Assembly (NCBI GenBank): GCA_963813715.1
Contig: CAWFAK010000009.1
Span: 192,001 to 256,000, forward strand
Direction: 5' to 3'
Source of the DNA: an uncultured Planctomycetaceae bacterium
GTDB lineage: Bacteria > Planctomycetota > Planctomycetia > Planctomycetales > Planctomycetaceae
Length of the DNA: 64,000 bases
Shown here piece after piece: positions 1 through 64,000 of the stretch (its first letter is position 1; every line of letters begins with the position of its first letter). The notes beneath the pieces are model-generated. The model had not been told where the DNA came from. It ran no database searches and worked only from the letters and a program-made list of their open reading frames with translations. Both the position numbers and the translations under genes were made by a program.

Positions 1-39
1 GAATACATTGGGGATTCCGAGTCTTTTGGGACCTTGCCG

Positions 40-891
40 ATGACCGAGCAATTTGCGGCCGCGCCCGAGTTCACCGCCAGCGAACTGCGCCCGTACACGC
101 GGGCCTGGTACGAGGCCCAGCGCCGCGCGCTGGGCGAGGCCGGCTGTCGTCAGCTAGGTTTTTACGAAATCCCTGAACACTTGCTCTTGTCGGTCGTGAT
201 CCCCGTTTACAACGAGGAACGGACGCTTCGCGACCTGGTCGAGCGGGTGTGCGCGGTCCCGGTCCGCAAAGAGCTGGTGCTCGTCGACGACTGCAGTAAA
301 GACGGCACCCGCGACATCCTCCGCGAGCTGGCCGATCGCAAAGATCAGGATCCGCTCAACACCTTCTCGGTCCACTATCACGAGGTCAATCGCGGGAAGG
401 GGGGAGCCCTGATGACGGGCTTCCGCGCCGCCCAGGGGGACGTCGTCATCATTCAGGACGCCGACCTGGAATACGATCCGTCGGAATTCCCGCGGCTCTT
501 GCAGCCGATCGTCGAAGACAAGGCCGACGTGGTCTACGGCAGTCGCTTTCTGGGCGACCACCCGCATCGAGTGCTCTACTTCTGGCACTACCTGGGCAAT
601 AAGCTTTTAACGACCCTGTCGAACTGCTTCACCAATCTGAACCTGACCGACATGGAGACCTGCTACAAGGTCTTCAAGCGGGAGGTGCTCGAGTCGATTG
701 GTCCGACGCTCCGCCAGAATCGCTTCGGCATCGAGCCCGAGATCACCGCCAAGATCGCCCGCCGCCGCTACCGCGTGTTCGAGCTGTCGATCAGCTATTC
801 GGGACGGACGTACGAGGAAGGCAAACACATCGGCCTGAAGGATGCCTTCAAGGCCGTGTGGTGTATCGTGCGATACGGCCTGGCTGACTGA
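40..891 (+). CDS. Glycosyltransferase family 2 (DPM1-like polyprenol-phosphate glycosyltransferase)
   Basis: [36 protein letters not shown] and DMETCYK motifs. Confidence 0.9.
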
Positions 892-892
892 G

Positions 893-1969
893 TCACTTCG
901 TCCGCAAATCGGCCGTCCGCTCTTCATTCGCCGTCGGCATGATCGGCTTCCGCACACCGTTCTTGCGGAAGTGGCCCGTCTGGAGGTATCGCACTGTCGC
1001 GTCAATGGCTTCGGGATTGCTGGTTAGAAAGTGGTGCATCGCTCGCACCATCAGGAAGTCGGACGCTCCGGCGAGACGCGTACTTTCGACGCTGACGATC
1101 AGGTCGTTGTCGCCGGGAACGAGCGGGTTGTAGCCATCGGATCCTCGTCCGCCCGCGATTACGGCAAACTCGCACGGCGGAATCGGCAAACCGGCGATGG
1201 GGCTATTGTTGCCGGTCACCAGTTGCTGGCCGGCCGGTCCCATGATCAGGCGATAGGCGGCGTTTCTCCGCAGCATATCGGCCATTTCGGCCCCGCGGTT
1301 GGGCGTGCCCAGCATCACCAGCCGTCGGACACGAAGATCATCGTGGTTTTGAAACCAGGACCGCACGACCAACCCGCCCATGCTATGCACGACGAAGTCG
1401 ATCTCCTCGACTCCGCGCAGCGATTGAATCACACGATCGAGATACCCGGCCGCCTGCGCGATGTCGATCCGCGTGCTCGGGTAGTCGAAGGGGACGGGCA
1501 TGTAGCCGGCTTTTTCCAGCGCGGGGTACATGGCGTTGAACGTCTTCGACGACTTCGTGATGCCGTGAATTTCGATGACCGCCTTGCCGGACATCGGCGG
1601 TAGCTTTTGCTTGACCTTCATCTCCTCGAGCTTGTCGCAGCAGGTTTTGTAGGAGCCGAAGGCAAAGCGGTTGTCCCGCGGATCGAGCAGGCGGTAGTGT
1701 TCGGTGAAAACGTTCTGTTGAATCCGCCAGCCGCGGAAGAATCTGACGTCGCCCCAGAACTGCCGGCCGCCCATCGTCTTCATCATTTTGTCCCAGGCCG
1801 AATTCTTCCCGTGCTTCGGCATCGGCGGCAAGTCGTCGGCCAGCTCGGCCGTTTCGTCGGGGTCGTCACCGCTCTGGGCCAAAGCCGGCCGGTTTACCCC
1901 GTGCATAAGGAGCAGGGCCAGCGCAATCACGCAGCAAACTCGAGTGCAATTCCCGATGTTATTCCGCAC
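893..1969 (-). CDS. Secreted alpha/beta hydrolase (lipase/esterase family)
   Basis: Signal-like N-terminus; IHG oxyanion motif; VHSMGG nucleophile elbow; LGTPNRG; DNDLIVSVEST; start uncertain. Confidence 0.8.
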   Translation of the reverse strand: MRNNIGNCTRVCCVIALALLLMHGVNRPALAQSGDDPDETAELADDLPPMPKHGKNSAWDKMMKTMGGRQFWGDVRFFRGWRIQQNVFTEHYRLLDPRDNRFAFGSYKTCCDKLEEMKVKQKLPPMSGKAVIEIHGITKSSKTFNAMYPALEKAGYMPVPFDYPSTRIDIAQAAGYLDRVIQSLRGVEEIDFVVHSMGGLVVRSWFQNHDDLRVRRLVMLGTPNRGAEMADMLRRNAAYRLIMGPAGQQLVTGNNSPIAGLPIPPCEFAVIAGGRGSDGYNPLVPGDNDLIVSVESTRLAGASDFLMVRAMHHFLTSNPEAIDATVRYLQTGHFRKNGVRKPIMPTANEERTADLRTK

Positions 1970-2242
1970 GCGGATTCCTTCCTGCCGGACCGGGGACGGA
2001 GGCGAATCATAAGCAGATACGCCCACGTCGTCGCGGCCAGTTTGGATCCGAATCGGGAAAACCCGCGGGCACATTCGTGGGGCGTGACGAGCGTCCGCAT
2101 ATCACGCAGTTTGAGCCAAATCTCACCGAATTGCCTGGATTTCCGGCTCTTCGCTGCCACCGGGCCACTTCGGCGCGAAATCTTCAGCTAACGAATGGGT
2201 CACCTGATTGGCGCAGGTGATTGCACGGCGATCGCAGTGCGG

Positions 2243-3523
2243 CTACTGACCGGGGATCGGGCGGCCCGGCGGCGCGGGCGGGGGTTGATGCCAGTCCCAG
2301 GCCGATTGATAGCGGACGTCCAGCCAGGGCGTGTCGATCCGCCGATCCCCTTGGTTCTTGGAGATGAAGTAGGCGTTGAGCAAACCAGTCACGAGCAGCG
2401 TCCGCTCGACGGGCCACGCCGGCTTGCCCGTGTGGATCATGTGTTCGATGCCCTTCACGAGGTAGGCAAAGTGCATGAACGGACGGGCCTCCTGCGTCCA
2501 GAAGAGGGACGATTCGATCTTGCCCGTGTCGGCGTTGCGCCAGGCGGCGGTGAAATCGATCAGGTTGGACGCCCAGAGCAGCCCGGCCTTCAGCCCATCG
2601 CGGTAAGTGATGACCACCAGCACCGGGTCTTTCACGAGCTTTTCCAGCGGTTCGCCCGGCTTCCCGAGTGAGTGGCGCCGCCGGGAGGTGGCCGCTTCGA
2701 TCAGCGCGCGGCTGATCGTGCCATTCGCGAGCGCCTGCCAGACTCGCGGGCCCTCGAACGTCTGCACCGCCCGCACCCCCGTCTCGCCGCCAGCCCGTCG
2801 TTCGGCCAGGCACTGCACAATCTCCAGGCCGTGATAGCCGTACGCTTCGAGCGTACCATAAGCCGTGGCGACGACTTCGGAGACGTGGGAACCGCGGGCA
2901 ACATCGACGGGCGGATAGCGCCACGTCAGGGGCAAGGTCGAGCCGGCCATCAAAGGTATGCCGCGACGGTGAGCCTGATCGTAGATCCATTTGGCATCTT
3001 CCCAGTTGTCTGCCAGATGCTTGTCGGTGTACACGGGCACTACTCGGTTGGACCTATCGCAAACGGCCAGGATTTCGCTGAACAGGCGCCGCTTGGGAAA
3101 CATCACCTGGCCGGTCTTCGAGAGAGGATAGCGGCCGTGCTCGCCAATCAAGAGCACGCCATCGACGGCCAGCGATTTGCCGCCAAGCGTGAGGGCCTCC
3201 GCGGGCGTGTTGTAGATGGGGATGTGATGTGCGCGGGCGATCTCCAGGCCCACGGTCGAGGCGCCCGGCTGATCGACATAGAGCGACACGAGCCGCAGCG
3301 CAGGACGCTCCCCCTTGTCGTCGAGCGTCATGGTCTGCAACAGCCGGCTGACGATCACGTCCGCATGGGAATTGTGGAAATAGGCCGTAACAAGCGCGGC
3401 GACTCTGGGCACCGGTTGCGGGCTGGGTACTGTGCGGATGTCCGCTGCAACCGACGCGGTCGCGGTGGCAAGCAGACAGGCGAGCAGACAACTGACGATG
3501 AGAACCCGGCAAACAATTCGCAT
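2243..3523 (-). CDS. Conserved secreted protein, possibly Gfo/Idh/MocA-like oxidoreductase fold
   Basis: Signal peptide; VDGVLLIGEHG, DKHLA, MAGSTLP and YGYHGLE resemble this oxidoreductase-like family. Confidence 0.55.
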   Translation of the reverse strand: MRIVCRVLIVSCLLACLLATATASVAADIRTVPSPQPVPRVAALVTAYFHNSHADVIVSRLLQTMTLDDKGERPALRLVSLYVDQPGASTVGLEIARAHHIPIYNTPAEALTLGGKSLAVDGVLLIGEHGRYPLSKTGQVMFPKRRLFSEILAVCDRSNRVVPVYTDKHLADNWEDAKWIYDQAHRRGIPLMAGSTLPLTWRYPPVDVARGSHVSEVVATAYGTLEAYGYHGLEIVQCLAERRAGGETGVRAVQTFEGPRVWQALANGTISRALIEAATSRRRHSLGKPGEPLEKLVKDPVLVVITYRDGLKAGLLWASNLIDFTAAWRNADTGKIESSLFWTQEARPFMHFAYLVKGIEHMIHTGKPAWPVERTLLVTGLLNAYFISKNQGDRRIDTPWLDVRYQSAWDWHQPPPAPPGRPIPGQ

Positions 3524-3667
3524 AAAGGCCTCCCTCCTTAGCCTGCGATGCGGGCCACCTCTTCGTCAAGCACTCGCCCACATCCCCCGATCGTTGCATA
3601 ATGTGGACCTGCGCGGAAAATTGGCGGGGCAGGAACACTGGTTTCCGTAACGAGCGGCGAATCGGCG

Positions 3668-4577
3668 ATGTCGACGATCAAACAGGGGATGCGTGCCGCG
3701 CGCCTGGGACTGCTCGCGAACATCGGCCTCGTGCTGCTCAAGCTGGTGACGGGCCTGGTGGGCAACTCGTACGCGCTCGTCGCCGACGCGATCGAGTCCT
3801 CGACCGACGTCGTTTCCTCGCTCATCGTCTGGCGCGGACTGCAGATCACCGGCAAGCCGCCGGACGACGAATATCGCTACGGATACGGCAAAGCCGAATC
3901 GATCGCCACAGCTTTCGTCGCGTTGATGTTGATCGGCTCGGCGATCTGCATCGTGATCATGGCGATCCGCGAGATCATTACGCCGCACGCGTCTCCTTCG
4001 CCCTTGACCCTGATCGTGCTGGGAGGGGTGATCCTGGTGAAGGAGTTTTTGTTTCGCCGAGTGCTGGCCGTCGGAGAGGCAACCGCCAGCACGGCGGTCC
4101 TGGCCGATGCCTGGCACCATCGTAGTGACGCACTCACCTCCGCGGCCGCGTTCATCGGCATTACGATTGCCGTGTGGGGCGGCCCTGGGTGGGAAGCGGC
4201 CGACGACTGGGCAGCGATGGTGGCGGCCCTCATCATGACGGCCAACGCAGTCCGCATGATGCGGGCTGCCGTCGCCGACCTGATGGATCGCGTGCCCGAA
4301 ATCGATCTGGTCGAAAAAATCGGCCAGGCAGCTCAAAGCACCTGGGGCGTGCTGGCCATCGAGAAATTGCGGGTCCGCAAGCTCGGCACCAAGTATTCGG
4401 TCGACGTCCACGTGCAGGCAGACCCGGCGCTTTCGCTCCGCGACGCCCACGTGCTCAGCGGCAAGGTCAAAGGCGCGGTCCGCGCAGGTGCCAGCCGTCG
4501 ATGAAGTGCTCGTCCACATGGAGCCGTACGAAGCCGCCGCCGCGCCGCCGACTCCCGCCAGTCCGGTCAACGCCTGA
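3668..4577 (+). CDS. Cation diffusion facilitator (FieF-like) transporter; frameshift near 4490
   Basis: SYALVADAIES, YGYGKAE, ADAWHHRSD; C-terminal DEVLVHMEP continues in another frame to TGA at 4577. Confidence 0.88.
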
Positions 4578-4648
4578 CGCGCGGCGAAGTCAGCACGCGC
4601 CTCACGACGCATCTCAGTGCAAACTGCGACGTTCGCGATCGCTCGCGC

Positions 4649-5248
4649 CTACTCGGCAGCGGCCGGTTGTCCTGTGAAATAGGCCGGCGCGTGGCCGGCT
4701 TTCCACTTGATGTTGCAGCCGATGCTCGGCTTTTGGGTGGTCGGAACGGCCTTACCCAAGAGCGCGGCATCGCAAGCTGCGCGGAGGTCAGCGCCGGTCA
4801 CCGGTTTGCCGTTGCTGGGTCGGCTGTCGTCGAATTGCCCGCGGTAGACGAGCCGATGCTGGCCATCGAACAGGAAGAAGTCGGGCGTGCACGCGGCGCC
4901 GTACGCCTGCGCGACTTCTTGCGACTCGTCGAAGAGATACGGAAATGTGTAGCCGGCCGATCTGGCTTCGGCCTTCATCCGCTCGGGGCTGTCGTCGGGA
5001 TGCGTGGTGATGTCGTTGGAATTGATTCCCACGATGGCCAGGCCCTTCGCCTGGTATTCCTTACCGAAAGCGGCCAGGGCGCTGCGCAGGTGAATCACGA
5101 ACGGGCAGTGATTGCACATGAAGATCACCAGCAAGCCGGACTTGCCGGAGAAATCCTTGAGCGACACGATCTTGCCATCGACGTTGGGCAACGAAAAGTC
5201 CGGAGCCCGTTCGCCCAGGGCCCGCATCGTGGACGCCGTCTTCACCAT
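4649..5248 (-). CDS. Thioredoxin-family (AhpC/TSA-like) protein
   Basis: FMCNHCPFV, AACTPDFF, YRGQFDDSRP, SIGCNIKW. Confidence 0.9.
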   Translation of the reverse strand: MVKTASTMRALGERAPDFSLPNVDGKIVSLKDFSGKSGLLVIFMCNHCPFVIHLRSALAAFGKEYQAKGLAIVGINSNDITTHPDDSPERMKAEARSAGYTFPYLFDESQEVAQAYGAACTPDFFLFDGQHRLVYRGQFDDSRPSNGKPVTGADLRAACDAALLGKAVPTTQKPSIGCNIKWKAGHAPAYFTGQPAAAE

Positions 5249-5328
5249 GACGTTTTCCTTTTTCCTGTCGCCAGAATTCGTGGAGGTTTCCGTTTGTGGG
5301 CCGCGCGACCGCCTGTCGGGAGCTCCGG

Positions 5329-5851
5329 TCAGCGCGGGGATCCCGTGAACTTGCCGAGCAGCGCCTTAACGATCGGCTCCGAGACGAAGCCGCGGAGCTT
5401 GTCAGCCGACTCCGCGTGCCCCAGTTGGGCGATCTGCTTGATCAGCGTGCTCGAAATGTGCGTGTATTTTTCGCTGGCCATGAGGAACACAGTCTCAATG
5501 TCGCTGGCCAGCACGCGGTTGGCGAGCGACATCGTGAACTCGCTCTCGATGTCGGTCAGCGTTCGCACGCCGCGGAGCATGACCGCCGCTCCGCACCGCC
5601 GCACGAAATCGACCGCGAGTCCGGTGAAGCACTCGACGTCGACATTGGGGTGCGCGGAGAGCACCGTCCGCGCCAGTTCCAGGCGCTCGTGCGAAGAGAA
5701 GAGTGGCGCGTTTTTCCGTGTTGATGCCGATGCCCACCGTGATCCGCTCGAAGATGCCGGCGCCCCGACGCACGATGTCCTCGTGTCCCAGGGTCAGCGG
5801 GTCGAAACTGCCGACGTAGGCGGCATGCCGTGGGTTCAAAGCGCTGGGCAT
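5329..5851 (-). CDS. coaD: Phosphopantetheine adenylyltransferase; frameshift near 5710
   Basis: [15 protein letters not shown] in the first frame; LRGVR..D..SE..M..ANR and [10 protein letters not shown] in the second. Confidence 0.92.
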
Positions 5852-6136
5852 ATCGCGGGCCTTTTAGTCAGAGAGTGATCCTATTGTTCCGGGTCGGTCC
5901 CATTTGCGGTAGGGACTTCCAGGGTCGTTAGCCGACCCGCCTTGGGGCGCGGGCGAACGCGAATCACAGAAAAGAGACCGACACCTTTCCCGGTCCCCGC
6001 ACTGCCAATTTGACAGGCGGTGGAAGGCGGCGCGGCTGGAACATTGGCCTCAGAGTATCAACGCAAGTCAATTTAAGCAAACAATTTACAATGGATAGGC
6101 GGAGCCAAACCCGACACGAAATGCGCCGACTGGGGT

Positions 6137-6153
6137 CCGGTACAGCCTTTGCG
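6137..6153 (+). promoter_or_regulatory. Putative sigma-54 (-24/-12) promoter of the hsp20 operon
   Basis: CCGGTACAGCCTTTGCG: GG-N10-GC with TTGC at -12; AT-rich tract upstream (6057-6092). Confidence 0.55.
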
Positions 6154-6214
6154 TTCAATAAACCCCCGTTTGCGATAACGTTCGATTTGGCTGACATTTC
6201 CGTCGGAAACTCCA

Positions 6215-6661
6215 ATGCCCGTTTTCCGTTGGGGCCATTCCTGGGACGCCTTTCACGACTTCGAGCGCGAGGTCGATCGGCTGCTGAGCAGCGTCAATTT
6301 CGCCTTTCAGGGCATTCGCCTGGGGCGGCAGTATCCGTCCGTGAATCTCTACGAGCTGCCCGACGAGTATTTGCTGACCGCCGAGCTGCCGGGTAGCAAG
6401 GCCGAGGATATCGAGTTGGCCCTGGGGAATGGTCTGTTGCGAATCAAGGGGCGCCGCTCGGAACCCAACGGCGTGCCCGAGGAGCGATATCGCCGCCAGG
6501 AGCGCTTTCGCGGTGAATGGGAGCGAACGCTCTCCCTCCCCGAGCGCGTCCGCGAGGAGGGGCTGACCGCGGAATTCGTCGATGGAATCCTCAGAGTGCG
6601 GCTGCCCAAGGGTGAGCAGGCCCAGCCACGGAAAATTCGTGTCAGCGAAAGCGCCGAGTAA
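6215..6661 (+). CDS. Small heat shock protein Hsp20
   Basis: Alpha-crystallin domain: [31 protein letters not shown]. Confidence 0.92.
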
Positions 6662-6669
6662 TCAGTCCT

Positions 6670-7146
6670 ATGTCTCAGCCCGAAAATATCCCGGTGAAGC
6701 ACGAGGAAACGCTGGCTTCGGCCCCACCAGTTCCTTCTTCTGCTCAGGCCATGCCCTCTGCGGCGGAAGCTCCCGTTCCGGACCAGCAGCCGGAGGAGCC
6801 GCGGTTTCTCTTCACGCCGCCGATCGACATCTACGAGACCAATGACGGATTGGTGCTGCAGGCCGACCTGCCGGGCGTTTCAATCAAAACGCTTGATCTG
6901 CAGGTGCAGGACAATAAGCTGACGCTGTTCGGCCGCGTGAATCCGCTGGTGCCGCTTCAGGCACGCCCATTGCACCAGGAATACGCGGTGGGCGACTTCT
7001 TGCGCTCGTTTATTTTGAGCGACGAGGTTGACCATGAACGGATCACCGCCACCATGACTAATGGGGTGCTGAAGGTCGTATTGCCAAAGGCACCGCAAGC
7101 GAAACTCAGACGTATCGAGGTAAACCCCGAACCGTCCACTGGCTGA
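6670..7146 (+). CDS. Small heat shock protein Hsp20
   Basis: [36 protein letters not shown]. Confidence 0.92.
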
Positions 7147-7258
7147 GCTCGTTGGACAAATGGGCTCCCCCGTGGGACGCAAGAGTTTGCTCGGAAGGCG
7201 GCCGTTGAGACACAGTGAATGAGACACAGTGAATCCATTCGATCCAAAGGAGCCGACG

Positions 7259-7777
7259 ATGAACGACCCGCAAACCTCCGGACCGCTTTCTCAATCGGTT
7301 GAACGGCTGCGTCGCGAGTTCGAGCGTTGGCTCGACTCGGCCATGCAGCAAGGAAACCGCGCACTCGATGTTGTCGGACTTCGCGGAGCGGACCGGCCGT
7401 GGACCCCGGCCGTCGATCTGATCGAGACGCCGACTGAAGTGCTGGTCGACGTCGATCTGCCCGGCATCGATCCGGTGCTCGTGGACGTCTCGCTGACCGG
7501 CAACATGCTCACGGTGCAGGGACCCAAGCGGACGCACATTCCGCCACCGGGCGGGACCGTGCACGTGACGGAACGGATGCAAGGCCCCTTCCAGCGTGCG
7601 ATCCCCATGCCGACGCCTGTCATCGCCGACAGCGTCTCGGCCGAAATCAAGAACGGCGTGCTGAAAATCCGGCTGATGAAGTCGGAGAAGGCGCGGGCAA
7701 TGAAGATCACCGTTCACGCCGAGCCGTCGCCGACCAAGCCGCCCGTCTCGCCCGTGCCGGCGGTTCCCGCGCTTTGA
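7259..7777 (+). CDS. Small heat shock protein Hsp20
   Basis: WTPAVDLIET, VDLPGID, ERMQGPFQRAI, NGVLKIRL; AAGGAG RBS before ATG 7259. Confidence 0.9.
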   Translation: MNDPQTSGPLSQSVERLRREFERWLDSAMQQGNRALDVVGLRGADRPWTPAVDLIETPTEVLVDVDLPGIDPVLVDVSLTGNMLTVQGPKRTHIPPPGGTVHVTERMQGPFQRAIPMPTPVIADSVSAEIKNGVLKIRLMKSEKARAMKITVHAEPSPTKPPVSPVPAVPAL

Positions 7778-7804
7778 CCGACCGCCGCACCGGCAATCAG
7801 CTCG

Positions 7805-7844
7805 ACGAAGCCCACGGACCGCCAACCGTGGGCTTCGTTGTTTG
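7805..7844 (+). terminator. Hairpin terminator / REP-like palindrome after the hsp20 operon
   Basis: ACGAAGCCCACGG-N8-CCGTGGGCTTCGT perfect 13-bp stem followed by TGTTTG. Confidence 0.65.
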
Positions 7845-7973
7845 TCGGCGTCCGAGTCAACTGATTGACCACTTCGGACCGCGGTCTTAGACTAGAAATT
7901 GACTCAACGTCTTGGTCGATTTCGCTGTCACCCTCCGCCCGTCCCGCGCCGGCCGCCGTGTCCGGAGTGAACT

Positions 7974-9004
7974 ATGGCCTATCCGTACGCCGTTTCGCGC
8001 ACCACTGCGGTGCGTCCCACACTGCAGTGCCTGGCTGTTTGCGCCGCACTGTTGTCCCTATGCGCTCTGCCCGCCGTGAGTGCGCACGGCGCGCCCCGCC
8101 TGCAACGGCGCCTGCCGCGCCGGGTCCAGCCGCCCCCACGCCGCGCGTGTTGCAGACCGACGACAACTGGGGAATCTATATCACCTATTTCGCTGCTCCC
8201 GGCGATCGCGAGGTTTTCACCAAGGAAGCTCCGGTCGTCATTCTGCTGCACGGTGACAAGCAAAACCGCCTGGTCTACGAAGGCCCCCGGGGTCTGGCCA
8301 CTCGACTGCAGCAGGAGGGTTGTGCGGTAATTACCGTCGACCTGCGCAAGCATGGGCAAAGTACCAACGTGGCGCAAGTGGGCGGCGACAGCGCACCCAC
8401 TCGCTCCACCGAAGCGAGCATTCAGGCTTCGGATTATCGCAACATGGTCGAGTTCGACCTGGAAGTCGTGAAACGGTTCATCCAGCAACTGCATCAAGCC
8501 AAGAAGCTGAACATGCGGAAGCTGGGGATTGTCGCCGCCGGCTCGTCCGTCGGCGTGGCGGCCGCGTTTGCCGACGCCGACTGGAACAAGGAGCCCTATG
8601 ACGATGCCCCGGCGGACGACATGAAGACGCCTCGCGGCCAAGACGTGCGAGCTCTCGTTTTCCTCTCGCCGCCGGCCCGCGTCAAAGGGCTCAGCCTGGC
8701 GGAGGCGATCACCGACATCCGCAATCCCGACTGGAACATCGCCTTCATGACTCTTTACGGGAAAGCCAACCGCACCGATAAGAAGGACGCAGAGTCGCTC
8801 CACAAGAAGCTGAGCGGCACAAGCAAGACCAGCGCCGATCGCATGTACCTGGTGCCCGTGAACGTGCCGTCGCGCGGGACCGACCTGCTCGGTATTCGCG
8901 ACATCGATACGGAAGGCGCGATTTGCAAGTTCTTCAAGAAGCATCTCTTCGATTTGCGGGACAGCGAGTGGCGAGACCGGCAAAGCCGCCTCGTCAGGAA
9001 GTAA
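7974..9004 (+). CDS. Secreted alpha/beta-hydrolase-fold protein; probable frameshift near 8090
   Basis: Signal peptide in the 7974 frame; VILLHG, VITVDLRKHGQS, ALVFLSP in the long frame. Confidence 0.7.
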
Positions 9005-9019
9005 GCGCGGTCTGATCGA

Positions 9020-10357
9020 ATGGCCAATCGCTTTGCCGTCCTGATGTCGATCCCCGGCCTCCGCGCCGCCGATTTGGCGTCGATGCCCCGCCTGGCGGCG
9101 TTGGGCAAGGGCGGGGCGACGCTTCCCATCGCGCATACGTTTCCCTGCGTCACGTGCCCGAGCCAGGCTGCTTTGACGACCGGCACCGGGCCGGAGCAGC
9201 ACGGGGTGATTGCCAACGGCTTTTTCTGGCGCGACCGCGGCGAAGTTGAAATGTGGACCGCCTGGAACGAGGCGATCCAGCGGCCGCAAATCTGGACATT
9301 GCTGCATCGGCACGATCGAGCATTGACGTCGGCGGCCTGGTTTCCGCTGTTGATCAAAGGGGCCGAGGCCGACTTCATCTGCACGCCGGCCCCGATCCAC
9401 AACCCGGACGGGTCGGAATCGCTCTGGTGCTACACCAAGCCAACGGAGCTCTACGGCCAATTGCGCAACGCGCTGGGCCATTTTCCGCTGATGCATTTCT
9501 GGGGACCGCTCGCGAATATCAAGTCGACGCAGTGGATCGTCGAGTCGTGCCTCGTCGCGGCGCGTTCGTTCCAATCGCGTTTTACCTACGCGTACCTCCC
9601 GCACCTCGACTACGCCGCCCAGAAATTCGGGCCGGACAGCCCGCAGGCGGCCGCGGCCACGGTCGAATTGGATGCCGCCATCGGACGGCTGCAGGACGGC
9701 CTGGCCGAAGCCGGTCTTGACGACGTGCTGTGGGTCGTCGCCAGCGAATACGTGATCACGCCGGTGAAGTCGGCTGGCTTTCCGAATCGTCGGCTCCGCG
9801 AGGCTGGCCTACTGACGCTCAAAGAGCAAGACGGGGCCGAGTTGCTCGACGTCCGCGCGAGCCGGGCGTGGGCCATGGTCGATCACCAGTTGGCGCACGT
9901 CTTCGTGAAAGACCCGGCCGATGTGCCCCGCGTCGCCGCGATCTTTAAAGACGACCCCTCGGTGCACGAGGTGCTGGCCGGAGCCGATCGCCACCGCCGC
10001 AATCTCGATCATCCGCGGTCGGGCGAAGTGGTCCTGATCTCGCAGCCCGACCAGTGGTTCGCTTATTACTGGTGGCTCGACGATGCCAAGGCTCCCGCCT
10101 TTGCCCGCACCGTCGATATTCACCGCAAGCCCGGCTACGACCCGGTCGAGATGTTTATCGACATGCCCGCCCGAGCCACGCCGCTACGGCCGGAGCTGGT
10201 CAAGGGCTCGCACGGCTTTCCGGCCGAAGATGCCACGCGTCGGGGCGTGCTCGTCGCTTCGAGCGGGGACGGAATCGAACCGGGCGCGGACGGGGCCATT
10301 GCGGACACCGCCGTGTCCGGCCTCATCTTGCGGAACTTCGGCGTGTCGATTCGCTAG
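9020..10357 (+). CDS. Alkaline-phosphatase-superfamily nucleotide pyrophosphatase/phosphodiesterase (EboF-like)
   Basis: [46 protein letters not shown]. Confidence 0.85.
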
Positions 10358-10429
10358 TCGGAGGGCGAACCTTTTGCCGAGCGCCCGCCTCTTCTGCACC
10401 GGGGTCCGCCGAGCACGAGTTTCGCCCGC

Positions 10430-11779
10430 ATGAACGCGATCGTTTTGACCTTCGACCGTTTGCCGGTGAGCTTTTTGGCTTGCTACGGCAACAACTGGAT
10501 CGAAACGCCGAATTTCGATCGACTGGCCGCACAGTCGGTTACCTTTCATCAACATTTCGCCGAATCGCTGACGCTCAACACGGTGCGGCACGCCTGGTGG
10601 AGCGGTTGCTACGAGTGTCGACGGCAGGACGAACCCCGCGTGAGCGACTTATTGCCCGCGGCGCTCGCGGCCCGCGGCGTAACCGTTCGGATGCTGCTGG
10701 AAGCTGGCGGTACGGACGACGAGTCTTCCCGCGATTTGTCGCAACTCTTTCCCGAGTGGACGCAGGTCGTCACCGGAGCCGACGGCTTGGACGTCGCGCC
10801 GGACGACACGCCGTTTCTCCGGGTCGTCGCCCGTGCGCAGCGCGACCTGCGGCTGTTGCGGACGTCGCGGAGAGAACCGTGGCTGCTCTGGATCAAGTCG
10901 CGAGGGGTACCCATCCCCTGGCTGCCACCGGCGGAATACGCCCGCCTGTTTCTCGACGTCGACGATGACGAACCGACCGAGGCGGCGGCCGACGACGACG
11001 AGATCGACGTGGCTGAGACGGACGACGATTTCGAGGAGGCCGACAAGTACGAAGTGCCGGATGACGGCACGTTCCTGGAAATGTCCGACAGCCAGTTCAA
11101 CGACCTCTTGCGCACGGCCGCCGAACTGCCACCCAGCCGCGCACTCCGCGACAAAATGACTGATTTGGACCGGGCGCTGGCTCGCAAGGTTTTGGGCGGC
11201 TATATCGCTCTGCTCGACGCCGGCGTGGGCCGCTTGCTCGACGCGATCGACCAGGTGACTGCCGGCACGCCGACTTTGCTGCTGCTCACGGCGGCCCAAG
11301 GCCTGACCGTGCACGAGCCGGGTGTGCTCCGAGACGAGTTGGCACAATCGGCTGATGAGATGGTGCACACGCCCCTTTTCGTGCGCGGCGCGGGCGTCGA
11401 TCGGGGCTTCCGCCGCCAGGCGCTCACGCAGCCCGTCGATTTGTATCCGACTCTGTTCGAATGGTTCGGGCTGGAGCGTCCGGACACGCTGCTCGAAGGC
11501 CAGAGCCTGTTGCCTGCCGTCCGCGATGGCCGCGCTCACCCCCGACAGCAGGCGTTCGCGGCCGACCAGCGGGGTCTCACCACCGTGCGCTCGGCAGATC
11601 ATTACCTGGTGCAGCAATCGGAACCCGCGAGCGAAGAACCGGTGCGACATCTCTTCGCCAAGCCGGAGGACGCCTGGGAAGTCAACGACCTGGCCGCTCA
11701 GCGTCCCCAAGTCGTCGACGAGCTCCTGGCTGAGGGCGACCGCTTCTTCGGCTCGGCTTCCCGGGTCGTCGATCGCTGA
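10430..11779 (+). CDS. Sulfatase-like protein
   Basis: YGNNWIETPNFDRLA, HTPLFVR, VDLYPTL, GQSLLP, EVNDLA; no CxPxR motif. Confidence 0.75.
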   Translation: MNAIVLTFDRLPVSFLACYGNNWIETPNFDRLAAQSVTFHQHFAESLTLNTVRHAWWSGCYECRRQDEPRVSDLLPAALAARGVTVRMLLEAGGTDDESSRDLSQLFPEWTQVVTGADGLDVAPDDTPFLRVVARAQRDLRLLRTSRREPWLLWIKSRGVPIPWLPPAEYARLFLDVDDDEPTEAAADDDEIDVAETDDDFEEADKYEVPDDGTFLEMSDSQFNDLLRTAAELPPSRALRDKMTDLDRALARKVLGGYIALLDAGVGRLLDAIDQVTAGTPTLLLLTAAQGLTVHEPGVLRDELAQSADEMVHTPLFVRGAGVDRGFRRQALTQPVDLYPTLFEWFGLERPDTLLEGQSLLPAVRDGRAHPRQQAFAADQRGLTTVRSADHYLVQQSEPASEEPVRHLFAKPEDAWEVNDLAAQRPQVVDELLAEGDRFFGSASRVVDR

Positions 11780-12066
11780 GGGAAAACTCGCCGGTCGACG
11801 GCGCCGTTCCCATGCCGCGAAGTCGCATTTGCCAGCATGAACCTGTATTTTGCGCCGGCGTTCCCTATGGTGTTGGAAATGGGCCGGCCCGGCCCCTGGT
11901 TCGCTTGCCGGCGGCGCATCCGAGCCGCGGTTCGACGGGCGCACGGCTTCGCTCAACCCGACCGCCACTCGAAACGTCAACAACGGTCTGTCCACTTCGT
12001 GTCCGCGCTTTCCACCAAGTCGGCCCGTCGCTGTGGCGACGACCACCGGCCATCAAGGAGCCAGAC

Positions 12067-13005
12067 GTGAGTTTTCGCCCGCGATTGGTCGTCCGGTATT
12101 TCATCTCCCTCTGTTTCGTCGGTCTCTCGCTCACCGAACCTTTTCTGGCCGATCCCGGCTCCCCCAGCCGTGCGGCGGCAGCAGACGTGCCCGCCCACTT
12201 TCATCACGTGCGGCTCAACACCCCGGACGTCAGTGCGTCGAAGAGTTTTTATCAGAAATATTACGGCGCGGTGCCGGTCAAGTATCGCGGCAATCCGGAC
12301 GCGCTCTTCGTCGAGCGTTCGTTCCTCTTGTTCAACGCGGTTGGTGCGCCGGCCGACGGCAAACTCGACACGGGCATCTGGCATATCGGCTGGGGTGGTG
12401 TCGACGTCGCGCACGAATACGAGTGGTGGAAGAAACGCGGGCTCGACATCGTCACGCCGTTGAGTCCGCTGCCCGGGCCCGACAACTATTACTTTTATGC
12501 CCGCGGACCGGGGCACGAGTTGATCGAAATAAACACGATGCCCCACCACCGCTTCGCCCACGTCCACTTTTTTGCGACCGACGTCAATTCCACGTGCCGC
12601 TGGTACGCGAAACACCTGGGACTGAAACCCCGCTTGCCCGAGCGGCCTAAGCCAGTCGGCGACATGTCGACGCTCGCCAAGATCTGGATCAACGTCATTC
12701 AGTGCGACAACGTCACGATGATTTTCTTCGGCAAGCCGGACGTCGAGCCGCCACCGCCATGGTGGCCCGAACCGCCGCTCAAGACACTCCAGCCGACGAA
12801 GGGGCGGCCGATCGACCACATTGCCTTTTCGTATCGCCACATCGAGCCGGTGCGGGCGGCCATGCAGACATCGGGGGTCAAGATCGTCGAGCCGATCAAG
12901 GAAGACCCGAAATACCATTTCAAGAGCTTCTACGTCGAAGGCCCTGATCAAGTTTTGATCGAGATTGTCGAGGAGAAGCCGATCCCCGAGGGAATCTGGG
13001 AGTAG
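12067..13005 (+). CDS. VOC/glyoxalase-family protein, secreted
   Basis: HFHHVRL, WHIGW, FAHVHF, IDHIAF, FYVEGPDQVLIEIVE repeated VOC modules. Confidence 0.8.
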   Translation: MSFRPRLVVRYFISLCFVGLSLTEPFLADPGSPSRAAAADVPAHFHHVRLNTPDVSASKSFYQKYYGAVPVKYRGNPDALFVERSFLLFNAVGAPADGKLDTGIWHIGWGGVDVAHEYEWWKKRGLDIVTPLSPLPGPDNYYFYARGPGHELIEINTMPHHRFAHVHFFATDVNSTCRWYAKHLGLKPRLPERPKPVGDMSTLAKIWINVIQCDNVTMIFFGKPDVEPPPPWWPEPPLKTLQPTKGRPIDHIAFSYRHIEPVRAAMQTSGVKIVEPIKEDPKYHFKSFYVEGPDQVLIEIVEEKPIPEGIWE

Positions 13006-13107
13006 ATGACTTTTTTTGCACCCGCAGGGCGAGTAAGGTGAAGGGGCCGCCAGTAATCCCACCGTCCGCCTTCCCCCACTTGACTCACCCCTCCCGGAAA
13101 TCCTCGC

Positions 13108-14553
13108 ATGTCGCGTTTCTTGCCCGCTCGCGTCTGCCTCACGACACTCTTGGCTCTGATTGTCGCCAATGGCGGCACTCCGTCGATCCGCGCCGGCGAA
13201 ACGGCGCTCGACCGCTATATTGCCAAGCCCGACAGAACGTACTCCTGGAAACTGGTGCGAAAAACGCAGGTTCCGGGTGCGACGGTGTTCGTCGTCGATC
13301 TGAAGTCGCAGACCTGGCGGACCAGCAAAGAGGTCAACCAGACGGTGTGGCAGCATTGGCTGACCATCGTCAAGCCGGACAAGCCCGCGGGCACGATTCC
13401 CTTTTTGTTCATCACCGGCGGCAAGAATTCGGACGCGGCCCCCGCGAAGGTTGACCCCGCGATCATTGCAATGACGGCCAAGGCGTCGCACGGGATCGTC
13501 TGCGAGCTGAAGATGGTCCCCAACCAGCCGCTCGTGTTCAAAAACGACGGCCGAAAGCGCTCCGAGGATGACCTGATCGCCTACACCTATGCCGCGTTTC
13601 TGGCCGGCGGGGACGACGAGTGGCCAGCCCGACTGCCCATGACGAAGAGTGCCGTTCGCGCCATGGACTGCATTCAGGAGCTGTTGGCCAGCGACGAAGG
13701 TGGGAAACTCAAAGTCGAAAAATTCGTCGTAGCCGGCGGATCGAAGCGCGGCTGGACGACCTGGTGCACGGCCGCCGTCGACAAGCGGGTGGCCGCCATC
13801 GCTCCCAGCTCGATCGATTGTCTCAATAACGAGCTGTCGATGGCGCATCACGTTGCCGTCTACGGCTTCTACACGCTGGCCGTGGGCAACTACGTGCGGG
13901 GCAACGTGGTGCAGCAGACCGCCAATCCGCGGATGAAGCTGCTCAACGCGATCGAGGATCCCTACTCGTACCGCGAGCGGTTCACGATGCCCAAATACGT
14001 CGTCAACGCCTCGGGCGACCAGTATTTCTGTCCCGATAGCAGCCAGTTCTATTTCGACGCGTTGCCGGGCGAAAAATACCTGCGCTACGTGCCCAACGCG
14101 GCCCACAACCTCAAGGGCTCCGACGCCCGCGAAAGTGTCGCCGCCTTCTATCACACGGTGCTCACGGGACGCCAACGGCCCAGTTACTCCTGGACCTTCG
14201 AGAAAGATGGCTCGATTCACGTGAAGACGAAGAGCCATCCGCAGTCGGTGACGCTGTGGCAGGCGACCAATCCCGAGGCCCGCGACTTCCGCCTGATGAG
14301 CATCGGCAAGGCCTACAAGCCGACCACGCTGACGGATCAAGGAGACGGCAACTACGTCGCCAAGCTCGCCAAACCCGAGCGCGGCTGGACGGCTTCGTTC
14401 GTCGAGCTGGCGTTCGACGTCGGCGCTCCAAACGCGTTCAAGGTGTCGACGGCTGTCCGCGTGACGCCCGACACGCTGCCGCACGCCGACCTCGATCCCG
14501 CCAAGGCGCCGCCCGAGAAGCCGAGACCGCGCCTCCGCGCCAGTTCGAACTGA
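13108..14553 (+). CDS. PhoPQ-activated pathogenicity-related (PqaA-family) protein, copy 1
   Basis: SQTW, WQHWL, VPNQPL, EDDLIAY, PMTKSAVRAMD, GGSKRGWTTW. Confidence 0.88.
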   Translation: MSRFLPARVCLTTLLALIVANGGTPSIRAGETALDRYIAKPDRTYSWKLVRKTQVPGATVFVVDLKSQTWRTSKEVNQTVWQHWLTIVKPDKPAGTIPFLFITGGKNSDAAPAKVDPAIIAMTAKASHGIVCELKMVPNQPLVFKNDGRKRSEDDLIAYTYAAFLAGGDDEWPARLPMTKSAVRAMDCIQELLASDEGGKLKVEKFVVAGGSKRGWTTWCTAAVDKRVAAIAPSSIDCLNNELSMAHHVAVYGFYTLAVGNYVRGNVVQQTANPRMKLLNAIEDPYSYRERFTMPKYVVNASGDQYFCPDSSQFYFDALPGEKYLRYVPNAAHNLKGSDARESVAAFYHTVLTGRQRPSYSWTFEKDGSIHVKTKSHPQSVTLWQATNPEARDFRLMSIGKAYKPTTLTDQGDGNYVAKLAKPERGWTASFVELAFDVGAPNAFKVSTAVRVTPDTLPHADLDPAKAPPEKPRPRLRASSN

Positions 14554-14593
14554 GCGATTCACAACTTTCTTGGCTGTTAAAGGCTCACTCAAC

Positions 14594-15364
14594 ATGCCAA
14601 ATGCTTCCTTCAATCTGTCGGGACGGGTGGCTTTGGTCACCGGCGGCAGCAAGGGTCTCGGCAAGGCGATGGCCCGCGGATTCGCCGAAGCCGGCGCCGA
14701 CGTGGTGATTTCCAGCCGGCACGAGGACGAACTGAAAGCGGCCCTCGCCGAGATTCGCCAAAACACGTCGGTCCGCGGGATGTACGTGGTCGCCGACCTG
14801 ACGAAGCGCTCCGAGGCCGATCGCCTGGCGAAGGCGGCGATCGCCGAGATGGGACACATCGACATCCTGGTTAACAACGCCGGGTCGAACGTTCCCGAAG
14901 AGATCGACCAAATCAGCGACGCCAACTGGGACCGCATCCTCGAGCTGAACCTCTCGTCGTGCATGGCTCTCACGCGGGCCATCGTGCCGCAGATGAAGTC
15001 TCGCAAATGGGGCCGCGTGATTTACATTTCGTCGATCATGGGGCTGGCGTCGAAGGCGGGACGCGACGCGTACTCGGCGACCAAGTCGGCGGTGATCGGC
15101 TTGGCCCGAGCCAACGCGCTCGAGTTGGGCAAGTTCGGCATCACCGCCAACTGTTTGGCTCCCGGCCCTTTCCTCACGGATTTGCCCGGCAAGCTGCTGA
15201 GCGATGCCGAAAAGGCGACCTTCGCGCAGCGTACGGCCCTCGGCCGCTGGGGCGATCCGCGCGAGCTGGCCGGTCCGGCCCTGCTGCTGGCCAGCGATGC
15301 CGGCAGCTATATCACCGGGCAGACACTGGTGGTGGACGGCGGCACGCTCTGCATGACGTTCTGA
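14594..15364 (+). CDS. SDR-family oxidoreductase, copy 1
   Basis: [28 protein letters not shown]. Confidence 0.92.
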
Positions 15365-15380
15365 TCCGAGCGTGTGCGAG

Positions 15381-16153
15381 ATGCCAACATCTTTGTTCGA
15401 CCTCTCAGGTCGCGTGGCACTCGTGACAGGCGGCAGCAAGGGGTTGGGCAAGGCCATTGCGCGCGGGTTCGCCGAAGCCGGGGCCGACGTCGTGATTGCG
15501 AGCCGGCACGAGGACCAACTCAAAAGCGGCGCTGGCCGAAATCCAAGCCGGCACCTCGGTCCGTGGCACGTACATCGTGGCCGATCTGGCAAAACGCAGC
15601 GAGGCCGATCGGCTCGCCATGGCGTCGCTCGCCGAGATGGGGCACGTCGACATTCTGGTGAATAATGCCGGCTCGAGCGTGCTGGAGGAGGTCGACCAGA
15701 TCACGGATGCCAATTGGGACCGCATCCTCGAGCTGAATCTTTCGTCCTGCATGGCCCTCACACGGGCGCTAGTGCCCCAGATGAAGTCGCGCAAGTTGGG
15801 GCCGCGTGATCTACATCTCGTCAATTATGGGGTTGGTTTCGCGGGCGGGGCGCGATGCCTATTCCGCGACGAAGGCTGCTCTCCTCGGCCTGTGCCGCGC
15901 GAACGCACTCGAGCTAGGAGGCTGTGGCATTACAGTAAACTGTCTTGCTCCCGGACCTTTCCTCACCGATTTGCCCAAGCAGCAGCTGACCGCAGCCGAG
16001 ATCGAAATCTCCGCCAGGCGTACCGCCCTCGGCCGCTGGGGCGATCCGCGCGAGCTGGCCGGACCGGCCCTGCTGTTGGCCAGCGACGCCGGCAGCTACA
16101 TCACCGGGCAGACGCTCGTCGTCGACGGCGGAACGCTGTGTATGACCTTCTGA
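15381..16153 (+). CDS. SDR-family oxidoreductase, tandem paralogue (two frameshifts, ~15524 and ~15796)
   Basis: Near-identical protein to 14594-15364 split over three ORFs; YSATK intact. Confidence 0.8.
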
Positions 16154-16257
16154 CGCGGCTGCCTCGGTGCGGCTCCGGCGCTTTTCACGCGCCGTCGCCT
16201 CCGTTATCGTGAACAAATCGGCCGTTTAAGCTTCATTTTAGCCTTCTGGAGTGTGTC

Positions 16258-17697
16258 ATGTTGGGGTCGGAAGTCTTGCCAGTTCGTGCGGGGAACAAAC
16301 TGGCCGCGCTGCTCGTCGTGGCTTTGGGAGTGGGAGCGGTTCAGGCCGGCGAAACGGCCCTCGATCGATACGTGGCCAAACCCGACTCGAGTTATTCCTG
16401 GAAGATCGACCATAAGCTGGAAGCCCACGGGGCCGCGACGTTTGTCGTCAATCTCAAGTCCCAGAGCTGGCGCTCGCCGAAGGAAGTCGATCGGACCCTT
16501 TGGCAGCACTGGCTGACGATCGTGCGACCCGCGCACCCGGTCGCCCACACTGCCTTCCTCTTCATCGACGGCGGCTCGAATCGGGACAAGGCACCCAAAT
16601 CGGCCGACCTGCTCATCGCCTCGATGGCCGCGGAAACCAACTCCGTCGTAGTCGAGTTGAAGGATACACCCAACCAGCCGCTCGTCTTTCACAACGACGG
16701 GGTCGAGCGCAAAGAAGACGATCTGATCGCCTACACCTGGGACCAGTTCCTCAAAGGGGGCGACGAGGAGTGGCCCGCCCGACTGCCGATGGTCAAGGGC
16801 GCGGTGCGGGCGATGGACTGCGTGCAGGAATTGCTCGCCAGCAAGGAGGGGGGCAATTTCAGGATCGACAAGTTCGTGGTCTGCGGCGGCTCCAAGCGCG
16901 GCTGGACGACCTGGTGCACGGCGGCCGTCGACAAGCGAGTCGACGCCATCATCCCCATCTCCATCGACACGCTCAACCAGGTCGCCTCGATGCGGCATCA
17001 CGTCTCCGTTTACGGCTTCTACACCGAGGCCGTCGGTGACTACTTCCGCCACGGGATTACCAAACTCGCGGCCGACCCGCGGATGAAGCTGCTCAACGAG
17101 ATCGAGGATCCGTTCTCCTACCGCGAACGGTTCACGATGCCCAAATACATCGTGGGCGGAGCCGGGGACGAGTTCTTCTGTCCCGACAACTCGCAGTTCT
17201 ACTTCGACGCGCTGCCGGGCGAAAAATACCTGCGTTACATCCCCAACGCCGACCACGGCCTGAAGGGGACCGACGTCCGCGAGAGCGTCGTGTCTTTCTA
17301 CGACACGGTGCTGAAGGGGACGCCCCGGCCGCAATTCACCTGGAACTTCGAGCCGGACGGTTCGATTCTCGTCACGACCGTGACCAAGCCGACGTCCGTC
17401 AAGCTCTGGCAGGCGACCAACCCGACGGCCCGCGACTTCCGCGTGATCACCATCGGCCGCACCTTCAAGAGCCACGAGCTGCACGACCAGGGACATGGAG
17501 TCTACGTGGCCAAGGTCGCCACGCCGGAGAAAGGCTGGACGGCGTCGTTCGTCGAACTGTCGTTCGAAGTCGGGGCACCCTATCCGCTGAAGCTGACGAC
17601 GGCCGTCCGGGTGACGCCCGATACGCTGCCTCATAGCGACCTCAATCCGGTCGACGCGCCTGGCGAGGTTCGCCACCAAGCCGCCGCCAAGCGCTGA
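16258..17697 (+). CDS. PqaA-family protein, copy 2
   Basis: Paralogue of 13108-14553; GGSKRGWTTW, TPNQPL, EDDLIAY. Confidence 0.88.
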   Translation: MLGSEVLPVRAGNKLAALLVVALGVGAVQAGETALDRYVAKPDSSYSWKIDHKLEAHGAATFVVNLKSQSWRSPKEVDRTLWQHWLTIVRPAHPVAHTAFLFIDGGSNRDKAPKSADLLIASMAAETNSVVVELKDTPNQPLVFHNDGVERKEDDLIAYTWDQFLKGGDEEWPARLPMVKGAVRAMDCVQELLASKEGGNFRIDKFVVCGGSKRGWTTWCTAAVDKRVDAIIPISIDTLNQVASMRHHVSVYGFYTEAVGDYFRHGITKLAADPRMKLLNEIEDPFSYRERFTMPKYIVGGAGDEFFCPDNSQFYFDALPGEKYLRYIPNADHGLKGTDVRESVVSFYDTVLKGTPRPQFTWNFEPDGSILVTTVTKPTSVKLWQATNPTARDFRVITIGRTFKSHELHDQGHGVYVAKVATPEKGWTASFVELSFEVGAPYPLKLTTAVRVTPDTLPHSDLNPVDAPGEVRHQAAAKR

Positions 17698-17703
17698 GTC
17701 CCC

Positions 17704-19086
17704 GTGATTCCTTCCGAGCGAAAGCCCCGCCTCATCCTGCGGCTCGCCCGCCGCTTGTTGGCCGGGCTGTTGCTCGGGTTGACCTGCGCGAGCGTGCTGC
17801 CGGCCGCCGAATTCCGCGCGGCTTCGGCCAAGGCCGACATCACTCCACAGGAGAGCTTCGACCTCTGGGGCTACGCCGACCGCAGCGGGCCCTCTAGTGG
17901 GACGCACGATCCGCTCTTTGGCAAGGTGCTGCTGCTCGATGACGGCACGCATCGCCTCGCCCTGGTCACGCTCGATTTGGGCCGCACGTTCGGCGTCGAG
18001 TCGATGGACGTCGTGCGGCGGCGCGTGCGTGGCTCGGCCGGCGTCGAGCAGGTCTTCTTCTTCGCGTCGCATACGCATTCCGGCCCGTTCATCAACGATA
18101 CGTACCCGCCGGGCAAGCGGCCTGCCTGGGAAGAACGGGCCCTTGATCGGATTGCCGCCGCGATCGAGCAGGCGGCAGCTCGCCTGCAACCGGCGGTTCT
18201 GGGCGTCGGGGAAGGGGACGTGCTGATCGGCCACAATCGGCGTTTCGTTCGCCCCGACGGCACGGTGAAGATGCTCTGGCGCAACGCGACCAAAGCGCCC
18301 ACGCACCCGGTCGATTCCCGCGTCGGCATCCTCCGCGTCGACGGGCGCGATGGCCGCACGCTGGCCGTGCTCGTCAACTATGCGTGTCACCCAGTCGTTT
18401 TCGGCCCCGATAATCTCAAGTACTCCGCCGATTATCCGAGTGCGATGGCCGGCGTGGTCGAGCCCGCGTTCGGCGCGGGGACTGTGTGCCTCTTCCTGCA
18501 AGGGGCTGCCGGCGACATCAATCCCTACTTCGACAAAACGCCCCTGGCTGAGGATGCCGAGAAACTGATGCAGGAGACGGGGCGCGAGCTGGGCCGCGAA
18601 GCACTCCGCGTCGCCCGATCGATCGTTCCGAAGCCGCCCGACAAGCCCGAGCTGCAGTTCGCCCTCGACATGCGACACTTCCGACACCGCTACGAACCCC
18701 AGGCTCTGCTCGCCCAACTCAAAGGACAGGTGAAGCCCGAAGTGATCGAGCGCTACCGCGGCTACCTGACGGCGCCGCTCGACTGCCCGGTGACCACTTT
18801 GCTCATCAACCGGCAGATCGCACTCGTCGGAATGCCCGGCGAGCCGTTTGTCGAATTCGGTCTCGCGTTTCGCGACCGCTCTCCGGCCGCCTTCTCGTTC
18901 TTCGCCGGGTATGCAAACGGCTACCACGGCTACTTCCCTACGATCCGCGCGGCCGTCGAAGGCGGCTACGGAGCCGAAGGCCTCGTTTCCCGCGCCGAAG
19001 TCGGAGCCGGCGAAACCATGCTCGACACGGCTCTGATCCGCGTCCACACCATGCTCGGCCAACTCAAGCCGCTGCCCCAACGTTAA
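17704..19086 (+). CDS. Neutral/alkaline ceramidase-like hydrolase
   Basis: ADITP, THDPLF, ASHTHSGP, NYACHP, FLQGAAGDINP, PGEPF, GYANGY.GYFP. Confidence 0.8.
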   Translation: MIPSERKPRLILRLARRLLAGLLLGLTCASVLPAAEFRAASAKADITPQESFDLWGYADRSGPSSGTHDPLFGKVLLLDDGTHRLALVTLDLGRTFGVESMDVVRRRVRGSAGVEQVFFFASHTHSGPFINDTYPPGKRPAWEERALDRIAAAIEQAAARLQPAVLGVGEGDVLIGHNRRFVRPDGTVKMLWRNATKAPTHPVDSRVGILRVDGRDGRTLAVLVNYACHPVVFGPDNLKYSADYPSAMAGVVEPAFGAGTVCLFLQGAAGDINPYFDKTPLAEDAEKLMQETGRELGREALRVARSIVPKPPDKPELQFALDMRHFRHRYEPQALLAQLKGQVKPEVIERYRGYLTAPLDCPVTTLLINRQIALVGMPGEPFVEFGLAFRDRSPAAFSFFAGYANGYHGYFPTIRAAVEGGYGAEGLVSRAEVGAGETMLDTALIRVHTMLGQLKPLPQR

Positions 19087-19872
19087 TCACTGCCACAGTC
19101 ATTCCAAGTGGACACGGACCGCGTGAACGCGATCCCGTCCCAATTCAATCCCGTCCCAGTCCCGATCCCGTCGCGTTTAGTGTCCCGATCGACTTGTCGG
19201 GTGCAATTCAGTCCTGTCCCGCGATCTCCTCCGATGGCCTGCTGACGCGGCGGGGCGGGAGGCCAAATTCGCCGGGATTTTCTCGGTGAAACAACGTGTC
19301 CCGTCCCGCGGTGGCCAAGCGGTGGGAGGTGGGTCAACTACTTTGGTGGGTCAACTCGCTAGTGAAACAAAGTGTCCCGACCCACCGACCCACCGGCCAA
19401 TCTCTTTCCACCTGGCGTCCCGATCCCGTCCTCGACAGCCATGGGGGGCAAGGGCCATTTTCTCCGTGCTTTTCTCGATGAAACATCGAGTCCCGTCCCG
19501 GTCCCGTCCCAGTCTTTCCCCTCGTCCGACGGCTGACGGGTGGGACAGGGGGCGGGGTGAGGGACAAATCGCCCCGGGATTTTCTCGGTGGAATAACGTG
19601 TCCCGTCCCGTCACGCGTCCCGCGTGGTCAACTATCTCTGTGGTCAACTATCTGGTGAAAGTAGGTGACCACACCACACCCTCTCGGGATGACATTCCGT
19701 TAACCACACTTCGGCCCGACAGCACTCGTCTCCGCGTACTCCGAGGCCCGCGCATCGCGGCTGTCGTCGCTCAAGCAGCGCGCACACCAAGACGTTCGCG
19801 CCCAGAACCGCTCTCTCCATTCAGCCACAAAACGGAGATTCATCCAAGATCAGTTTCTCAGGAATTCTGGAT
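19087..19872. repeat. GTCCC-rich non-coding element, copy A
   Basis: Repeated TTTTCTCGRTGRAAYAWCGWGTCCCGTCCC units (~19278, 19470, 19580), related unit at ~19360, four GGTCAACT, terminal CCAAGATCAGTTTCT at 19844. Confidence 0.75.
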
Positions 19873-19877
19873 GGCGA

Positions 19878-19955
19878 CCGTCGACGGCGGCTACGGAGCC
19901 CAAGGCCTCGTCTCTCGCGCCGAAGTCGGAGCCGGCGATACCATGCTCGACACGG
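19878..19955 (+). repeat. Direct repeat of the 3' region of the ceramidase-like gene (18953-19030)
   Basis: 73/78 nt identical by manual alignment. Confidence 0.9.
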
Positions 19956-19964
19956 GCCAGCGGA

Positions 19965-21915
19965 TCACTCGGTCAGTTCGAGGAACGGATCGAGGCCCAT
20001 GTGGTTGTGGGCGTCGGAGCGTTGGCGTTCGTGCTTCAAGAGATGCTTCCGCTCTTTGCGGTGCATCTTCTCCAAAAAGCGTTGCGTGCGGCGGAACAGG
20101 CCGAGCCATTGCAGCGAAAGTTGGCCGTCGGCATTCGGGCGGGCCTTGGCACGGAAGCGGGCCACCTTGTCCGGCTTGAGACAGCGGAGCAGCTCGTCCT
20201 CGAGCGACAAGAAGAATTGAAATGAGCCGGGATCGCCTTGCCGGGCGCGCGGCCGACCAACTGACGGTCGATGCGGGCCGAGCTGTGCATCTCGGTGGCG
20301 ATGACGTGCAGGCCGCCCGCCGCGCGGACCTTTTCGTCGAGCTGGATGTCGGTCCCGCGGCCGGCCATGTTGGTGGCGATGGTCACCGCCTGCGATTGTC
20401 CGGCCCGGGTCACAATCTCCGCTTCTTGCTCGTGGAAATGCGCGTTGAGGACCTGGTGCGCGATGCCACATTCCTTCAGCGCGCGGCTCAAGGCCTCGGA
20501 CGCATCGACCGACGGCGTGCCGACGAGCACCGAGCGCCCGGCGGCGTGCATCTTCGCCACCTCTTGCACAACGGCCTGCCGCTTAGCCGCCAGCGTGGTG
20601 AAAATCCGCGGCGGTGCGCCGGTGCGGATGCAGGGGCGGTTGGTCGGAATCGGTGAAACACTGATCGCGTAGGTGTTCGCTAGCTCGCGGCGAGCCTGGA
20701 CGGCCGTGCCCGTCATGCCGCAAACGTGCTCGTACTGGCGAAAATAGGTCTGCACGGTGACCCGCGCGGCCTGTCCCGTGGCGGCGGTAATCGGCACCAG
20801 CTCCTTCGCTTCGACCGCCTGGTGCAGGCCGTCCTGCCACTTGCGGCCGTCCATCTGGCGGCCCGTCGACTCGTCCACGATGACGACCTTTTCCTCGACG
20901 ACGACGTAATCGCGATCCCGCTGAAAACCGTATCGCGACGAGAGCGCTTGTTCGACGTGCTTGTACATCCGCTCGGCGTCGACGCAATCCAACAGCGATG
21001 GCTTGGCCATCAACAGCACTTTGCGGCAGCCACGATCGGTCAGGTAGGCCATCCGGCGATCGGGTTCGAAGACGAACTCGACGTCGCGCTCCAACCGTAG
21101 CGACGCCCGCTGGCTCCAGCGCAGCAGATTGACGGTGGCTGCCGTGTTCGGCTGCGTGAGACCGATGATCAACGGCGTCCGCGCCTCGTCGATCAGAATA
21201 CTGTCGGCCTCGTCGATCAGGGCGAAGTGGTGGCTACGCTGCACCGGCGCTCGTTGGCGCCGCGCGCGGAGCCCGTGAACGACGGGCCGTTGCGGCGGCG
21301 ATATCCGCTCGTCGCGTCGGCGCCGATCCGCAGCCGATCTCGGAGGAAGTCGAAGCCGATCTCCTTGGCCGTTCCGTAGGTGATGTCCTTCGCGTAGGCG
21401 TCGCGGCGCTCCTCAGTTTGCATCGGCGTCTCGATGCAGCCGACGGAGAGGCCCAGCCGCTCGTAGATCGGCCCCATTGTTTCCGCGTCGCGATGGGCCA
21501 GGTAATCGTTGACCGTGACGATGTGGCAGCCGCGGCCGGTGAGTCCGCGGAGAAACGCGGGCAAGGTGGCCGTAAGGGTCTTGCCCTCGCCCGTCTGCAT
21601 CTCGGCGACGTGCCCCTCGAAGAGGGCGATGCCTCCCTGAATCTGCACGAGGAAGTGTTGGAAGCCCAGCTCGCGACGGGACGCTTCGCGGACGAGAGCA
21701 AACGCTTCGACCAACAGGCTGCTCAGGCGCGGCTGCGTCTTGGCTTGCCAGCGCAGTTCGCGACCGCGGCGGAGCAGTTCGGCATCGCTCTCGTCGCGGA
21801 GTTGTTCCGATCGTTTGATGACGACCTGAGCCTGCGCACGCCAGCGCGAGAGCCGCGCGGCATCGAGCCGGCCGCCCCGCTTCACCATGTGCCAAACGTG
21901 GTCGCGTGTAAACAC
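19965..21915 (-). CDS. Short SecA paralogue (frameshifts ~21245 and ~20245)
   Basis: [82 protein letters not shown]. Confidence 0.9.
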
Positions 21916-22012
21916 GTCTCAATTCTTGCACGCCGGCACCGGAAGTCCAATCTCCGAGCGGCGTCCAGTTCGTGGCCGTTTGACAACATTCAGGACATGT
22001 CTTTTCCGGCCT

Positions 22013-23560
22013 TCAGGACACCCGGATGACCACCAACGACCGGTCGTCATGCCCCGACGTGCCGTCCAGGTGGGCCTCGACCTCCGACCAGATCGCATCC
22101 AGAACGGTCTGGGCGGGCTGTCCGTGCTGGGCCAGCAGAACCTCGACGATTCCGTCGCTGCGGAACATTTTCCGCTTGCCGTTCATCGCTTCGCTGACAC
22201 CGTCGGTAAAGGCGATCAAGGTGTCGCCCGGACTGATCGCCAACTGCGACGAGCCGTAGGTCGTGTCGGTAACCACCCCCAGCAACATGCCGTGTGACTC
22301 GAGCTGCACCGGGCCGCCCAAGCGCATCAGCACGGGCGAGGGATGCCCCGCGTTCGAATAGGTGAAAAGCATCTGCCTTGCGTCGATCACACCGTAGAGC
22401 AGGCTCATAAACTGGTGCGGCGGCGTGATCGCATGCAGCGCATGATTGATCCGCACGAGCACTTCGTCGGGCGAGAGGGGCGAGCGCAGGTCGAGGGCCA
22501 GCGCATGGACGGCGCCGCGGACCGCCGACATCACGATCGACGCCGAGATGCCGTGCCCCGACGCGTCGCCGATCGCAAGCGCCGTTCGCCCTTCGGCCAG
22601 CGGAATCAACTCGCACAAGTCGCCGCCGATCTCGAAGTGACTGGTCGAGCGGATGGCCGCTTCGATGCCCGCGCTCGGGGGCAGGGGAGTATCCACGAGC
22701 GACGATTGCGCTTGCGAGGCCAGTTGCAAGTCCCGCTGGAGGCGGTGCTGGGTCGCACTTTCGCGCAACAGCACCACGCGCTCCAACAGAGTCGCCACCT
22801 GCACGGCGATCGATTCCAGCACGTGCATTTCACGGTCGGAAGGCTCGCGGCGGCGGCGATCGTAGACCCACAGCGTGCCGATCGGCCCGGTATCGGAGCC
22901 GACCGATAGGCAAACGGCGGTCGACGTTCCCGGCGGCAGCCATGCCGCCGACTCTTGGATCGTGTCGCCGCCCAAAACCGTCCGGCCGCGGGACAGGGCC
23001 TGCAAGTCAGGAGGATTCTCACTCAGGCTGCGGACCGCCGGCGGACTAAGCGGCGCGTCGCGATGGGCCTGTGCGCGCAGTTTGAGCCGCTCGGTCGAGG
23101 GCTCCAACAGGAAGAACGCGCACGAGCGAAACGGAGTGAGCTGCGTCGCGCCTTCGAGCAATTTCTGCAGCGCGTCGACCAGGTTCCGCTCGGTGGGAAC
23201 CGAGCGGCCGATGTCAACGAGCGTCACCACTTCATCAGTTCGCGATTCGGCGACCCGTGCGGCCGTGACCGAGCGACTGATGAGCTGGGCGAACGTGTCC
23301 GCCAGGTCACCCACCGAATTAAAGGAGCGGTCCTTGGAAGCGTCGTCCGGAAGCACGAGCTGCAGGAAACCGATTCGCTCGTGCCCGTCACTGACTTCGG
23401 AGAACCAGCAGGTGGACGGATCGCTCCGCAGGCGGGCTTCAACTTCCTCGCCGCGGCCGCCGGGCACCGGGACGAACTGCAGCTCCCAACCAATGGCGTC
23501 GGAGAATTGCCGGCACGTATCGCGAATCCAAGTTTGCGAGCCGGCAACCGAAATCGTCAT
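22013..23560 (-). CDS. GAF + SpoIIE/PP2C (RsbU-like) phosphatase
   Basis: IGGDL, IGDASGHG, YSNAGHP, FTDGVSEA, DDRSL; GAF-like middle region. Confidence 0.88.
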   Translation of the reverse strand: MTISVAGSQTWIRDTCRQFSDAIGWELQFVPVPGGRGEEVEARLRSDPSTCWFSEVSDGHERIGFLQLVLPDDASKDRSFNSVGDLADTFAQLISRSVTAARVAESRTDEVVTLVDIGRSVPTERNLVDALQKLLEGATQLTPFRSCAFFLLEPSTERLKLRAQAHRDAPLSPPAVRSLSENPPDLQALSRGRTVLGGDTIQESAAWLPPGTSTAVCLSVGSDTGPIGTLWVYDRRRREPSDREMHVLESIAVQVATLLERVVLLRESATQHRLQRDLQLASQAQSSLVDTPLPPSAGIEAAIRSTSHFEIGGDLCELIPLAEGRTALAIGDASGHGISASIVMSAVRGAVHALALDLRSPLSPDEVLVRINHALHAITPPHQFMSLLYGVIDARQMLFTYSNAGHPSPVLMRLGGPVQLESHGMLLGVVTDTTYGSSQLAISPGDTLIAFTDGVSEAMNGKRKMFRSDGIVEVLLAQHGQPAQTVLDAIWSEVEAHLDGTSGHDDRSLVVIRVS

Positions 23561-23821
23561 GGGCTTCCATCCGGGCGAGCCGTCGATACGGGCATCCCAC
23601 GCGCGCAATGCACCGGTATCAACATCGACCGGCCGGGGGATTCCACTGAGGGCGGGATCCGAAGAAGCACAACGTATCGGTTATGCGGGCTGGGGGAGAA
23701 TGCGCGGCGCGGCACCCTCGGCGTGCTAGGCTCCGACGAGTCCGTCGCACGTTGATCGGCAAGGCGAAAAGACACCCCTTGCTTCGTGCGTGGCTCTTTA
23801 AGGGCGAGCATCGCTCTTCAA

Positions 23822-25022
23822 TTAGCGGCGCGCCAGGCGGTGCTTCGAGCGGCACCCAGGCACCGTTCTTCGCGCTCGAAGCGACGCACTGCTGGATGAA
23901 GTACATCCCCTCGACGCCGTCGTAGACGTTGGGGTAGACGGTGTCCCGCGACTCGAATTTCTCGCCCGTCGCCCGCTTGATGATCGAATCGAACGCCGCC
24001 CGGTAGACGTTCGCAAACGCTTCGAAAAACGCCTCGGGATGTCCCGACGGCAAGCGGCAGGCCGCTTGGCCGGCTTCATTCATATAAGGGGCGTTGGGAT
24101 TCCGCGTGTAGATCGCGTGCGGCTCGCCGTTGCGGCGGACCATCATCTGGTTGGGCTCCTCCTGCCGCCACGAGATCGAGCCCTTCGTCCCGTCGACGTC
24201 GATGAACAGGTCGTTCTCGCGACCGTGCGAAATCTGGCTCGCGGTCACCGTGCCGATCGCCCCGTTCTCGAAGCGAATCACGGCGTGGCCGTAGTCGTCG
24301 AGCTGACGTCCGGGCTCGAAAATCTTGAGCGACGCCGAAACCTCCTGCGGAATGAGCCCCGTCATGTAGCGGGCCAGGTTGAAAGCGTGGGTGCCGATGT
24401 CGCCGAACGAACCGGCGGCCCCCGACTTCATTGGGTCGGTCCGCCACGAGGCTTGCTTCTGCCCGGACGATTCGAGCCGCGCCCGCAGCCAACCCTGCAA
24501 GTAGTTGGAGCGGATGGCCTGAATTTCGCCCAGGTCGCCGGACAAAATCATTTGCCGCGCCTGCCGCACCAGGGGGTAGCCGGTGTAGTTATGGGTGACG
24601 GCAAAGACGACCCCGGACTTCTCCACGATGCTCGCCAGCTCCTCGGCCTCGTACAGATTGAATGTCAGCGGCTTGTCGCACAGGACATTGAAGCCGGCCT
24701 CGACGGCGGCCTTGGCGATGGGGAAGTGGGTGTGGTTAGGGGTGGCGATGCTAACGAAATCGATCCGCCGATCGGCCGGTAGGGCCCGCTCCTTGTCGAT
24801 CAGTTCCTCGACGCTGCTGTAAGCACGGTCGGCGGCAATGTCGTAGGCCGGGGCCGAGTCCTTAGCCTTCTGGGGATCCGACGATAAAGCACCCGCCACC
24901 AGGGCTGCCCGGTTGTCCAGGACGGCGGCCGTCGCGTGGACGCGGCCGATAAACGCCCCCTGTCCGCCGCCGATCAAGCCCATCCGCAACTTGCGTTTTA
25001 GTGACCCGTTGGTCGTCTCCAT
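23822..25022 (-). CDS. Gfo/Idh/MocA-family oxidoreductase
   Basis: MGLIGGGQGAFIGRVH, ATPNHTH, CDKP, GDIGTHA; true C-terminus probably ..KHRLARR* after a frameshift near 23845. Confidence 0.9.
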
Positions 25023-25073
25023 GGCAGACTCCTGGTGTGAGATTGTTGATGCTCAGCGTACGGGGCACAGGCC

Positions 25074-25101
25074 TTGCAGGGAAGCGAAGGCTCCCTATAA
25101 T
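25074..25101 (+). promoter_or_regulatory. Sigma-70-type promoter upstream of tRNA-Gly
   Basis: TTGCAG-N16-TATAAT. Confidence 0.55.
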
Positions 25102-25186
25102 CTCATGCGGTCTGCAATCAGACGGCGTCCGTTTTCCCCTATAGGGTAAGGCGGATTGATGAATTGAGGCCGGCTCGATTGCCGCC

Positions 25187-25258
25187 GCGGGTGTAGCTCA
25201 GTGGTAGAGCACCACGTTGCCAACGTGGACGTCGAGGGTTCGAACCCCTTCACCCGCT
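25187..25258 (+). tRNA. tRNA-Gly(GCC), CCA not encoded
   Basis: GCGGGTG/CACCCGC acceptor stem, anticodon arm CCACG-TTGCCAA-CGTGG, GGTTCGAAC T-loop. Confidence 0.96.
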
Positions 25259-25469
25259 TTTTTTCGTTTTTAGTGTTCTCCGAGTCGGCGCTTGGAGAAC
25301 AGGGCGAAGGCGACGCCCCATAGGACGAGACACGCTCGGGGAAGGGGGACACACCCGCGCTGCGGGTTTGACCCGTTCTGCCCCGAAGGTCACCTCATGT
25401 GCCGGCGCTTTCCGTGTTGCGGCGCATATCACCGACACGCTGATCAACTGGATTTGAGTAGGACCGAGA

Positions 25470-27017
25470 ATGTCACCCGCGGACGAAAAGACGAAGGCAG
25501 GCGGCCACGCCGCGACCTCTAAGAGTGAAGCGGCAAAAAAGGCTCCCGCAGCCGAGCCTGAAGGGGAAGACGCGGGAGAGGACGAAGGGGGCGAACCCCA
25601 ACGCCGCAAGATGGAGCTGGACGTCGAAATCAAGGACGCCGGCCCCTGCAAAAAGCACGTGCGGGTCCGCGTCCCCCGCGCGGAGATCGACCGCTTCTAT
25701 GAGGAGACGGTCAAGACTCTCACCGAGAAGACGGCCATCCCCGGGTTCCGTCCCGGCCATGTGCCGCAAAAGCTGGTCGAGAAGCGATTCCGCACAGAGC
25801 TCTCCAGCGACGTCAAGCAGCGAGTGCTCGTCGAGAGCATGGAGCAGCTGTCGGAGAACAAGGAGCTCGACCCGATCAACGAGCCCGATCTCGACGTCGA
25901 GGCGATCGAGCTGCCGGAGGAAGGGGATTTCGAGTACGAGTTCGATATCGAAGTTCGCCCGGAGTTCAAGCTCCCCAATTATGACGGGCTGACGATCAAG
26001 CGGCCGGTCCGCGAAGTGACCGACGCCGACGTCGAGAAGCACTACGAAAGCTTTCTGTCGCAATACGGCCAGCTGGCTCCGCACGAGGGGGCCGTCGAGC
26101 CGGGCGACGTCGTCAGCGCCTCGCTCGAGACCGAGCGTGACGGGCGAAAACTGCTCACCGTGGCGGATGCCTCGTTGCGCGTGCGGCCCGTGCTTCGCTT
26201 TGCCGACGCCGAGCTGAACGGCTTCGACAAACTGATGTCGGGCGCCCAGTCCGGCGACGAGCGGTCGACCTCGGTCACCGTTGCGCCCGAGGCCGAAGAC
26301 GTCGAGCTGCGGGGCGAGAAGATCGAAGTCCGCTTCAAGGTTCTCGACGTCAAGCGCTGGCGGAAGCCGGAGATCACCAAGGAGCTGCTCACGCGGATTG
26401 GCGTCGAATCGGAAGAAGAGCTGCGGCACGAAATCCGCGAGAGCCTCGGCCGCCGCGTCACCTTCGAGCAGCGGCAGGCGGTCCGGGAGCAGGTCTCGGA
26501 AAAAATCACCGAAAGCGCGACCTGGGATCTGCCCGAGCAGCTCGTGCGGCGGCAAGTCGAGAACGCCCTGCGGCGGACGGTCCTCGAAATGCAGCAGGCC
26601 GGCTTCACCACCCGCGAGATTCAGGCGCGGGAAAACCAGCTGCGACAGAACGCCGTCACCTCGACGCGGCAGGCGCTCAAAGAGCACTTCATCCTCGACA
26701 AGATCGCCGAGCAGGAAAAGGTCGAGGTCTCGCCGCAGGACATCCAAACCGAGATTCGGCTGATGGCCCTGCAGCGGGGCGAAACGCCCCGGCGCGTGCG
26801 GGCCCGGCTCGAAAAGACGGGGATGATCGAAAACCTCGAAGCTCAGATTCGCGAGCGAAAGGCAGTTGACGTCATCCTCGATCGCGCGAAGTATAAAGAT
26901 GTGCCCATGGAGCTCTCGCTCGACGAGCGGGTCGAGCCGGTTCCTTATTCGGTCTGCCGCACGCAGGTGGTGACCGAGACTGCCGAGCCGGAGGCCGAAG
27001 AGGCGGCCGCCGAGTGA
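25470..27017 (+). CDS. tig: Trigger factor
   Basis: IPGFRPGHVP ribosome-binding signature; location upstream of clpP. Confidence 0.95.
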   Translation: MSPADEKTKAGGHAATSKSEAAKKAPAAEPEGEDAGEDEGGEPQRRKMELDVEIKDAGPCKKHVRVRVPRAEIDRFYEETVKTLTEKTAIPGFRPGHVPQKLVEKRFRTELSSDVKQRVLVESMEQLSENKELDPINEPDLDVEAIELPEEGDFEYEFDIEVRPEFKLPNYDGLTIKRPVREVTDADVEKHYESFLSQYGQLAPHEGAVEPGDVVSASLETERDGRKLLTVADASLRVRPVLRFADAELNGFDKLMSGAQSGDERSTSVTVAPEAEDVELRGEKIEVRFKVLDVKRWRKPEITKELLTRIGVESEEELRHEIRESLGRRVTFEQRQAVREQVSEKITESATWDLPEQLVRRQVENALRRTVLEMQQAGFTTREIQARENQLRQNAVTSTRQALKEHFILDKIAEQEKVEVSPQDIQTEIRLMALQRGETPRRVRARLEKTGMIENLEAQIRERKAVDVILDRAKYKDVPMELSLDERVEPVPYSVCRTQVVTETAEPEAEEAAAE

Positions 27018-27192
27018 CGGATCGCTACTGCCGGCCGGCGGGCACGGACGTCCGATCCGTTCTTTCGCACTCTGAAAGCGCCCTGCTGAACTCGCCCAGA
27101 CGAGCAGCGGGTCGCAGCTCGCGGGTTCCTTTTTGTCTGTCGGATTACGTGTCGGCGCACACCCGGCGTGCAGAGTGAAGCGGAACGAGGAT

Positions 27193-27234
27193 CGGCCGAC
27201 CCCTGGCTTACCACGGGGACCGCAACCGCTCGCC
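27193..27234 (-). repeat. REP-like repeat related to 60648-60695
   Basis: Reverse complement GGCGAGCGGTTGCGGTCCCCGTGGTAAGCCAGGGGTCGGCCG aligns with the 60648 copy. Confidence 0.55.
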
Positions 27235-27323
27235 AGAAGAATTCGCGAATTGCCTGAATTACCACAACCCAACGCAATCCTGTGTCTGAACTGATTTGCC
27301 TAACCTCTTGTGTCTAATCTGTC

Positions 27324-27351
27324 TTGACTGAGGCTGCGACGAGCGGATAAT
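27324..27351 (+). promoter_or_regulatory. Putative sigma-70 promoter of the clpP pair
   Basis: TTGACT-N16-GATAAT. Confidence 0.4.
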
Positions 27352-27434
27352 GCGTCGCGCGTTCTCGCGCCAGTGACCGCCGCGGGTGGTCGACCGGGCG
27401 CGGGCCTCGGTGATCCGCGTATGAGGACTGCCGA

Positions 27435-28078
27435 ATGACTCAACCCTTTCAGCTCGAACACACCGGCATGATCTCGATGAACCAGGCCGCCCGCGACTAT
27501 CAACGGCAGCGGCAGATGGGCATCGGCGACCTGCTGCTCGAAAACCGCATCGTCTTTATGGACGGCGTGATCACCGATGCGGCCGCCAACATGATCGTGA
27601 TGAAGCTGCTCTACCTCCAATCCGAGAACCGGCACCAGGACATCCACATGTATGTCAATTCGCCGGGGGGCTCGGTCACCGCCACGATGGCCATTTACGA
27701 CACGATGCAGTTTCTCGAATGTGAAGTCGCCACCTACTGCGTCGGCCTGGCGGCCAGCGGCGGGGCAATCCTCGTCGCGGGCGGATCGGCGAAGAAGCGC
27801 TTCTGCCTGCCCCACTCCAAAATGATGATCCACCAGCCGTACGGCGAGGTGGGGGGCAGGTCTCGGACATCGAAATTCAAGCCAAGGACATTTTGCAGAC
27901 CCGCGAGCAGCTCAACGAAATCCTCGCGAAGCACACGGGTCAGCCGATCGAGGTCATCGCCAAGGACACCGACCGCGACCGCTTCCTCACCTCGCGCGAG
28001 TCGGTCGAGTACGGCCTGGTCGACGAGATTCTCTCCCGGCCGCCGAAGTCCAAAAGCGACACCAAGGACAAAAAGTAG
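27435..28078 (+). CDS. clpP: Clp protease proteolytic subunit (frameshift in a G-run near 27855)
   Basis: [36 protein letters not shown]. Confidence 0.92.
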
Positions 28079-28098
28079 CATCGAAAGGGCTCATCACC

Positions 28099-28701
28099 AT
28101 GAGCGTGCTCGTTCCCTACGTCATCGAAAAGAGCGGCCGCGAAGAGCGGGCGATGGACATCTACAGTCGCCTGCTCAAGGACCGCATCGTGATCCTGGGC
28201 AGCCAGATCAACGACATGGTTGCCAACAGCATCGTGGCCCAGTTGCTCTTCCTGCAGTTTGAAGATGGCAAGTCGGATATCCACCTTTACATCAACTCGC
28301 CCGGCGGCTCGATCACCGCGGGCCTGGCCATCTACGACACCATGCAATACATCACCTGCGACGTGGCGACCTACTGCGTCGGGCAGGCGGCCAGCATGGG
28401 GGCCATCCTGCTGACGGCGGGCGCCGCGGGCAAACGCAACGCGCTGCCCAACGCACGGATCATGATCCACCAGCCTCTCTCCGGCATGGAAGGAACGGCC
28501 GCCGACCTGGCCATCCACGCCAAGGAAGTTGTGCGGATCAAACAGCGGATGAACGAGATTCTGATCAAGCACACCGGTCAATCGCTCGAGCGGATCCAGG
28601 CCGACACCGACCGCGACAATTTCATGCTCGCGGACGAGGCCAAGGCCTACGGGCTGATCGACAACCTCTTGGAGAAGATGCCGGTCATCCCCAAAGAGTG
28701 A
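28099..28701 (+). CDS. clpP: Clp protease proteolytic subunit
   Basis: [41 protein letters not shown]. Confidence 0.96.
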
Positions 28702-28810
28702 CGGACGACCGGTGGACCGCAATCGCGGAACTTCGATTTGGGCAAGGGTCGGGCATCAGCCCGCCGGTCCTTGCGATTGGCAGTAGGATGCAAAACGGGA
28801 AACCTCACGG

Positions 28811-29675
28811 ATGAGGTTAGGGCCGCTACAGAGCCGCTTCGGTGCAACGCTGGTTGGGACAATGGTCCTGGCCGCCGGCTGTGCCAGCACAGGCCAGCTC
28901 GACATTCTCGAGAGCCGTCTGCGCCGGCAGGAAGACGCCAACAACCAGCTCCAGGCCCAGCTCACCGAATCGCAGAACCAGCTCCAAGCCACCCGCCGCG
29001 AGACCGTCGATCTGCGGACCCAGCTGGCCGAGGGCAAGAAGATCGCCCACGCCGAACAAGTCGTGCGCACTGGGCCAGGTCGAGGGGATCTCGCTCAACA
29101 AGTACCTCACCGGCGGGCTCGACCGGGACGGCGTCCCGGGCGACGAGATGTTCGCGGCCTTCGTCGTCCCCACGGACGCCGACGGCAACGTGGTGAAGGT
29201 CCCCGGCTCGGTGACGGTCACCGTGCTCGATCTCTCCAAGCCCGATGCCCAGCAGCGGGTCGGCCGCTGGGAATTCGGCCCCAAGGACAGCGAGCCCCTC
29301 TGGCATAGCGGCTTCTTTGGCAGCGGCTACGTGGTCCGCGTGCCGTGGCAAACGCTCCCCGATTCGCCGCAGCTGCTGGTCCACGCCCGCCTGAAGACGA
29401 TCGACGGCCGCGAGTTCGTCACCAGTCAGTCGATCCGGATCAATGTCCCCACGGCAACCGCCCAAGCCGCCGCTCAACCGACGGCCCCGGCAGGCAGCCC
29501 GTCGCCGCTGCCAAGCGGCACTCCGCAGTCGCCGACGCTGATGCCGCCAGCCGCACCGCCGAGTGCCCCACCGGCCAGCCTCGACACCGCCATGACCCGC
29601 CCGCCCGACGCTGCCGTCAACCAGGCTGGTGCGAGGTCGACGGACGAGTGGTGGAGCGACGGGAAGAAGCCCTAG
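28811..29675 (+). CDS. Putative lipoprotein with coiled coil and Pro-rich tail (frameshift ~29065)
   Basis: Lipobox LAAGC, coiled coil, then a globular domain in the second frame. Confidence 0.65.
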
Positions 29676-29686
29676 CGACTCTTACT

Positions 29687-29725
29687 CCCTCTTCCATTCC
29701 GATGGGAGAGGGCCGGGGTGAGGGC
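29687..29725 (+). repeat. Palindromic repeat, left of DUF559 gene
   Basis: CCCTCTTCC-ATTCCGAT-GGGAGAGGG hairpin plus CCGGGGTGAGGGC tail. Confidence 0.85.
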
Positions 29726-29745
29726 TGCCTTTCCCGCGTCCGCAT

Positions 29746-30099
29746 TTACTCCGCGATCCCGCACGCTTGCAGCACGGCTCGCAGCACCGCGTCGAGATCA
29801 TTGAGCACGTCGTCGTTATCAACTCGCAGCACCCGATACCCGGCCGTCTCGAGCTGCGACTGGCGCTGCCGGTCGTAGTCCGCGCGTCCGACGTGGCTGT
29901 TTCCATCGAGCTCGATGACCAGCCCATGTTCCGGGCAAACGAAGACGACCACGTAATTGCCGATTGGATATTGCCGCCGCACTTTCAGCTTTACGAGCCG
30001 GCGAGAGCGGAGCGCCGACCACAGCCGGCGCTCCGGTCCGGTTAGCTCGCGCCGCAGGCGACGGCAGTTCTCGGTTTGCTAACGATGCTGGTAAGGCAT
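29746..30099 (-). pseudogene. DUF559 (Vsr-like) endonuclease pseudogene
   Basis: RRLRRELTGPERRLWSALR..RRQYPIGNYVVVF..LVIELDGNSH..GYRVLRV; in-frame TAG at codon 7; usual YIVDF Asp replaced by Val. Confidence 0.82.
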
Positions 30100-30108
30100 G
30101 GCAGAAGA

Positions 30109-30146
30109 GCCCTCACCCTGCCCTCTCCCATCGGAATGGGAGAGGG
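30109..30146 (-). repeat. Palindromic repeat, right of DUF559 gene (inverted relative to 29687)
   Basis: Reverse complement CCCTCTCCCATTCCGATGGGAGAGGGCAGGGTGAGGGC. Confidence 0.85.
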
Positions 30147-30175
30147 TTTGCAAAGGGCCGCACCGGGAAGCGCGC

Positions 30176-30502
30176 TCAGTGCTTGTGTTGGTGCCCGCTC
30201 ATCTCGCGGGCCTTGTAGAGCGCGGTCTCGGCTTCGGGGATGCGGCCGCAGCGTTGCAGGATGACCGAGAGCTGGGTGAACGAGAACGGGTCGTCCGGCT
30301 CGAGCTCGGTCACTCGCGTCGCATGGCGGATGGCGTCTTCTGGTCGCCCGAGCTTTTGCAGGCTGACCGCGAGGGCTGAGTGGGCCAGCACGTGCTTGGC
30401 GTCGATCGCCAGAATCTCGTTGAACCGGGCCACCGCCCCATCGAGATTTCCCTGGTCCTTGAGAGCCACGGCTTCATCGTACATTTCATCCGGCGTCGCC
30501 AT
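30176..30502 (-). CDS. Small TPR protein
   Basis: MATPDEMYDEA.. with TPR helices; GGAGG RBS upstream. Confidence 0.75.
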   Translation of the reverse strand: MATPDEMYDEAVALKDQGNLDGAVARFNEILAIDAKHVLAHSALAVSLQKLGRPEDAIRHATRVTELEPDDPFSFTQLSVILQRCGRIPEAETALYKAREMSGHQHKH

Positions 30503-30585
30503 CTCGAACCCTCCGGTGCTCTTCTCTCGGGCAGTGTTCTCTAAAGCAGTGATCTCTCGGGCATGGTCACTCACGCTGTGCTTTC

Positions 30586-30601
30586 GTTTCCACGTGGAAA
30601 G
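30586..30601. promoter_or_regulatory. parS-like site
   Basis: gTTTCCACGTGGAAAg, 14-bp perfect palindrome; 12/16 match to TGTTCCACGTGGAACA. Confidence 0.5.
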
Positions 30602-30851
30602 CGGCGCCCGCGAATTGCCGCGAGCGTTGCCTGTCGGCACCGCGCGTGTTGTCAGTATCATAGCCGGTCGCGACGCGCACTGCCCACCGTGGCGAACGCA
30701 TCATCGCGCGACCCTTTCGCATCCCCCTCTCTCAATTTGCTGCAAAGGGGGGAGGACAGAGTGAGGGGTTCTTTGTCCTTTGTTCTTCTTCAGACCCCGA
30801 AGAGACTGAGCTGACCGCCGGAGACCGCACCTTGAGTCCACAACCAAATCC

Positions 30852-32804
30852 ATGAGTCGCCGCAAGCGAGACATTCGTCGCCGCGCGACGGCCCAGTCGC
30901 CGGGTTCGGAATCGGACGTGTCGAACGGTTGGTCGCCGCGCGCTGCGCGTCCGCCGATCGAACGCGCCGAGAAGCTGGCAATCGGCGTGTTGTTCGTGGC
31001 GGCGGTCGCGCTGCGGTTTTCGTACCAGGCGAGGATCTCGATCGAGCACTGGGACGAGGCGGTCAACGCGTCGAACATTTTTCTCGAGCAAGGCTATCCG
31101 AATCGCTTCCTCTACTCGCCGCCGCTCGTGCCGCTTGTGATCGAAATCTCGATGCTCCTCCTGGGCAAGACGCCGCTGGCTGCCGTCATGCCTAACCTGA
31201 TGTTGGGTTCGCTGACCGTGCCGCTCTGTTGGTGGGTCGGCCGGGAATGGTTCGGGCCCATTGCCGGGATTGCTGCCGCCGCCCTGGCGGCGTTCTCCGA
31301 CTTTCAAATCGTCTATTCGCGCACCGGCCTGACCGACGCGGCGCTCGGCTTCTGGTTCTTGCTCGCCGTCTATTGTTCGTGGCGGGCCCTCGCGCGGAAT
31401 CGGCTGGGCGAGGCGGTGGTCGCTGGGCTGGTCATCGCCTGTGCCTGGGCGACCAAGTACAACGGCTGGCTGCCGCTGGCTGTCGCCCTGTCGGCCTTCA
31501 TCGCCTGGGGAGTCTGCGAGCGGTTTGGCCGAGCCGACTGGACGGCCCGGCTGCCCGTCGTGGCGACGCTCATCATCGCGACATTGCTCGGCTGGAGCCC
31601 CGTCTGGCTGTTGCTTCAGCCTGAGGGCGGCTACTCGGTTGTCACCGCCAATCACGCCCAATACTTCTTTGGCCTCTCCAGCTGGTGGGACGACTTCAAA
31701 CGCCAGCTCGCCAATCAGCGGTTCTATGAAGGATGGATGACCGCGGCCGGGATGATGCTGGCCTGGCTGCTGCCGGTAATCGTTCAGCGGTCCGGCCGAG
31801 CCCTTCCCACACAGGACACGGCCATCGCGCCGGAAGCGGAATCGGAGACAGAAAACGTGACGGGCGGGGTGGGATCGCGGTCATCGGCTGACGTCGTCCG
31901 CGAGTTTGCCCGGCGGATTCACCTGCTGACGATCGCTGCGTTGCTGGCGGGAGTTTCGCTCCTCCTCGGCTGGTTCGGCTTCGCTGCCGTTTTTGGACTC
32001 CTCTTCATCGCGTTCGTAATCCTGGTGACTGTGCTGCGTCCGCGGACTGCGCCCGTCGATCCGGAGGCCGCCCGGGCGCGCAATTTGGCCGGCTGGTTAT
32101 TGGCCGCCTGGTTCCTGGGACTACTCGTCGCCGTGCCGCTCTACAAGCCGTATCCGCGACTGGTCATGCCCTGGCTGGTCTGCGCCTGGATGGTGGCCGG
32201 CGCGTGCATCGACACGGTCATGAATCGGGCGGCCGCCCGCTGGACCGAACGCGATGCCGCCCGGACCGACGCCTACTGCGCTTGGGCTGGACGACCGTGG
32301 TGTTTTTGGTCGGAGCGATCGGCGTCTTCGCTCTCGGTGCCTTTTCGCGGATGAGTCTGGCACGCGGACGCGACATCCCGGCCTGGCAGGATCGCACGGT
32401 CCGCGCGAACGCCGTGAAACGGGCCGTTCAATACGCGCCTCAAGCGGGCACCCGGCAAGCCCCTATTTCTCGTCTACGGAGAGCCGTGCCTGTTCTTCGA
32501 TCTGGCCGTGGAGGGCTACAATCCGCAGCCGCCGCTGGGGGGCGATTTCTCGTTCCTCGCCCCCGGACAAAAGCCCCTGCCGCAGCCGGCCTTCTTGCTG
32601 GCCTACGAGGGGACGGCCGACTTCGACAAGCTGATCGAGCCCTACAAGAAGGCTCTGAGCGTCGAGGCCATCTTCCACGACACCCCCAGCGATCTTGTGC
32701 TGCTGGACACCTACAGCCCCGCCGACGTCGCGCCGGGCAAGCCGCACCCGCCCCCGGAGGCCCTGGTCCTCTACCGGATCAATTCACGGATCAACCCGCA
32801 ATGA
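30852..32804 (+). CDS. ArnT/PMT-like (GT39/GT83) membrane glycosyltransferase (several frameshifts after ~32270)
   Basis: WDEAVNA, PPLVP, YSRTGLTD, WATKYNG, many TM segments. Confidence 0.8.
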
Positions 32805-32807
32805 GGC

Positions 32808-32823
32808 TGTTCCACGCGGAACA
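32808..32823. promoter_or_regulatory. parS site
   Basis: TGTTCCACGCGGAACA, 15/16 match to the canonical parS palindrome, ~230 bp upstream of parB. Confidence 0.78.
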
Positions 32824-32907
32824 AATGCGTTGGTGTGTTGCTGTTAATTTGGGCGAGCCCAGAGATTACCGCCGCCTTTGAGCATTACTCACGCGGTGCC
32901 CTTTACC

Positions 32908-32923
32908 AATTTCACGTGGAATC
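32908..32923. promoter_or_regulatory. parS-like site
   Basis: aaTTTCACGTGGAAtc core match. Confidence 0.5.
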
Positions 32924-33056
32924 CCGCATTATTAGTAAAGCCCCCATTTTCCGCAGGGGGAATAACAGACGCTCGCCTGAATCGGACCTTGAAGCCAGAC
33001 CGATCGATTCCATGCGGTTGGCGATTCCAGGGATGCGAATCACGAGGTGCGCGGTC

Positions 33057-34057
33057 ATGGATGAACAGGCACGTGGGGCGGTGGACGGCACGTTAAATTT
33101 CGAGGCGCAGGGGCCGAGCTCGGTCCGGCGGCGATTGGGTCGCGGGCTGAGCGCGCTCTTGGGCTCGAACGGGAACGAAGGCGGGCTGACTGTTCCCGCC
33201 GGCTCGGCTCCCACCGAATCGCGGGCCGCAGTTGCCGATTCCAGCCACGTGCACGTCGAACTGATCGAGCGGAATCCCTTCCAGCCCCGCAAAGACTTCG
33301 AGAGCGAGGCGCTCGACGAACTGGTCGAGAGCGTCCGCCAGCACGGCGTGCTCCAGCCGTTGCTCGTGCGGCCCTGCGGCGGACAGTACCAACTGATCGC
33401 CGGCGAGCGCCGCCTGATGGCCGCGAAGAAAGCCGGCCTCGAGACCGTCCCTTGCCGCGTGCTGGAACTTGAAGACCAGGCGATGTGCGAGGCGGCCCTC
33501 GAAGAGAACCTCAAGCGCCGGGACCTCAACGTCCTGGAAAAAGCGCAAGCCTTCAAAGAGTACATGCACCGCTTCTCGGCCAGCGTCGACGACGTGGCCA
33601 AACACCTCAGCATGAGCCGCTCGTCGGTCTGCAATTTTCTGCGGCTCTTGGAACTGACCGACTTCGTCAAGGATGCCCTGTTGGCCGAGCGGGTGAGCTT
33701 TGGCCACGCGCGGGCCATCCTCTCGCTGAATCACGACGACCAGATCGCGCTGTGCGGCCGGATCGAGAGCGAATCGCTCTCGGTCCGCGAAACCGAGGCA
33801 GCCGTGCGGGAGATCCTCAAGAACCAGCAAGAGCCGCAGGCTGAGACGATCCTGTTCACCGGCGCGGGCGCCCGCCGAAACCGGCACCGAGCACCGCGAG
33901 CGCCCACGTCCGCTCCCTGGAAGAGACCCTCGGCCAGCTCTTCGCGGTCGCGGTCCAAATCAAGGTGAGCGGCAAGGACAAGGGCAAGATTGTGATTCCG
34001 TTCGCCAACAACGACGAGTTCGAACGGATCCTGCGGCACCTCCGTCGCGCGGCTTGA
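33057..34057 (+). CDS. parB: ParB/Spo0J chromosome partition protein (frameshift ~33870)
   Basis: RRRLGRGLSALL, NPFQPRKDF, GVLQPLLVR, IAGERR, ENLKRRDLN, HTH, GHARAIL. Confidence 0.93.
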
Positions 34058-34730
34058 CGTCAGCCGGCTCGCATCGCCGGATCTCGATGCGAGTCGTCCG
34101 GTCCCGAGTCGTCCGGGCCCCCGGGTCCCGTTCCGCTGAGAAGTGTCCGGACCGGATATTTGCCGGCCTGCGCTCGGCAAAGCAACGTGTCCCGACCCCA
34201 ACAGACGTCCCGTCTCTGCGGTTCTTGTCCGTAGACCTCGGGGCCGTCGCCCCATTCCAATCCCGTCCCGACCCTGGCTGGACGGTCCGAGTCCGGTCCC
34301 GAATGCCGCCCCCCTTTCAATCGAAAGTGTCCGGACCGGACTTTTGTCCGACGTAAGTCGCTGCCGGGTAAAGACTACGGCCGGACTCATTTTGGCGGAC
34401 CGGGGAGTCTGGGATCGGGACCGGACCGACTCCGAGTCCGACCGCTCCGGCAGCCGTCTCCCATCAAGACCTTGGATTGGGGACCCCTGGACTCATCTGG
34501 CGGTCCCGTCCCGTCCCAATGTGCCGGTCCGGAATGCGATCGAGAACTCTCCCCCGGTTCACACCGGGGCTCGGGCAAGTTTGTGTCCCGTCCCGCGGTT
34601 CCGGTCCCGAAGTCCGGTCTCATAGAAAGTGTCCGGACCGGACCTCGCGACACGAGCGCGGAGCCAGGGCGAAAGGGGCTTTTCTTTCCATCGTGCCACA
34701 CTCCGCCGATTCGCCCAAGATCAGTTTTCT
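34058..34730. repeat. GTCCC/GTCCGGAC-rich non-coding element, copy B
   Basis: Exact 16-mer AAGTGTCCGGACCGGA at 34141, 34325 and 34627; CAACGTGTCCCGACCC unit shared with copy A; CCAAGATCAGTTT at 34715. Confidence 0.75.
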
Positions 34731-34748
34731 ACGCCCGACTCCGGTTTT

Positions 34749-35850
34749 CTACTGCTGCCTCAATTGTCGCCCTGGTGGCACCGGTTCGGCCTGATCGATC
34801 GCGACATGCGGTTCCGCGGATTCCGGGGAGCGCATTTGCTCGGCGACGAGCCGCGTGTAAGCCGGGTTGCGAAAACGCAACTTGATGACATTCCGAGTTG
34901 TGTCTCCGCGGGCAATCGTCACGGGAGTCGTTGACCGAAAAGCAACGATGGCGGCGACCAGCATCGACGCTCCGAGCGCGACGGCCGTGGCGATCCAGAA
35001 ATCGTCGCCCGCGAAGTTGAGGGGCAGGACGATCGCTGCCGACAGGCAGGTGCAAACCAAGGCGGCCGTCAAGAAGATTCGCCAATAGGCGCGCTGCTGA
35101 ATGCCGGCGCATTCCGCGCAGCGCGGGACGAACATCTGCGCGGCCGGATGAAATGCTCGGTGCTGCGTGCCCTTCGCTCGCCTCGTTTAAACAGACGCAA
35201 CAGACTGGCGGCAGTTGATGGCGTCCCAGTTGGAAATCGCACCATTCGCCGACCGGCGCGACGCCGATACGGCCATTTGACGCGGCTTTGATCTCTCCCG
35301 AAATGGGATCCTGGAGCAGCGCCGGCGGCGTTCCGGGCAGTAATTCTGGAGCATCGGGATAGTTGCGATTGGGATTGATCCGACCCCGCAGCCACATCTG
35401 AATGCCCAGCGTGCCGCCGGACAACAGCACGATTCCGAGCAAAATCAGGGCAACGATCGGCAGCGCGTCCGGGTCACCGAAGGCCAGCAGCGGGACGAGC
35501 GTCAGCGCGAGAAGAATCGCGGTGCCTAAGATGTAGAACGCCACCCTGCCCCACAGCCGGTAGCGGGTCCGGCGATAGCCCTGGACCAGGTCCTCATTGA
35601 TCCACGAGCACTTGGGGCAAGGAACGAGTTCTCTCCCACGATCGAGCGCGCGCTCGAGCTCCTTGGCGGCCCGCTGCTCAGCCAGCCGCGCCGCCCGGGC
35701 CTGCCCGAGACAGTAGGGCGCGACGCCGACTCCCGTGCCGACACGACTCAACTGATAGCAGTAGCCGGTGCCGCACCGGTCGCACTCCACGCGCGCTAAC
35801 CGTTGCCCGGCGGCCGATTGCGTGAAATGTTTGCCAAAATAAAGGAACAT
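34749..35850 (-). CDS. Hypothetical membrane protein with CxxC (Zn-ribbon-like) pairs (frameshift ~35140)
   Basis: CDRC, CPKC, CCVC, CAEC and two TM hairpins. Confidence 0.6.
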
Positions 35851-36089
35851 CGCGAACCACGCTCGGAAAAGGACACGCCTCGCTTCGCACTCTTGAAATG
35901 AGGCGACTCGTTAATGCCGAAGTGCGATTGTACCGCCATTCGGACCGCGTCCTAGAGACGGATTCGCAGCAAATCCTTGCCGTCGTGCTGGCTTGCTGCC
36001 GCCGCGATGGTTGAATGCCGGTGCGCCGGCTATTCTTCTTCCGTTCGACAGTGTTCGGGCACGTTCGCTTGAGACCGGTGCCGCTCCCA

Positions 36090-36689
36090 ATGGGTAAAGG
36101 CCGACTCGAAGCCTTCAGCGACGGCGTGATCGCCATCATCATTACCGTGATGGTGCTGGAGATGAAGGTGCCGCTGCCCCACCAAGGGGCGACACTCGCC
36201 GATCTCAAGCCGGTGGTGCCGTCCTTGTTGAGCTATGCGTTGAGCTTCGTCTTCATCGGCATCTACTGGAACAATCACCATCACCTGTTCCAGGCGACGC
36301 GGCGCGTGACGGGCGGCATTCTCTGGGCCAATTTGCATCTGCTCTTTTGGCTCTCGCTCATTCCCTTCACGACCGCCTGGATGGGCGAGAACACGTTCGC
36401 CCCGACGCCGACCGCGGTGTACGGTGTCGTGCTGCTGCTTGCGGCGCTGGCCTATTACGTGCTGCAGCTCACGATCCTGCGGGCGCCCGGCGGAAACCCG
36501 ATGTTGGAAGAGGCCCTTGGCGGCGATTGGAAAGGCAAAATCTCACCGGTCCTCTATGTGCTGGCAATTGCGGCGTGCTTGATCAGCCAGTGGCTCGCCT
36601 GCGCGTTTTACGTGCTGGTCGCCCTGATCTGGCTCATTCCCGATCGGCGGATCGAACGGATGTTTGCCAATCGCGAGTCCGACGACTGA
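36090..36689 (+). CDS. TMEM175 (DUF1211) family K+ channel
   Basis: RLEAFSDGVIAIIITVMVLE, YWNNHHHLF, LSLIPFTT. Confidence 0.92.
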   Translation: MGKGRLEAFSDGVIAIIITVMVLEMKVPLPHQGATLADLKPVVPSLLSYALSFVFIGIYWNNHHHLFQATRRVTGGILWANLHLLFWLSLIPFTTAWMGENTFAPTPTAVYGVVLLLAALAYYVLQLTILRAPGGNPMLEEALGGDWKGKISPVLYVLAIAACLISQWLACAFYVLVALIWLIPDRRIERMFANRESDD

Positions 36690-36721
36690 CCGGCGAGAGC
36701 CGCGGCGGTATAACGAATCGT

Positions 36722-37631
36722 ATGCCTACTCCGCACTGGCACGGCGTGTTTCCCGCGGTCACGACGCAGTTTCGCGAGGATCAATCGCTCGACCTCGACG
36801 CCACCGCGCGGCATTGGGAGGTAATGATCGCGAGCGGCATCCAGGGCCTGATCGTCGCCGGGTCGCTCGGTGAGAACCAAACGCTCGAGCCCGCCGAAAA
36901 GCGGGCCCTCGTCGCCGAGGCGGTGAAGTGTGCGGCCGGCCGTATCCCCGTGCTCAGCGGCGTGGCCGAGATGAGCACGGCGGCCGCCTGCAAGTACGTC
37001 CGCGATTGCGAACGCCTGGGGGCCAGCGGATTCATGGTGATGCCCGCGATGGTCTACAAGGCCGACGCCCGCGAAGCCGCGCATCACTTTCGCCAGGTGG
37101 CCGCCGCCACGAGCCTGCCCTGGATGCTCTACAACAATCCGGTTGGCTATCCGGTCGACATCACGCCGGCGCAGTTCGTCGAGCTGGCCGACATCCCGAC
37201 TCTGGTGGCGATCAAGGAAAGCTCGGCCAACACGCGGCGGATCACCGAGCTGCGAATCGCTGTCGGCGACCGCTACGCCCTCTTCGTGGGGGTCGACGAC
37301 CTGATCCTGGAGTCGGCGGTGCTGGAAATCGACGGCTGGGTGGCCGGCTCGGGCATTGCCGTTCCTCGCGAGAACCAGCACTTTTGGGAGCTGACGCGGC
37401 GCGGCCGCTGGGACGAGGCGCGGGCCCTGCTATCGCTGGTTTTACCCGCTGCTCAAGCTGGACACGCAGATCAAGTTCGTGCAGCTGATCAAGCTCGCGG
37501 TGCAAGAGGCGGGCCTCGGCCGCGAGTGGGTCCGCAGTCCGCGCTTACCGCTGGCCGGCGCCGAGCGGGAGCAAGCTCTTGCCGTCATCCTCGACGCCTT
37601 GGACAATCGGCCGCGGCTTTCCGCGCTTTGA
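36722..37631 (+). CDS. DHDPS/NAL-family enzyme, probably pyrroline-4-hydroxy-2-carboxylate deaminase (frameshift ~37430)
   Basis: GVFPAVTTQF, GSLGE, LYNNP, AIKESS, GVDDL; operon context. Confidence 0.85.
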
Positions 37632-37645
37632 ATCGGAGTGACGGC

Positions 37646-38592
37646 GTGAGCCTGCAGCGCATCCAAGTGATCGATTCCCACACCGGCGGCGAGCCGACGC
37701 GCGTGATCGTCGCGGGCGGGCCCGACCTGGGGGGTGGCTCGCTGGCCGAGCAGCGCGAGCGTTTTCGATCGCAACACGACCGCTTCCGCCGGGCTGTGAT
37801 CTGCGAACCGCGCGGGTCCGACGTCATTGTCGGCGCCCTGCTCTGCCCGCCCAGCGATCGCCAGTGCGCGACCGGAGTGATCTTCTTCGAGAGCGTCGGC
37901 TATCTGGGGATGTGCGGGCACGGGACGATCGGCGTAGCGGTCACGCTCGGCCATCTGGGGCGGATCAAGGCGGGCCGCTCGTGCTTCGAGACGCCGGTCG
38001 GCCGCATCTCGATCGAGTACGACGGGGCGAACACGGTCGCCCTCGAAAATGTTCCGAGCTATCGCCTCGCCAAGGACGTGACCGTCGAGGTGCCGGGCCT
38101 CGGCAAGGTGACCGGCGACGTCGCCTGGGGCGGCAACTGGTTCTTTCTCGTCCGCGATCCGATCGAGCCGCTCGAATTGAGCCGAGTCGATCGGCTCCTC
38201 GACATCACGCGGCGAATTCGGGCGGCGTTGCGACGACAACGGCATCACGGGCGCCGACGGGGCGGAGATCGATCACGTGGAATTGTTTGGTCCTCCCGCC
38301 GACCCGCGCAATCAGAGCCGCAATTTCATGCTCTGTCCGGGCGGAGCCTACGATCGTTCACCGTGCGGCACGGGAACGAGCGCCAAGCTCGCCTGCCTGG
38401 CGGCCGACGGACGGCTCGCGCCCGGCGAACCGTGGCGGCAAGAAAGCATTTTGGGGAGCGTCTTCACCGGCCTCGTACCGGATCGACGGCGGGCGGACGA
38501 TCCCCAAAATCTCCGGCCAGGCCTTCGTCACGGCCGAGACGACCTTGCTGCTCGACGAGTCCGATCCGTTCGCCTGGGGCTGCCCCGCGTGA
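37646..38592 (+). CDS. Proline racemase family, probably 4-hydroxyproline 2-epimerase (two frameshifts)
   Basis: [11 protein letters not shown]; catalytic MCGH and DRSPCGTG. Confidence 0.9.
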
Positions 38593-39872
38593 CCGCGACC
38601 CCATTCCCCCCGGCCGGTGCGGGTTCCGATCGCGTGGTCGTGGTCGGCGGAGGCGTGATCGGGGCGGCCTGCGCGTACTTTCTGCGGCAGGCCGGGCGAC
38701 GCGTGACGATCGTCGACGCCGGCGCGTTCGGCCGCGGCTGCTCGCACGGCAACTGCGGCTACATCTCACCGAGCCACGTGTTGCCGCTGGCTGGGCCGGG
38801 CGCGCTGCAGCTCGGCGCTCAAAACGCTGTTTCAGAAGAATTCGCCCCTCAAGGTGCGCTGGCGGCTCGATCCGGCGCTCTGGAGCTGGTTCTGGAAGTT
38901 CGCCCGTCGCTGCAACGAGCGCGACTGCGCTGGCCGCCGGGCACGCGATCCAGAATCTTCTCGGCTCGTCCCGCGCGCTGTACGACGAACTCGTTTGCTC
39001 GACGCTCAGCGACGTCGAGTGGGAGCCCTCGGGCGTGCTCTTCGTCTTCCGCACTCCCGCCGCGATGGACCACTACGCCCACACCGACGCGCTCCTGCGA
39101 AACGAGTACGGCCTGGACGCGACGCGCTTCGACGGAAATTCGCTCTTGGAGTTCGAGCCGTCGCTCAAGCCGGGCAGCGCCGGGGCCTGGTTCTATCCGT
39201 CGGACGGTTTGCTGCGCCCCGACAAGCTGATGGCCGCCTGGAGGCGCGTGCTCGAACAGTCGGGCGTCGAAATCCGCGAACACTGCGCGCTCCGCGATTT
39301 GGCCGTCGACGGCCGCGTCGTCGGCGGAGTCATCACCGACGCGGGCAAGATCGAGGCCGACCAGACGCTGATTGCGACGGGAGCGTGGACGCCCCAGTTG
39401 AGCCGGATGTTGCGCTGCCCCGTTCCGATTCAGCCGGGTAAGGGCTATTCGATCACGATGCCCCGCCCTGCACTCTGCCCGCGGCGGCCGATGATCTTCG
39501 AGGAGCATCGCGTCGCCATCTCGCCCATGCAGAGCGGTTATCGCATCGGCTCGACGATGGAATTTGCCGGCTATGATTCGCGACTGAATCCCGATCGCTT
39601 GATGCTCTTGCGCGAAAGTGCAGCCCTATACTTGAAAGAGCCGCTCGCGGAGTCCGACGCTCGAGGAATGGTGGGGCTGGCGGCCGATGACGCCCGACGG
39701 CCTCCCTTTCATCGGGCGGCTGCCCGCGTTCGACAACGTCTTCCTGGCGGCCGGGCATTGTATGCTGGGCGTTTCGATGGCGCCGGCCACCGGCAAACTC
39801 GTCGCGGAACTGATGACCGGCCAACCACCGCACATCGACCCGACACCCTACGCCGTCACGCGTAGTATTTGA
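38589..39872 (+). CDS. FAD-dependent D-amino acid (D-hydroxyproline) dehydrogenase (frameshifts)
   Basis: [47 protein letters not shown]. Confidence 0.88.
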
Positions 39873-39894
39873 TAGGTTCTCCTCGTCTCTGTCT

Positions 39895-40145
39895 CCCTCT
39901 CCCATTCCGATGGGAGAGGGCCGGGGTGAGGGCAAGTTTTGGCAGTTTCTTTGAGCCCGAGGTGGCCGGCACCAATCGATCGTGGAATGATTTGAAGCGT
40001 CCACCTTTGCCTTGATCTCTGTTGCCTCTGTTACCTCCTGTTCAAGATCCTCTTCTTTGTGCCTTCGTGCCTTCGTGGTGAAACGAGCTTTTCCGATTCC
40101 CATTCGAGAACCGGCGGGCTGATCCGCCGCGGCGGACCGCTCGCC
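39895..40145. repeat. Mosaic of several short repeat families
   Basis: Solo DUF559-type palindrome (39895-39933); CTCTGTTGC/CTCTGTTAC/CTCCTGTTC (40017-40043); CTTTGTGC/CTTCGTGC/CTTCGTGG (40055-40082); CCGGCGGGCTGA..CCGCTCGCC (40111-40145). Confidence 0.75.
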
Positions 40146-40195
40146 TCAGGCCCATTAGTCAGCAAGTCGACGAAACCCAGACGAAGGAGCGCTTC

Positions 40196-41287
40196 ATGGA
40201 CAGGTCGTTAAGCGAGCATGCCTTTCTGCCCGATGCCGACCCGTTAACTGCCTTTCCGCCCGATAGCCCGATGGCCGTGCTGGACGAGATCGGCCGCGAT
40301 CTGCCGAGCCTGCTGCGGGACTCCGGCTTTCGCTCGCGGGCCCGGCGTCTCGAAATTCCCGCCTGGAAGGAGCCTGCCGATCCCGCTGCCGTCCTGCCCC
40401 AGCTGCGGCTGCGCTACGTGCGGCTGGGCTTCCTCGCATCGGCTTACATCAACCAAGTCGGCGAACCGCTGGCCGGCGTGCTGCCGCGGAACCTGGCCGT
40501 GCCGCTTGCGGACGCGTGCCGGCGGCTGTCGCGGCCGCCGATCCTGAGCTACGACGGCTATGCCCTTTACAACTGGAAGCGGTTCGATCCCGCGCGGCCG
40601 ATCGCGCTGGGGAACATTGACACGATCCAGAATTTCGTTCACCTCTACGACGAGCACTGGTTCATCCTGGTGCACGTCGAGATCGAGCAGATCGCGGCTC
40701 ACATGATGGCGGGCGTGGACCTGGCGACCCGGGGCATCGCCGCCGGCGATCGGGGACTCGTCAATCGCGGGCTGCAGAAGGTCGGCGAAAGTGTCAGCCG
40801 GCAGATCGCCGTCCTCCGCCGCATCCCCGAGCACATGGACCCGGCCCTGTATTACAAGACGTTTCGGCCGTACATTCGCTTCTTCGAGCACGTCGTCTTC
40901 GAGGGGGTCGACTCCACGCCGATGAATTTCCGCGGCGAAACCGGCGCCCAGAGCAGCATCATGCCGACGCTCGTCGCGCTGATGAAGATTCCGCACCGGC
41001 CGTCACTGCTCACCAATCACCTGGACGACATGCAGAATTTCATGCCGCGCGAGCACCGGCAACTGATCGCCGACGTGCAAGCCCTGGGCGACCCACGGCC
41101 GCTCGCCGACAAGGAACCCTACAATGAAGTGCTCGAAGCGATGGCCACTTTTCGCGAAGTCCACTACGGCTGGGCCGACGAGTACATCAACAAGCGAGTC
41201 AGCGACCCCCGCGGCACCGGCGGCACTCCCTATATGCAGTGGCTGGGCCAACTGATCGCCGAAACGCGGGCCCACAAAATTCCGTGA
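40196..41287 (+). CDS. Indoleamine 2,3-dioxygenase-like heme protein
   Basis: PILSY..YALYNW, EHWFILVH, RGETGAQSS, FREVH, RGTGGTPY. Confidence 0.85.
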   Translation: MDRSLSEHAFLPDADPLTAFPPDSPMAVLDEIGRDLPSLLRDSGFRSRARRLEIPAWKEPADPAAVLPQLRLRYVRLGFLASAYINQVGEPLAGVLPRNLAVPLADACRRLSRPPILSYDGYALYNWKRFDPARPIALGNIDTIQNFVHLYDEHWFILVHVEIEQIAAHMMAGVDLATRGIAAGDRGLVNRGLQKVGESVSRQIAVLRRIPEHMDPALYYKTFRPYIRFFEHVVFEGVDSTPMNFRGETGAQSSIMPTLVALMKIPHRPSLLTNHLDDMQNFMPREHRQLIADVQALGDPRPLADKEPYNEVLEAMATFREVHYGWADEYINKRVSDPRGTGGTPYMQWLGQLIAETRAHKIP

Positions 41288-41418
41288 GGATGGTCGAGGT
41301 GTGGGGATGGTTCGTGTCCCGTCCCGTGTCCCGTCCCAACTGTTCCCCCCTCGCCCGTCGCGCTCCTTCAGCCACGAAACCGCGATTCGTCCAAGATCAG
41401 TTTCTTGGACTCCGGGAT
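41288..41418. repeat. GTCCC-rich non-coding element, short copy C
   Basis: CGTGTCCCGTCC twice in tandem, then a block matching 19815-19872 that includes the palindrome GTCCAAGA-TCAGTT-TCTTGGAC. Confidence 0.75.
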
Positions 41419-41473
41419 TGACGAACGTTCACCGCGGTCGCAAGCTCTGAGCTTGGCACCGAGGGAAATCAAC

Positions 41474-42034
41474 ATGAACAATCTCGACCACATGTTAGAA
41501 CGCAACAAAGACTTTGCTGCTCAACAGTCTGCCGCGGGCACACTGATGCCTTCGCTTCCGCGGGCGCTGCCGAATGTAAAAGCAGTCATCATCGGTTGCG
41601 CTGATATGCGCGTGGATCCGGCAGATATACTCGGAATTAAACCGGGTGAGGCCGTCATCATGCGCAACATCGGCGGTCGAATCACCCCTGGGCTGTTGGA
41701 GCAACTGGGGCTGCTCGGACGAATCGGCGAGGTTGCCGCGGAGATTCCAGGGGGTGGTGGAGAGTTTCATATCATCGTGCTGCATCACACCGATTGCGGC
41801 ATCACTCGTCTTGCGGGCGACCCCGCCATGCTGGCGCACTATTTTCAAGTCGAGGAAGGCGACCTCAAAGCAAAAGCGGTCACCGATCCCCGCGCCGCGG
41901 TTGCCGTCGACGTTGCTTTGCTCCGGGCGATTCCCGCATTGCCGGGCGCGTGGTTAGTCTCCGGCCTCGTCTATGACGTAGCGAACGGACTTGTTGAGAT
42001 CGTAGTACCGCCGGCGCCGATTCGTACTGCGTAA
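41474..42034 (+). CDS. Beta-class carbonic anhydrase
   Basis: CADMR (CxDxR), RNIGGR, HHTDCG zinc ligands, GLVYDV. Confidence 0.88.
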   Translation: MNNLDHMLERNKDFAAQQSAAGTLMPSLPRALPNVKAVIIGCADMRVDPADILGIKPGEAVIMRNIGGRITPGLLEQLGLLGRIGEVAAEIPGGGGEFHIIVLHHTDCGITRLAGDPAMLAHYFQVEEGDLKAKAVTDPRAAVAVDVALLRAIPALPGAWLVSGLVYDVANGLVEIVVPPAPIRTA

Positions 42035-42349
42035 AATGATCCGGCGTAAAATGATCCGGCCCGACACCCGCCTCTGGCGTTGCGACCTAACCTGGGGTTG
42101 CTCCCTCGGTTGGATGTGCCGGCCCCCGGTGTTGCGCATCGATCCGCCGATGCGTGGCGAAGTGCTGCTCTCGATCAGGCCGTACCTCTACGGCGACGAC
42201 GCGACTGCCGTAGTTGCCCGCGACGAGCCTGTGTGCCGCTCGTGGCTGGACAAAGCTGGGCTGAGCGACCCCCCGCGTTTTTCTGGTGTGACCCCCGGTC
42301 CAGGGCGAAGGGATCGCACCGGCCAGGGTCGCGGGGCTGCACACGCGAC

Positions 42350-42403
42350 ATGCGGTGGCTTAGCCAACTGATCGCTGAGACACGGGCTCACACGATCTCG
42401 TGA
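42350..42403 (+). repeat. Diverged direct repeat of the IDO gene 3' end (41234-41287)
   Basis: 43/54 nt identical; MQWLGQLIAETRAHKIP* vs MRWLSQLIAETRAHTIS*. Confidence 0.85.
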
Positions 42404-42456
42404 GCAGACTCGCGCAAAGCGGTGAAACTGTCAGCGCATTCGATGCGATCGAGCGG

Positions 42457-42516
42457 CCCTCGCTCGCACTTCGGGTTGGTGCGGCGCATGCATGAACCCG
42501 ACGCGTCAAGCGAGGG
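42457..42516. repeat. Inverted REP doublet (REPIN-like)
   Basis: CCCTCGCTCGCACTTCGGGTT ... AACCCGACGCGTCAAGCGAGGG. Confidence 0.65.
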
Positions 42517-42725
42517 CAGTGCGGCAATACGTCCGCTTCAGGCCGGACTATCGCCGAAGCCGCCGTTTCTTGGCGACACGTGCTCAAGCGCAGTCACTCG
42601 ACAGCCGGATGCCAAGGGAGCGTTTGGTGGGCGCTGCAGAAGCGCCAACAACTCTACCTTAGCATCGGGGCCGTCGAAGGTGACCGTCACCGAAAGCTTG
42701 AAGAAGGCGTCGGACGTGCGAGAGA

Positions 42726-43097
42726 CTAGTAGCGTCCCCCGCCGTAACCGCCGCGGCCACCGCCGCCGCCGCCAGAGCGACCGCCGCCGCCACCGCCGCC
42801 AGAACGACCCCCGCCGCCGCCGTAGCCACCGCGCCCGCCGCCTCGGTCTTCACGAGGGCGAGCCTCATTGACCGTTAACGAGCGGCCGCCTGCCTCTTTG
42901 CCGTTCAGGCCATTGATCGCAGCCTGAGCTTCTTGATCGCTGCTCATCTCCACAAATCCAAAGCCCTTCGAACGGCCGGTATCGCGATCCATCACGATTT
43001 GCGCCGACTGCACGCTTCCGAAGGCCGCAAACATCTCCTCGAGAGATTCATTGCTCACGTCATAGGAGAGATTGCCGACGTACAACTTCTTGCCCAT
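42726..43097 (-). CDS. RRM RNA-binding protein with Gly-rich tail
   Basis: RNP2 LYVGNL, RNP1 KGFGFVEM, TVNEARPRE, RGG tail. Confidence 0.95.
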   Translation of the reverse strand: MGKKLYVGNLSYDVSNESLEEMFAAFGSVQSAQIVMDRDTGRSKGFGFVEMSSDQEAQAAINGLNGKEAGGRSLTVNEARPREDRGGGRGGYGGGGGRSGGGGGGGRSGGGGGGRGGYGGGRY

Positions 43098-43233
43098 TAC
43101 AACTTCCTTACCACTGAGAACGAACAGAATTGGTTTCAAGACAGGACGAAATTCACCGGGTTCATCAAATCGATGCCATCGTTCCGCCGTCGATGTCCCG
43201 GACCTAACAACTGCAGACGATGATTTTGACGAG

Positions 43234-44538
<1,305 letters not shown>

Positions 44539-44856
44539 TCAAGGTCCCAGTAGAGGAGGCGTCCAGGACCGAAATAGCGAGAAACGCACGTTGCGTCATC
44601 AGAGAACCAATGGACCTGGCAGTGATCCATTGGGCAACGGCCGCGTGGAGAGCACCGACAGGACTATAGCATTTCCGGCCGCAAGTTCAATGGAAGACAC
44701 GGGCCGACCTCGTTTTTCGGAGCCGAAATCCACTCGAAGGATCGCTCAAACATTCGGATCAGGTCGAGATTAACGCCCAACCTCTCTTCCACAACCGGCG
44801 ATTTCACCGATAATGCAGGATTCTCAGCCGATTCCCAAAGTCGCCGGGAGCTCAGC

Positions 44857-45909
44857 TTGGTCTCCGCAATACCTCTCGCGCCCGCGTCGACAAAGCATCT
44901 CGTAGCAAGTCCGTCGAAACCTGCCGCGACTTCGGTCGGCTTTCGTGGGATGACGACTCCGTTCCGTGAGCCCAAGCTCCGGCGGAGCCTGTTCCAGCTG
45001 GCTGTGTCGATCGTTCCATTCTGCCTGTTGTGGACGTTGATGTGGTTCAGCCTCCGTTATTCTTACGCGATCACCCTGGTCTTGGCGGTTCCGGCGGCGG
45101 GGCTTCTGGTGCGACTCTTCATCCTTCAGCATGACTGTGGTCACGGCTCATTTTTCCGATCCAAAGCCGCCAACGATGCGCTGGGCCGCATGTTGTCCCT
45201 GTTCACTTTCACGCCGTATGACCGCTGGCGGAAGAATCATGCGATTCACCATGCCACCTCGGGCGATCTCGATCGTCGCGGGTGCGGCGACGTGCACTTG
45301 CTGACTGTCGGCGAGTATCGAAATCGCTCTGCCATTCGACGGCTGATGTATCGAATCCACCGGCACCCCTTGATTTTGTTCGGAATCGGCCCGTTCATCT
45401 ATTTTGTCGTCTTCCAACGCTTCACGTTTCACGACCCGCATCTCTCGAAGAAGGAGCGGGCCAGTGTCTATTGGACGAATCTCGCGCTCTTCGCGGCCAT
45501 CGCGTTCCTCTCGTGGCTCGTCGGATTCAAGGAATTCCTGCTGATTCATTTGCCGCCAATGGCGATCGCCGCGTCGGTCGGAGCATGGCTCTTCTACGTG
45601 CAGCACCACTTCGAATCGACGTATTGGAAGCGAAACGACCGCTGGGACTATTTCCAGGCCGGATTGGCCGGCAGTTCCCTTTACGACTTGCCCGCCGTGC
45701 TCCGCTGGTTCACTGCCAACATCGGGCTGCATCACGTCCACCATCTCGACAGCCAGATCCCCAACTACCGTCTGCAAGAATGCATGGATGCCAATCCCGA
45801 ATTGCAGCACGTCGCCCGACTGACACTTTGGGGCAGCCTGTCGTGCGCGTCTCTGAGGCTGTGGGACGAAGAAAAGTCCGAGATGGTCGGCCTTAGGGAC
45901 CGCGACTGA
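44857..45909 (+). CDS. Membrane fatty acid desaturase (Des-like)
   Basis: His boxes HDCGH, HAIHH and HHVHH; start uncertain (44857 or 44950). Confidence 0.92.
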   Translation: MVSAIPLAPASTKHLVASPSKPAATSVGFRGMTTPFREPKLRRSLFQLAVSIVPFCLLWTLMWFSLRYSYAITLVLAVPAAGLLVRLFILQHDCGHGSFFRSKAANDALGRMLSLFTFTPYDRWRKNHAIHHATSGDLDRRGCGDVHLLTVGEYRNRSAIRRLMYRIHRHPLILFGIGPFIYFVVFQRFTFHDPHLSKKERASVYWTNLALFAAIAFLSWLVGFKEFLLIHLPPMAIAASVGAWLFYVQHHFESTYWKRNDRWDYFQAGLAGSSLYDLPAVLRWFTANIGLHHVHHLDSQIPNYRLQECMDANPELQHVARLTLWGSLSCASLRLWDEEKSEMVGLRDRD

Positions 45910-45992
45910 GATGTCCGCCCAGCCCGCGCACGCACCCACCGCTTCGATTCGACGCCTCGCGTTCGCTGCCGGCGCAAATCTGGCCCTGAAAT

Positions 45993-46027
45993 AAAAAAGC
46001 CCTTCGACGCATCGCCGAAGGGCTTTT
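45993..46027. terminator. Bidirectional intrinsic terminator between desaturase and tRNA-Pro
   Basis: AAAAAAGCCCTTCG-N9-CGAAGGGCTTTT. Confidence 0.75.
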
Positions 46028-46039
46028 AGTCACCGCGAG

Positions 46040-46114
46040 TCGGGGCGACAGGATTCGAACCTGCGACATCCAGCTCCCAAAGCTGGCGCTCTAGCCAGGC
46101 TGAGCTACGCCCCG
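46040..46114 (-). tRNA. tRNA-Pro(TGG), copy 1
   Basis: CGGGGCG acceptor stem, CCAGC-TTTGGGA-GCTGG anticodon arm, GGTTCGAATCC. Confidence 0.95.
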
Positions 46115-46400
46115 CGTCTGTTCTGTGCCGACACCCGGTCGAGGCGATGGGATCGCGCCGACCATTTTGTTGCGGCGTGATTGTACCGCGGCTCAAAGGG
46201 GCGTGCCACGGGCGTTAATTGGGTGGAACCGCTCCGGCATCGCGGTTTGGCGCCACCGGGGTCGCGATGAATTGGGAGTGCCGGCCGCCGGTTGCGACCT
46301 TCCGGCGGCCAGCGGTCCGGACGGGCGCGGGTCGACGCTTCGGTACGCGCAAAAAGCATCGGCATCTTCTTCGCACTGCCAGATCTACTGAGCAGGCTCT

Positions 46401-48308
46401 TCATCGCTTAATGTACTCCCCGGGACTTTTGATTTTTTCAGGAGACTCTCGCGCGAGTTTCATAAATTCGTCGATGCAGGGAGGGCAGCAGAAACGGTAT
46501 GTCTTTCCGCCCACGATCCATGTGCATTGTGCATTGGCTTTGGTGAGCGTGATCGGACAAATCGGGTCTCCTGGCTTGGGCTTGAAGTCGTGGGCGGAAT
46601 GAAAGCCGCGGTATTTTTCGGCCGCCGTGGTCGAACCGTTGGCCGCGACGTCGGCCGCGGTGTAGAGGCCCTTGGGCGTCAGATATAAATCCCGCGCCGC
46701 ATCGGCTGTCACCGTTTGCGGCATCGGTGTGTTCTCCGCTTCGAACGCGAAACGAAAACGCTCCTTGGAACTGAAGCTCGCCCGCATCCGCCGCTCAGCA
46801 CGGCCGATTTCCGCGACCAAACCGTGAACTGCGTCCTTGTCATCGTTGGCCAACTCATGCTCCAGGAGTTCCAATTGGTCCTCGACGGCTTTTGCCGTCG
46901 ACCGCTGGTAATCGCTTAAGTGCCACGTCCGCAGATAGACTCCGACTTGCAGCTTGCGGACCCAGTCGGCGTAAATCGGGATCCAATGCTCGGCGTGCTT
47001 GCGGTCGCCCGAGAGCGCCGCCGCGAGCGTTTCGGTTTGTGCGTTCGAGATCTGCTCGAAGGCCTCGCTCGATTGAGGGTAGTAGGTGTAACAGCCGACG
47101 ACGCTAACGCCGATCAACACGAGCAGCGCCGCGATTCCGAGGGTCAACGCCGATAGCGATTTGTTGTACCAGGCCGGAGTTGCGGCGGCCGCAGGAAGTG
47201 GCCGCTCGAGCCAGTCCTCGATGCGAATGCGGCGATCGAGCAGGCGCAGGGCAACGCCGACGAGCAATGCCGCTCCGAGGAACAGGGCGCCGTAGAGCTC
47301 ATGCACCTGAGTGTCCTGGCGAAGCTTATTCCAAACGACTTGCCCGAGACCGGTCATGCCGAAGGGGAATGGCCGGCAGTAAATGTCGAATGCATGCGTG
47401 TGATCGGCGGGTTCGATTTCCGACGGATAAAGCGGTCTTTCGACGCCGTACGAAAGCAGGAGAACGATACTCAACAACAGGCCCAGCCAGGCGGCCGCCT
47501 TTTTCCATCCGTAGGTCCGTTGCATCCAGAGTACGAGACCCAGGTTCGTGCCCGCGCCTAGCGTCAGCAGGGTGAAGGCTGCGCCGACGGAGTTGCCGTG
47601 CTGAAACATGGACCCCAACTGCGACATGGCCATCATCGGAGTCGCGTAGGCGGGGACGGCGATCGCCGCCATTAGGAGCGGCGCCCAGGGATTTTGGTGG
47701 CTCATCGTGCTTTGCAGCGAATTGTGCGGCAGCACGCAGCTCAACGCGACAACTCCCATGACTCCGACAACAATGAACAACAGGCTGGGACCGGCAATTT
47801 CCCGGGTGCCGACGACGGCGACGGCCAGCATGCGGCGGAGGCCTCGCGGAACTGGTTGCGGCGGAGTTTCGGCCGTGCCGGAATCTGGAAAGAGTCGATC
47901 CCAAATCAGCCCGACAACCGTGACGACGAGCAGTGTGCATAGCCCAAACGCGAGAATTGTTATGGGTTCCGATAAAGTCAGCCCGTAGAGCAGCGACAAG
48001 GGGTTAAACAGCGGAGCCGCCAAGGCGAATGCCAGAATCGTTCCCCCGCTCAAGCCGGCGCGTCGCATCTCTCGAGCGACGGGAATCACGCCCAGCGAAC
48101 AGATTGGAAGCACCATTCCGATCGCCCACGCGCGAGGGATTGCGGCACGCGTCCCATGGCCGAATAGCGTGCGAATCGCATCGGGTCCGAGCAAACGCCG
48201 AAAGACGCCGGCAATCACCAGGCCGGTCAATATGAACGGCGAAGCTTGAAGCAGACACTGCGCTCCCCGCAGCATTCCGCCCCAAAAAAATGTGTCGAAA
48301 ATCGCCAT
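46401..48308 (-). CDS. Permease (DUF318/ArsP-like) with C-terminal YHS-like Cys domain
   Basis: LPICSLGVIP, AAPLFNP, PAYATP; HTHAFDIYC; C-terminal ICPIT...YRFCCPPC. Confidence 0.8.
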   Translation of the reverse strand: MAIFDTFFWGGMLRGAQCLLQASPFILTGLVIAGVFRRLLGPDAIRTLFGHGTRAAIPRAWAIGMVLPICSLGVIPVAREMRRAGLSGGTILAFALAAPLFNPLSLLYGLTLSEPITILAFGLCTLLVVTVVGLIWDRLFPDSGTAETPPQPVPRGLRRMLAVAVVGTREIAGPSLLFIVVGVMGVVALSCVLPHNSLQSTMSHQNPWAPLLMAAIAVPAYATPMMAMSQLGSMFQHGNSVGAAFTLLTLGAGTNLGLVLWMQRTYGWKKAAAWLGLLLSIVLLLSYGVERPLYPSEIEPADHTHAFDIYCRPFPFGMTGLGQVVWNKLRQDTQVHELYGALFLGAALLVGVALRLLDRRIRIEDWLERPLPAAAATPAWYNKSLSALTLGIAALLVLIGVSVVGCYTYYPQSSEAFEQISNAQTETLAAALSGDRKHAEHWIPIYADWVRKLQVGVYLRTWHLSDYQRSTAKAVEDQLELLEHELANDDKDAVHGLVAEIGRAERRMRASFSSKERFRFAFEAENTPMPQTVTADAARDLYLTPKGLYTAADVAANGSTTAAEKYRGFHSAHDFKPKPGDPICPITLTKANAQCTWIVGGKTYRFCCPPCIDEFMKLARESPEKIKSPGEYIKR

Positions 48309-48324
48309 GTCAGCACCTTCAGAC

Positions 48325-49320
48325 TCAGCGTTTGGTCGGAGTGACGGGAACCGCAACGGCTGCAATGATTTCCGCGACGAATCGCTCGGCCGATTCAAAA
48401 TCGCCCACCAGGCGCACCGATAAAACGGGGACTGCAACGTCTTGGATGTCATCAGGTGTGACGAACTCGCGTCCTTGAAGCAGCGCGCGGGCTTGCGCCA
48501 CGCGCTGCCAGGTCAGGAGCCCGCGGGGACTCAGTCCCAATCGCACGGCTCGGTGTTCGCGAGTCGCCCGCCCCAGGTCGACCAGGTATTCGAGCAGGCT
48601 TTCGGTGACGGCAACGCGACTGACCTGGTCCTGAAGTTCAGCCAACGCCAACCGATCCACGGATTGGAGGTCGGCCGAGTGGGCATCCCGGCCGATCCTT
48701 GAAGCCAAGAGGCTCAACTCACTGGATCGGTCGGGATATCCGATCCGCACTTTCATTGCGAATCGATCGAGCTGAGCCTCGGGAAGCGGGTACGCCCCGT
48801 GACTCTCGACCGGGTTTTGCGTGGCAATGACGAAGAATGAGCCGGAAAGAGCTCGGCTGGCCCCGTCGATCGTCACCTGCCGCTCGGCCATCGCTTCAAA
48901 CAGGGCGCTTTGAGTTCGGGGTGTCGCGCGATTGATCTCGTCGGCCAAGAGCACGTCGGAAAACACCGGGCCTGGGAGAAACTCGAACTCGCGCGTCTTC
49001 TGATTGAAGATGTTGAAACCGGTAATGTCGCCCGGGAGGAGATCGGGTGTGCATTGCACGCGCGCGAATCGCCCGCCGACTGCGTGCGCCAGAGCCTTCG
49101 CCAGCGTGGTTTTCCCCAGTCCCGGCAGGTCGTCGAACAACAGATGGCCGCGCGCCAACAAACACGCGAGCACGAGCTCCGTGACTTCCTCTTTACCCAT
49201 AAGCGCGGAATTGAGTGCGCGGCGGAGTTCGCCAACGACGGGTCTACCCTCGCCGGGAGAATGCGCCGTCTGCGATTTGTGGCGGTGTCCGTCGTGCTTC
49301 GATTCCAAGCTTGTCGGCAT
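48325..49320 (-). CDS. MoxR-family AAA+ ATPase
   Basis: DLPGLGKT, RVQCTPDLLPGD, LADEINRA.PRTQSAL, ATQNPVE, YPLPEAQLDRF. Confidence 0.95.
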   Translation of the reverse strand: MPTSLESKHDGHRHKSQTAHSPGEGRPVVGELRRALNSALMGKEEVTELVLACLLARGHLLFDDLPGLGKTTLAKALAHAVGGRFARVQCTPDLLPGDITGFNIFNQKTREFEFLPGPVFSDVLLADEINRATPRTQSALFEAMAERQVTIDGASRALSGSFFVIATQNPVESHGAYPLPEAQLDRFAMKVRIGYPDRSSELSLLASRIGRDAHSADLQSVDRLALAELQDQVSRVAVTESLLEYLVDLGRATREHRAVRLGLSPRGLLTWQRVAQARALLQGREFVTPDDIQDVAVPVLSVRLVGDFESAERFVAEIIAAVAVPVTPTKR

Positions 49321-49342
49321 TCGAACCTCGTTTCTCTGTCAC

Positions 49343-51671
49343 TCAGAACACGCTTTGGCCCTGCATCGCAGCCAGCGAGGCCGCGCGGATTGCTTTGCGA
49401 CACACCTTGTGCACCTCAGTCTCTGGGACCGGGCATGCACTGACTTGCTGGGGGGCGTAAAGAACCCAGTCAAACAAATCGATCAGTCGTGAGTCGGACT
49501 CTGCACAGTTGGCGCTGAGAGCGCGAATCCGGGGACCGTGCCATTGGGCGAGTGTTCGATCGCGGGGCCGACCGAATCCGGCAAGGCGAGCACGCTGTTC
49601 CAATAGCCACATCGTCGCCAGCACTGCGTGACGGGGGCCGCCGAGCAATCGTCCGCGCCAAACCAGGCCGGCAACTTGATCGAGCAGGCGTCGTCGTCGC
49701 CAGGCTGCCGCAAACAACAAGGCCACGCCGAAGCCTGCGACCAGCCAATGCGCGCGAAGGGTTTTCTGCACGTGTGTGAGGAAGGCCGCAGGCCATCTCG
49801 CCATAAGTGCGGGCCATTCGTGGAGGTTCATAACCGGGTGTGGGTTCAATCGGATACCAGACTCCACTGGAGATCTCGACCTCCATCCAAAAGTGACCAT
49901 CCTCGCCCGAGACGGACGTCTGCCCCGCACGTCGGTCGTAACGCTTCGGGTCCGCGTAAAATCCGCTGACGGCGCGGGTCGGATAGCCGAGCGATCGAAG
50001 GATCAATCCAGCCGCGCTGACAAACAGGTAGTCGGGGCCTCGCCGCTCGCGAAAAAAGTGTCCGACGACGTCACGGCGATTGGGCGCCGCCAAAGCGTCA
50101 TCATCGAGAGTGAACTCATTTCGCAAGTGCTCAACCACCGCCTCGATCTGGGGCCAGCCGCGCGGCACGCCTTCGGTCCACTGAGTTCCCAGAGCCTTGG
50201 CTTCACTGACCGATGAGACATCGGGAAGCCGCGTCCAGAGAGCATTTTGGTCTCGAGGCAAATAGGGTGGGCGATGACGCACGGCGTCCGCGGCGATCAC
50301 GACGTTGACGAGGTCGATCGCCGTAAACTGGGGGATCCAGTCGCGGCCATGCATTTCCAGAACGCCGTCTGGTGTCCACTTGAAGAAACTGAGGCGATTG
50401 ACCCGATCGATGTGAAGGGAGCTCAAGAGCGGCGGCGAGGGAAATCGCGGCGATTTAAGGTTAATGATCTTGACGGAGTGGCGTTCCGCATCGACGACCC
50501 AGTTCTTGGGCACGGCGGTGAATTCAAGCCAGGGATTATCATCCGCCTCGTCCAGGGAGAGCGATGGCAGTGATTTGACTTCGGCTTCCTGGAACCAGGT
50601 GGCTCCGTCGAAGGCGTCATATCTTTCCATCGCCAAGTGCAGCGGCACCGGGCCTTTCAGGTAGAACAAGGCGTCGGACTCGGTGCCGTGAGGGCGGCTT
50701 TTCGCCTGAGCCGTGCGGCGGCGCACTGTCGAAAACTCACGGCCGGATCGCTTCGAATCGCTCGCTTTTTGATTCGGATCAGAGCTGACTTTGCCGCTTA
50801 ACGCGACCGCCCGCCCGACGCGCTGGGCCTTGGTAAGCGGCTCGCCATAACGGTCGTCGAGCATGTCGTAAAGGCTGGGCATCTGCGACTCGAGAAACGT
50901 CCCCGACTCGACCGGGCCGAACGACATCGGGTTTTGCTTTGCGGCGACCAGCATGTCGCCGTCGCCAACCCCCTGTCGCGCGTACGGGTCGGATTGGTGC
51001 TGCCCGCCCGAAGTCGGCATAAACCCGGGCATGGCCACCAACTCGCTGCGCACACCAGCAACGAGAGCGGCGGAGAGAATCATCAACACGCAAACGCCAA
51101 CCAACACTCCAGCGCGAACCGGCGTGTGGCGATGACATTCGACAGCGACGTGTCCTTGCAGTCGTTCCCAGTACGCGGCCATCAAGACCCAAAGGCCGAC
51201 GACCGCATAGATCGACGCGGGCACGAAGGCCGCGAGATGGTCTTCAATCGCGATGCAAAACAGCGTGAGAAAGCCGCTGAAGAGATACGAGGCGTGCCCA
51301 AAACCCCGCCGGCGGGAAAATACGGCCGTTCCGAGGGCCGCATTGCGCATGACCGCTAGCAGCACCAGCTCGAATGCCTCGCCGTCGCCGGTCAAGGTTC
51401 GCAGCGCTGTTTCGATCACTGGCGGCAGTGTCAGAAAGGCCGCTAATGCGATCGCTAGCGTGGCCCGAGGGCGCGGCCGGTCGAGACCGTCGCGCCGGCA
51501 CTCCCAGTAGAGACCTGCAAAAGCGATCGCGGTCGCGCTTAACTCAATCGCGACGTTCCACCATCGTTCACGTGAAGCACGGCGCACGACCTGAAAGGTC
51601 CCGGCGGCAAGTGCCGCCAGGATCAAACACGATGCACGCCGATCCGGCTTAGTTGTGCGACCAACCGTCAT
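49343..51671 (-). CDS. Membrane protein with transglutaminase-like domain (frameshift ~49790)
   Basis: N-terminal TM helices; LRSLGYPTRAVSGF, HFWMEV, IEPTPG; GPDYLF at the usual catalytic-Cys position. Confidence 0.8.
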
Positions 51672-52972
51672 GACAAAGTTGCTCCCACCGCCGCGTCAGG
51701 CTCATCAGTGGATCTTCCCGCCCGTCGATGACCAGGCACGCTCTCCGAAGCGACGAGCAATCGTCCGGCTGCTGCCTCGCGACCGCTGCCTTAGGTCCCT
51801 CTCCGTACGCGTCGAGGACGACAAATTGCGTGTCGCGATCGCGTTGGAACTTGCACCTCCATTCGGCAACCCTTGCCGGAGTGGTCACGACGAAGGCGAG
51901 CGCGCGATCAGCACCGTCGTGCCGGCAGGTTTCGCACTCACATTTGCCATCCGGCGACCAGACCGCCAAAGCATCCATCATCCGCTTCAGTCCCCGTTCT
52001 CCCGGGTTCGCGAGAACAAAGCGGTCGCCAAGGCAAAGTTGCGTATCGGCATGATGCGAGTGGAATTGCCGGCCGATCGAGGCGACGACGCGAATCAGAT
52101 TCTCGCAAGCTTCGCTTGACCTGCCCTGTTGACGCTCGGCGCCGGTATCGAAGATCAACTGGACACGTCGCCTCGCGCTGGCTTGCCGCTCGCAGACCAC
52201 GAGGCGATCATGCCGGGCCGTCTGGGACCAGTGCACGTGTCGTAGGGAATCGCCGTGCCGAAACGGGCGCAGGCCGGTTACATCGCCCTCGTCTCCGACG
52301 TGCCGGCTGTGTGCCGCGGCAATCGACAGCGACTCGCCGAGAATCGGAGGAATCGACTGCAGGCATGCCGTACGGGGCCACACCAGCAGTTCGTCTTCGA
52401 CGTCGATTTCGGCCTGAGCCTGCCACAGACCGAATGGGAATCCCGTTGCCAGCCGCGGTGTCTCGAGCGGATAACGTCCGCGCCGCGGAGGACAAAACTC
52501 CCACTCAAAGACGGTCCGTGACCAACCCGCGACCCGCGCCAAGCTAGCGGCGGGCTTCGAGTCCTCGCCATCCGCCGGCAAAAAGAAGCCGCGCTCGACC
52601 ATGAGGCCCCAAAGAGGCCACGGGCCAGCGATTGGAGACCGCAATCCGCACACGGACGACCGAGCCCTCGGTCGCCCGTGGCCGATCGAACGACAGTGAG
52701 CACGAGACTGCTCGCATCGCGATCCGCGGCCAGGCGATTCCAATCAGCGCCACTGCAATCAATGCGGCGCAAACGATCAGGGCTTGAGGCGCCACGCTGA
52801 TGCCAATCACCAGAGCTGCCGCGGCTCCCAGCGCAAACCAACCAACCGGCTGCTTGAGCCAGTAGACATAGCGGTTGGCCCACGGACAGAAATCGTGATT
52901 CAAGAAGCTGGCTAAGCGCTCGACGCAATGGACCATGACCTCTCCCTGCACGGATTCGACCGCTGGGGACAT
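51649..52972 (-). CDS. DUF58 protein (frameshift ~52610)
   Basis: RRGRY, FPFGL, LVWP, GLRPFRHGDSLRHVHW.QTAR. Confidence 0.85.
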
Positions 52973-53221
52973 GCCGCGCAGCCGCGTTGCGATGAACGCA
53001 GGCGCCGCAACGCACGATGCGGAACAAGTCCACGATCCTGGACTAGGTGCTGCAGTTTTTCGCGCCCAGTGCCTGAAGCGAAACCAGCCGTCAGCCAGTG
53101 CCCGTGGTGTGAGTCGAGGTCCAAGACCGATTCGAGAAACGGATCGACGACCGTTCGAACACCACGGCCAAGGCGCAGACCGATGACGCTACGTCGCGCG
53201 AAATTGAGGGACCTCGATCAG

Positions 53222-53629
53222 CTAAGCGGGAGGTCCGCGAGAGAGGGGCAGAGAGGGCCGCGGCGGCGCGCAAAAAGCGGGCACTCGCCGCTCGATGAGG
53301 TAGACCACACCGACGTTTTCAACGACCGTGAAGGTCGCCGGAGCGACGCCTTTAACCGCCAACAGGCGACAGGCAAAGCACGAGTCCTCGCACCGCGTTG
53401 GGCCGTGCGGACGGTGATGTGAATCTCCGTCTTCCCCGGCATGACCGCCTTCCGCGCAGCAGTCATTGCAATCCGCATTGGCCGCTACATCGCGAGCTTC
53501 GCGGGTGCATCCCGAACAATGATGCGCAGAATGGTCGTGCAGAGCCTGGACACCCACCGTCGCCAGCAGGTAGCCGACAAGCGAAAGGACAACCTTTACC
53601 CGCTTGGAGCGCATCATGACACGAGCCAT
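53222..53629 (-). CDS. Small His/Cys-rich protein (DUF2946-like)
   Basis: Signal-like segment, HDHSAHHC, CNDCC, CFAC, C-terminal RGPP. Confidence 0.65.
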   Translation of the reverse strand: MARVMMRSKRVKVVLSLVGYLLATVGVQALHDHSAHHCSGCTREARDVAANADCNDCCAEGGHAGEDGDSHHRPHGPTRCEDSCFACRLLAVKGVAPATFTVVENVGVVYLIERRVPAFCAPPRPSLPLSRGPPA

Positions 53630-53673
53630 TGGCTCCCATTAGATCGCCGACCACAACGAAAGTGAAGTGCAAG

Positions 53674-53688
53674 TGCAACTGAGTTGCA
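53674..53688. promoter_or_regulatory. Putative Fur-family (Zur-like) operator
   Basis: Perfect 7-1-7 palindrome TGCAACT-G-AGTTGCA, 45 bp upstream of the His/Cys-rich ORF. Confidence 0.6.
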
Positions 53689-54008
53689 TTATTTAGCTCA
53701 AAAAGAATTCCTCAGTTTCGAGCCCCGGACGGGAGCAACAGACAACACTCGTCATTAAGTCAATGGAGACGGCACTCGAATCCGAGCCCGAGTAGGGAGC
53801 CGTTTGGGTGTGTGGGGGCATTTCGCAAGTACGTGTTGCGCGATGCCGAAAGCCAGCGACAAGTCGCGCTGGACGCGGGCGAGGTGCTCGAGCGTTTCCA
53901 GGCGTACCGCGCGAGCCATCAGCCCACAGGGCCGGATGAGCATCGTTTGCTCAACCAATCGGATCGAGAAGAATCCGGATCGGAGGGCACGTCGTTAAGA
54001 AATGTAAG

Positions 54009-54083
54009 TCGGGGCGACAGGATTCGAACCTGCGACATCCAGCTCCCAAAGCTGGCGCTCTAGCCAGGCTGAGCTACGCCCCG
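54009..54083 (-). tRNA. tRNA-Pro(TGG), copy 2
   Basis: Identical to 46040-46114. Confidence 0.95.
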
Positions 54084-54513
54084 CGTCTGTTTCTGTGCCG
54101 ACACCCGGTCGAGGCGATGGGATCGCGCCGACCATTTTGTCGCGGCGTGATTGTACCGCGGCTCAAACGCGCCTGCCACGGGGGTTATTCCGGTGGGGCC
54201 ACTCCGGCACCGCGGTTTGGCGCCACCGAGATGCGATGAATTGGGAGTGTCAGCTGCGGGTTGCGACCTTCCGGCGGCCAGCGGACCGGAGTGGCGGGGG
54301 GCGACGCTTCGGTACGCGCGGTCAGCCCATTACGCTGGCACCCGGCGTTCGATCGGCCAAAGTTGCCGAAATGTAATCGGATCTCCGGCCCCCAGGAGCT
54401 TTGGACGGGGTTTGTTGATTTAGGGGCCCGTTCAGCGAAAATGAAGTGAGAGCACTTCGTCCCAATCTCGATGTCGCAGTCTCGATGTCCCAGTCTCGAT
54501 CGAGGTCGTCATA

Positions 54514-54987
54514 ATGCAGCCAGCGCGCGTTGCCGTTGCCGCCACCGTTTTGCTCACTGTCGCCGTCGCGTTCCCCTCCCCTTCCCAGGCCCAAAACCCG
54601 TATCGCCAAAACCGCCGCAACGCCCTCAGGGCCAGTCGGCCCTATATGCCCGCGGGAGCCTACGGGGCTCGGCCGGCCAACCCGGCCGACGTGCAGGCGG
54701 TGACCCAGGCGTATCGACTGCTGGAGCAAGCCGACCACGACTATCAGGGGCATCGCGCCAAGGCGATGAAGCACCTCCACCAGGCGGGCAAGGTCCTCGG
54801 AGTGATGTTGAAGGGGGACGGCAAGACCAAGGAACAGCAGGGAACGTCGGACGAGCTGCTCAAACAGGCCCAGACCGTTCTGCAGAAGTTCAACGCGAGC
54901 GGAGCGTCCGGCGTGCGTCACAACAAGGCCATGACCCACATCCAAAACGCCCTCGGCGAGCTCAATACGGCCCTGACGATTAAGTGA
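54514..54987 (+). CDS. Secreted helical hypothetical protein
   Basis: Signal peptide; ADHDYQGHRAKAM motif; terminator follows. Confidence 0.65.
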   Translation: MQPARVAVAATVLLTVAVAFPSPSQAQNPYRQNRRNALRASRPYMPAGAYGARPANPADVQAVTQAYRLLEQADHDYQGHRAKAMKHLHQAGKVLGVMLKGDGKTKEQQGTSDELLKQAQTVLQKFNASGASGVRHNKAMTHIQNALGELNTALTIK

Positions 54988-55046
54988 AGTCTGGTGCGGC
55001 TTGGCGGCGGCAACGTCGACCTTTCGCCCGTACTCCGCCAGTTTTT

Positions 55047-55080
55047 GGGGCGGGCTCACCGAAGCCTGCCCCGTTTTTTT
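55047..55080 (+). terminator. Intrinsic terminator
   Basis: GGGGCGGGCT-CACCGA-AGCCTGCCCC-G-TTTTTTT. Confidence 0.8.
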
Positions 55081-55130
55081 GCGCCTGGGGGAACTTGCCC
55101 GCGAGGTGCTCGATTCATCGGCGAGACCGT

Positions 55131-55871
55131 TCAGGTGCTCTCGGCTCGTTCCGGAAGACCGTCGAACAGGCTTGTGCCGACGCGGATCATGGTGGCTCCC
55201 TCTTCGATCGCCACCGGAAAATCGCCACTCATGCCCATCGACAGCTCGCCGAGCGGAGGCGAGCCGGGGCGGGCCGCCAGCTCATCGCGGAGCATTCGCA
55301 GTCGGCGAAAGGTGGGCCGTGCCGTTTCGGCGTCGTCCCCGAGCGGAGCCATCGTCATCAGCCCGGCCAGCTCGACTTGGGCCAACGCGCAGAGCTCGAC
55401 CCAGTTGGTACGCACCTGATCGGGCGAAAAGCCATCTTTCGATCCTTCGCCCGAGACGTTGACCTCGAGCAGCAGTCGCGGCCGCAAACCCAGCTCGGCC
55501 GACATAGCGTCGATCCGGGCGGCGAGCGGCAGACTGTCGATCGAGTGCAGGCACCCGGCCACCGTGAGCACTTTGCGGACTTTATTCCGCTGCAAATGGC
55601 CGATCAGGTGCCAGCGAATCGGCTCAGCTGCCGCGCGGCCTCCCTCAAGTGCGGAGGCCCGTTCCAGCAGCTGTTGCGGCCGGCTCTCGCCCAGGTCGCG
55701 CACGCCCAGAGCGACGAGCGACTCGATCCATTCGATCTTGGCCGATTTGGTCACGCCGACCAGCAGCACGTCGTCGGCCGAACGGCCGGAGCGGCGACAG
55801 GCGGCCTCGATCTCCTCACGAATCCGGGCCAGATTCTCCGCGATCCGAGCCTCGATGGTGGTCATGGCCAT
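55131..55871 (-). CDS. yggS: PLP homeostasis protein YggS/PLPBP
   Basis: VGVTK, LGESR, WHLIGHLQRNK, GLMTMAP, LSMGMSGDF, IRVGT. Confidence 0.93.
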   Translation of the reverse strand: MAMTTIEARIAENLARIREEIEAACRRSGRSADDVLLVGVTKSAKIEWIESLVALGVRDLGESRPQQLLERASALEGGRAAAEPIRWHLIGHLQRNKVRKVLTVAGCLHSIDSLPLAARIDAMSAELGLRPRLLLEVNVSGEGSKDGFSPDQVRTNWVELCALAQVELAGLMTMAPLGDDAETARPTFRRLRMLRDELAARPGSPPLGELSMGMSGDFPVAIEEGATMIRVGTSLFDGLPERAEST

Positions 55872-56001
55872 CAGCTTCCCGGCGTGCGAAGTCGCGGAGC
55901 GACCGAGCTGATTGCATCAATCTCACACGCGCTGCGGCCCACCCCCCACCGAGCGGGGGCAAGCGAGTTTCGTCTTCCGACCGGTGTTGCTCGTGCCCGA
56001 C

Positions 56002-57371
56002 TCAGTCGTTCCGCAGCCGCAGGCCCATCTCGGTCAACTTGGCCCGCACTTCGTTGAGCGACGTCACGCCGAAGTTGCGAACCGACAGCAGCTCGTCGGC
56101 CGTCTTGGAAACGAGTTCGCCGATGGAGACCAGGCCCAATCGCGACAGGCATTTTCTGGCCCGGACCGACAGGTTGAGGTCACCGACCGGCGCTTCGAGC
56201 ACCGCCTGCTCCTGCGGGGAAACGGTTTCCGGCGCGAAAATCGGCGCGGCCAGCGGCGAACGCGACGCGAACTGCCCGATCGACAACCCGCGGGTCTTGA
56301 GGATGTCGCGGATTTCCCGTAAGGACGTCTCGCCGAAATTCTTGCTGGAGAGCAGATCGTGCTCGCTGATGGCGGTCAGATCGCCCAGCGTCTCGATGCC
56401 GGCTCGTTCGAGGCAGTTGCGGCTGCGGGCTGAAAGCTCGAAGTCGCCAATCGGGATCCGCATCACCTGCTCCAGCTCGCGCTGGTGGCGCACGGCATCC
56501 TCGTCGTAGTACATATTGCCCGCCGCCTGAATGTCCTTCAGGTACAACTGGGCCCGTTCGTGGTTCGGATAAAACTGCAGCACGCGGCTGAAGCAGAACG
56601 CGGCCGCCGGGTAACGCTCCTTGTCTTCATAGAGCAGTCCCAGGTTGATCAGCGCCCCGATGTAGAACGGCGGGCGTGACAGCGCCTGTTCGTACAGCCG
56701 GATGGCGTCGTCATCGTTGCCGAGGAGGTTCATCTCGTTGGCCAGGCGGAACAGGGCCGCCGTGTGATGCGGATCCATGTCGACGGTCCGCTCGAAATAC
56801 TCGATGGCGCCGAAGATGTCTCCGTGGTCGGCGCGGATGCAGCCCATCTGGTACGAGTATTCGGCGCGAGTGGCCGCCTCGCGGGCCGACTCCCGCAACA
56901 GTCGTTCAGCTTCCTCGATCTTGCCCGAAAGCCGGATGGCGCCGGCCTTGGAGAGCTTGGACTGAATCGGGTCGTAGCCCTGCTTGGCCGCTTCCTCGAA
57001 GGCCTCGGCCGCTTCGGCATAGTCCTGCTGTCCCAACAGCACCATACCGCGGTAATAGTCGGCGATGCCGACTCCGGAGATATTGCTCAAGTATTTGAGA
57101 GCCAGGTGATGCTGCCCGAGCAGGTAGGCGACGATCCCGGCGACAATCAGCGTCCGCTGCGGCGGATTGGGATCGTCGGCCTGATCGCGCAGCTCGGCAA
57201 AGCTTTGCCGCACGGCCGACAGGCCGTCGCCCCCCATCGCGTGCCGCAAATTGGCGACTTCCTGCGCACCGAATTCCGGCGCGTTGAAGATCTGCGCCGG
57301 ACGTCGACGGGCTCAGTGGGTGCCAGGGGTGCGATTCCACGAATCGGAGCGGCAACTCCTGGACGAATCAT
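56002..57371 (-). CDS. TPR protein with two RNA polymerase alpha-CTD domains (frameshift ~57297)
   Basis: TPR repeats; FELSARSRNCL..NFGETSLREI and LNLSVRARKCL..NFGVTSLNEV. Confidence 0.88.
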
Positions 57372-57619
57372 GCGAATTCTCCTCGCGAACGGAAGAAAGT
57401 TTGGACGTGCGGGGCCCCGCGAACGGTTCCCGAGGGAATTATCGCGGGGCTGTCAAACGAACCGGTCGCAAGGCCGGTGCAGGGGTCGCACGGAATTCGG
57501 GGGGAGACGCCGGCGACCAGGGCGACTCTTGGGGTCCGGGCGGCCGGTTCGCTCGGTCCGGCTAGTTCGATCACGCCGGACCGGCTCAGCCACCACGGAC
57601 GACTATTCTTCAAAGACGG

Positions 57620-57904
57620 CTATTCTTCAGAGACGTACGGCAACAGCCCCATGAACCGGGCCATCAGCACTGCACGGCGGACCGCCCGCTGATACTTCGC
57701 GCAGTTTCCCGTGCGGCGGCGCGACTGAATGTGCCCCTCGCGATCGATCATCAGCCGCAGGGTCTTCAGATCCTTGAAATCGACGTAAATCGGTCGAGGC
57801 GAGTGATTGCACCCGTCCGGACAGAAGCGGCAACGCAGTTTCTTCTTGAGGCGGGCGCGCTTTTTCCGGCGCTTCCTGATCTCGATACGATTCAATGTCG
57901 CCAT
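57620..57904 (-). CDS. rpsR: 30S ribosomal protein bS18
   Basis: [34 protein letters not shown]. Confidence 0.93.
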
Positions 57905-57956
57905 GTTCGGTCGATACCTTCTCCGCAAATACGCACAAGCCCGGGTCGAAACCGGA

Positions 57957-57985
57957 ATTATGGAGGCCCGGCCGACATCTTGCAA
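57957..57985 (-). promoter_or_regulatory. Sigma-70 promoter of rpsR
   Basis: TTGCAA-N17-CATAAT on the minus strand. Confidence 0.6.
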
Positions 57986-58204
57986 GCCTGGAAAAGAGCG
58001 GCCCGTCGGTCGAGAATGCCCGGTAGCCCCATTCCCAGTCGAGCGTCGCCGGCTAGAGCTTTGGCTCCGACGGAATTGTAGCGGGTAGGGAAAGTGTTCG
58101 GGGGCCGCGGTGGACCGACGGGACACTATTCTCCCGGCGGCTGGTGCCATCAGCTGTGTTCGTGACGATTTGGACGGAACACTGTTGGGAACGAGGGAAA
58201 CCTG

Positions 58205-58907
58205 TTGACCGCTAACGATTCTAAGGCCGTGATTTTTGATATGGATGGCGTGCTCATCGACTCGTATCGGGCACACTTCGAGAGTTGGCAGGCGGTGGCG
58301 GCCGAGCACGAGCGCGTCTATACCGAAGAGCAGTTCGCCGCGGGGTTTGGCCGGACGAGCCGCGAAGTCATCGCTGAGCAGTGGCAGGGCGAGCCCCTCT
58401 CGGACGAGCGGATCGCGGAGATCGACCGTCGCAAGGAATGGCTCTTTCGCGAAATCATCAGTGCTGACTTCCCCGCGATGGCGGGAGCGGTCGAGTTGAT
58501 CGCAATCGCTGGTGAGCGCCGGATTTCGAGTGGCCGTCGGCTCGTCCGGGCCCGCGGAGAACGTACAGCTAGCGATCGAGCGGCTCGGGGTCGGCCGGCT
58601 GCTTTCGGCCACGGTCACCGGCAACGATGTGAAACGCGGCAAGCCCGACCCGCAGGTGTTTCTAACCGCAGCCGCCCGCATGCAGGTGCCACCCGCGCGC
58701 TGCGTCGTCGTGGAGGATGCGCCGGTCGGGGTGGAGGCCGCCCATCGCGGCGGCATGCGCGCTGTCGCGCTTGCCAGCACCGGGCGCACGGTCGAACAAC
58801 TGCGCGCGGCCGAGCTGGTGGTGAAGTCGCTGTGCGAACTGTCGCCGCAGCGATTCGAAGAACTGCTGCGGGGAAGCGTCGGAGAATCCAGCGTTCTGAC
58901 GAAGTGA
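58205..58907 (+). CDS. HAD-family phosphatase (beta-PGM-like; frameshift ~58505)
   Basis: [32 protein letters not shown]. Confidence 0.88.
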
Positions 58908-58928
58908 ACCGAAGCGGAAGAGAAAGAA

Positions 58929-58955
58929 CCGGCGGCCTGACACCCGCCGCTCGCC
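58929..58955 (+). repeat. REP-like repeat (CCGCTCGCC family)
   Basis: CCGGCGGCCTGACACCCGCCGCTCGCC; related to 40111 and 60747. Confidence 0.55.
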
Positions 58956-59020
58956 TTTCGGCTGGCAAACTGCACGCGTTGAACCGATGATGTGAGCCAA
59001 CATCTTCAGGGAGACCGACC

Positions 59021-60607
<1,587 letters not shown>

Positions 60608-60647
60608 CGGCCCGACGGACGATTTTGTTCGTCGCATTCCCCTTCGA

Positions 60648-60770
60648 GGCGAGCGGCCGGTGCGGGCACCCGTGGCAAGCCACGGGTGCGGCCGGTTCTT
60701 GCGCTTTCTTGCTGTTTGATGTGTGAAGAATTCAATTCCGAAGACTCGGGGGGCTGACGCCCCCCGCTCG
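60648..60770. repeat. REP-like palindromes
   Basis: CACCCGTGGC-AA-GCCACGGGTG hairpin within a GGCGAGCGG unit; CGGGGGGC-TGAC-GCCCCCCG hairpin at 60747-60766. Confidence 0.6.
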
Positions 60771-60903
60771 GAGCTAGTGCGCGATTTCGCGTTCGGTGGG
60801 CAACGTTGAGATCCGTCCGCGGCCGGTTTAGGCTGAACGTCCGCCCCGCACGCCCCCGCCGGACTTTCGATCCTGCCCGTCTCGCCCGGAGTCTTTGCCA
60901 CCC

Positions 60904-63900
60904 ATGCTCACACGCAGGCTGCTTTCGGCCGTGCTGACTGCCGTGGTCCTTGCGGTCGCGACCAACGCGCACGCTACCGATCCCGCGAAACCGGCATCGG
61001 TGGACTCGCACGCGTCAGATCTGAGCGAGAACGAGGTCCGCGCACTCCAAGGCCCGAAAGCTCTCACGCCGGCCGAGGCGATCAAGCGATTCAGCATCGC
61101 CGACGGGCTCGAAGTGCGGCTGGTGGCCAGCGAGCCGCTGGTGAAGCAACCGGTGTCGATCACCTTCGACGACCGCGGCCGCTTGTGGGTGCTGCAGTAT
61201 CTGCAGTATCCCGTGCCCGAGGGTCTCAAGCCGGTGGCCGTCGACGAGTACCTCCGCACCAAGTACGACCGCCGACCCGATCCGCCGCCCAAAGGGCCGA
61301 AAGGACGCGACCGTCTCACGATTCTCGAAGACACGAACGGCGACGGCGTGATGGACCACGCCAAGGACTTTATCGGCGGGCTCAACCTGGCTTCGGGATT
61401 CGCGATCGGCTACGGCGGCGTGTTCATCGCGCAGCCCCCTTACCTGCTCTTCTATCCCGACGCCAACGGCGACGACGTGCCCGACCGCGACCCCGAAGTG
61501 CTGCTGACCGGCTTCGGCATGGAGGACGCCCACGCGTTTGCCAACTCGCTCACCTGGGGTCCCGATGGCTGGCTGTACGGCGCGCAAGGGAGCACGGTCA
61601 GCGCCAACATTCGCGGCATCGAATTTCAGCAAGGCATCTGGCGCTATCACCCCAAGACGAAACAGTTCGAACTCTTCGCCGAGGGGGGCGGCAATACCTG
61701 GGGCATCGATTTCGATCGCTTCGGCAACTTGTTCGCCGGCGGCAACACGCTCGAGCCGCTGTGCCATCACGTGCAGGGGGCCTATTACGTCAAAGGATTC
61801 GGCAAGCACGGCCCGCTGCACAATCCCTACTCGTTCGGCTATTTCCCGCCGGTCGAACACAAGGGGCCCTTCGGCGGCGGACTGACGGGCGGCAACGTGA
61901 TCTATCAGGGAACCGCCCTTCCCGAGCGATTCACCAACGTCTGCATCTGCCCGAACATCCGGCAGAATGCCGTCCGCTGGTATCCGTTCGAGACCAAGGG
62001 CAGCACATTTGCCACGCTCCAAGGAGGTCACGGCGGACACGAGGGCGATTTTCTCACGTCGAGCGACCCCTGGTTCCGCCCGGTCGACATGACGGTGGGA
62101 CCGGACGGCGCGGTTTACATTGCCGACTGGTACGACATCCACCTGAGCCACGCCAGCCCGGTCAATCGCAGCCAGTGGTACATGCCCAGCCGTGACGACG
62201 GTCGCATTTGGCGAGTCGCCGCCAAGGGGGCCCGGACGCTACAACAGGCGCGAGAGACCAGCACCGCGCAGGCGGCGCCGCCGGGCAAGCCACTGTCAAA
62301 ACTGTCGCCGCACGAAATCGTCGCCCTGCTCGACCAGCCGAACTCGTGGCAGCGCCGCGAGCTTTGGCCCTTTCTTGGCGAGCGGGCCGATCCTGGGCTG
62401 GTCTCCGCGTTTCGGCAGCGATTTGAATCGACTCAGGACGAAGTGAAGGCAGTCGAAGCCCTCTGGGCGGTCTTCTTGTGCGGCGGCCTCGACGACGCGT
62501 TCGCCGCGCGGCGCTGGAGCATCCGGCGCAATCAGTCCGCGCCTGGACCGTCCGCCTGTTGGCCGACAAACAAGCTGTCTCCCAGGATCTGGCCGCTGAT
62601 TTTGTGCGATTGGCGAAGTCCGATCCGAGCTGCGTCGTCCGCAGCCAGTTGGCCTGCAGCGCCAAGCGTCTCTCAGGCAAGCAGGGATTGCCAATCGTCG
62701 CGGAGCTGATGCGGCGCGACGAAGACGCCCATGACCCGCACATTCCGCTGCTCATCTGGTGGGCCATCGAGAGCAAAGCTCTCTCAGACCGCGACGCCGT
62801 ACTCGCCCTGCTCGACACACCGAAGACGTGGCACCGGCCGATCGTCCGCGATGTATTAGTCGAACGCTTAGCCCGGCGTTATCTGGCTGCGGGCGACGAC
62901 GGAGGCTACGCCGCCTGTGCGTGGCTGCTGAATCACGCCCCAACGCCCGCCGACACCGAGCGGATCGTCGCCGGGATGGAAATCCAGCTTGCAGGCCGAC
63001 GCTTCGACCACGTTCCCGCCGAGCTGGCGGCTCCGCTGCGAAAAATCGCGGAAAGCCCGTCGCCCTCGCCGGCCGCCTTGTGCCTGGCCCTGCGCTTGGG
63101 AAGCAACGAGGCGTGGCCCAAGCTGACAGCACTCGCGAAGAATCATTCCGCGCCGCTGGTCGACCGTTTGAAAACGATCCGCGCGTTATCCGAGGCGGGT
63201 CCTTCCAAGACGGCCGACGAACTCCTGCCGCTCGTGGAAAAAGGTCAACCCGACGCGATCGCCGACGCCGTGCTGACGGCCCTCGGGCACTTCAGTGACG
63301 AGTCGATCGGCCAGCGACTGCTCGAACGCTGGCAGGATCTGCCCGGCTCGCGCCGCGAAAAGGTCGTCGATGCGCTCGTGAGCCGCCGGGCGTGGACGCA
63401 TCAGCTGCTGGCCGCGGTGGCCGCCGGCCGCGTCGATCCGAAGATCGTCTCCGTCGACCAGGTCCGCCACATGCTGTTGCACAAAGACCCCGACATTTCC
63501 CGCGACGTCGCGGCCCGCTGGGGCAGCGTCCGCGGCACCACGCCGCGCGAGAAGCAAGGGCGGATCAACGCGATTTCGATCATGCTCTCCAAAGGCCCCG
63601 GACATCCGAAAGAGGGGCACGGCCTCTTCACCAAGCACTGTGCGATCTGCCATCGCCTCTACGGGGAGGGGAACCAGGTCGGCCCCGATCTGACGGCGGC
63701 CGACCGCAAGAACCTGAGCGTGCTCTTGCCGAACGTGGTCGATCCGAGCGCCGTGATTCGACCGGAGTTCCGCGCTTATAACGTGGTGCTGCACGACGGG
63801 CGGATTCTGGCCGGACTCTTGGCCGACTCCAATGCAGAAACGATCACGGTGCTCGACGCGAAGAATCAGCGGACAGTGATCAAGCGCGTCGACGTCGAGG

Positions 63901-64000
63901 AGCTGCGGGCCTCGGACCTGTCACTCATGCCCGAGAACGTCCTGACGCCGCTCAACAACCAGGAAATTCGCGACCTGTTCGCGTACCTGCGATTGAAGTA
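60904..64000 (+). CDS. PVC-type membrane-bound dehydrogenase / heme-binding CxxCH protein (frameshift ~62510; runs off window end)
   Basis: LVASEPLVKQPVSITFDDRGRLWV, WGPDGWLY, FRPVD..VGPDGAVYIADWYD, HEAT-like repeats, CAICH and GPDLT near 63640-63695. Confidence 0.9.

Follow-up and report, generated by a model that had tools for sequence, protein, structure and literature searches.

A genus-restricted, polar repeat family with a conserved end block in intergenic DNA of uncultured soil planctomycetes

BOX elements of Streptococcus pneumoniae are assembled from boxA, a variable number of boxB and boxC. The attC sites of integrons carry complementary R'' and R' boxes (RYYYAAC ... GTTRRRY) that form a hairpin. 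Uncultured soil planctomycetes are represented almost solely by metagenome-assembled genomes (MAGs), and to our knowledge the repeat content of these organisms has not been described. REPs have been reported in Planctomycetes and as targets of the IS110 family (PMC3733652, PMC2817692, PMC3333891). The IS621 bridge-RNA recombinase is described as inserting into REP sequences. Two other systems concern the 3' ends of genes. At Rhs and T6SS effector-immunity loci, incoming homologous DNA is reported to leave orphaned 3' ends without the action of an integrase (PMC5361080). At icd/icdC in E. coli K-12, an integrase has inserted the e14 prophage into the 3' end of a protein-coding gene, which now uses the tail of the element, and a diverged C-terminal pseudogene fragment lies at the far end (PMC13626634).

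The window analyzed here is a stretch of 64 kb from the genome of an uncultured Planctomycetaceae bacterium (G000), and it was compared with a sister species (G002) and other genomes. The initial annotation had described three non-coding tracts on one strand, each starting behind the stop codon of a gene and each ending in the same conserved block, and this description was confirmed. The tracts follow the + strand stop codons of a ceramidase-like gene (tract A), parB (tract B) and an IDO-family gene (tract C). The block, GCCAC-N8-GATTCRYCCAAGATCAGTTT, occurs three times in the window, always on the + strand (19824-19856, 34695-34727 and 41371-41403), and shuffled sequences are expected to contain none; its spacer is N8 and not the N9 originally given. 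The unit GTGTCCSGWCC has 10 matches in the window versus 0.2 expected, all 10 of them on the + strand and within the three tracts. Tracts A, B and C are members of an undescribed repeat family with a common end block.

A copy of the family consists of one to about eight units, all on the same strand and each 60-200 nt long. A block of about 100 nt terminates this array on one side and contains two invariant boxes, CTCCATTCAGCCA(C/T)AAAA and CCAAGATCAGTTTT, spaced 13-14 nt apart. The genome has 331 units, and all unit types have GAAA-N(0-3)-GTGTCC(C/G)G(A/T)CC in common, and several bear a GC-rich hairpin, which in the type-1 unit is CCCTCGCCC...GGGTGAGGG by direct reading. The arrays are mosaics in which multiple unit types reappear across the genome in differing orders. 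For example, one subfamily has tandem units of about 205 nt, variable in number, ahead of the block. The copies are also polar. A unit lies within 1 kb upstream of 44 of the 65 blocks and within 1 kb downstream of none, and 137 of the 331 units lie no more than 1.5 kb upstream of a same-strand block versus 2.2 expected. The motif GTCCCG has a density of 5.3 per kb on the same strand upstream of blocks versus 0.43 per kb genome-wide (its complement, 0.75 per kb). No gene belongs to the family itself.

This anatomy resembles BOX in two ways. First, the repeat is non-coding and intergenic, with copies on the order of 100 and without its own transposase. Secondly, it is modular, with internal units that vary in number and a distinct terminal module that closes the array. 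Unlike BOX, it has an unrelated sequence, a single conserved terminal module for which a left-end counterpart was not found, several unit types, tracts of up to 1.5 kb and a distribution within one planctomycete genus. It resembles REP and BIME sequences in having high-copy, GC-rich hairpin units in intergenic DNA behind genes, in forming mosaic clusters and in serving as IS110-family targets. However, the orientation does not alternate as in BIMEs (10 of 10 window units are on the + strand), the units are longer than the 20-40 nt of REPs, and the end block is non-palindromic. In the RAYT test, none of the eight Y1_Tnp matches had units on both sides, and one of them (C7:398553) has a one-sided cluster.

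Three other kinds of element were considered and rejected. A MITE does not fit: no inverted repeat spans tract A, no inverted block pairs lie within 5 kb of each other, and no target duplication is visible at L058, a site that is empty in G000 and occupied in G002 by a 1.3-kb tract plus extra DNA. Integron attC sites were rejected on the grounds that CCATTCAGCCACAAAA and CCAAGATCAGTTTT are not complementary, that there is no consensus fold and that there is no tyrosine recombinase on the contig. A CRISPR array was rejected since the units are 73-91% alike, are spaced 76-192 nt apart and are separated by stretches that are repeated modules themselves.

A DEDD-type IS110-family element occupies a fixed position in the unit hairpin, with a left flank ending in ...CTCACCCCGRCCC in eight of nine copies and a right flank of CTCTCCC in all nine. 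Because the element is located in their hairpin, the units are recombinase targets, which provides a natural example of an IS110-family recombinase homing onto a repeat hairpin. The likeness to IS110/IS621 is about what lands in the tracts, not how the tracts spread. To this extent, the proposal that the repeats act as recombinase sites is supported. By direct reading, the ends of the IS and the block share no more than AAGATCA.

The end block is dispersed at about 65 copies in the 7.5-Mb genome. A search for CCAAGATCAGTTT with up to one mismatch gave 71 genome occurrences, 65 of which have the upstream signature, and the reversed-pattern control gave none; profile R1 of the block has at least 54 matches. 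The repeat is found only in a single genus of uncultured soil planctomycetes: of the 11 other genomes of this genus, 6 contain the block pattern, none of 29 genomes from other genera does, and R1 has no match in 60 other genera of the family. In a species-wide collection, exact block matches represent 57 loci in seven MAGs. At least 10 of 14 block pairs between G000 and G002 are collinear orthologues, and copies within a subfamily are about 76-94% alike. Most copies are therefore old residents, since many are orthologous between two species and only 80-94% alike within the genome. Many of the long spacers and contig breaks seen in these genomes are explained by the repeat family; one contig, for instance, ends about 280 nt from a block.

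About 27 invariant box bases are kept across species with coding DNA that is only about 80% identical. This conservation calls for either ongoing spread from master copies or a function, and it counts against the reading favored below. If the block is a protein-binding site, these 27 bases are a ready handle to fish out the protein. The block and units may also be host-functional cis elements under selection rather than mobile DNA. The block might hold a promoter or a site for a regulator, the units might serve as transcription terminators or as insulators, or the tracts might give rise to a long non-coding RNA. We consider this rather unlikely. Several observations agree with it: the spacer between the two invariant boxes is variable in sequence and fixed in length, the block consensus can be read on the - strand as a putative -35 and extended -10 (TTGG, 17 nt, TG-n-CTGAAT), and a terminator-like hairpin with a T-run is scored on the + strand in two of the three type-1 units of tract A. 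In addition, a 375-nt RNA-library contig, which is strandless and could be DNA carry-over, spans 19279-19653 with one difference. Against this explanation, a sigma-70 scan of tracts A and B found no promoter-like sites on either strand, and 90 distinct block copies gave no consensus RNA structure on either strand. No covariation of the block spacer with its flank is visible. No Rfam family was matched in the tracts; over 18000-43000 only a tRNA (25187-25258) passes its gathering score, and the best match in the tracts reaches 25.8 bits versus a threshold of 95. Furthermore, box 2 is substituted in 4 of the 14 orthologous pairs, tracts are present or absent at the same gene ends when the sister species are compared, and neither neighboring gene is consistently positioned to be driven by the block.

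The genomic context of the blocks bears on this question as well as on the targeting of gene ends. None of the 65 blocks lies inside a called gene, so all are intergenic. According to gene calls from a crude purpose-made caller, on which these statistics rest, 23 of 63 blocks lie between convergent genes versus 16% of all spacers (P 9e-5), which agrees with cis elements, divergent genes flank 8 of 63 versus 29% of long spacers (P 0.003), and the gene upstream has the same orientation as the block at 37 of 63 (P 0.21 against 0.5). With the upstream gene in the same orientation at only 37 of 63 blocks and with no common core, the targeting of gene ends was not upheld as a family trait.

Tract A (19087..19873, + strand) is non-coding and comprises a unit array with repeat families D1-D11 and an end block (19766..19878, +; R1 match C9:211766-211878, E 4e-21). 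Its host gene is ceramidase-like (17704..19086, +; Pfam Ceramidase_alk, E 1.5e-10; stop TAA at 19084-19086). The type-1 units of family D1, which consist of a GC hairpin, a T-run, GTGAAACAAC and GTGTCCCGTCCC, lie at 19249..19308, 19441-19500 and 19551-19610 on the + strand, and this unit is found again genome-wide. The ORF that spans the tract (19286-20176) has no Pfam family, in line with its non-coding status. Directly to the right lies a displaced fragment of the gene's tail (19874..19958, +), truncated 6 nt from the stop codon of secA, the 3' part of which (19965..21244, -; Pfam SecA domains) converges on the tract. The duplicated pair is 82 nt long (18949-19030 in the gene, 19874-19955 in the fragment; 93% identity), and the insert is 934 nt.

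Each of the 11 other genomes of the genus has an orthologue of the ceramidase-like gene. In the five regions examined the tail is present once only, and tract A is missing from G002 at this site. The alignment with G002 has 153 mismatches in 2065 nt. There are 8-11 mismatches per 100 nt until 18939 and then none in the following 119 nt (18940..19058, +), a patch whose start coincides with the duplication's left edge. A run of this length has a probability of about 0.011 anywhere in the alignment, and it abutted the 3' end in 0 of 20000 simulations. The left copy is identical to G002 at 82 of 82 positions, whereas the right copy is identical at 76 of 82, which equals the gene-wide divergence. 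Because the patch starts there, the new tail and the tract were imported and the old tail was displaced. The imported segment stops at the right edge of the block, about 30 nt past the start of CCAAGATC.

Given that this assembly contains errors, the duplicates or tracts could be artefacts of an error-prone MAG. Single-base assembly indels account for the apparent frameshifts in secA at 20245 and 21250 (4 of 4 runs) and in parB at 33870 (+C in two DNA runs), and a further one lies at position 35165 in the gene beside block B. However, independent DNA contigs from two metagenome runs extend from the tract through the block and duplicate A into secA, a strain-level metagenome contig from another collection (L222) has the same structure at 96.4% identity over 17900-21854, and the family is also present in six other MAGs. 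An artefact is thus hardly credible.

At tract C, the IDO-family host gene (40196..41287, +; Pfam IDO, E 1.6e-53; stop TGA at 41285-41287) matches G002 at 95% identity as far as 41288. It is followed by an insertion of 1116 nt (41289..42404, +), for which G002 has the empty site: ...CCCGTGAG, at the IDO stop codon, is joined directly to the native flank CAGAC... CGTGAG is present in direct orientation at both junctions. The tract itself is minimal (41289..41426, +), with two units and a partly decayed end block (41359-41426; R1 match C9:233359-233426, model positions 53-124 only). As the initial annotation had stated, a carbonic anhydrase gene follows the block; it is of the beta type (41474..42034, +; Pfam Pro_CA). 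Its GC3 of 0.62 is below the first percentile of the genome (0.66), and its only match in the genus, to G005 at 82%, is confined to the coding sequence and has no adjoining block. A second IDO tail (42335..42404, +; BLASTP E 1e-07) is contiguous with the native downstream flank. It repeats the last 17 codons (41237-41287 versus 42353-42403), with weaker similarity out to 42335. Over 87 nt it shares 83% identity with G002, compared with 97.8% for the flank from 42499 onward. A diverged host-gene tail downstream of two of the three tracts had been noted and is present at A and C. The accompanying claim that mismatches fall mostly at third codon positions holds for bases (four of six in A, seven of 11 in C) but less so for codons, with only two synonymous and four non-synonymous changes in A and six and four in C.

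Tract B (34058..34745, +) contains five units and an end block (34647-34745; R1 match C9:226647-226745) and follows parB (32835..34057, +; Pfam ParB_N, HTH_ParB; stop TGA at 34055-34057). Homology with G002 stops exactly at the parB stop codon, and G002 has 1149 unrelated nt in place of the entire 34058-36089. No copy of the parB tail was found downstream of the tract. The gene described as encoding a Zn-ribbon membrane protein (34749..35850) does have CxxC pairs and hydrophobic stretches, but it lies on the - strand, convergent on the block, and has no Pfam family. It has no DNA match at E 1e-30 or better in the 11 other genomes of the genus.

On balance, we lean toward reading the tracts as a mosaic repeat of the REP/BIME/BOX kind that is polar, non-coding and specific to this lineage, and the arrangements at A and C as scars of C-terminal displacement. 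The copies sit in intergenic DNA, by preference behind the 3' ends of genes. A and C would be two separate imports of a relative's DNA, each with a homologous gene tail and then the tract, and the import at C would also have brought the foreign carbonic anhydrase gene. After joining, one tail copy would serve the gene and the other would remain as an orphan. The route may have been C-terminal displacement via a Campbell-type single crossover or homology-facilitated illegitimate recombination, with the tract traveling passively, and the tail duplicates would then not be the family's mode of movement. Both loci match the displacement described for Rhs/T6SS, where DNA anchored through its homology to a conserved gene brings a new 3' end and downstream DNA and pushes the old 3' end downstream as an orphan (PMC5361080). 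Unlike Rhs/T6SS loci, the genes here encode ordinary enzymes and not polymorphic toxins, there is only one orphan per site and the imported DNA contains a repeat tract. Such scars would imply that 3' ends and downstream cargo are swappable in ordinary enzyme genes, beyond toxin loci.

Three further observations do not sit easily with this displacement reading. First, the right block edge looks defined, both at A and in 4 of 14 orthologous pairs that lose homology sharply 14-26 nt past the block, which counts against a passive passenger, as this need not show such an edge. Secondly, the crossover at A lies about 9 nt or less from where the homology starts on its left side, a position more in keeping with a site-specific event than with a RecA-type exchange. 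Third, the two tails at C differ by 17%, and their longest identical stretch is about 12 nt, a poor substrate for homologous recombination.

These edges bring in the integrative elements of the initial annotation. Here the tail, tract and block, with or without cargo, would be non-autonomous cassettes moved in trans, by a recombinase with its gene elsewhere, into the 3' ends of unrelated protein-coding genes, with the block as right-end or attachment site, the units as arm-type binding sites and a replacement tail supplied. We find this doubtful, even though the empty site and the CGTGAG junctions at C, the edges at A, the sharp loss of homology past the block in 4 of 14 orthologous pairs, the accessory genes to the right of blocks and the two invariant boxes with fixed spacing, as in a protein-binding site, all suit it. 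The anatomy is also that of e14 in icd/icdC (PMC13626634), with a replacement tail near and a diverged tail fragment far. However, e14 is 15 kb with its own site-specific recombination system, whereas the inserts at A and C measure 0.9 and 1.1 kb, contain no recombinase gene and have differing targets. Tail direct repeats occur at both A and C, but the empty site only at C. The two loci have no common target core (by direct reading, GCGRCCGTCGA at A and CGTGAG at C are unrelated), and their crossovers lie at opposite tail edges.

The remainder of the family also argues against such cassettes. Tail duplication is present at only 2 of 65 genome copies (A and C); none was seen at the other 63, but orphan tails diverged by more than about 25% would escape this search, so that their absence weighs little. 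Among 56 usable metagenome copies it is present only at the orthologue of A, with one further candidate, a 49-nt repeat at L201, and other candidates proved to be dispersed modules or paralogous genes. In addition, neither inverted nor direct pairs of blocks lie within 5 kb of each other, and most copies are old. The block is thus genome-wide and mostly without gene-end duplications, which is largely the outcome that the initial annotation had named as refuting its proposal, so that integration describes a true insertion at C and a tail-to-block import at A and not a family trait. The statement that the window has no recombinase stands, with none of the genome's 19 tyrosine or serine recombinase matches on its contig. 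The suggested linkage to an integrase was not borne out: of the 19, only 2 have a block no more than 5 kb away, as would be expected by chance (P(>=2) = 0.50). In a variant that we rate as quite improbable, a trans-acting enzyme of the genus would recognize the block as right end or attachment site and would move replacement tail, array, block and optional cargo into the 3' ends of any protein-coding genes in a homology-guided manner, with the old tail displaced. The roughly 65 copies would then be mostly old insertions with decayed orphan tails. If true, this movement in trans would be a new way to move gene cassettes.

Under the displacement reading, repeat-laden spacers would be hot spots for the gain of strain-specific DNA and for rearrangement breaks. 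All three tracts coincide with breaks (three of five) in the 28-kb synteny map versus G002, and the repeat family flags sites of accessory-gene build-up between the sister species. DNA found to the right of blocks is often specific to a strain; besides the carbonic anhydrase gene, it includes IS elements and an islet of defence genes. For example, the DNA found in G000 only at such positions comprises an islet of HEPN, GmrSD_N, Dcm and Vsr genes and IS elements of the DDE type.

The three non-coding tracts of the window all lie on the + strand, tract A behind a ceramidase-like gene, tract B behind parB and tract C behind an IDO-family gene (gene identities from Pfam). The initial annotation described them as tracts of one orientation with a shared end block, and this description is borne out. 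The pattern GCCAC-N8-GATTCRYCCAAGATCAGTTT occurs three times in the window, only on the + strand, where none was expected, and the repeat unit GTGTCCSGWCC has 10 copies in the 64 kb, all on the + strand and all within the tracts (0.2 expected). Neither Pfam nor Rfam gave a match anywhere in the three. The diverged gene-tail copies reported downstream of A and C are also real: duplicate A is 82 nt at 93% identity, and duplicate C comprises the final 17 codons of the IDO-family gene. Gene calls in this metagenome-assembled genome (G000), whose contig C9 holds the window at 192001-256000, need care. What look like frameshifts in parB, secA and the gene adjoining block B, splitting these genes into false fragments, are single-base assembly errors (positions 20245, 21250, 33870, 35165, 37430 and others), the indels being corrected in contigs of 2-4 independent metagenome runs. 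The units beside parB contain a parS half-site (GTGAAACA), which was judged a coincidence because it has no palindromic partner.

The tracts belong to a dispersed repeat family. Whole-genome script scans were made of G000 (7.49 Mb, 63% GC), in which the 13-nt block core (core motif CCAAGATC) with its upstream signature has 65 copies and the reversed-pattern control has none; a block profile built from 58 copies gave at least 54 listed matches. The conserved block is about 100 nt long and runs GCGCGCAC..CGCTCGCGC, then CTCTCCATTCAGCCA(C/T)AAAA, a variable 10 nt, CCAAGATCAGTTTT and about 15-25 further nt. The genome holds 331 units of the form GTGTCC[CG]G[ACT]CC, and 137 of them lie within 1.5 kb upstream of a same-strand block, against 2.2 expected. 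The family is polar: a unit is present within 1 kb upstream of 44 of the 65 blocks and within 1 kb downstream of none. Several unit types recur. In the first, a GC hairpin precedes ATTTTCTCGGTGAAACAAC and GTGTCCCGTCCC; tract A has three copies of this type, two of which score as terminator-like. The second carries GGGTCAAC direct repeats, and the third and fourth are based on the palindrome GTCCGGAC. In one subfamily, units of about 205 nt stand in tandem, in variable number, ahead of the block. BOX elements and BIMEs are likewise modular, with a variable internal array and a terminal module. A non-exhaustive literature search found no earlier description of the present family, and Rfam holds no match to it. 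Other modules, such as AGCCCCGCCAAGGGGCGACAGAAAATAGCCCAGGGTTTCAACCCTGGGTAAC and TGCCTTGGGTGCCACGGTTGAGCTTGCTCAACCG, follow some blocks (contig C17, 158932-159066, is one example); the G000 genome therefore contains several other intergenic repeat families.

The two-box layout of the block suggests a putative protein-binding site. Alifold gave no consensus RNA fold on either strand, no covariation was seen in the block alignment, and Rfam has no family for the block. By our own reading, its - strand resembles TTGG-17 nt-TGnCTGAAT; a consensus promoter scan of tracts A and B found no promoter-like site. One contig from an RNA library overlaps tract A in part, but gives neither strand information nor evidence of genuine transcription.

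The context statistics rest on the second version of a home-made gene caller. No block lies inside a called gene. Blocks are frequent between convergent genes (23 of 63, against 16% of all spacers; P 9e-5) and infrequent between divergent genes (8 of 63, against 29% of long spacers; P 0.003). For only 37 of the 63 blocks does the upstream gene share the strand of the tract, so a position behind a same-strand stop codon is no rule. Between 14 of 36 and 22 of 48 blocks are on the G-rich strand, a replication-strand bias without significance; GC skew gives no information in G000, because genes are likewise split (377 of 742). Six of the 11 other genomes in the genus carry the block pattern; none of 29 genomes from other genera does, and the profile matched none of 60 other genera of the family Planctomycetaceae. 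Exact block matches occur in seven MAGs of a species-wide collection. One MAG titled Tepidisphaeraceae has four (L118, L161, L162, L165), on contigs of 2-8.6 kb; the flanks of at least L162 match a locus shared by G000 and its sister species G002, which makes mis-binning likely, and these contigs are probably planctomycete DNA. Of 14 block pairs between G000 and G002, 10 or more are collinear orthologues, and paralogous copies are 76-94% alike; thus most copies are old. The G002 copies were picked by the pattern itself, so the conservation of the boxes between orthologues is biased upward.

Over 28 kb, G002 is syntenic with and 93-97% identical to G000, and the tracts fall in three of the five non-homologous gaps. 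A and C are real insertion scars. At C, a search for an empty site succeeded: G002 runs from ...CCCGTGAG directly into CAGAC..., and 41289-42404 (1116 nt) is therefore an insertion in G000. It contains tract C, a carbonic anhydrase gene, a 300-nt spacer and the second tail. The GC3 of the carbonic anhydrase gene is 0.62, under the first percentile of the genome; within the genus only G005 has a match, of the coding sequence only and with no block nearby. Just downstream of duplicate C, 77 nt (42422-42498) present in G000 are missing from G002.

At A, there are 8-11 mismatches per 100 nt against G002 up to 18939 and then none over 119 nt, to 19058. A mismatch-free run of this length anywhere in the alignment has P ~0.011, and at the 3' end it arose in 0 of 20000 simulations. 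The left tail copy is identical to G002 (82 of 82), and the right copy matches at 76 of 82 positions, equal to the gene-wide divergence, and therefore looks like the native tail. Thus 18940-19873, comprising the new tail, the tract and the block, looks imported, judging from these mismatch patterns. The putative import stops roughly 30 nt past the point where the block core begins, and the orphan tail is cut short 6 nt from the secA stop. Since 2 kb of G002 with three ORFs are missing from G000 at this site, a deletion followed. B has no orphan parB tail; starting exactly at the parB stop, tract B and a gene found nowhere else in the genus stand in place of 1149 unrelated nt of G002.

C-terminal displacement is, in our view, the best explanation of the gene tails. 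Incoming DNA of a relative, with homology to the gene as its anchor, would bring a new 3' end together with downstream DNA, and the old 3' end would be left behind as an orphan. Displacement of this kind via homology-facilitated illegitimate recombination was suggested for Rhs and T6SS loci (PMC5361080). For the family as a whole, we lean slightly toward a passive mosaic-repeat model. The cassette model, in which an enzyme drives a more specific insertion event, seems unlikely to us, even with several features in its favor: the crossover at A is at the very edge of homology, the insert there ends at the block edge, and at C the two tails differ by 17%. The topology of A and C is that of e14 in icd/icdC, where an integrase performs the insertion (PMC13626634).

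Against the cassette model, besides the age of most copies, stand the unrelated targets, the rarity of tail copies and the lack of a linked recombinase. All 65 genome copies were searched for flanking direct repeats, and gene-tail duplicates were found at A and C only. Of the other candidates, an 86-nt repeat at C14:33175 proved to be a dispersed module that recurs in at least six further places, repeats at C16:153536 derive from paralogous HAAS-domain genes, and those at C5:114285, C5:1499849 and C7:375010 and the remainder are short. Among 80 metagenome loci, 56 were usable and one had a tail duplicate, namely locus A in a strain 3.6% diverged; one other locus has a 49-nt repeat of ambiguous origin. 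The block thus occurs throughout the genome and mostly lacks the gene-end duplications expected by the initial annotation. These counts are weak evidence against ancient events, since an orphan tail older than the G000/G002 split would be too diverged for the search. Linkage to an integrase fares no better: 2 of 19 recombinase genes lie within 5 kb of a block (chance of at least two, 0.50).

DDE transposases beside the blocks at C14:33175 and C5:641066 were rejected as the family's own enzyme; they are part of ordinary IS insertions that lie 50-100 nt downstream of the block, and their other copies (about nine loci) are not beside blocks. A RAYT link to the repeats was sought in the genome and not found. 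A search of the whole genome and of the 80 metagenome loci for the carbonic anhydrase cassette or the tract-B cargo gave nothing beyond matches to block and units. Among the listed joints of metagenome contigs on the window, none removes tract A, and absent joints or cover prove nothing; the joints 19311>34324 and 19829>34716 stem from contigs of other repeat copies.

Also in favor of the cassette model, the homology of 4 of 14 orthologous pairs breaks off 14-26 nt beyond the block core, and from this point G000 has a HEPN/GmrSD_N/Dcm/Vsr islet, an IS of DDE type or some other unique DNA. The islet (L107; contig C5, 516251-520505) is 4.2 kb of G000-only DNA directly right of a block, where G002 has about 110 nt, and it encodes HEPN (MAE_28990-like), GmrSD_N/DUF262, a C-5 cytosine methylase, probably split by an assembly indel, and Vsr. 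G002 (L058, 665-1968) has a 1.3-kb insertion of tract, block and about 400 nt more where G000 has 23 nt (C2, 32150-32178). Two copies of another palindrome, CACTGGCGG-N5-CCGCCAGTG, flank this insertion, which has no tail copy and no clear target duplication. At G002 locus L085, compared with C17, 553379-554522 and 536480-534575, a rearrangement separating the two species has its break point exactly at the left edge of a tract, 378 nt upstream of the block.

An IS110-family element (DEDD_Tnp_IS110 and Transposase_20; about 1.25-1.3 kb) has nine copies at 94-99% identity, at C16, 500607-501926 and eight other loci (L086, L087), none in the window. Its insertion point is a single fixed position in the hairpin of the type-1 unit, with the left junction ...CTCACCCCGRCCC in eight of nine copies and the right junction CTCTCCC... 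in all nine. G002 also carries it (L057).

A tRNA gene (25187-25258; Rfam 71 bits) lies between tracts, and neither tract nor block is attached to it. Lastly, there is a DUF559 gene (29680-30150; Pfam E 3e-35) whose full ORF has an in-frame TAG near its start; the hairpin CCCTCTCCC..GGGAGAGGGCCGGGGTGAGGGC flanks it in two inverted copies. In all four metagenome runs compared, contigs leave out 369-374 nt of this region (29732/29733 to 30103/30107), and where G000 has 519 nt, G002 has 229.
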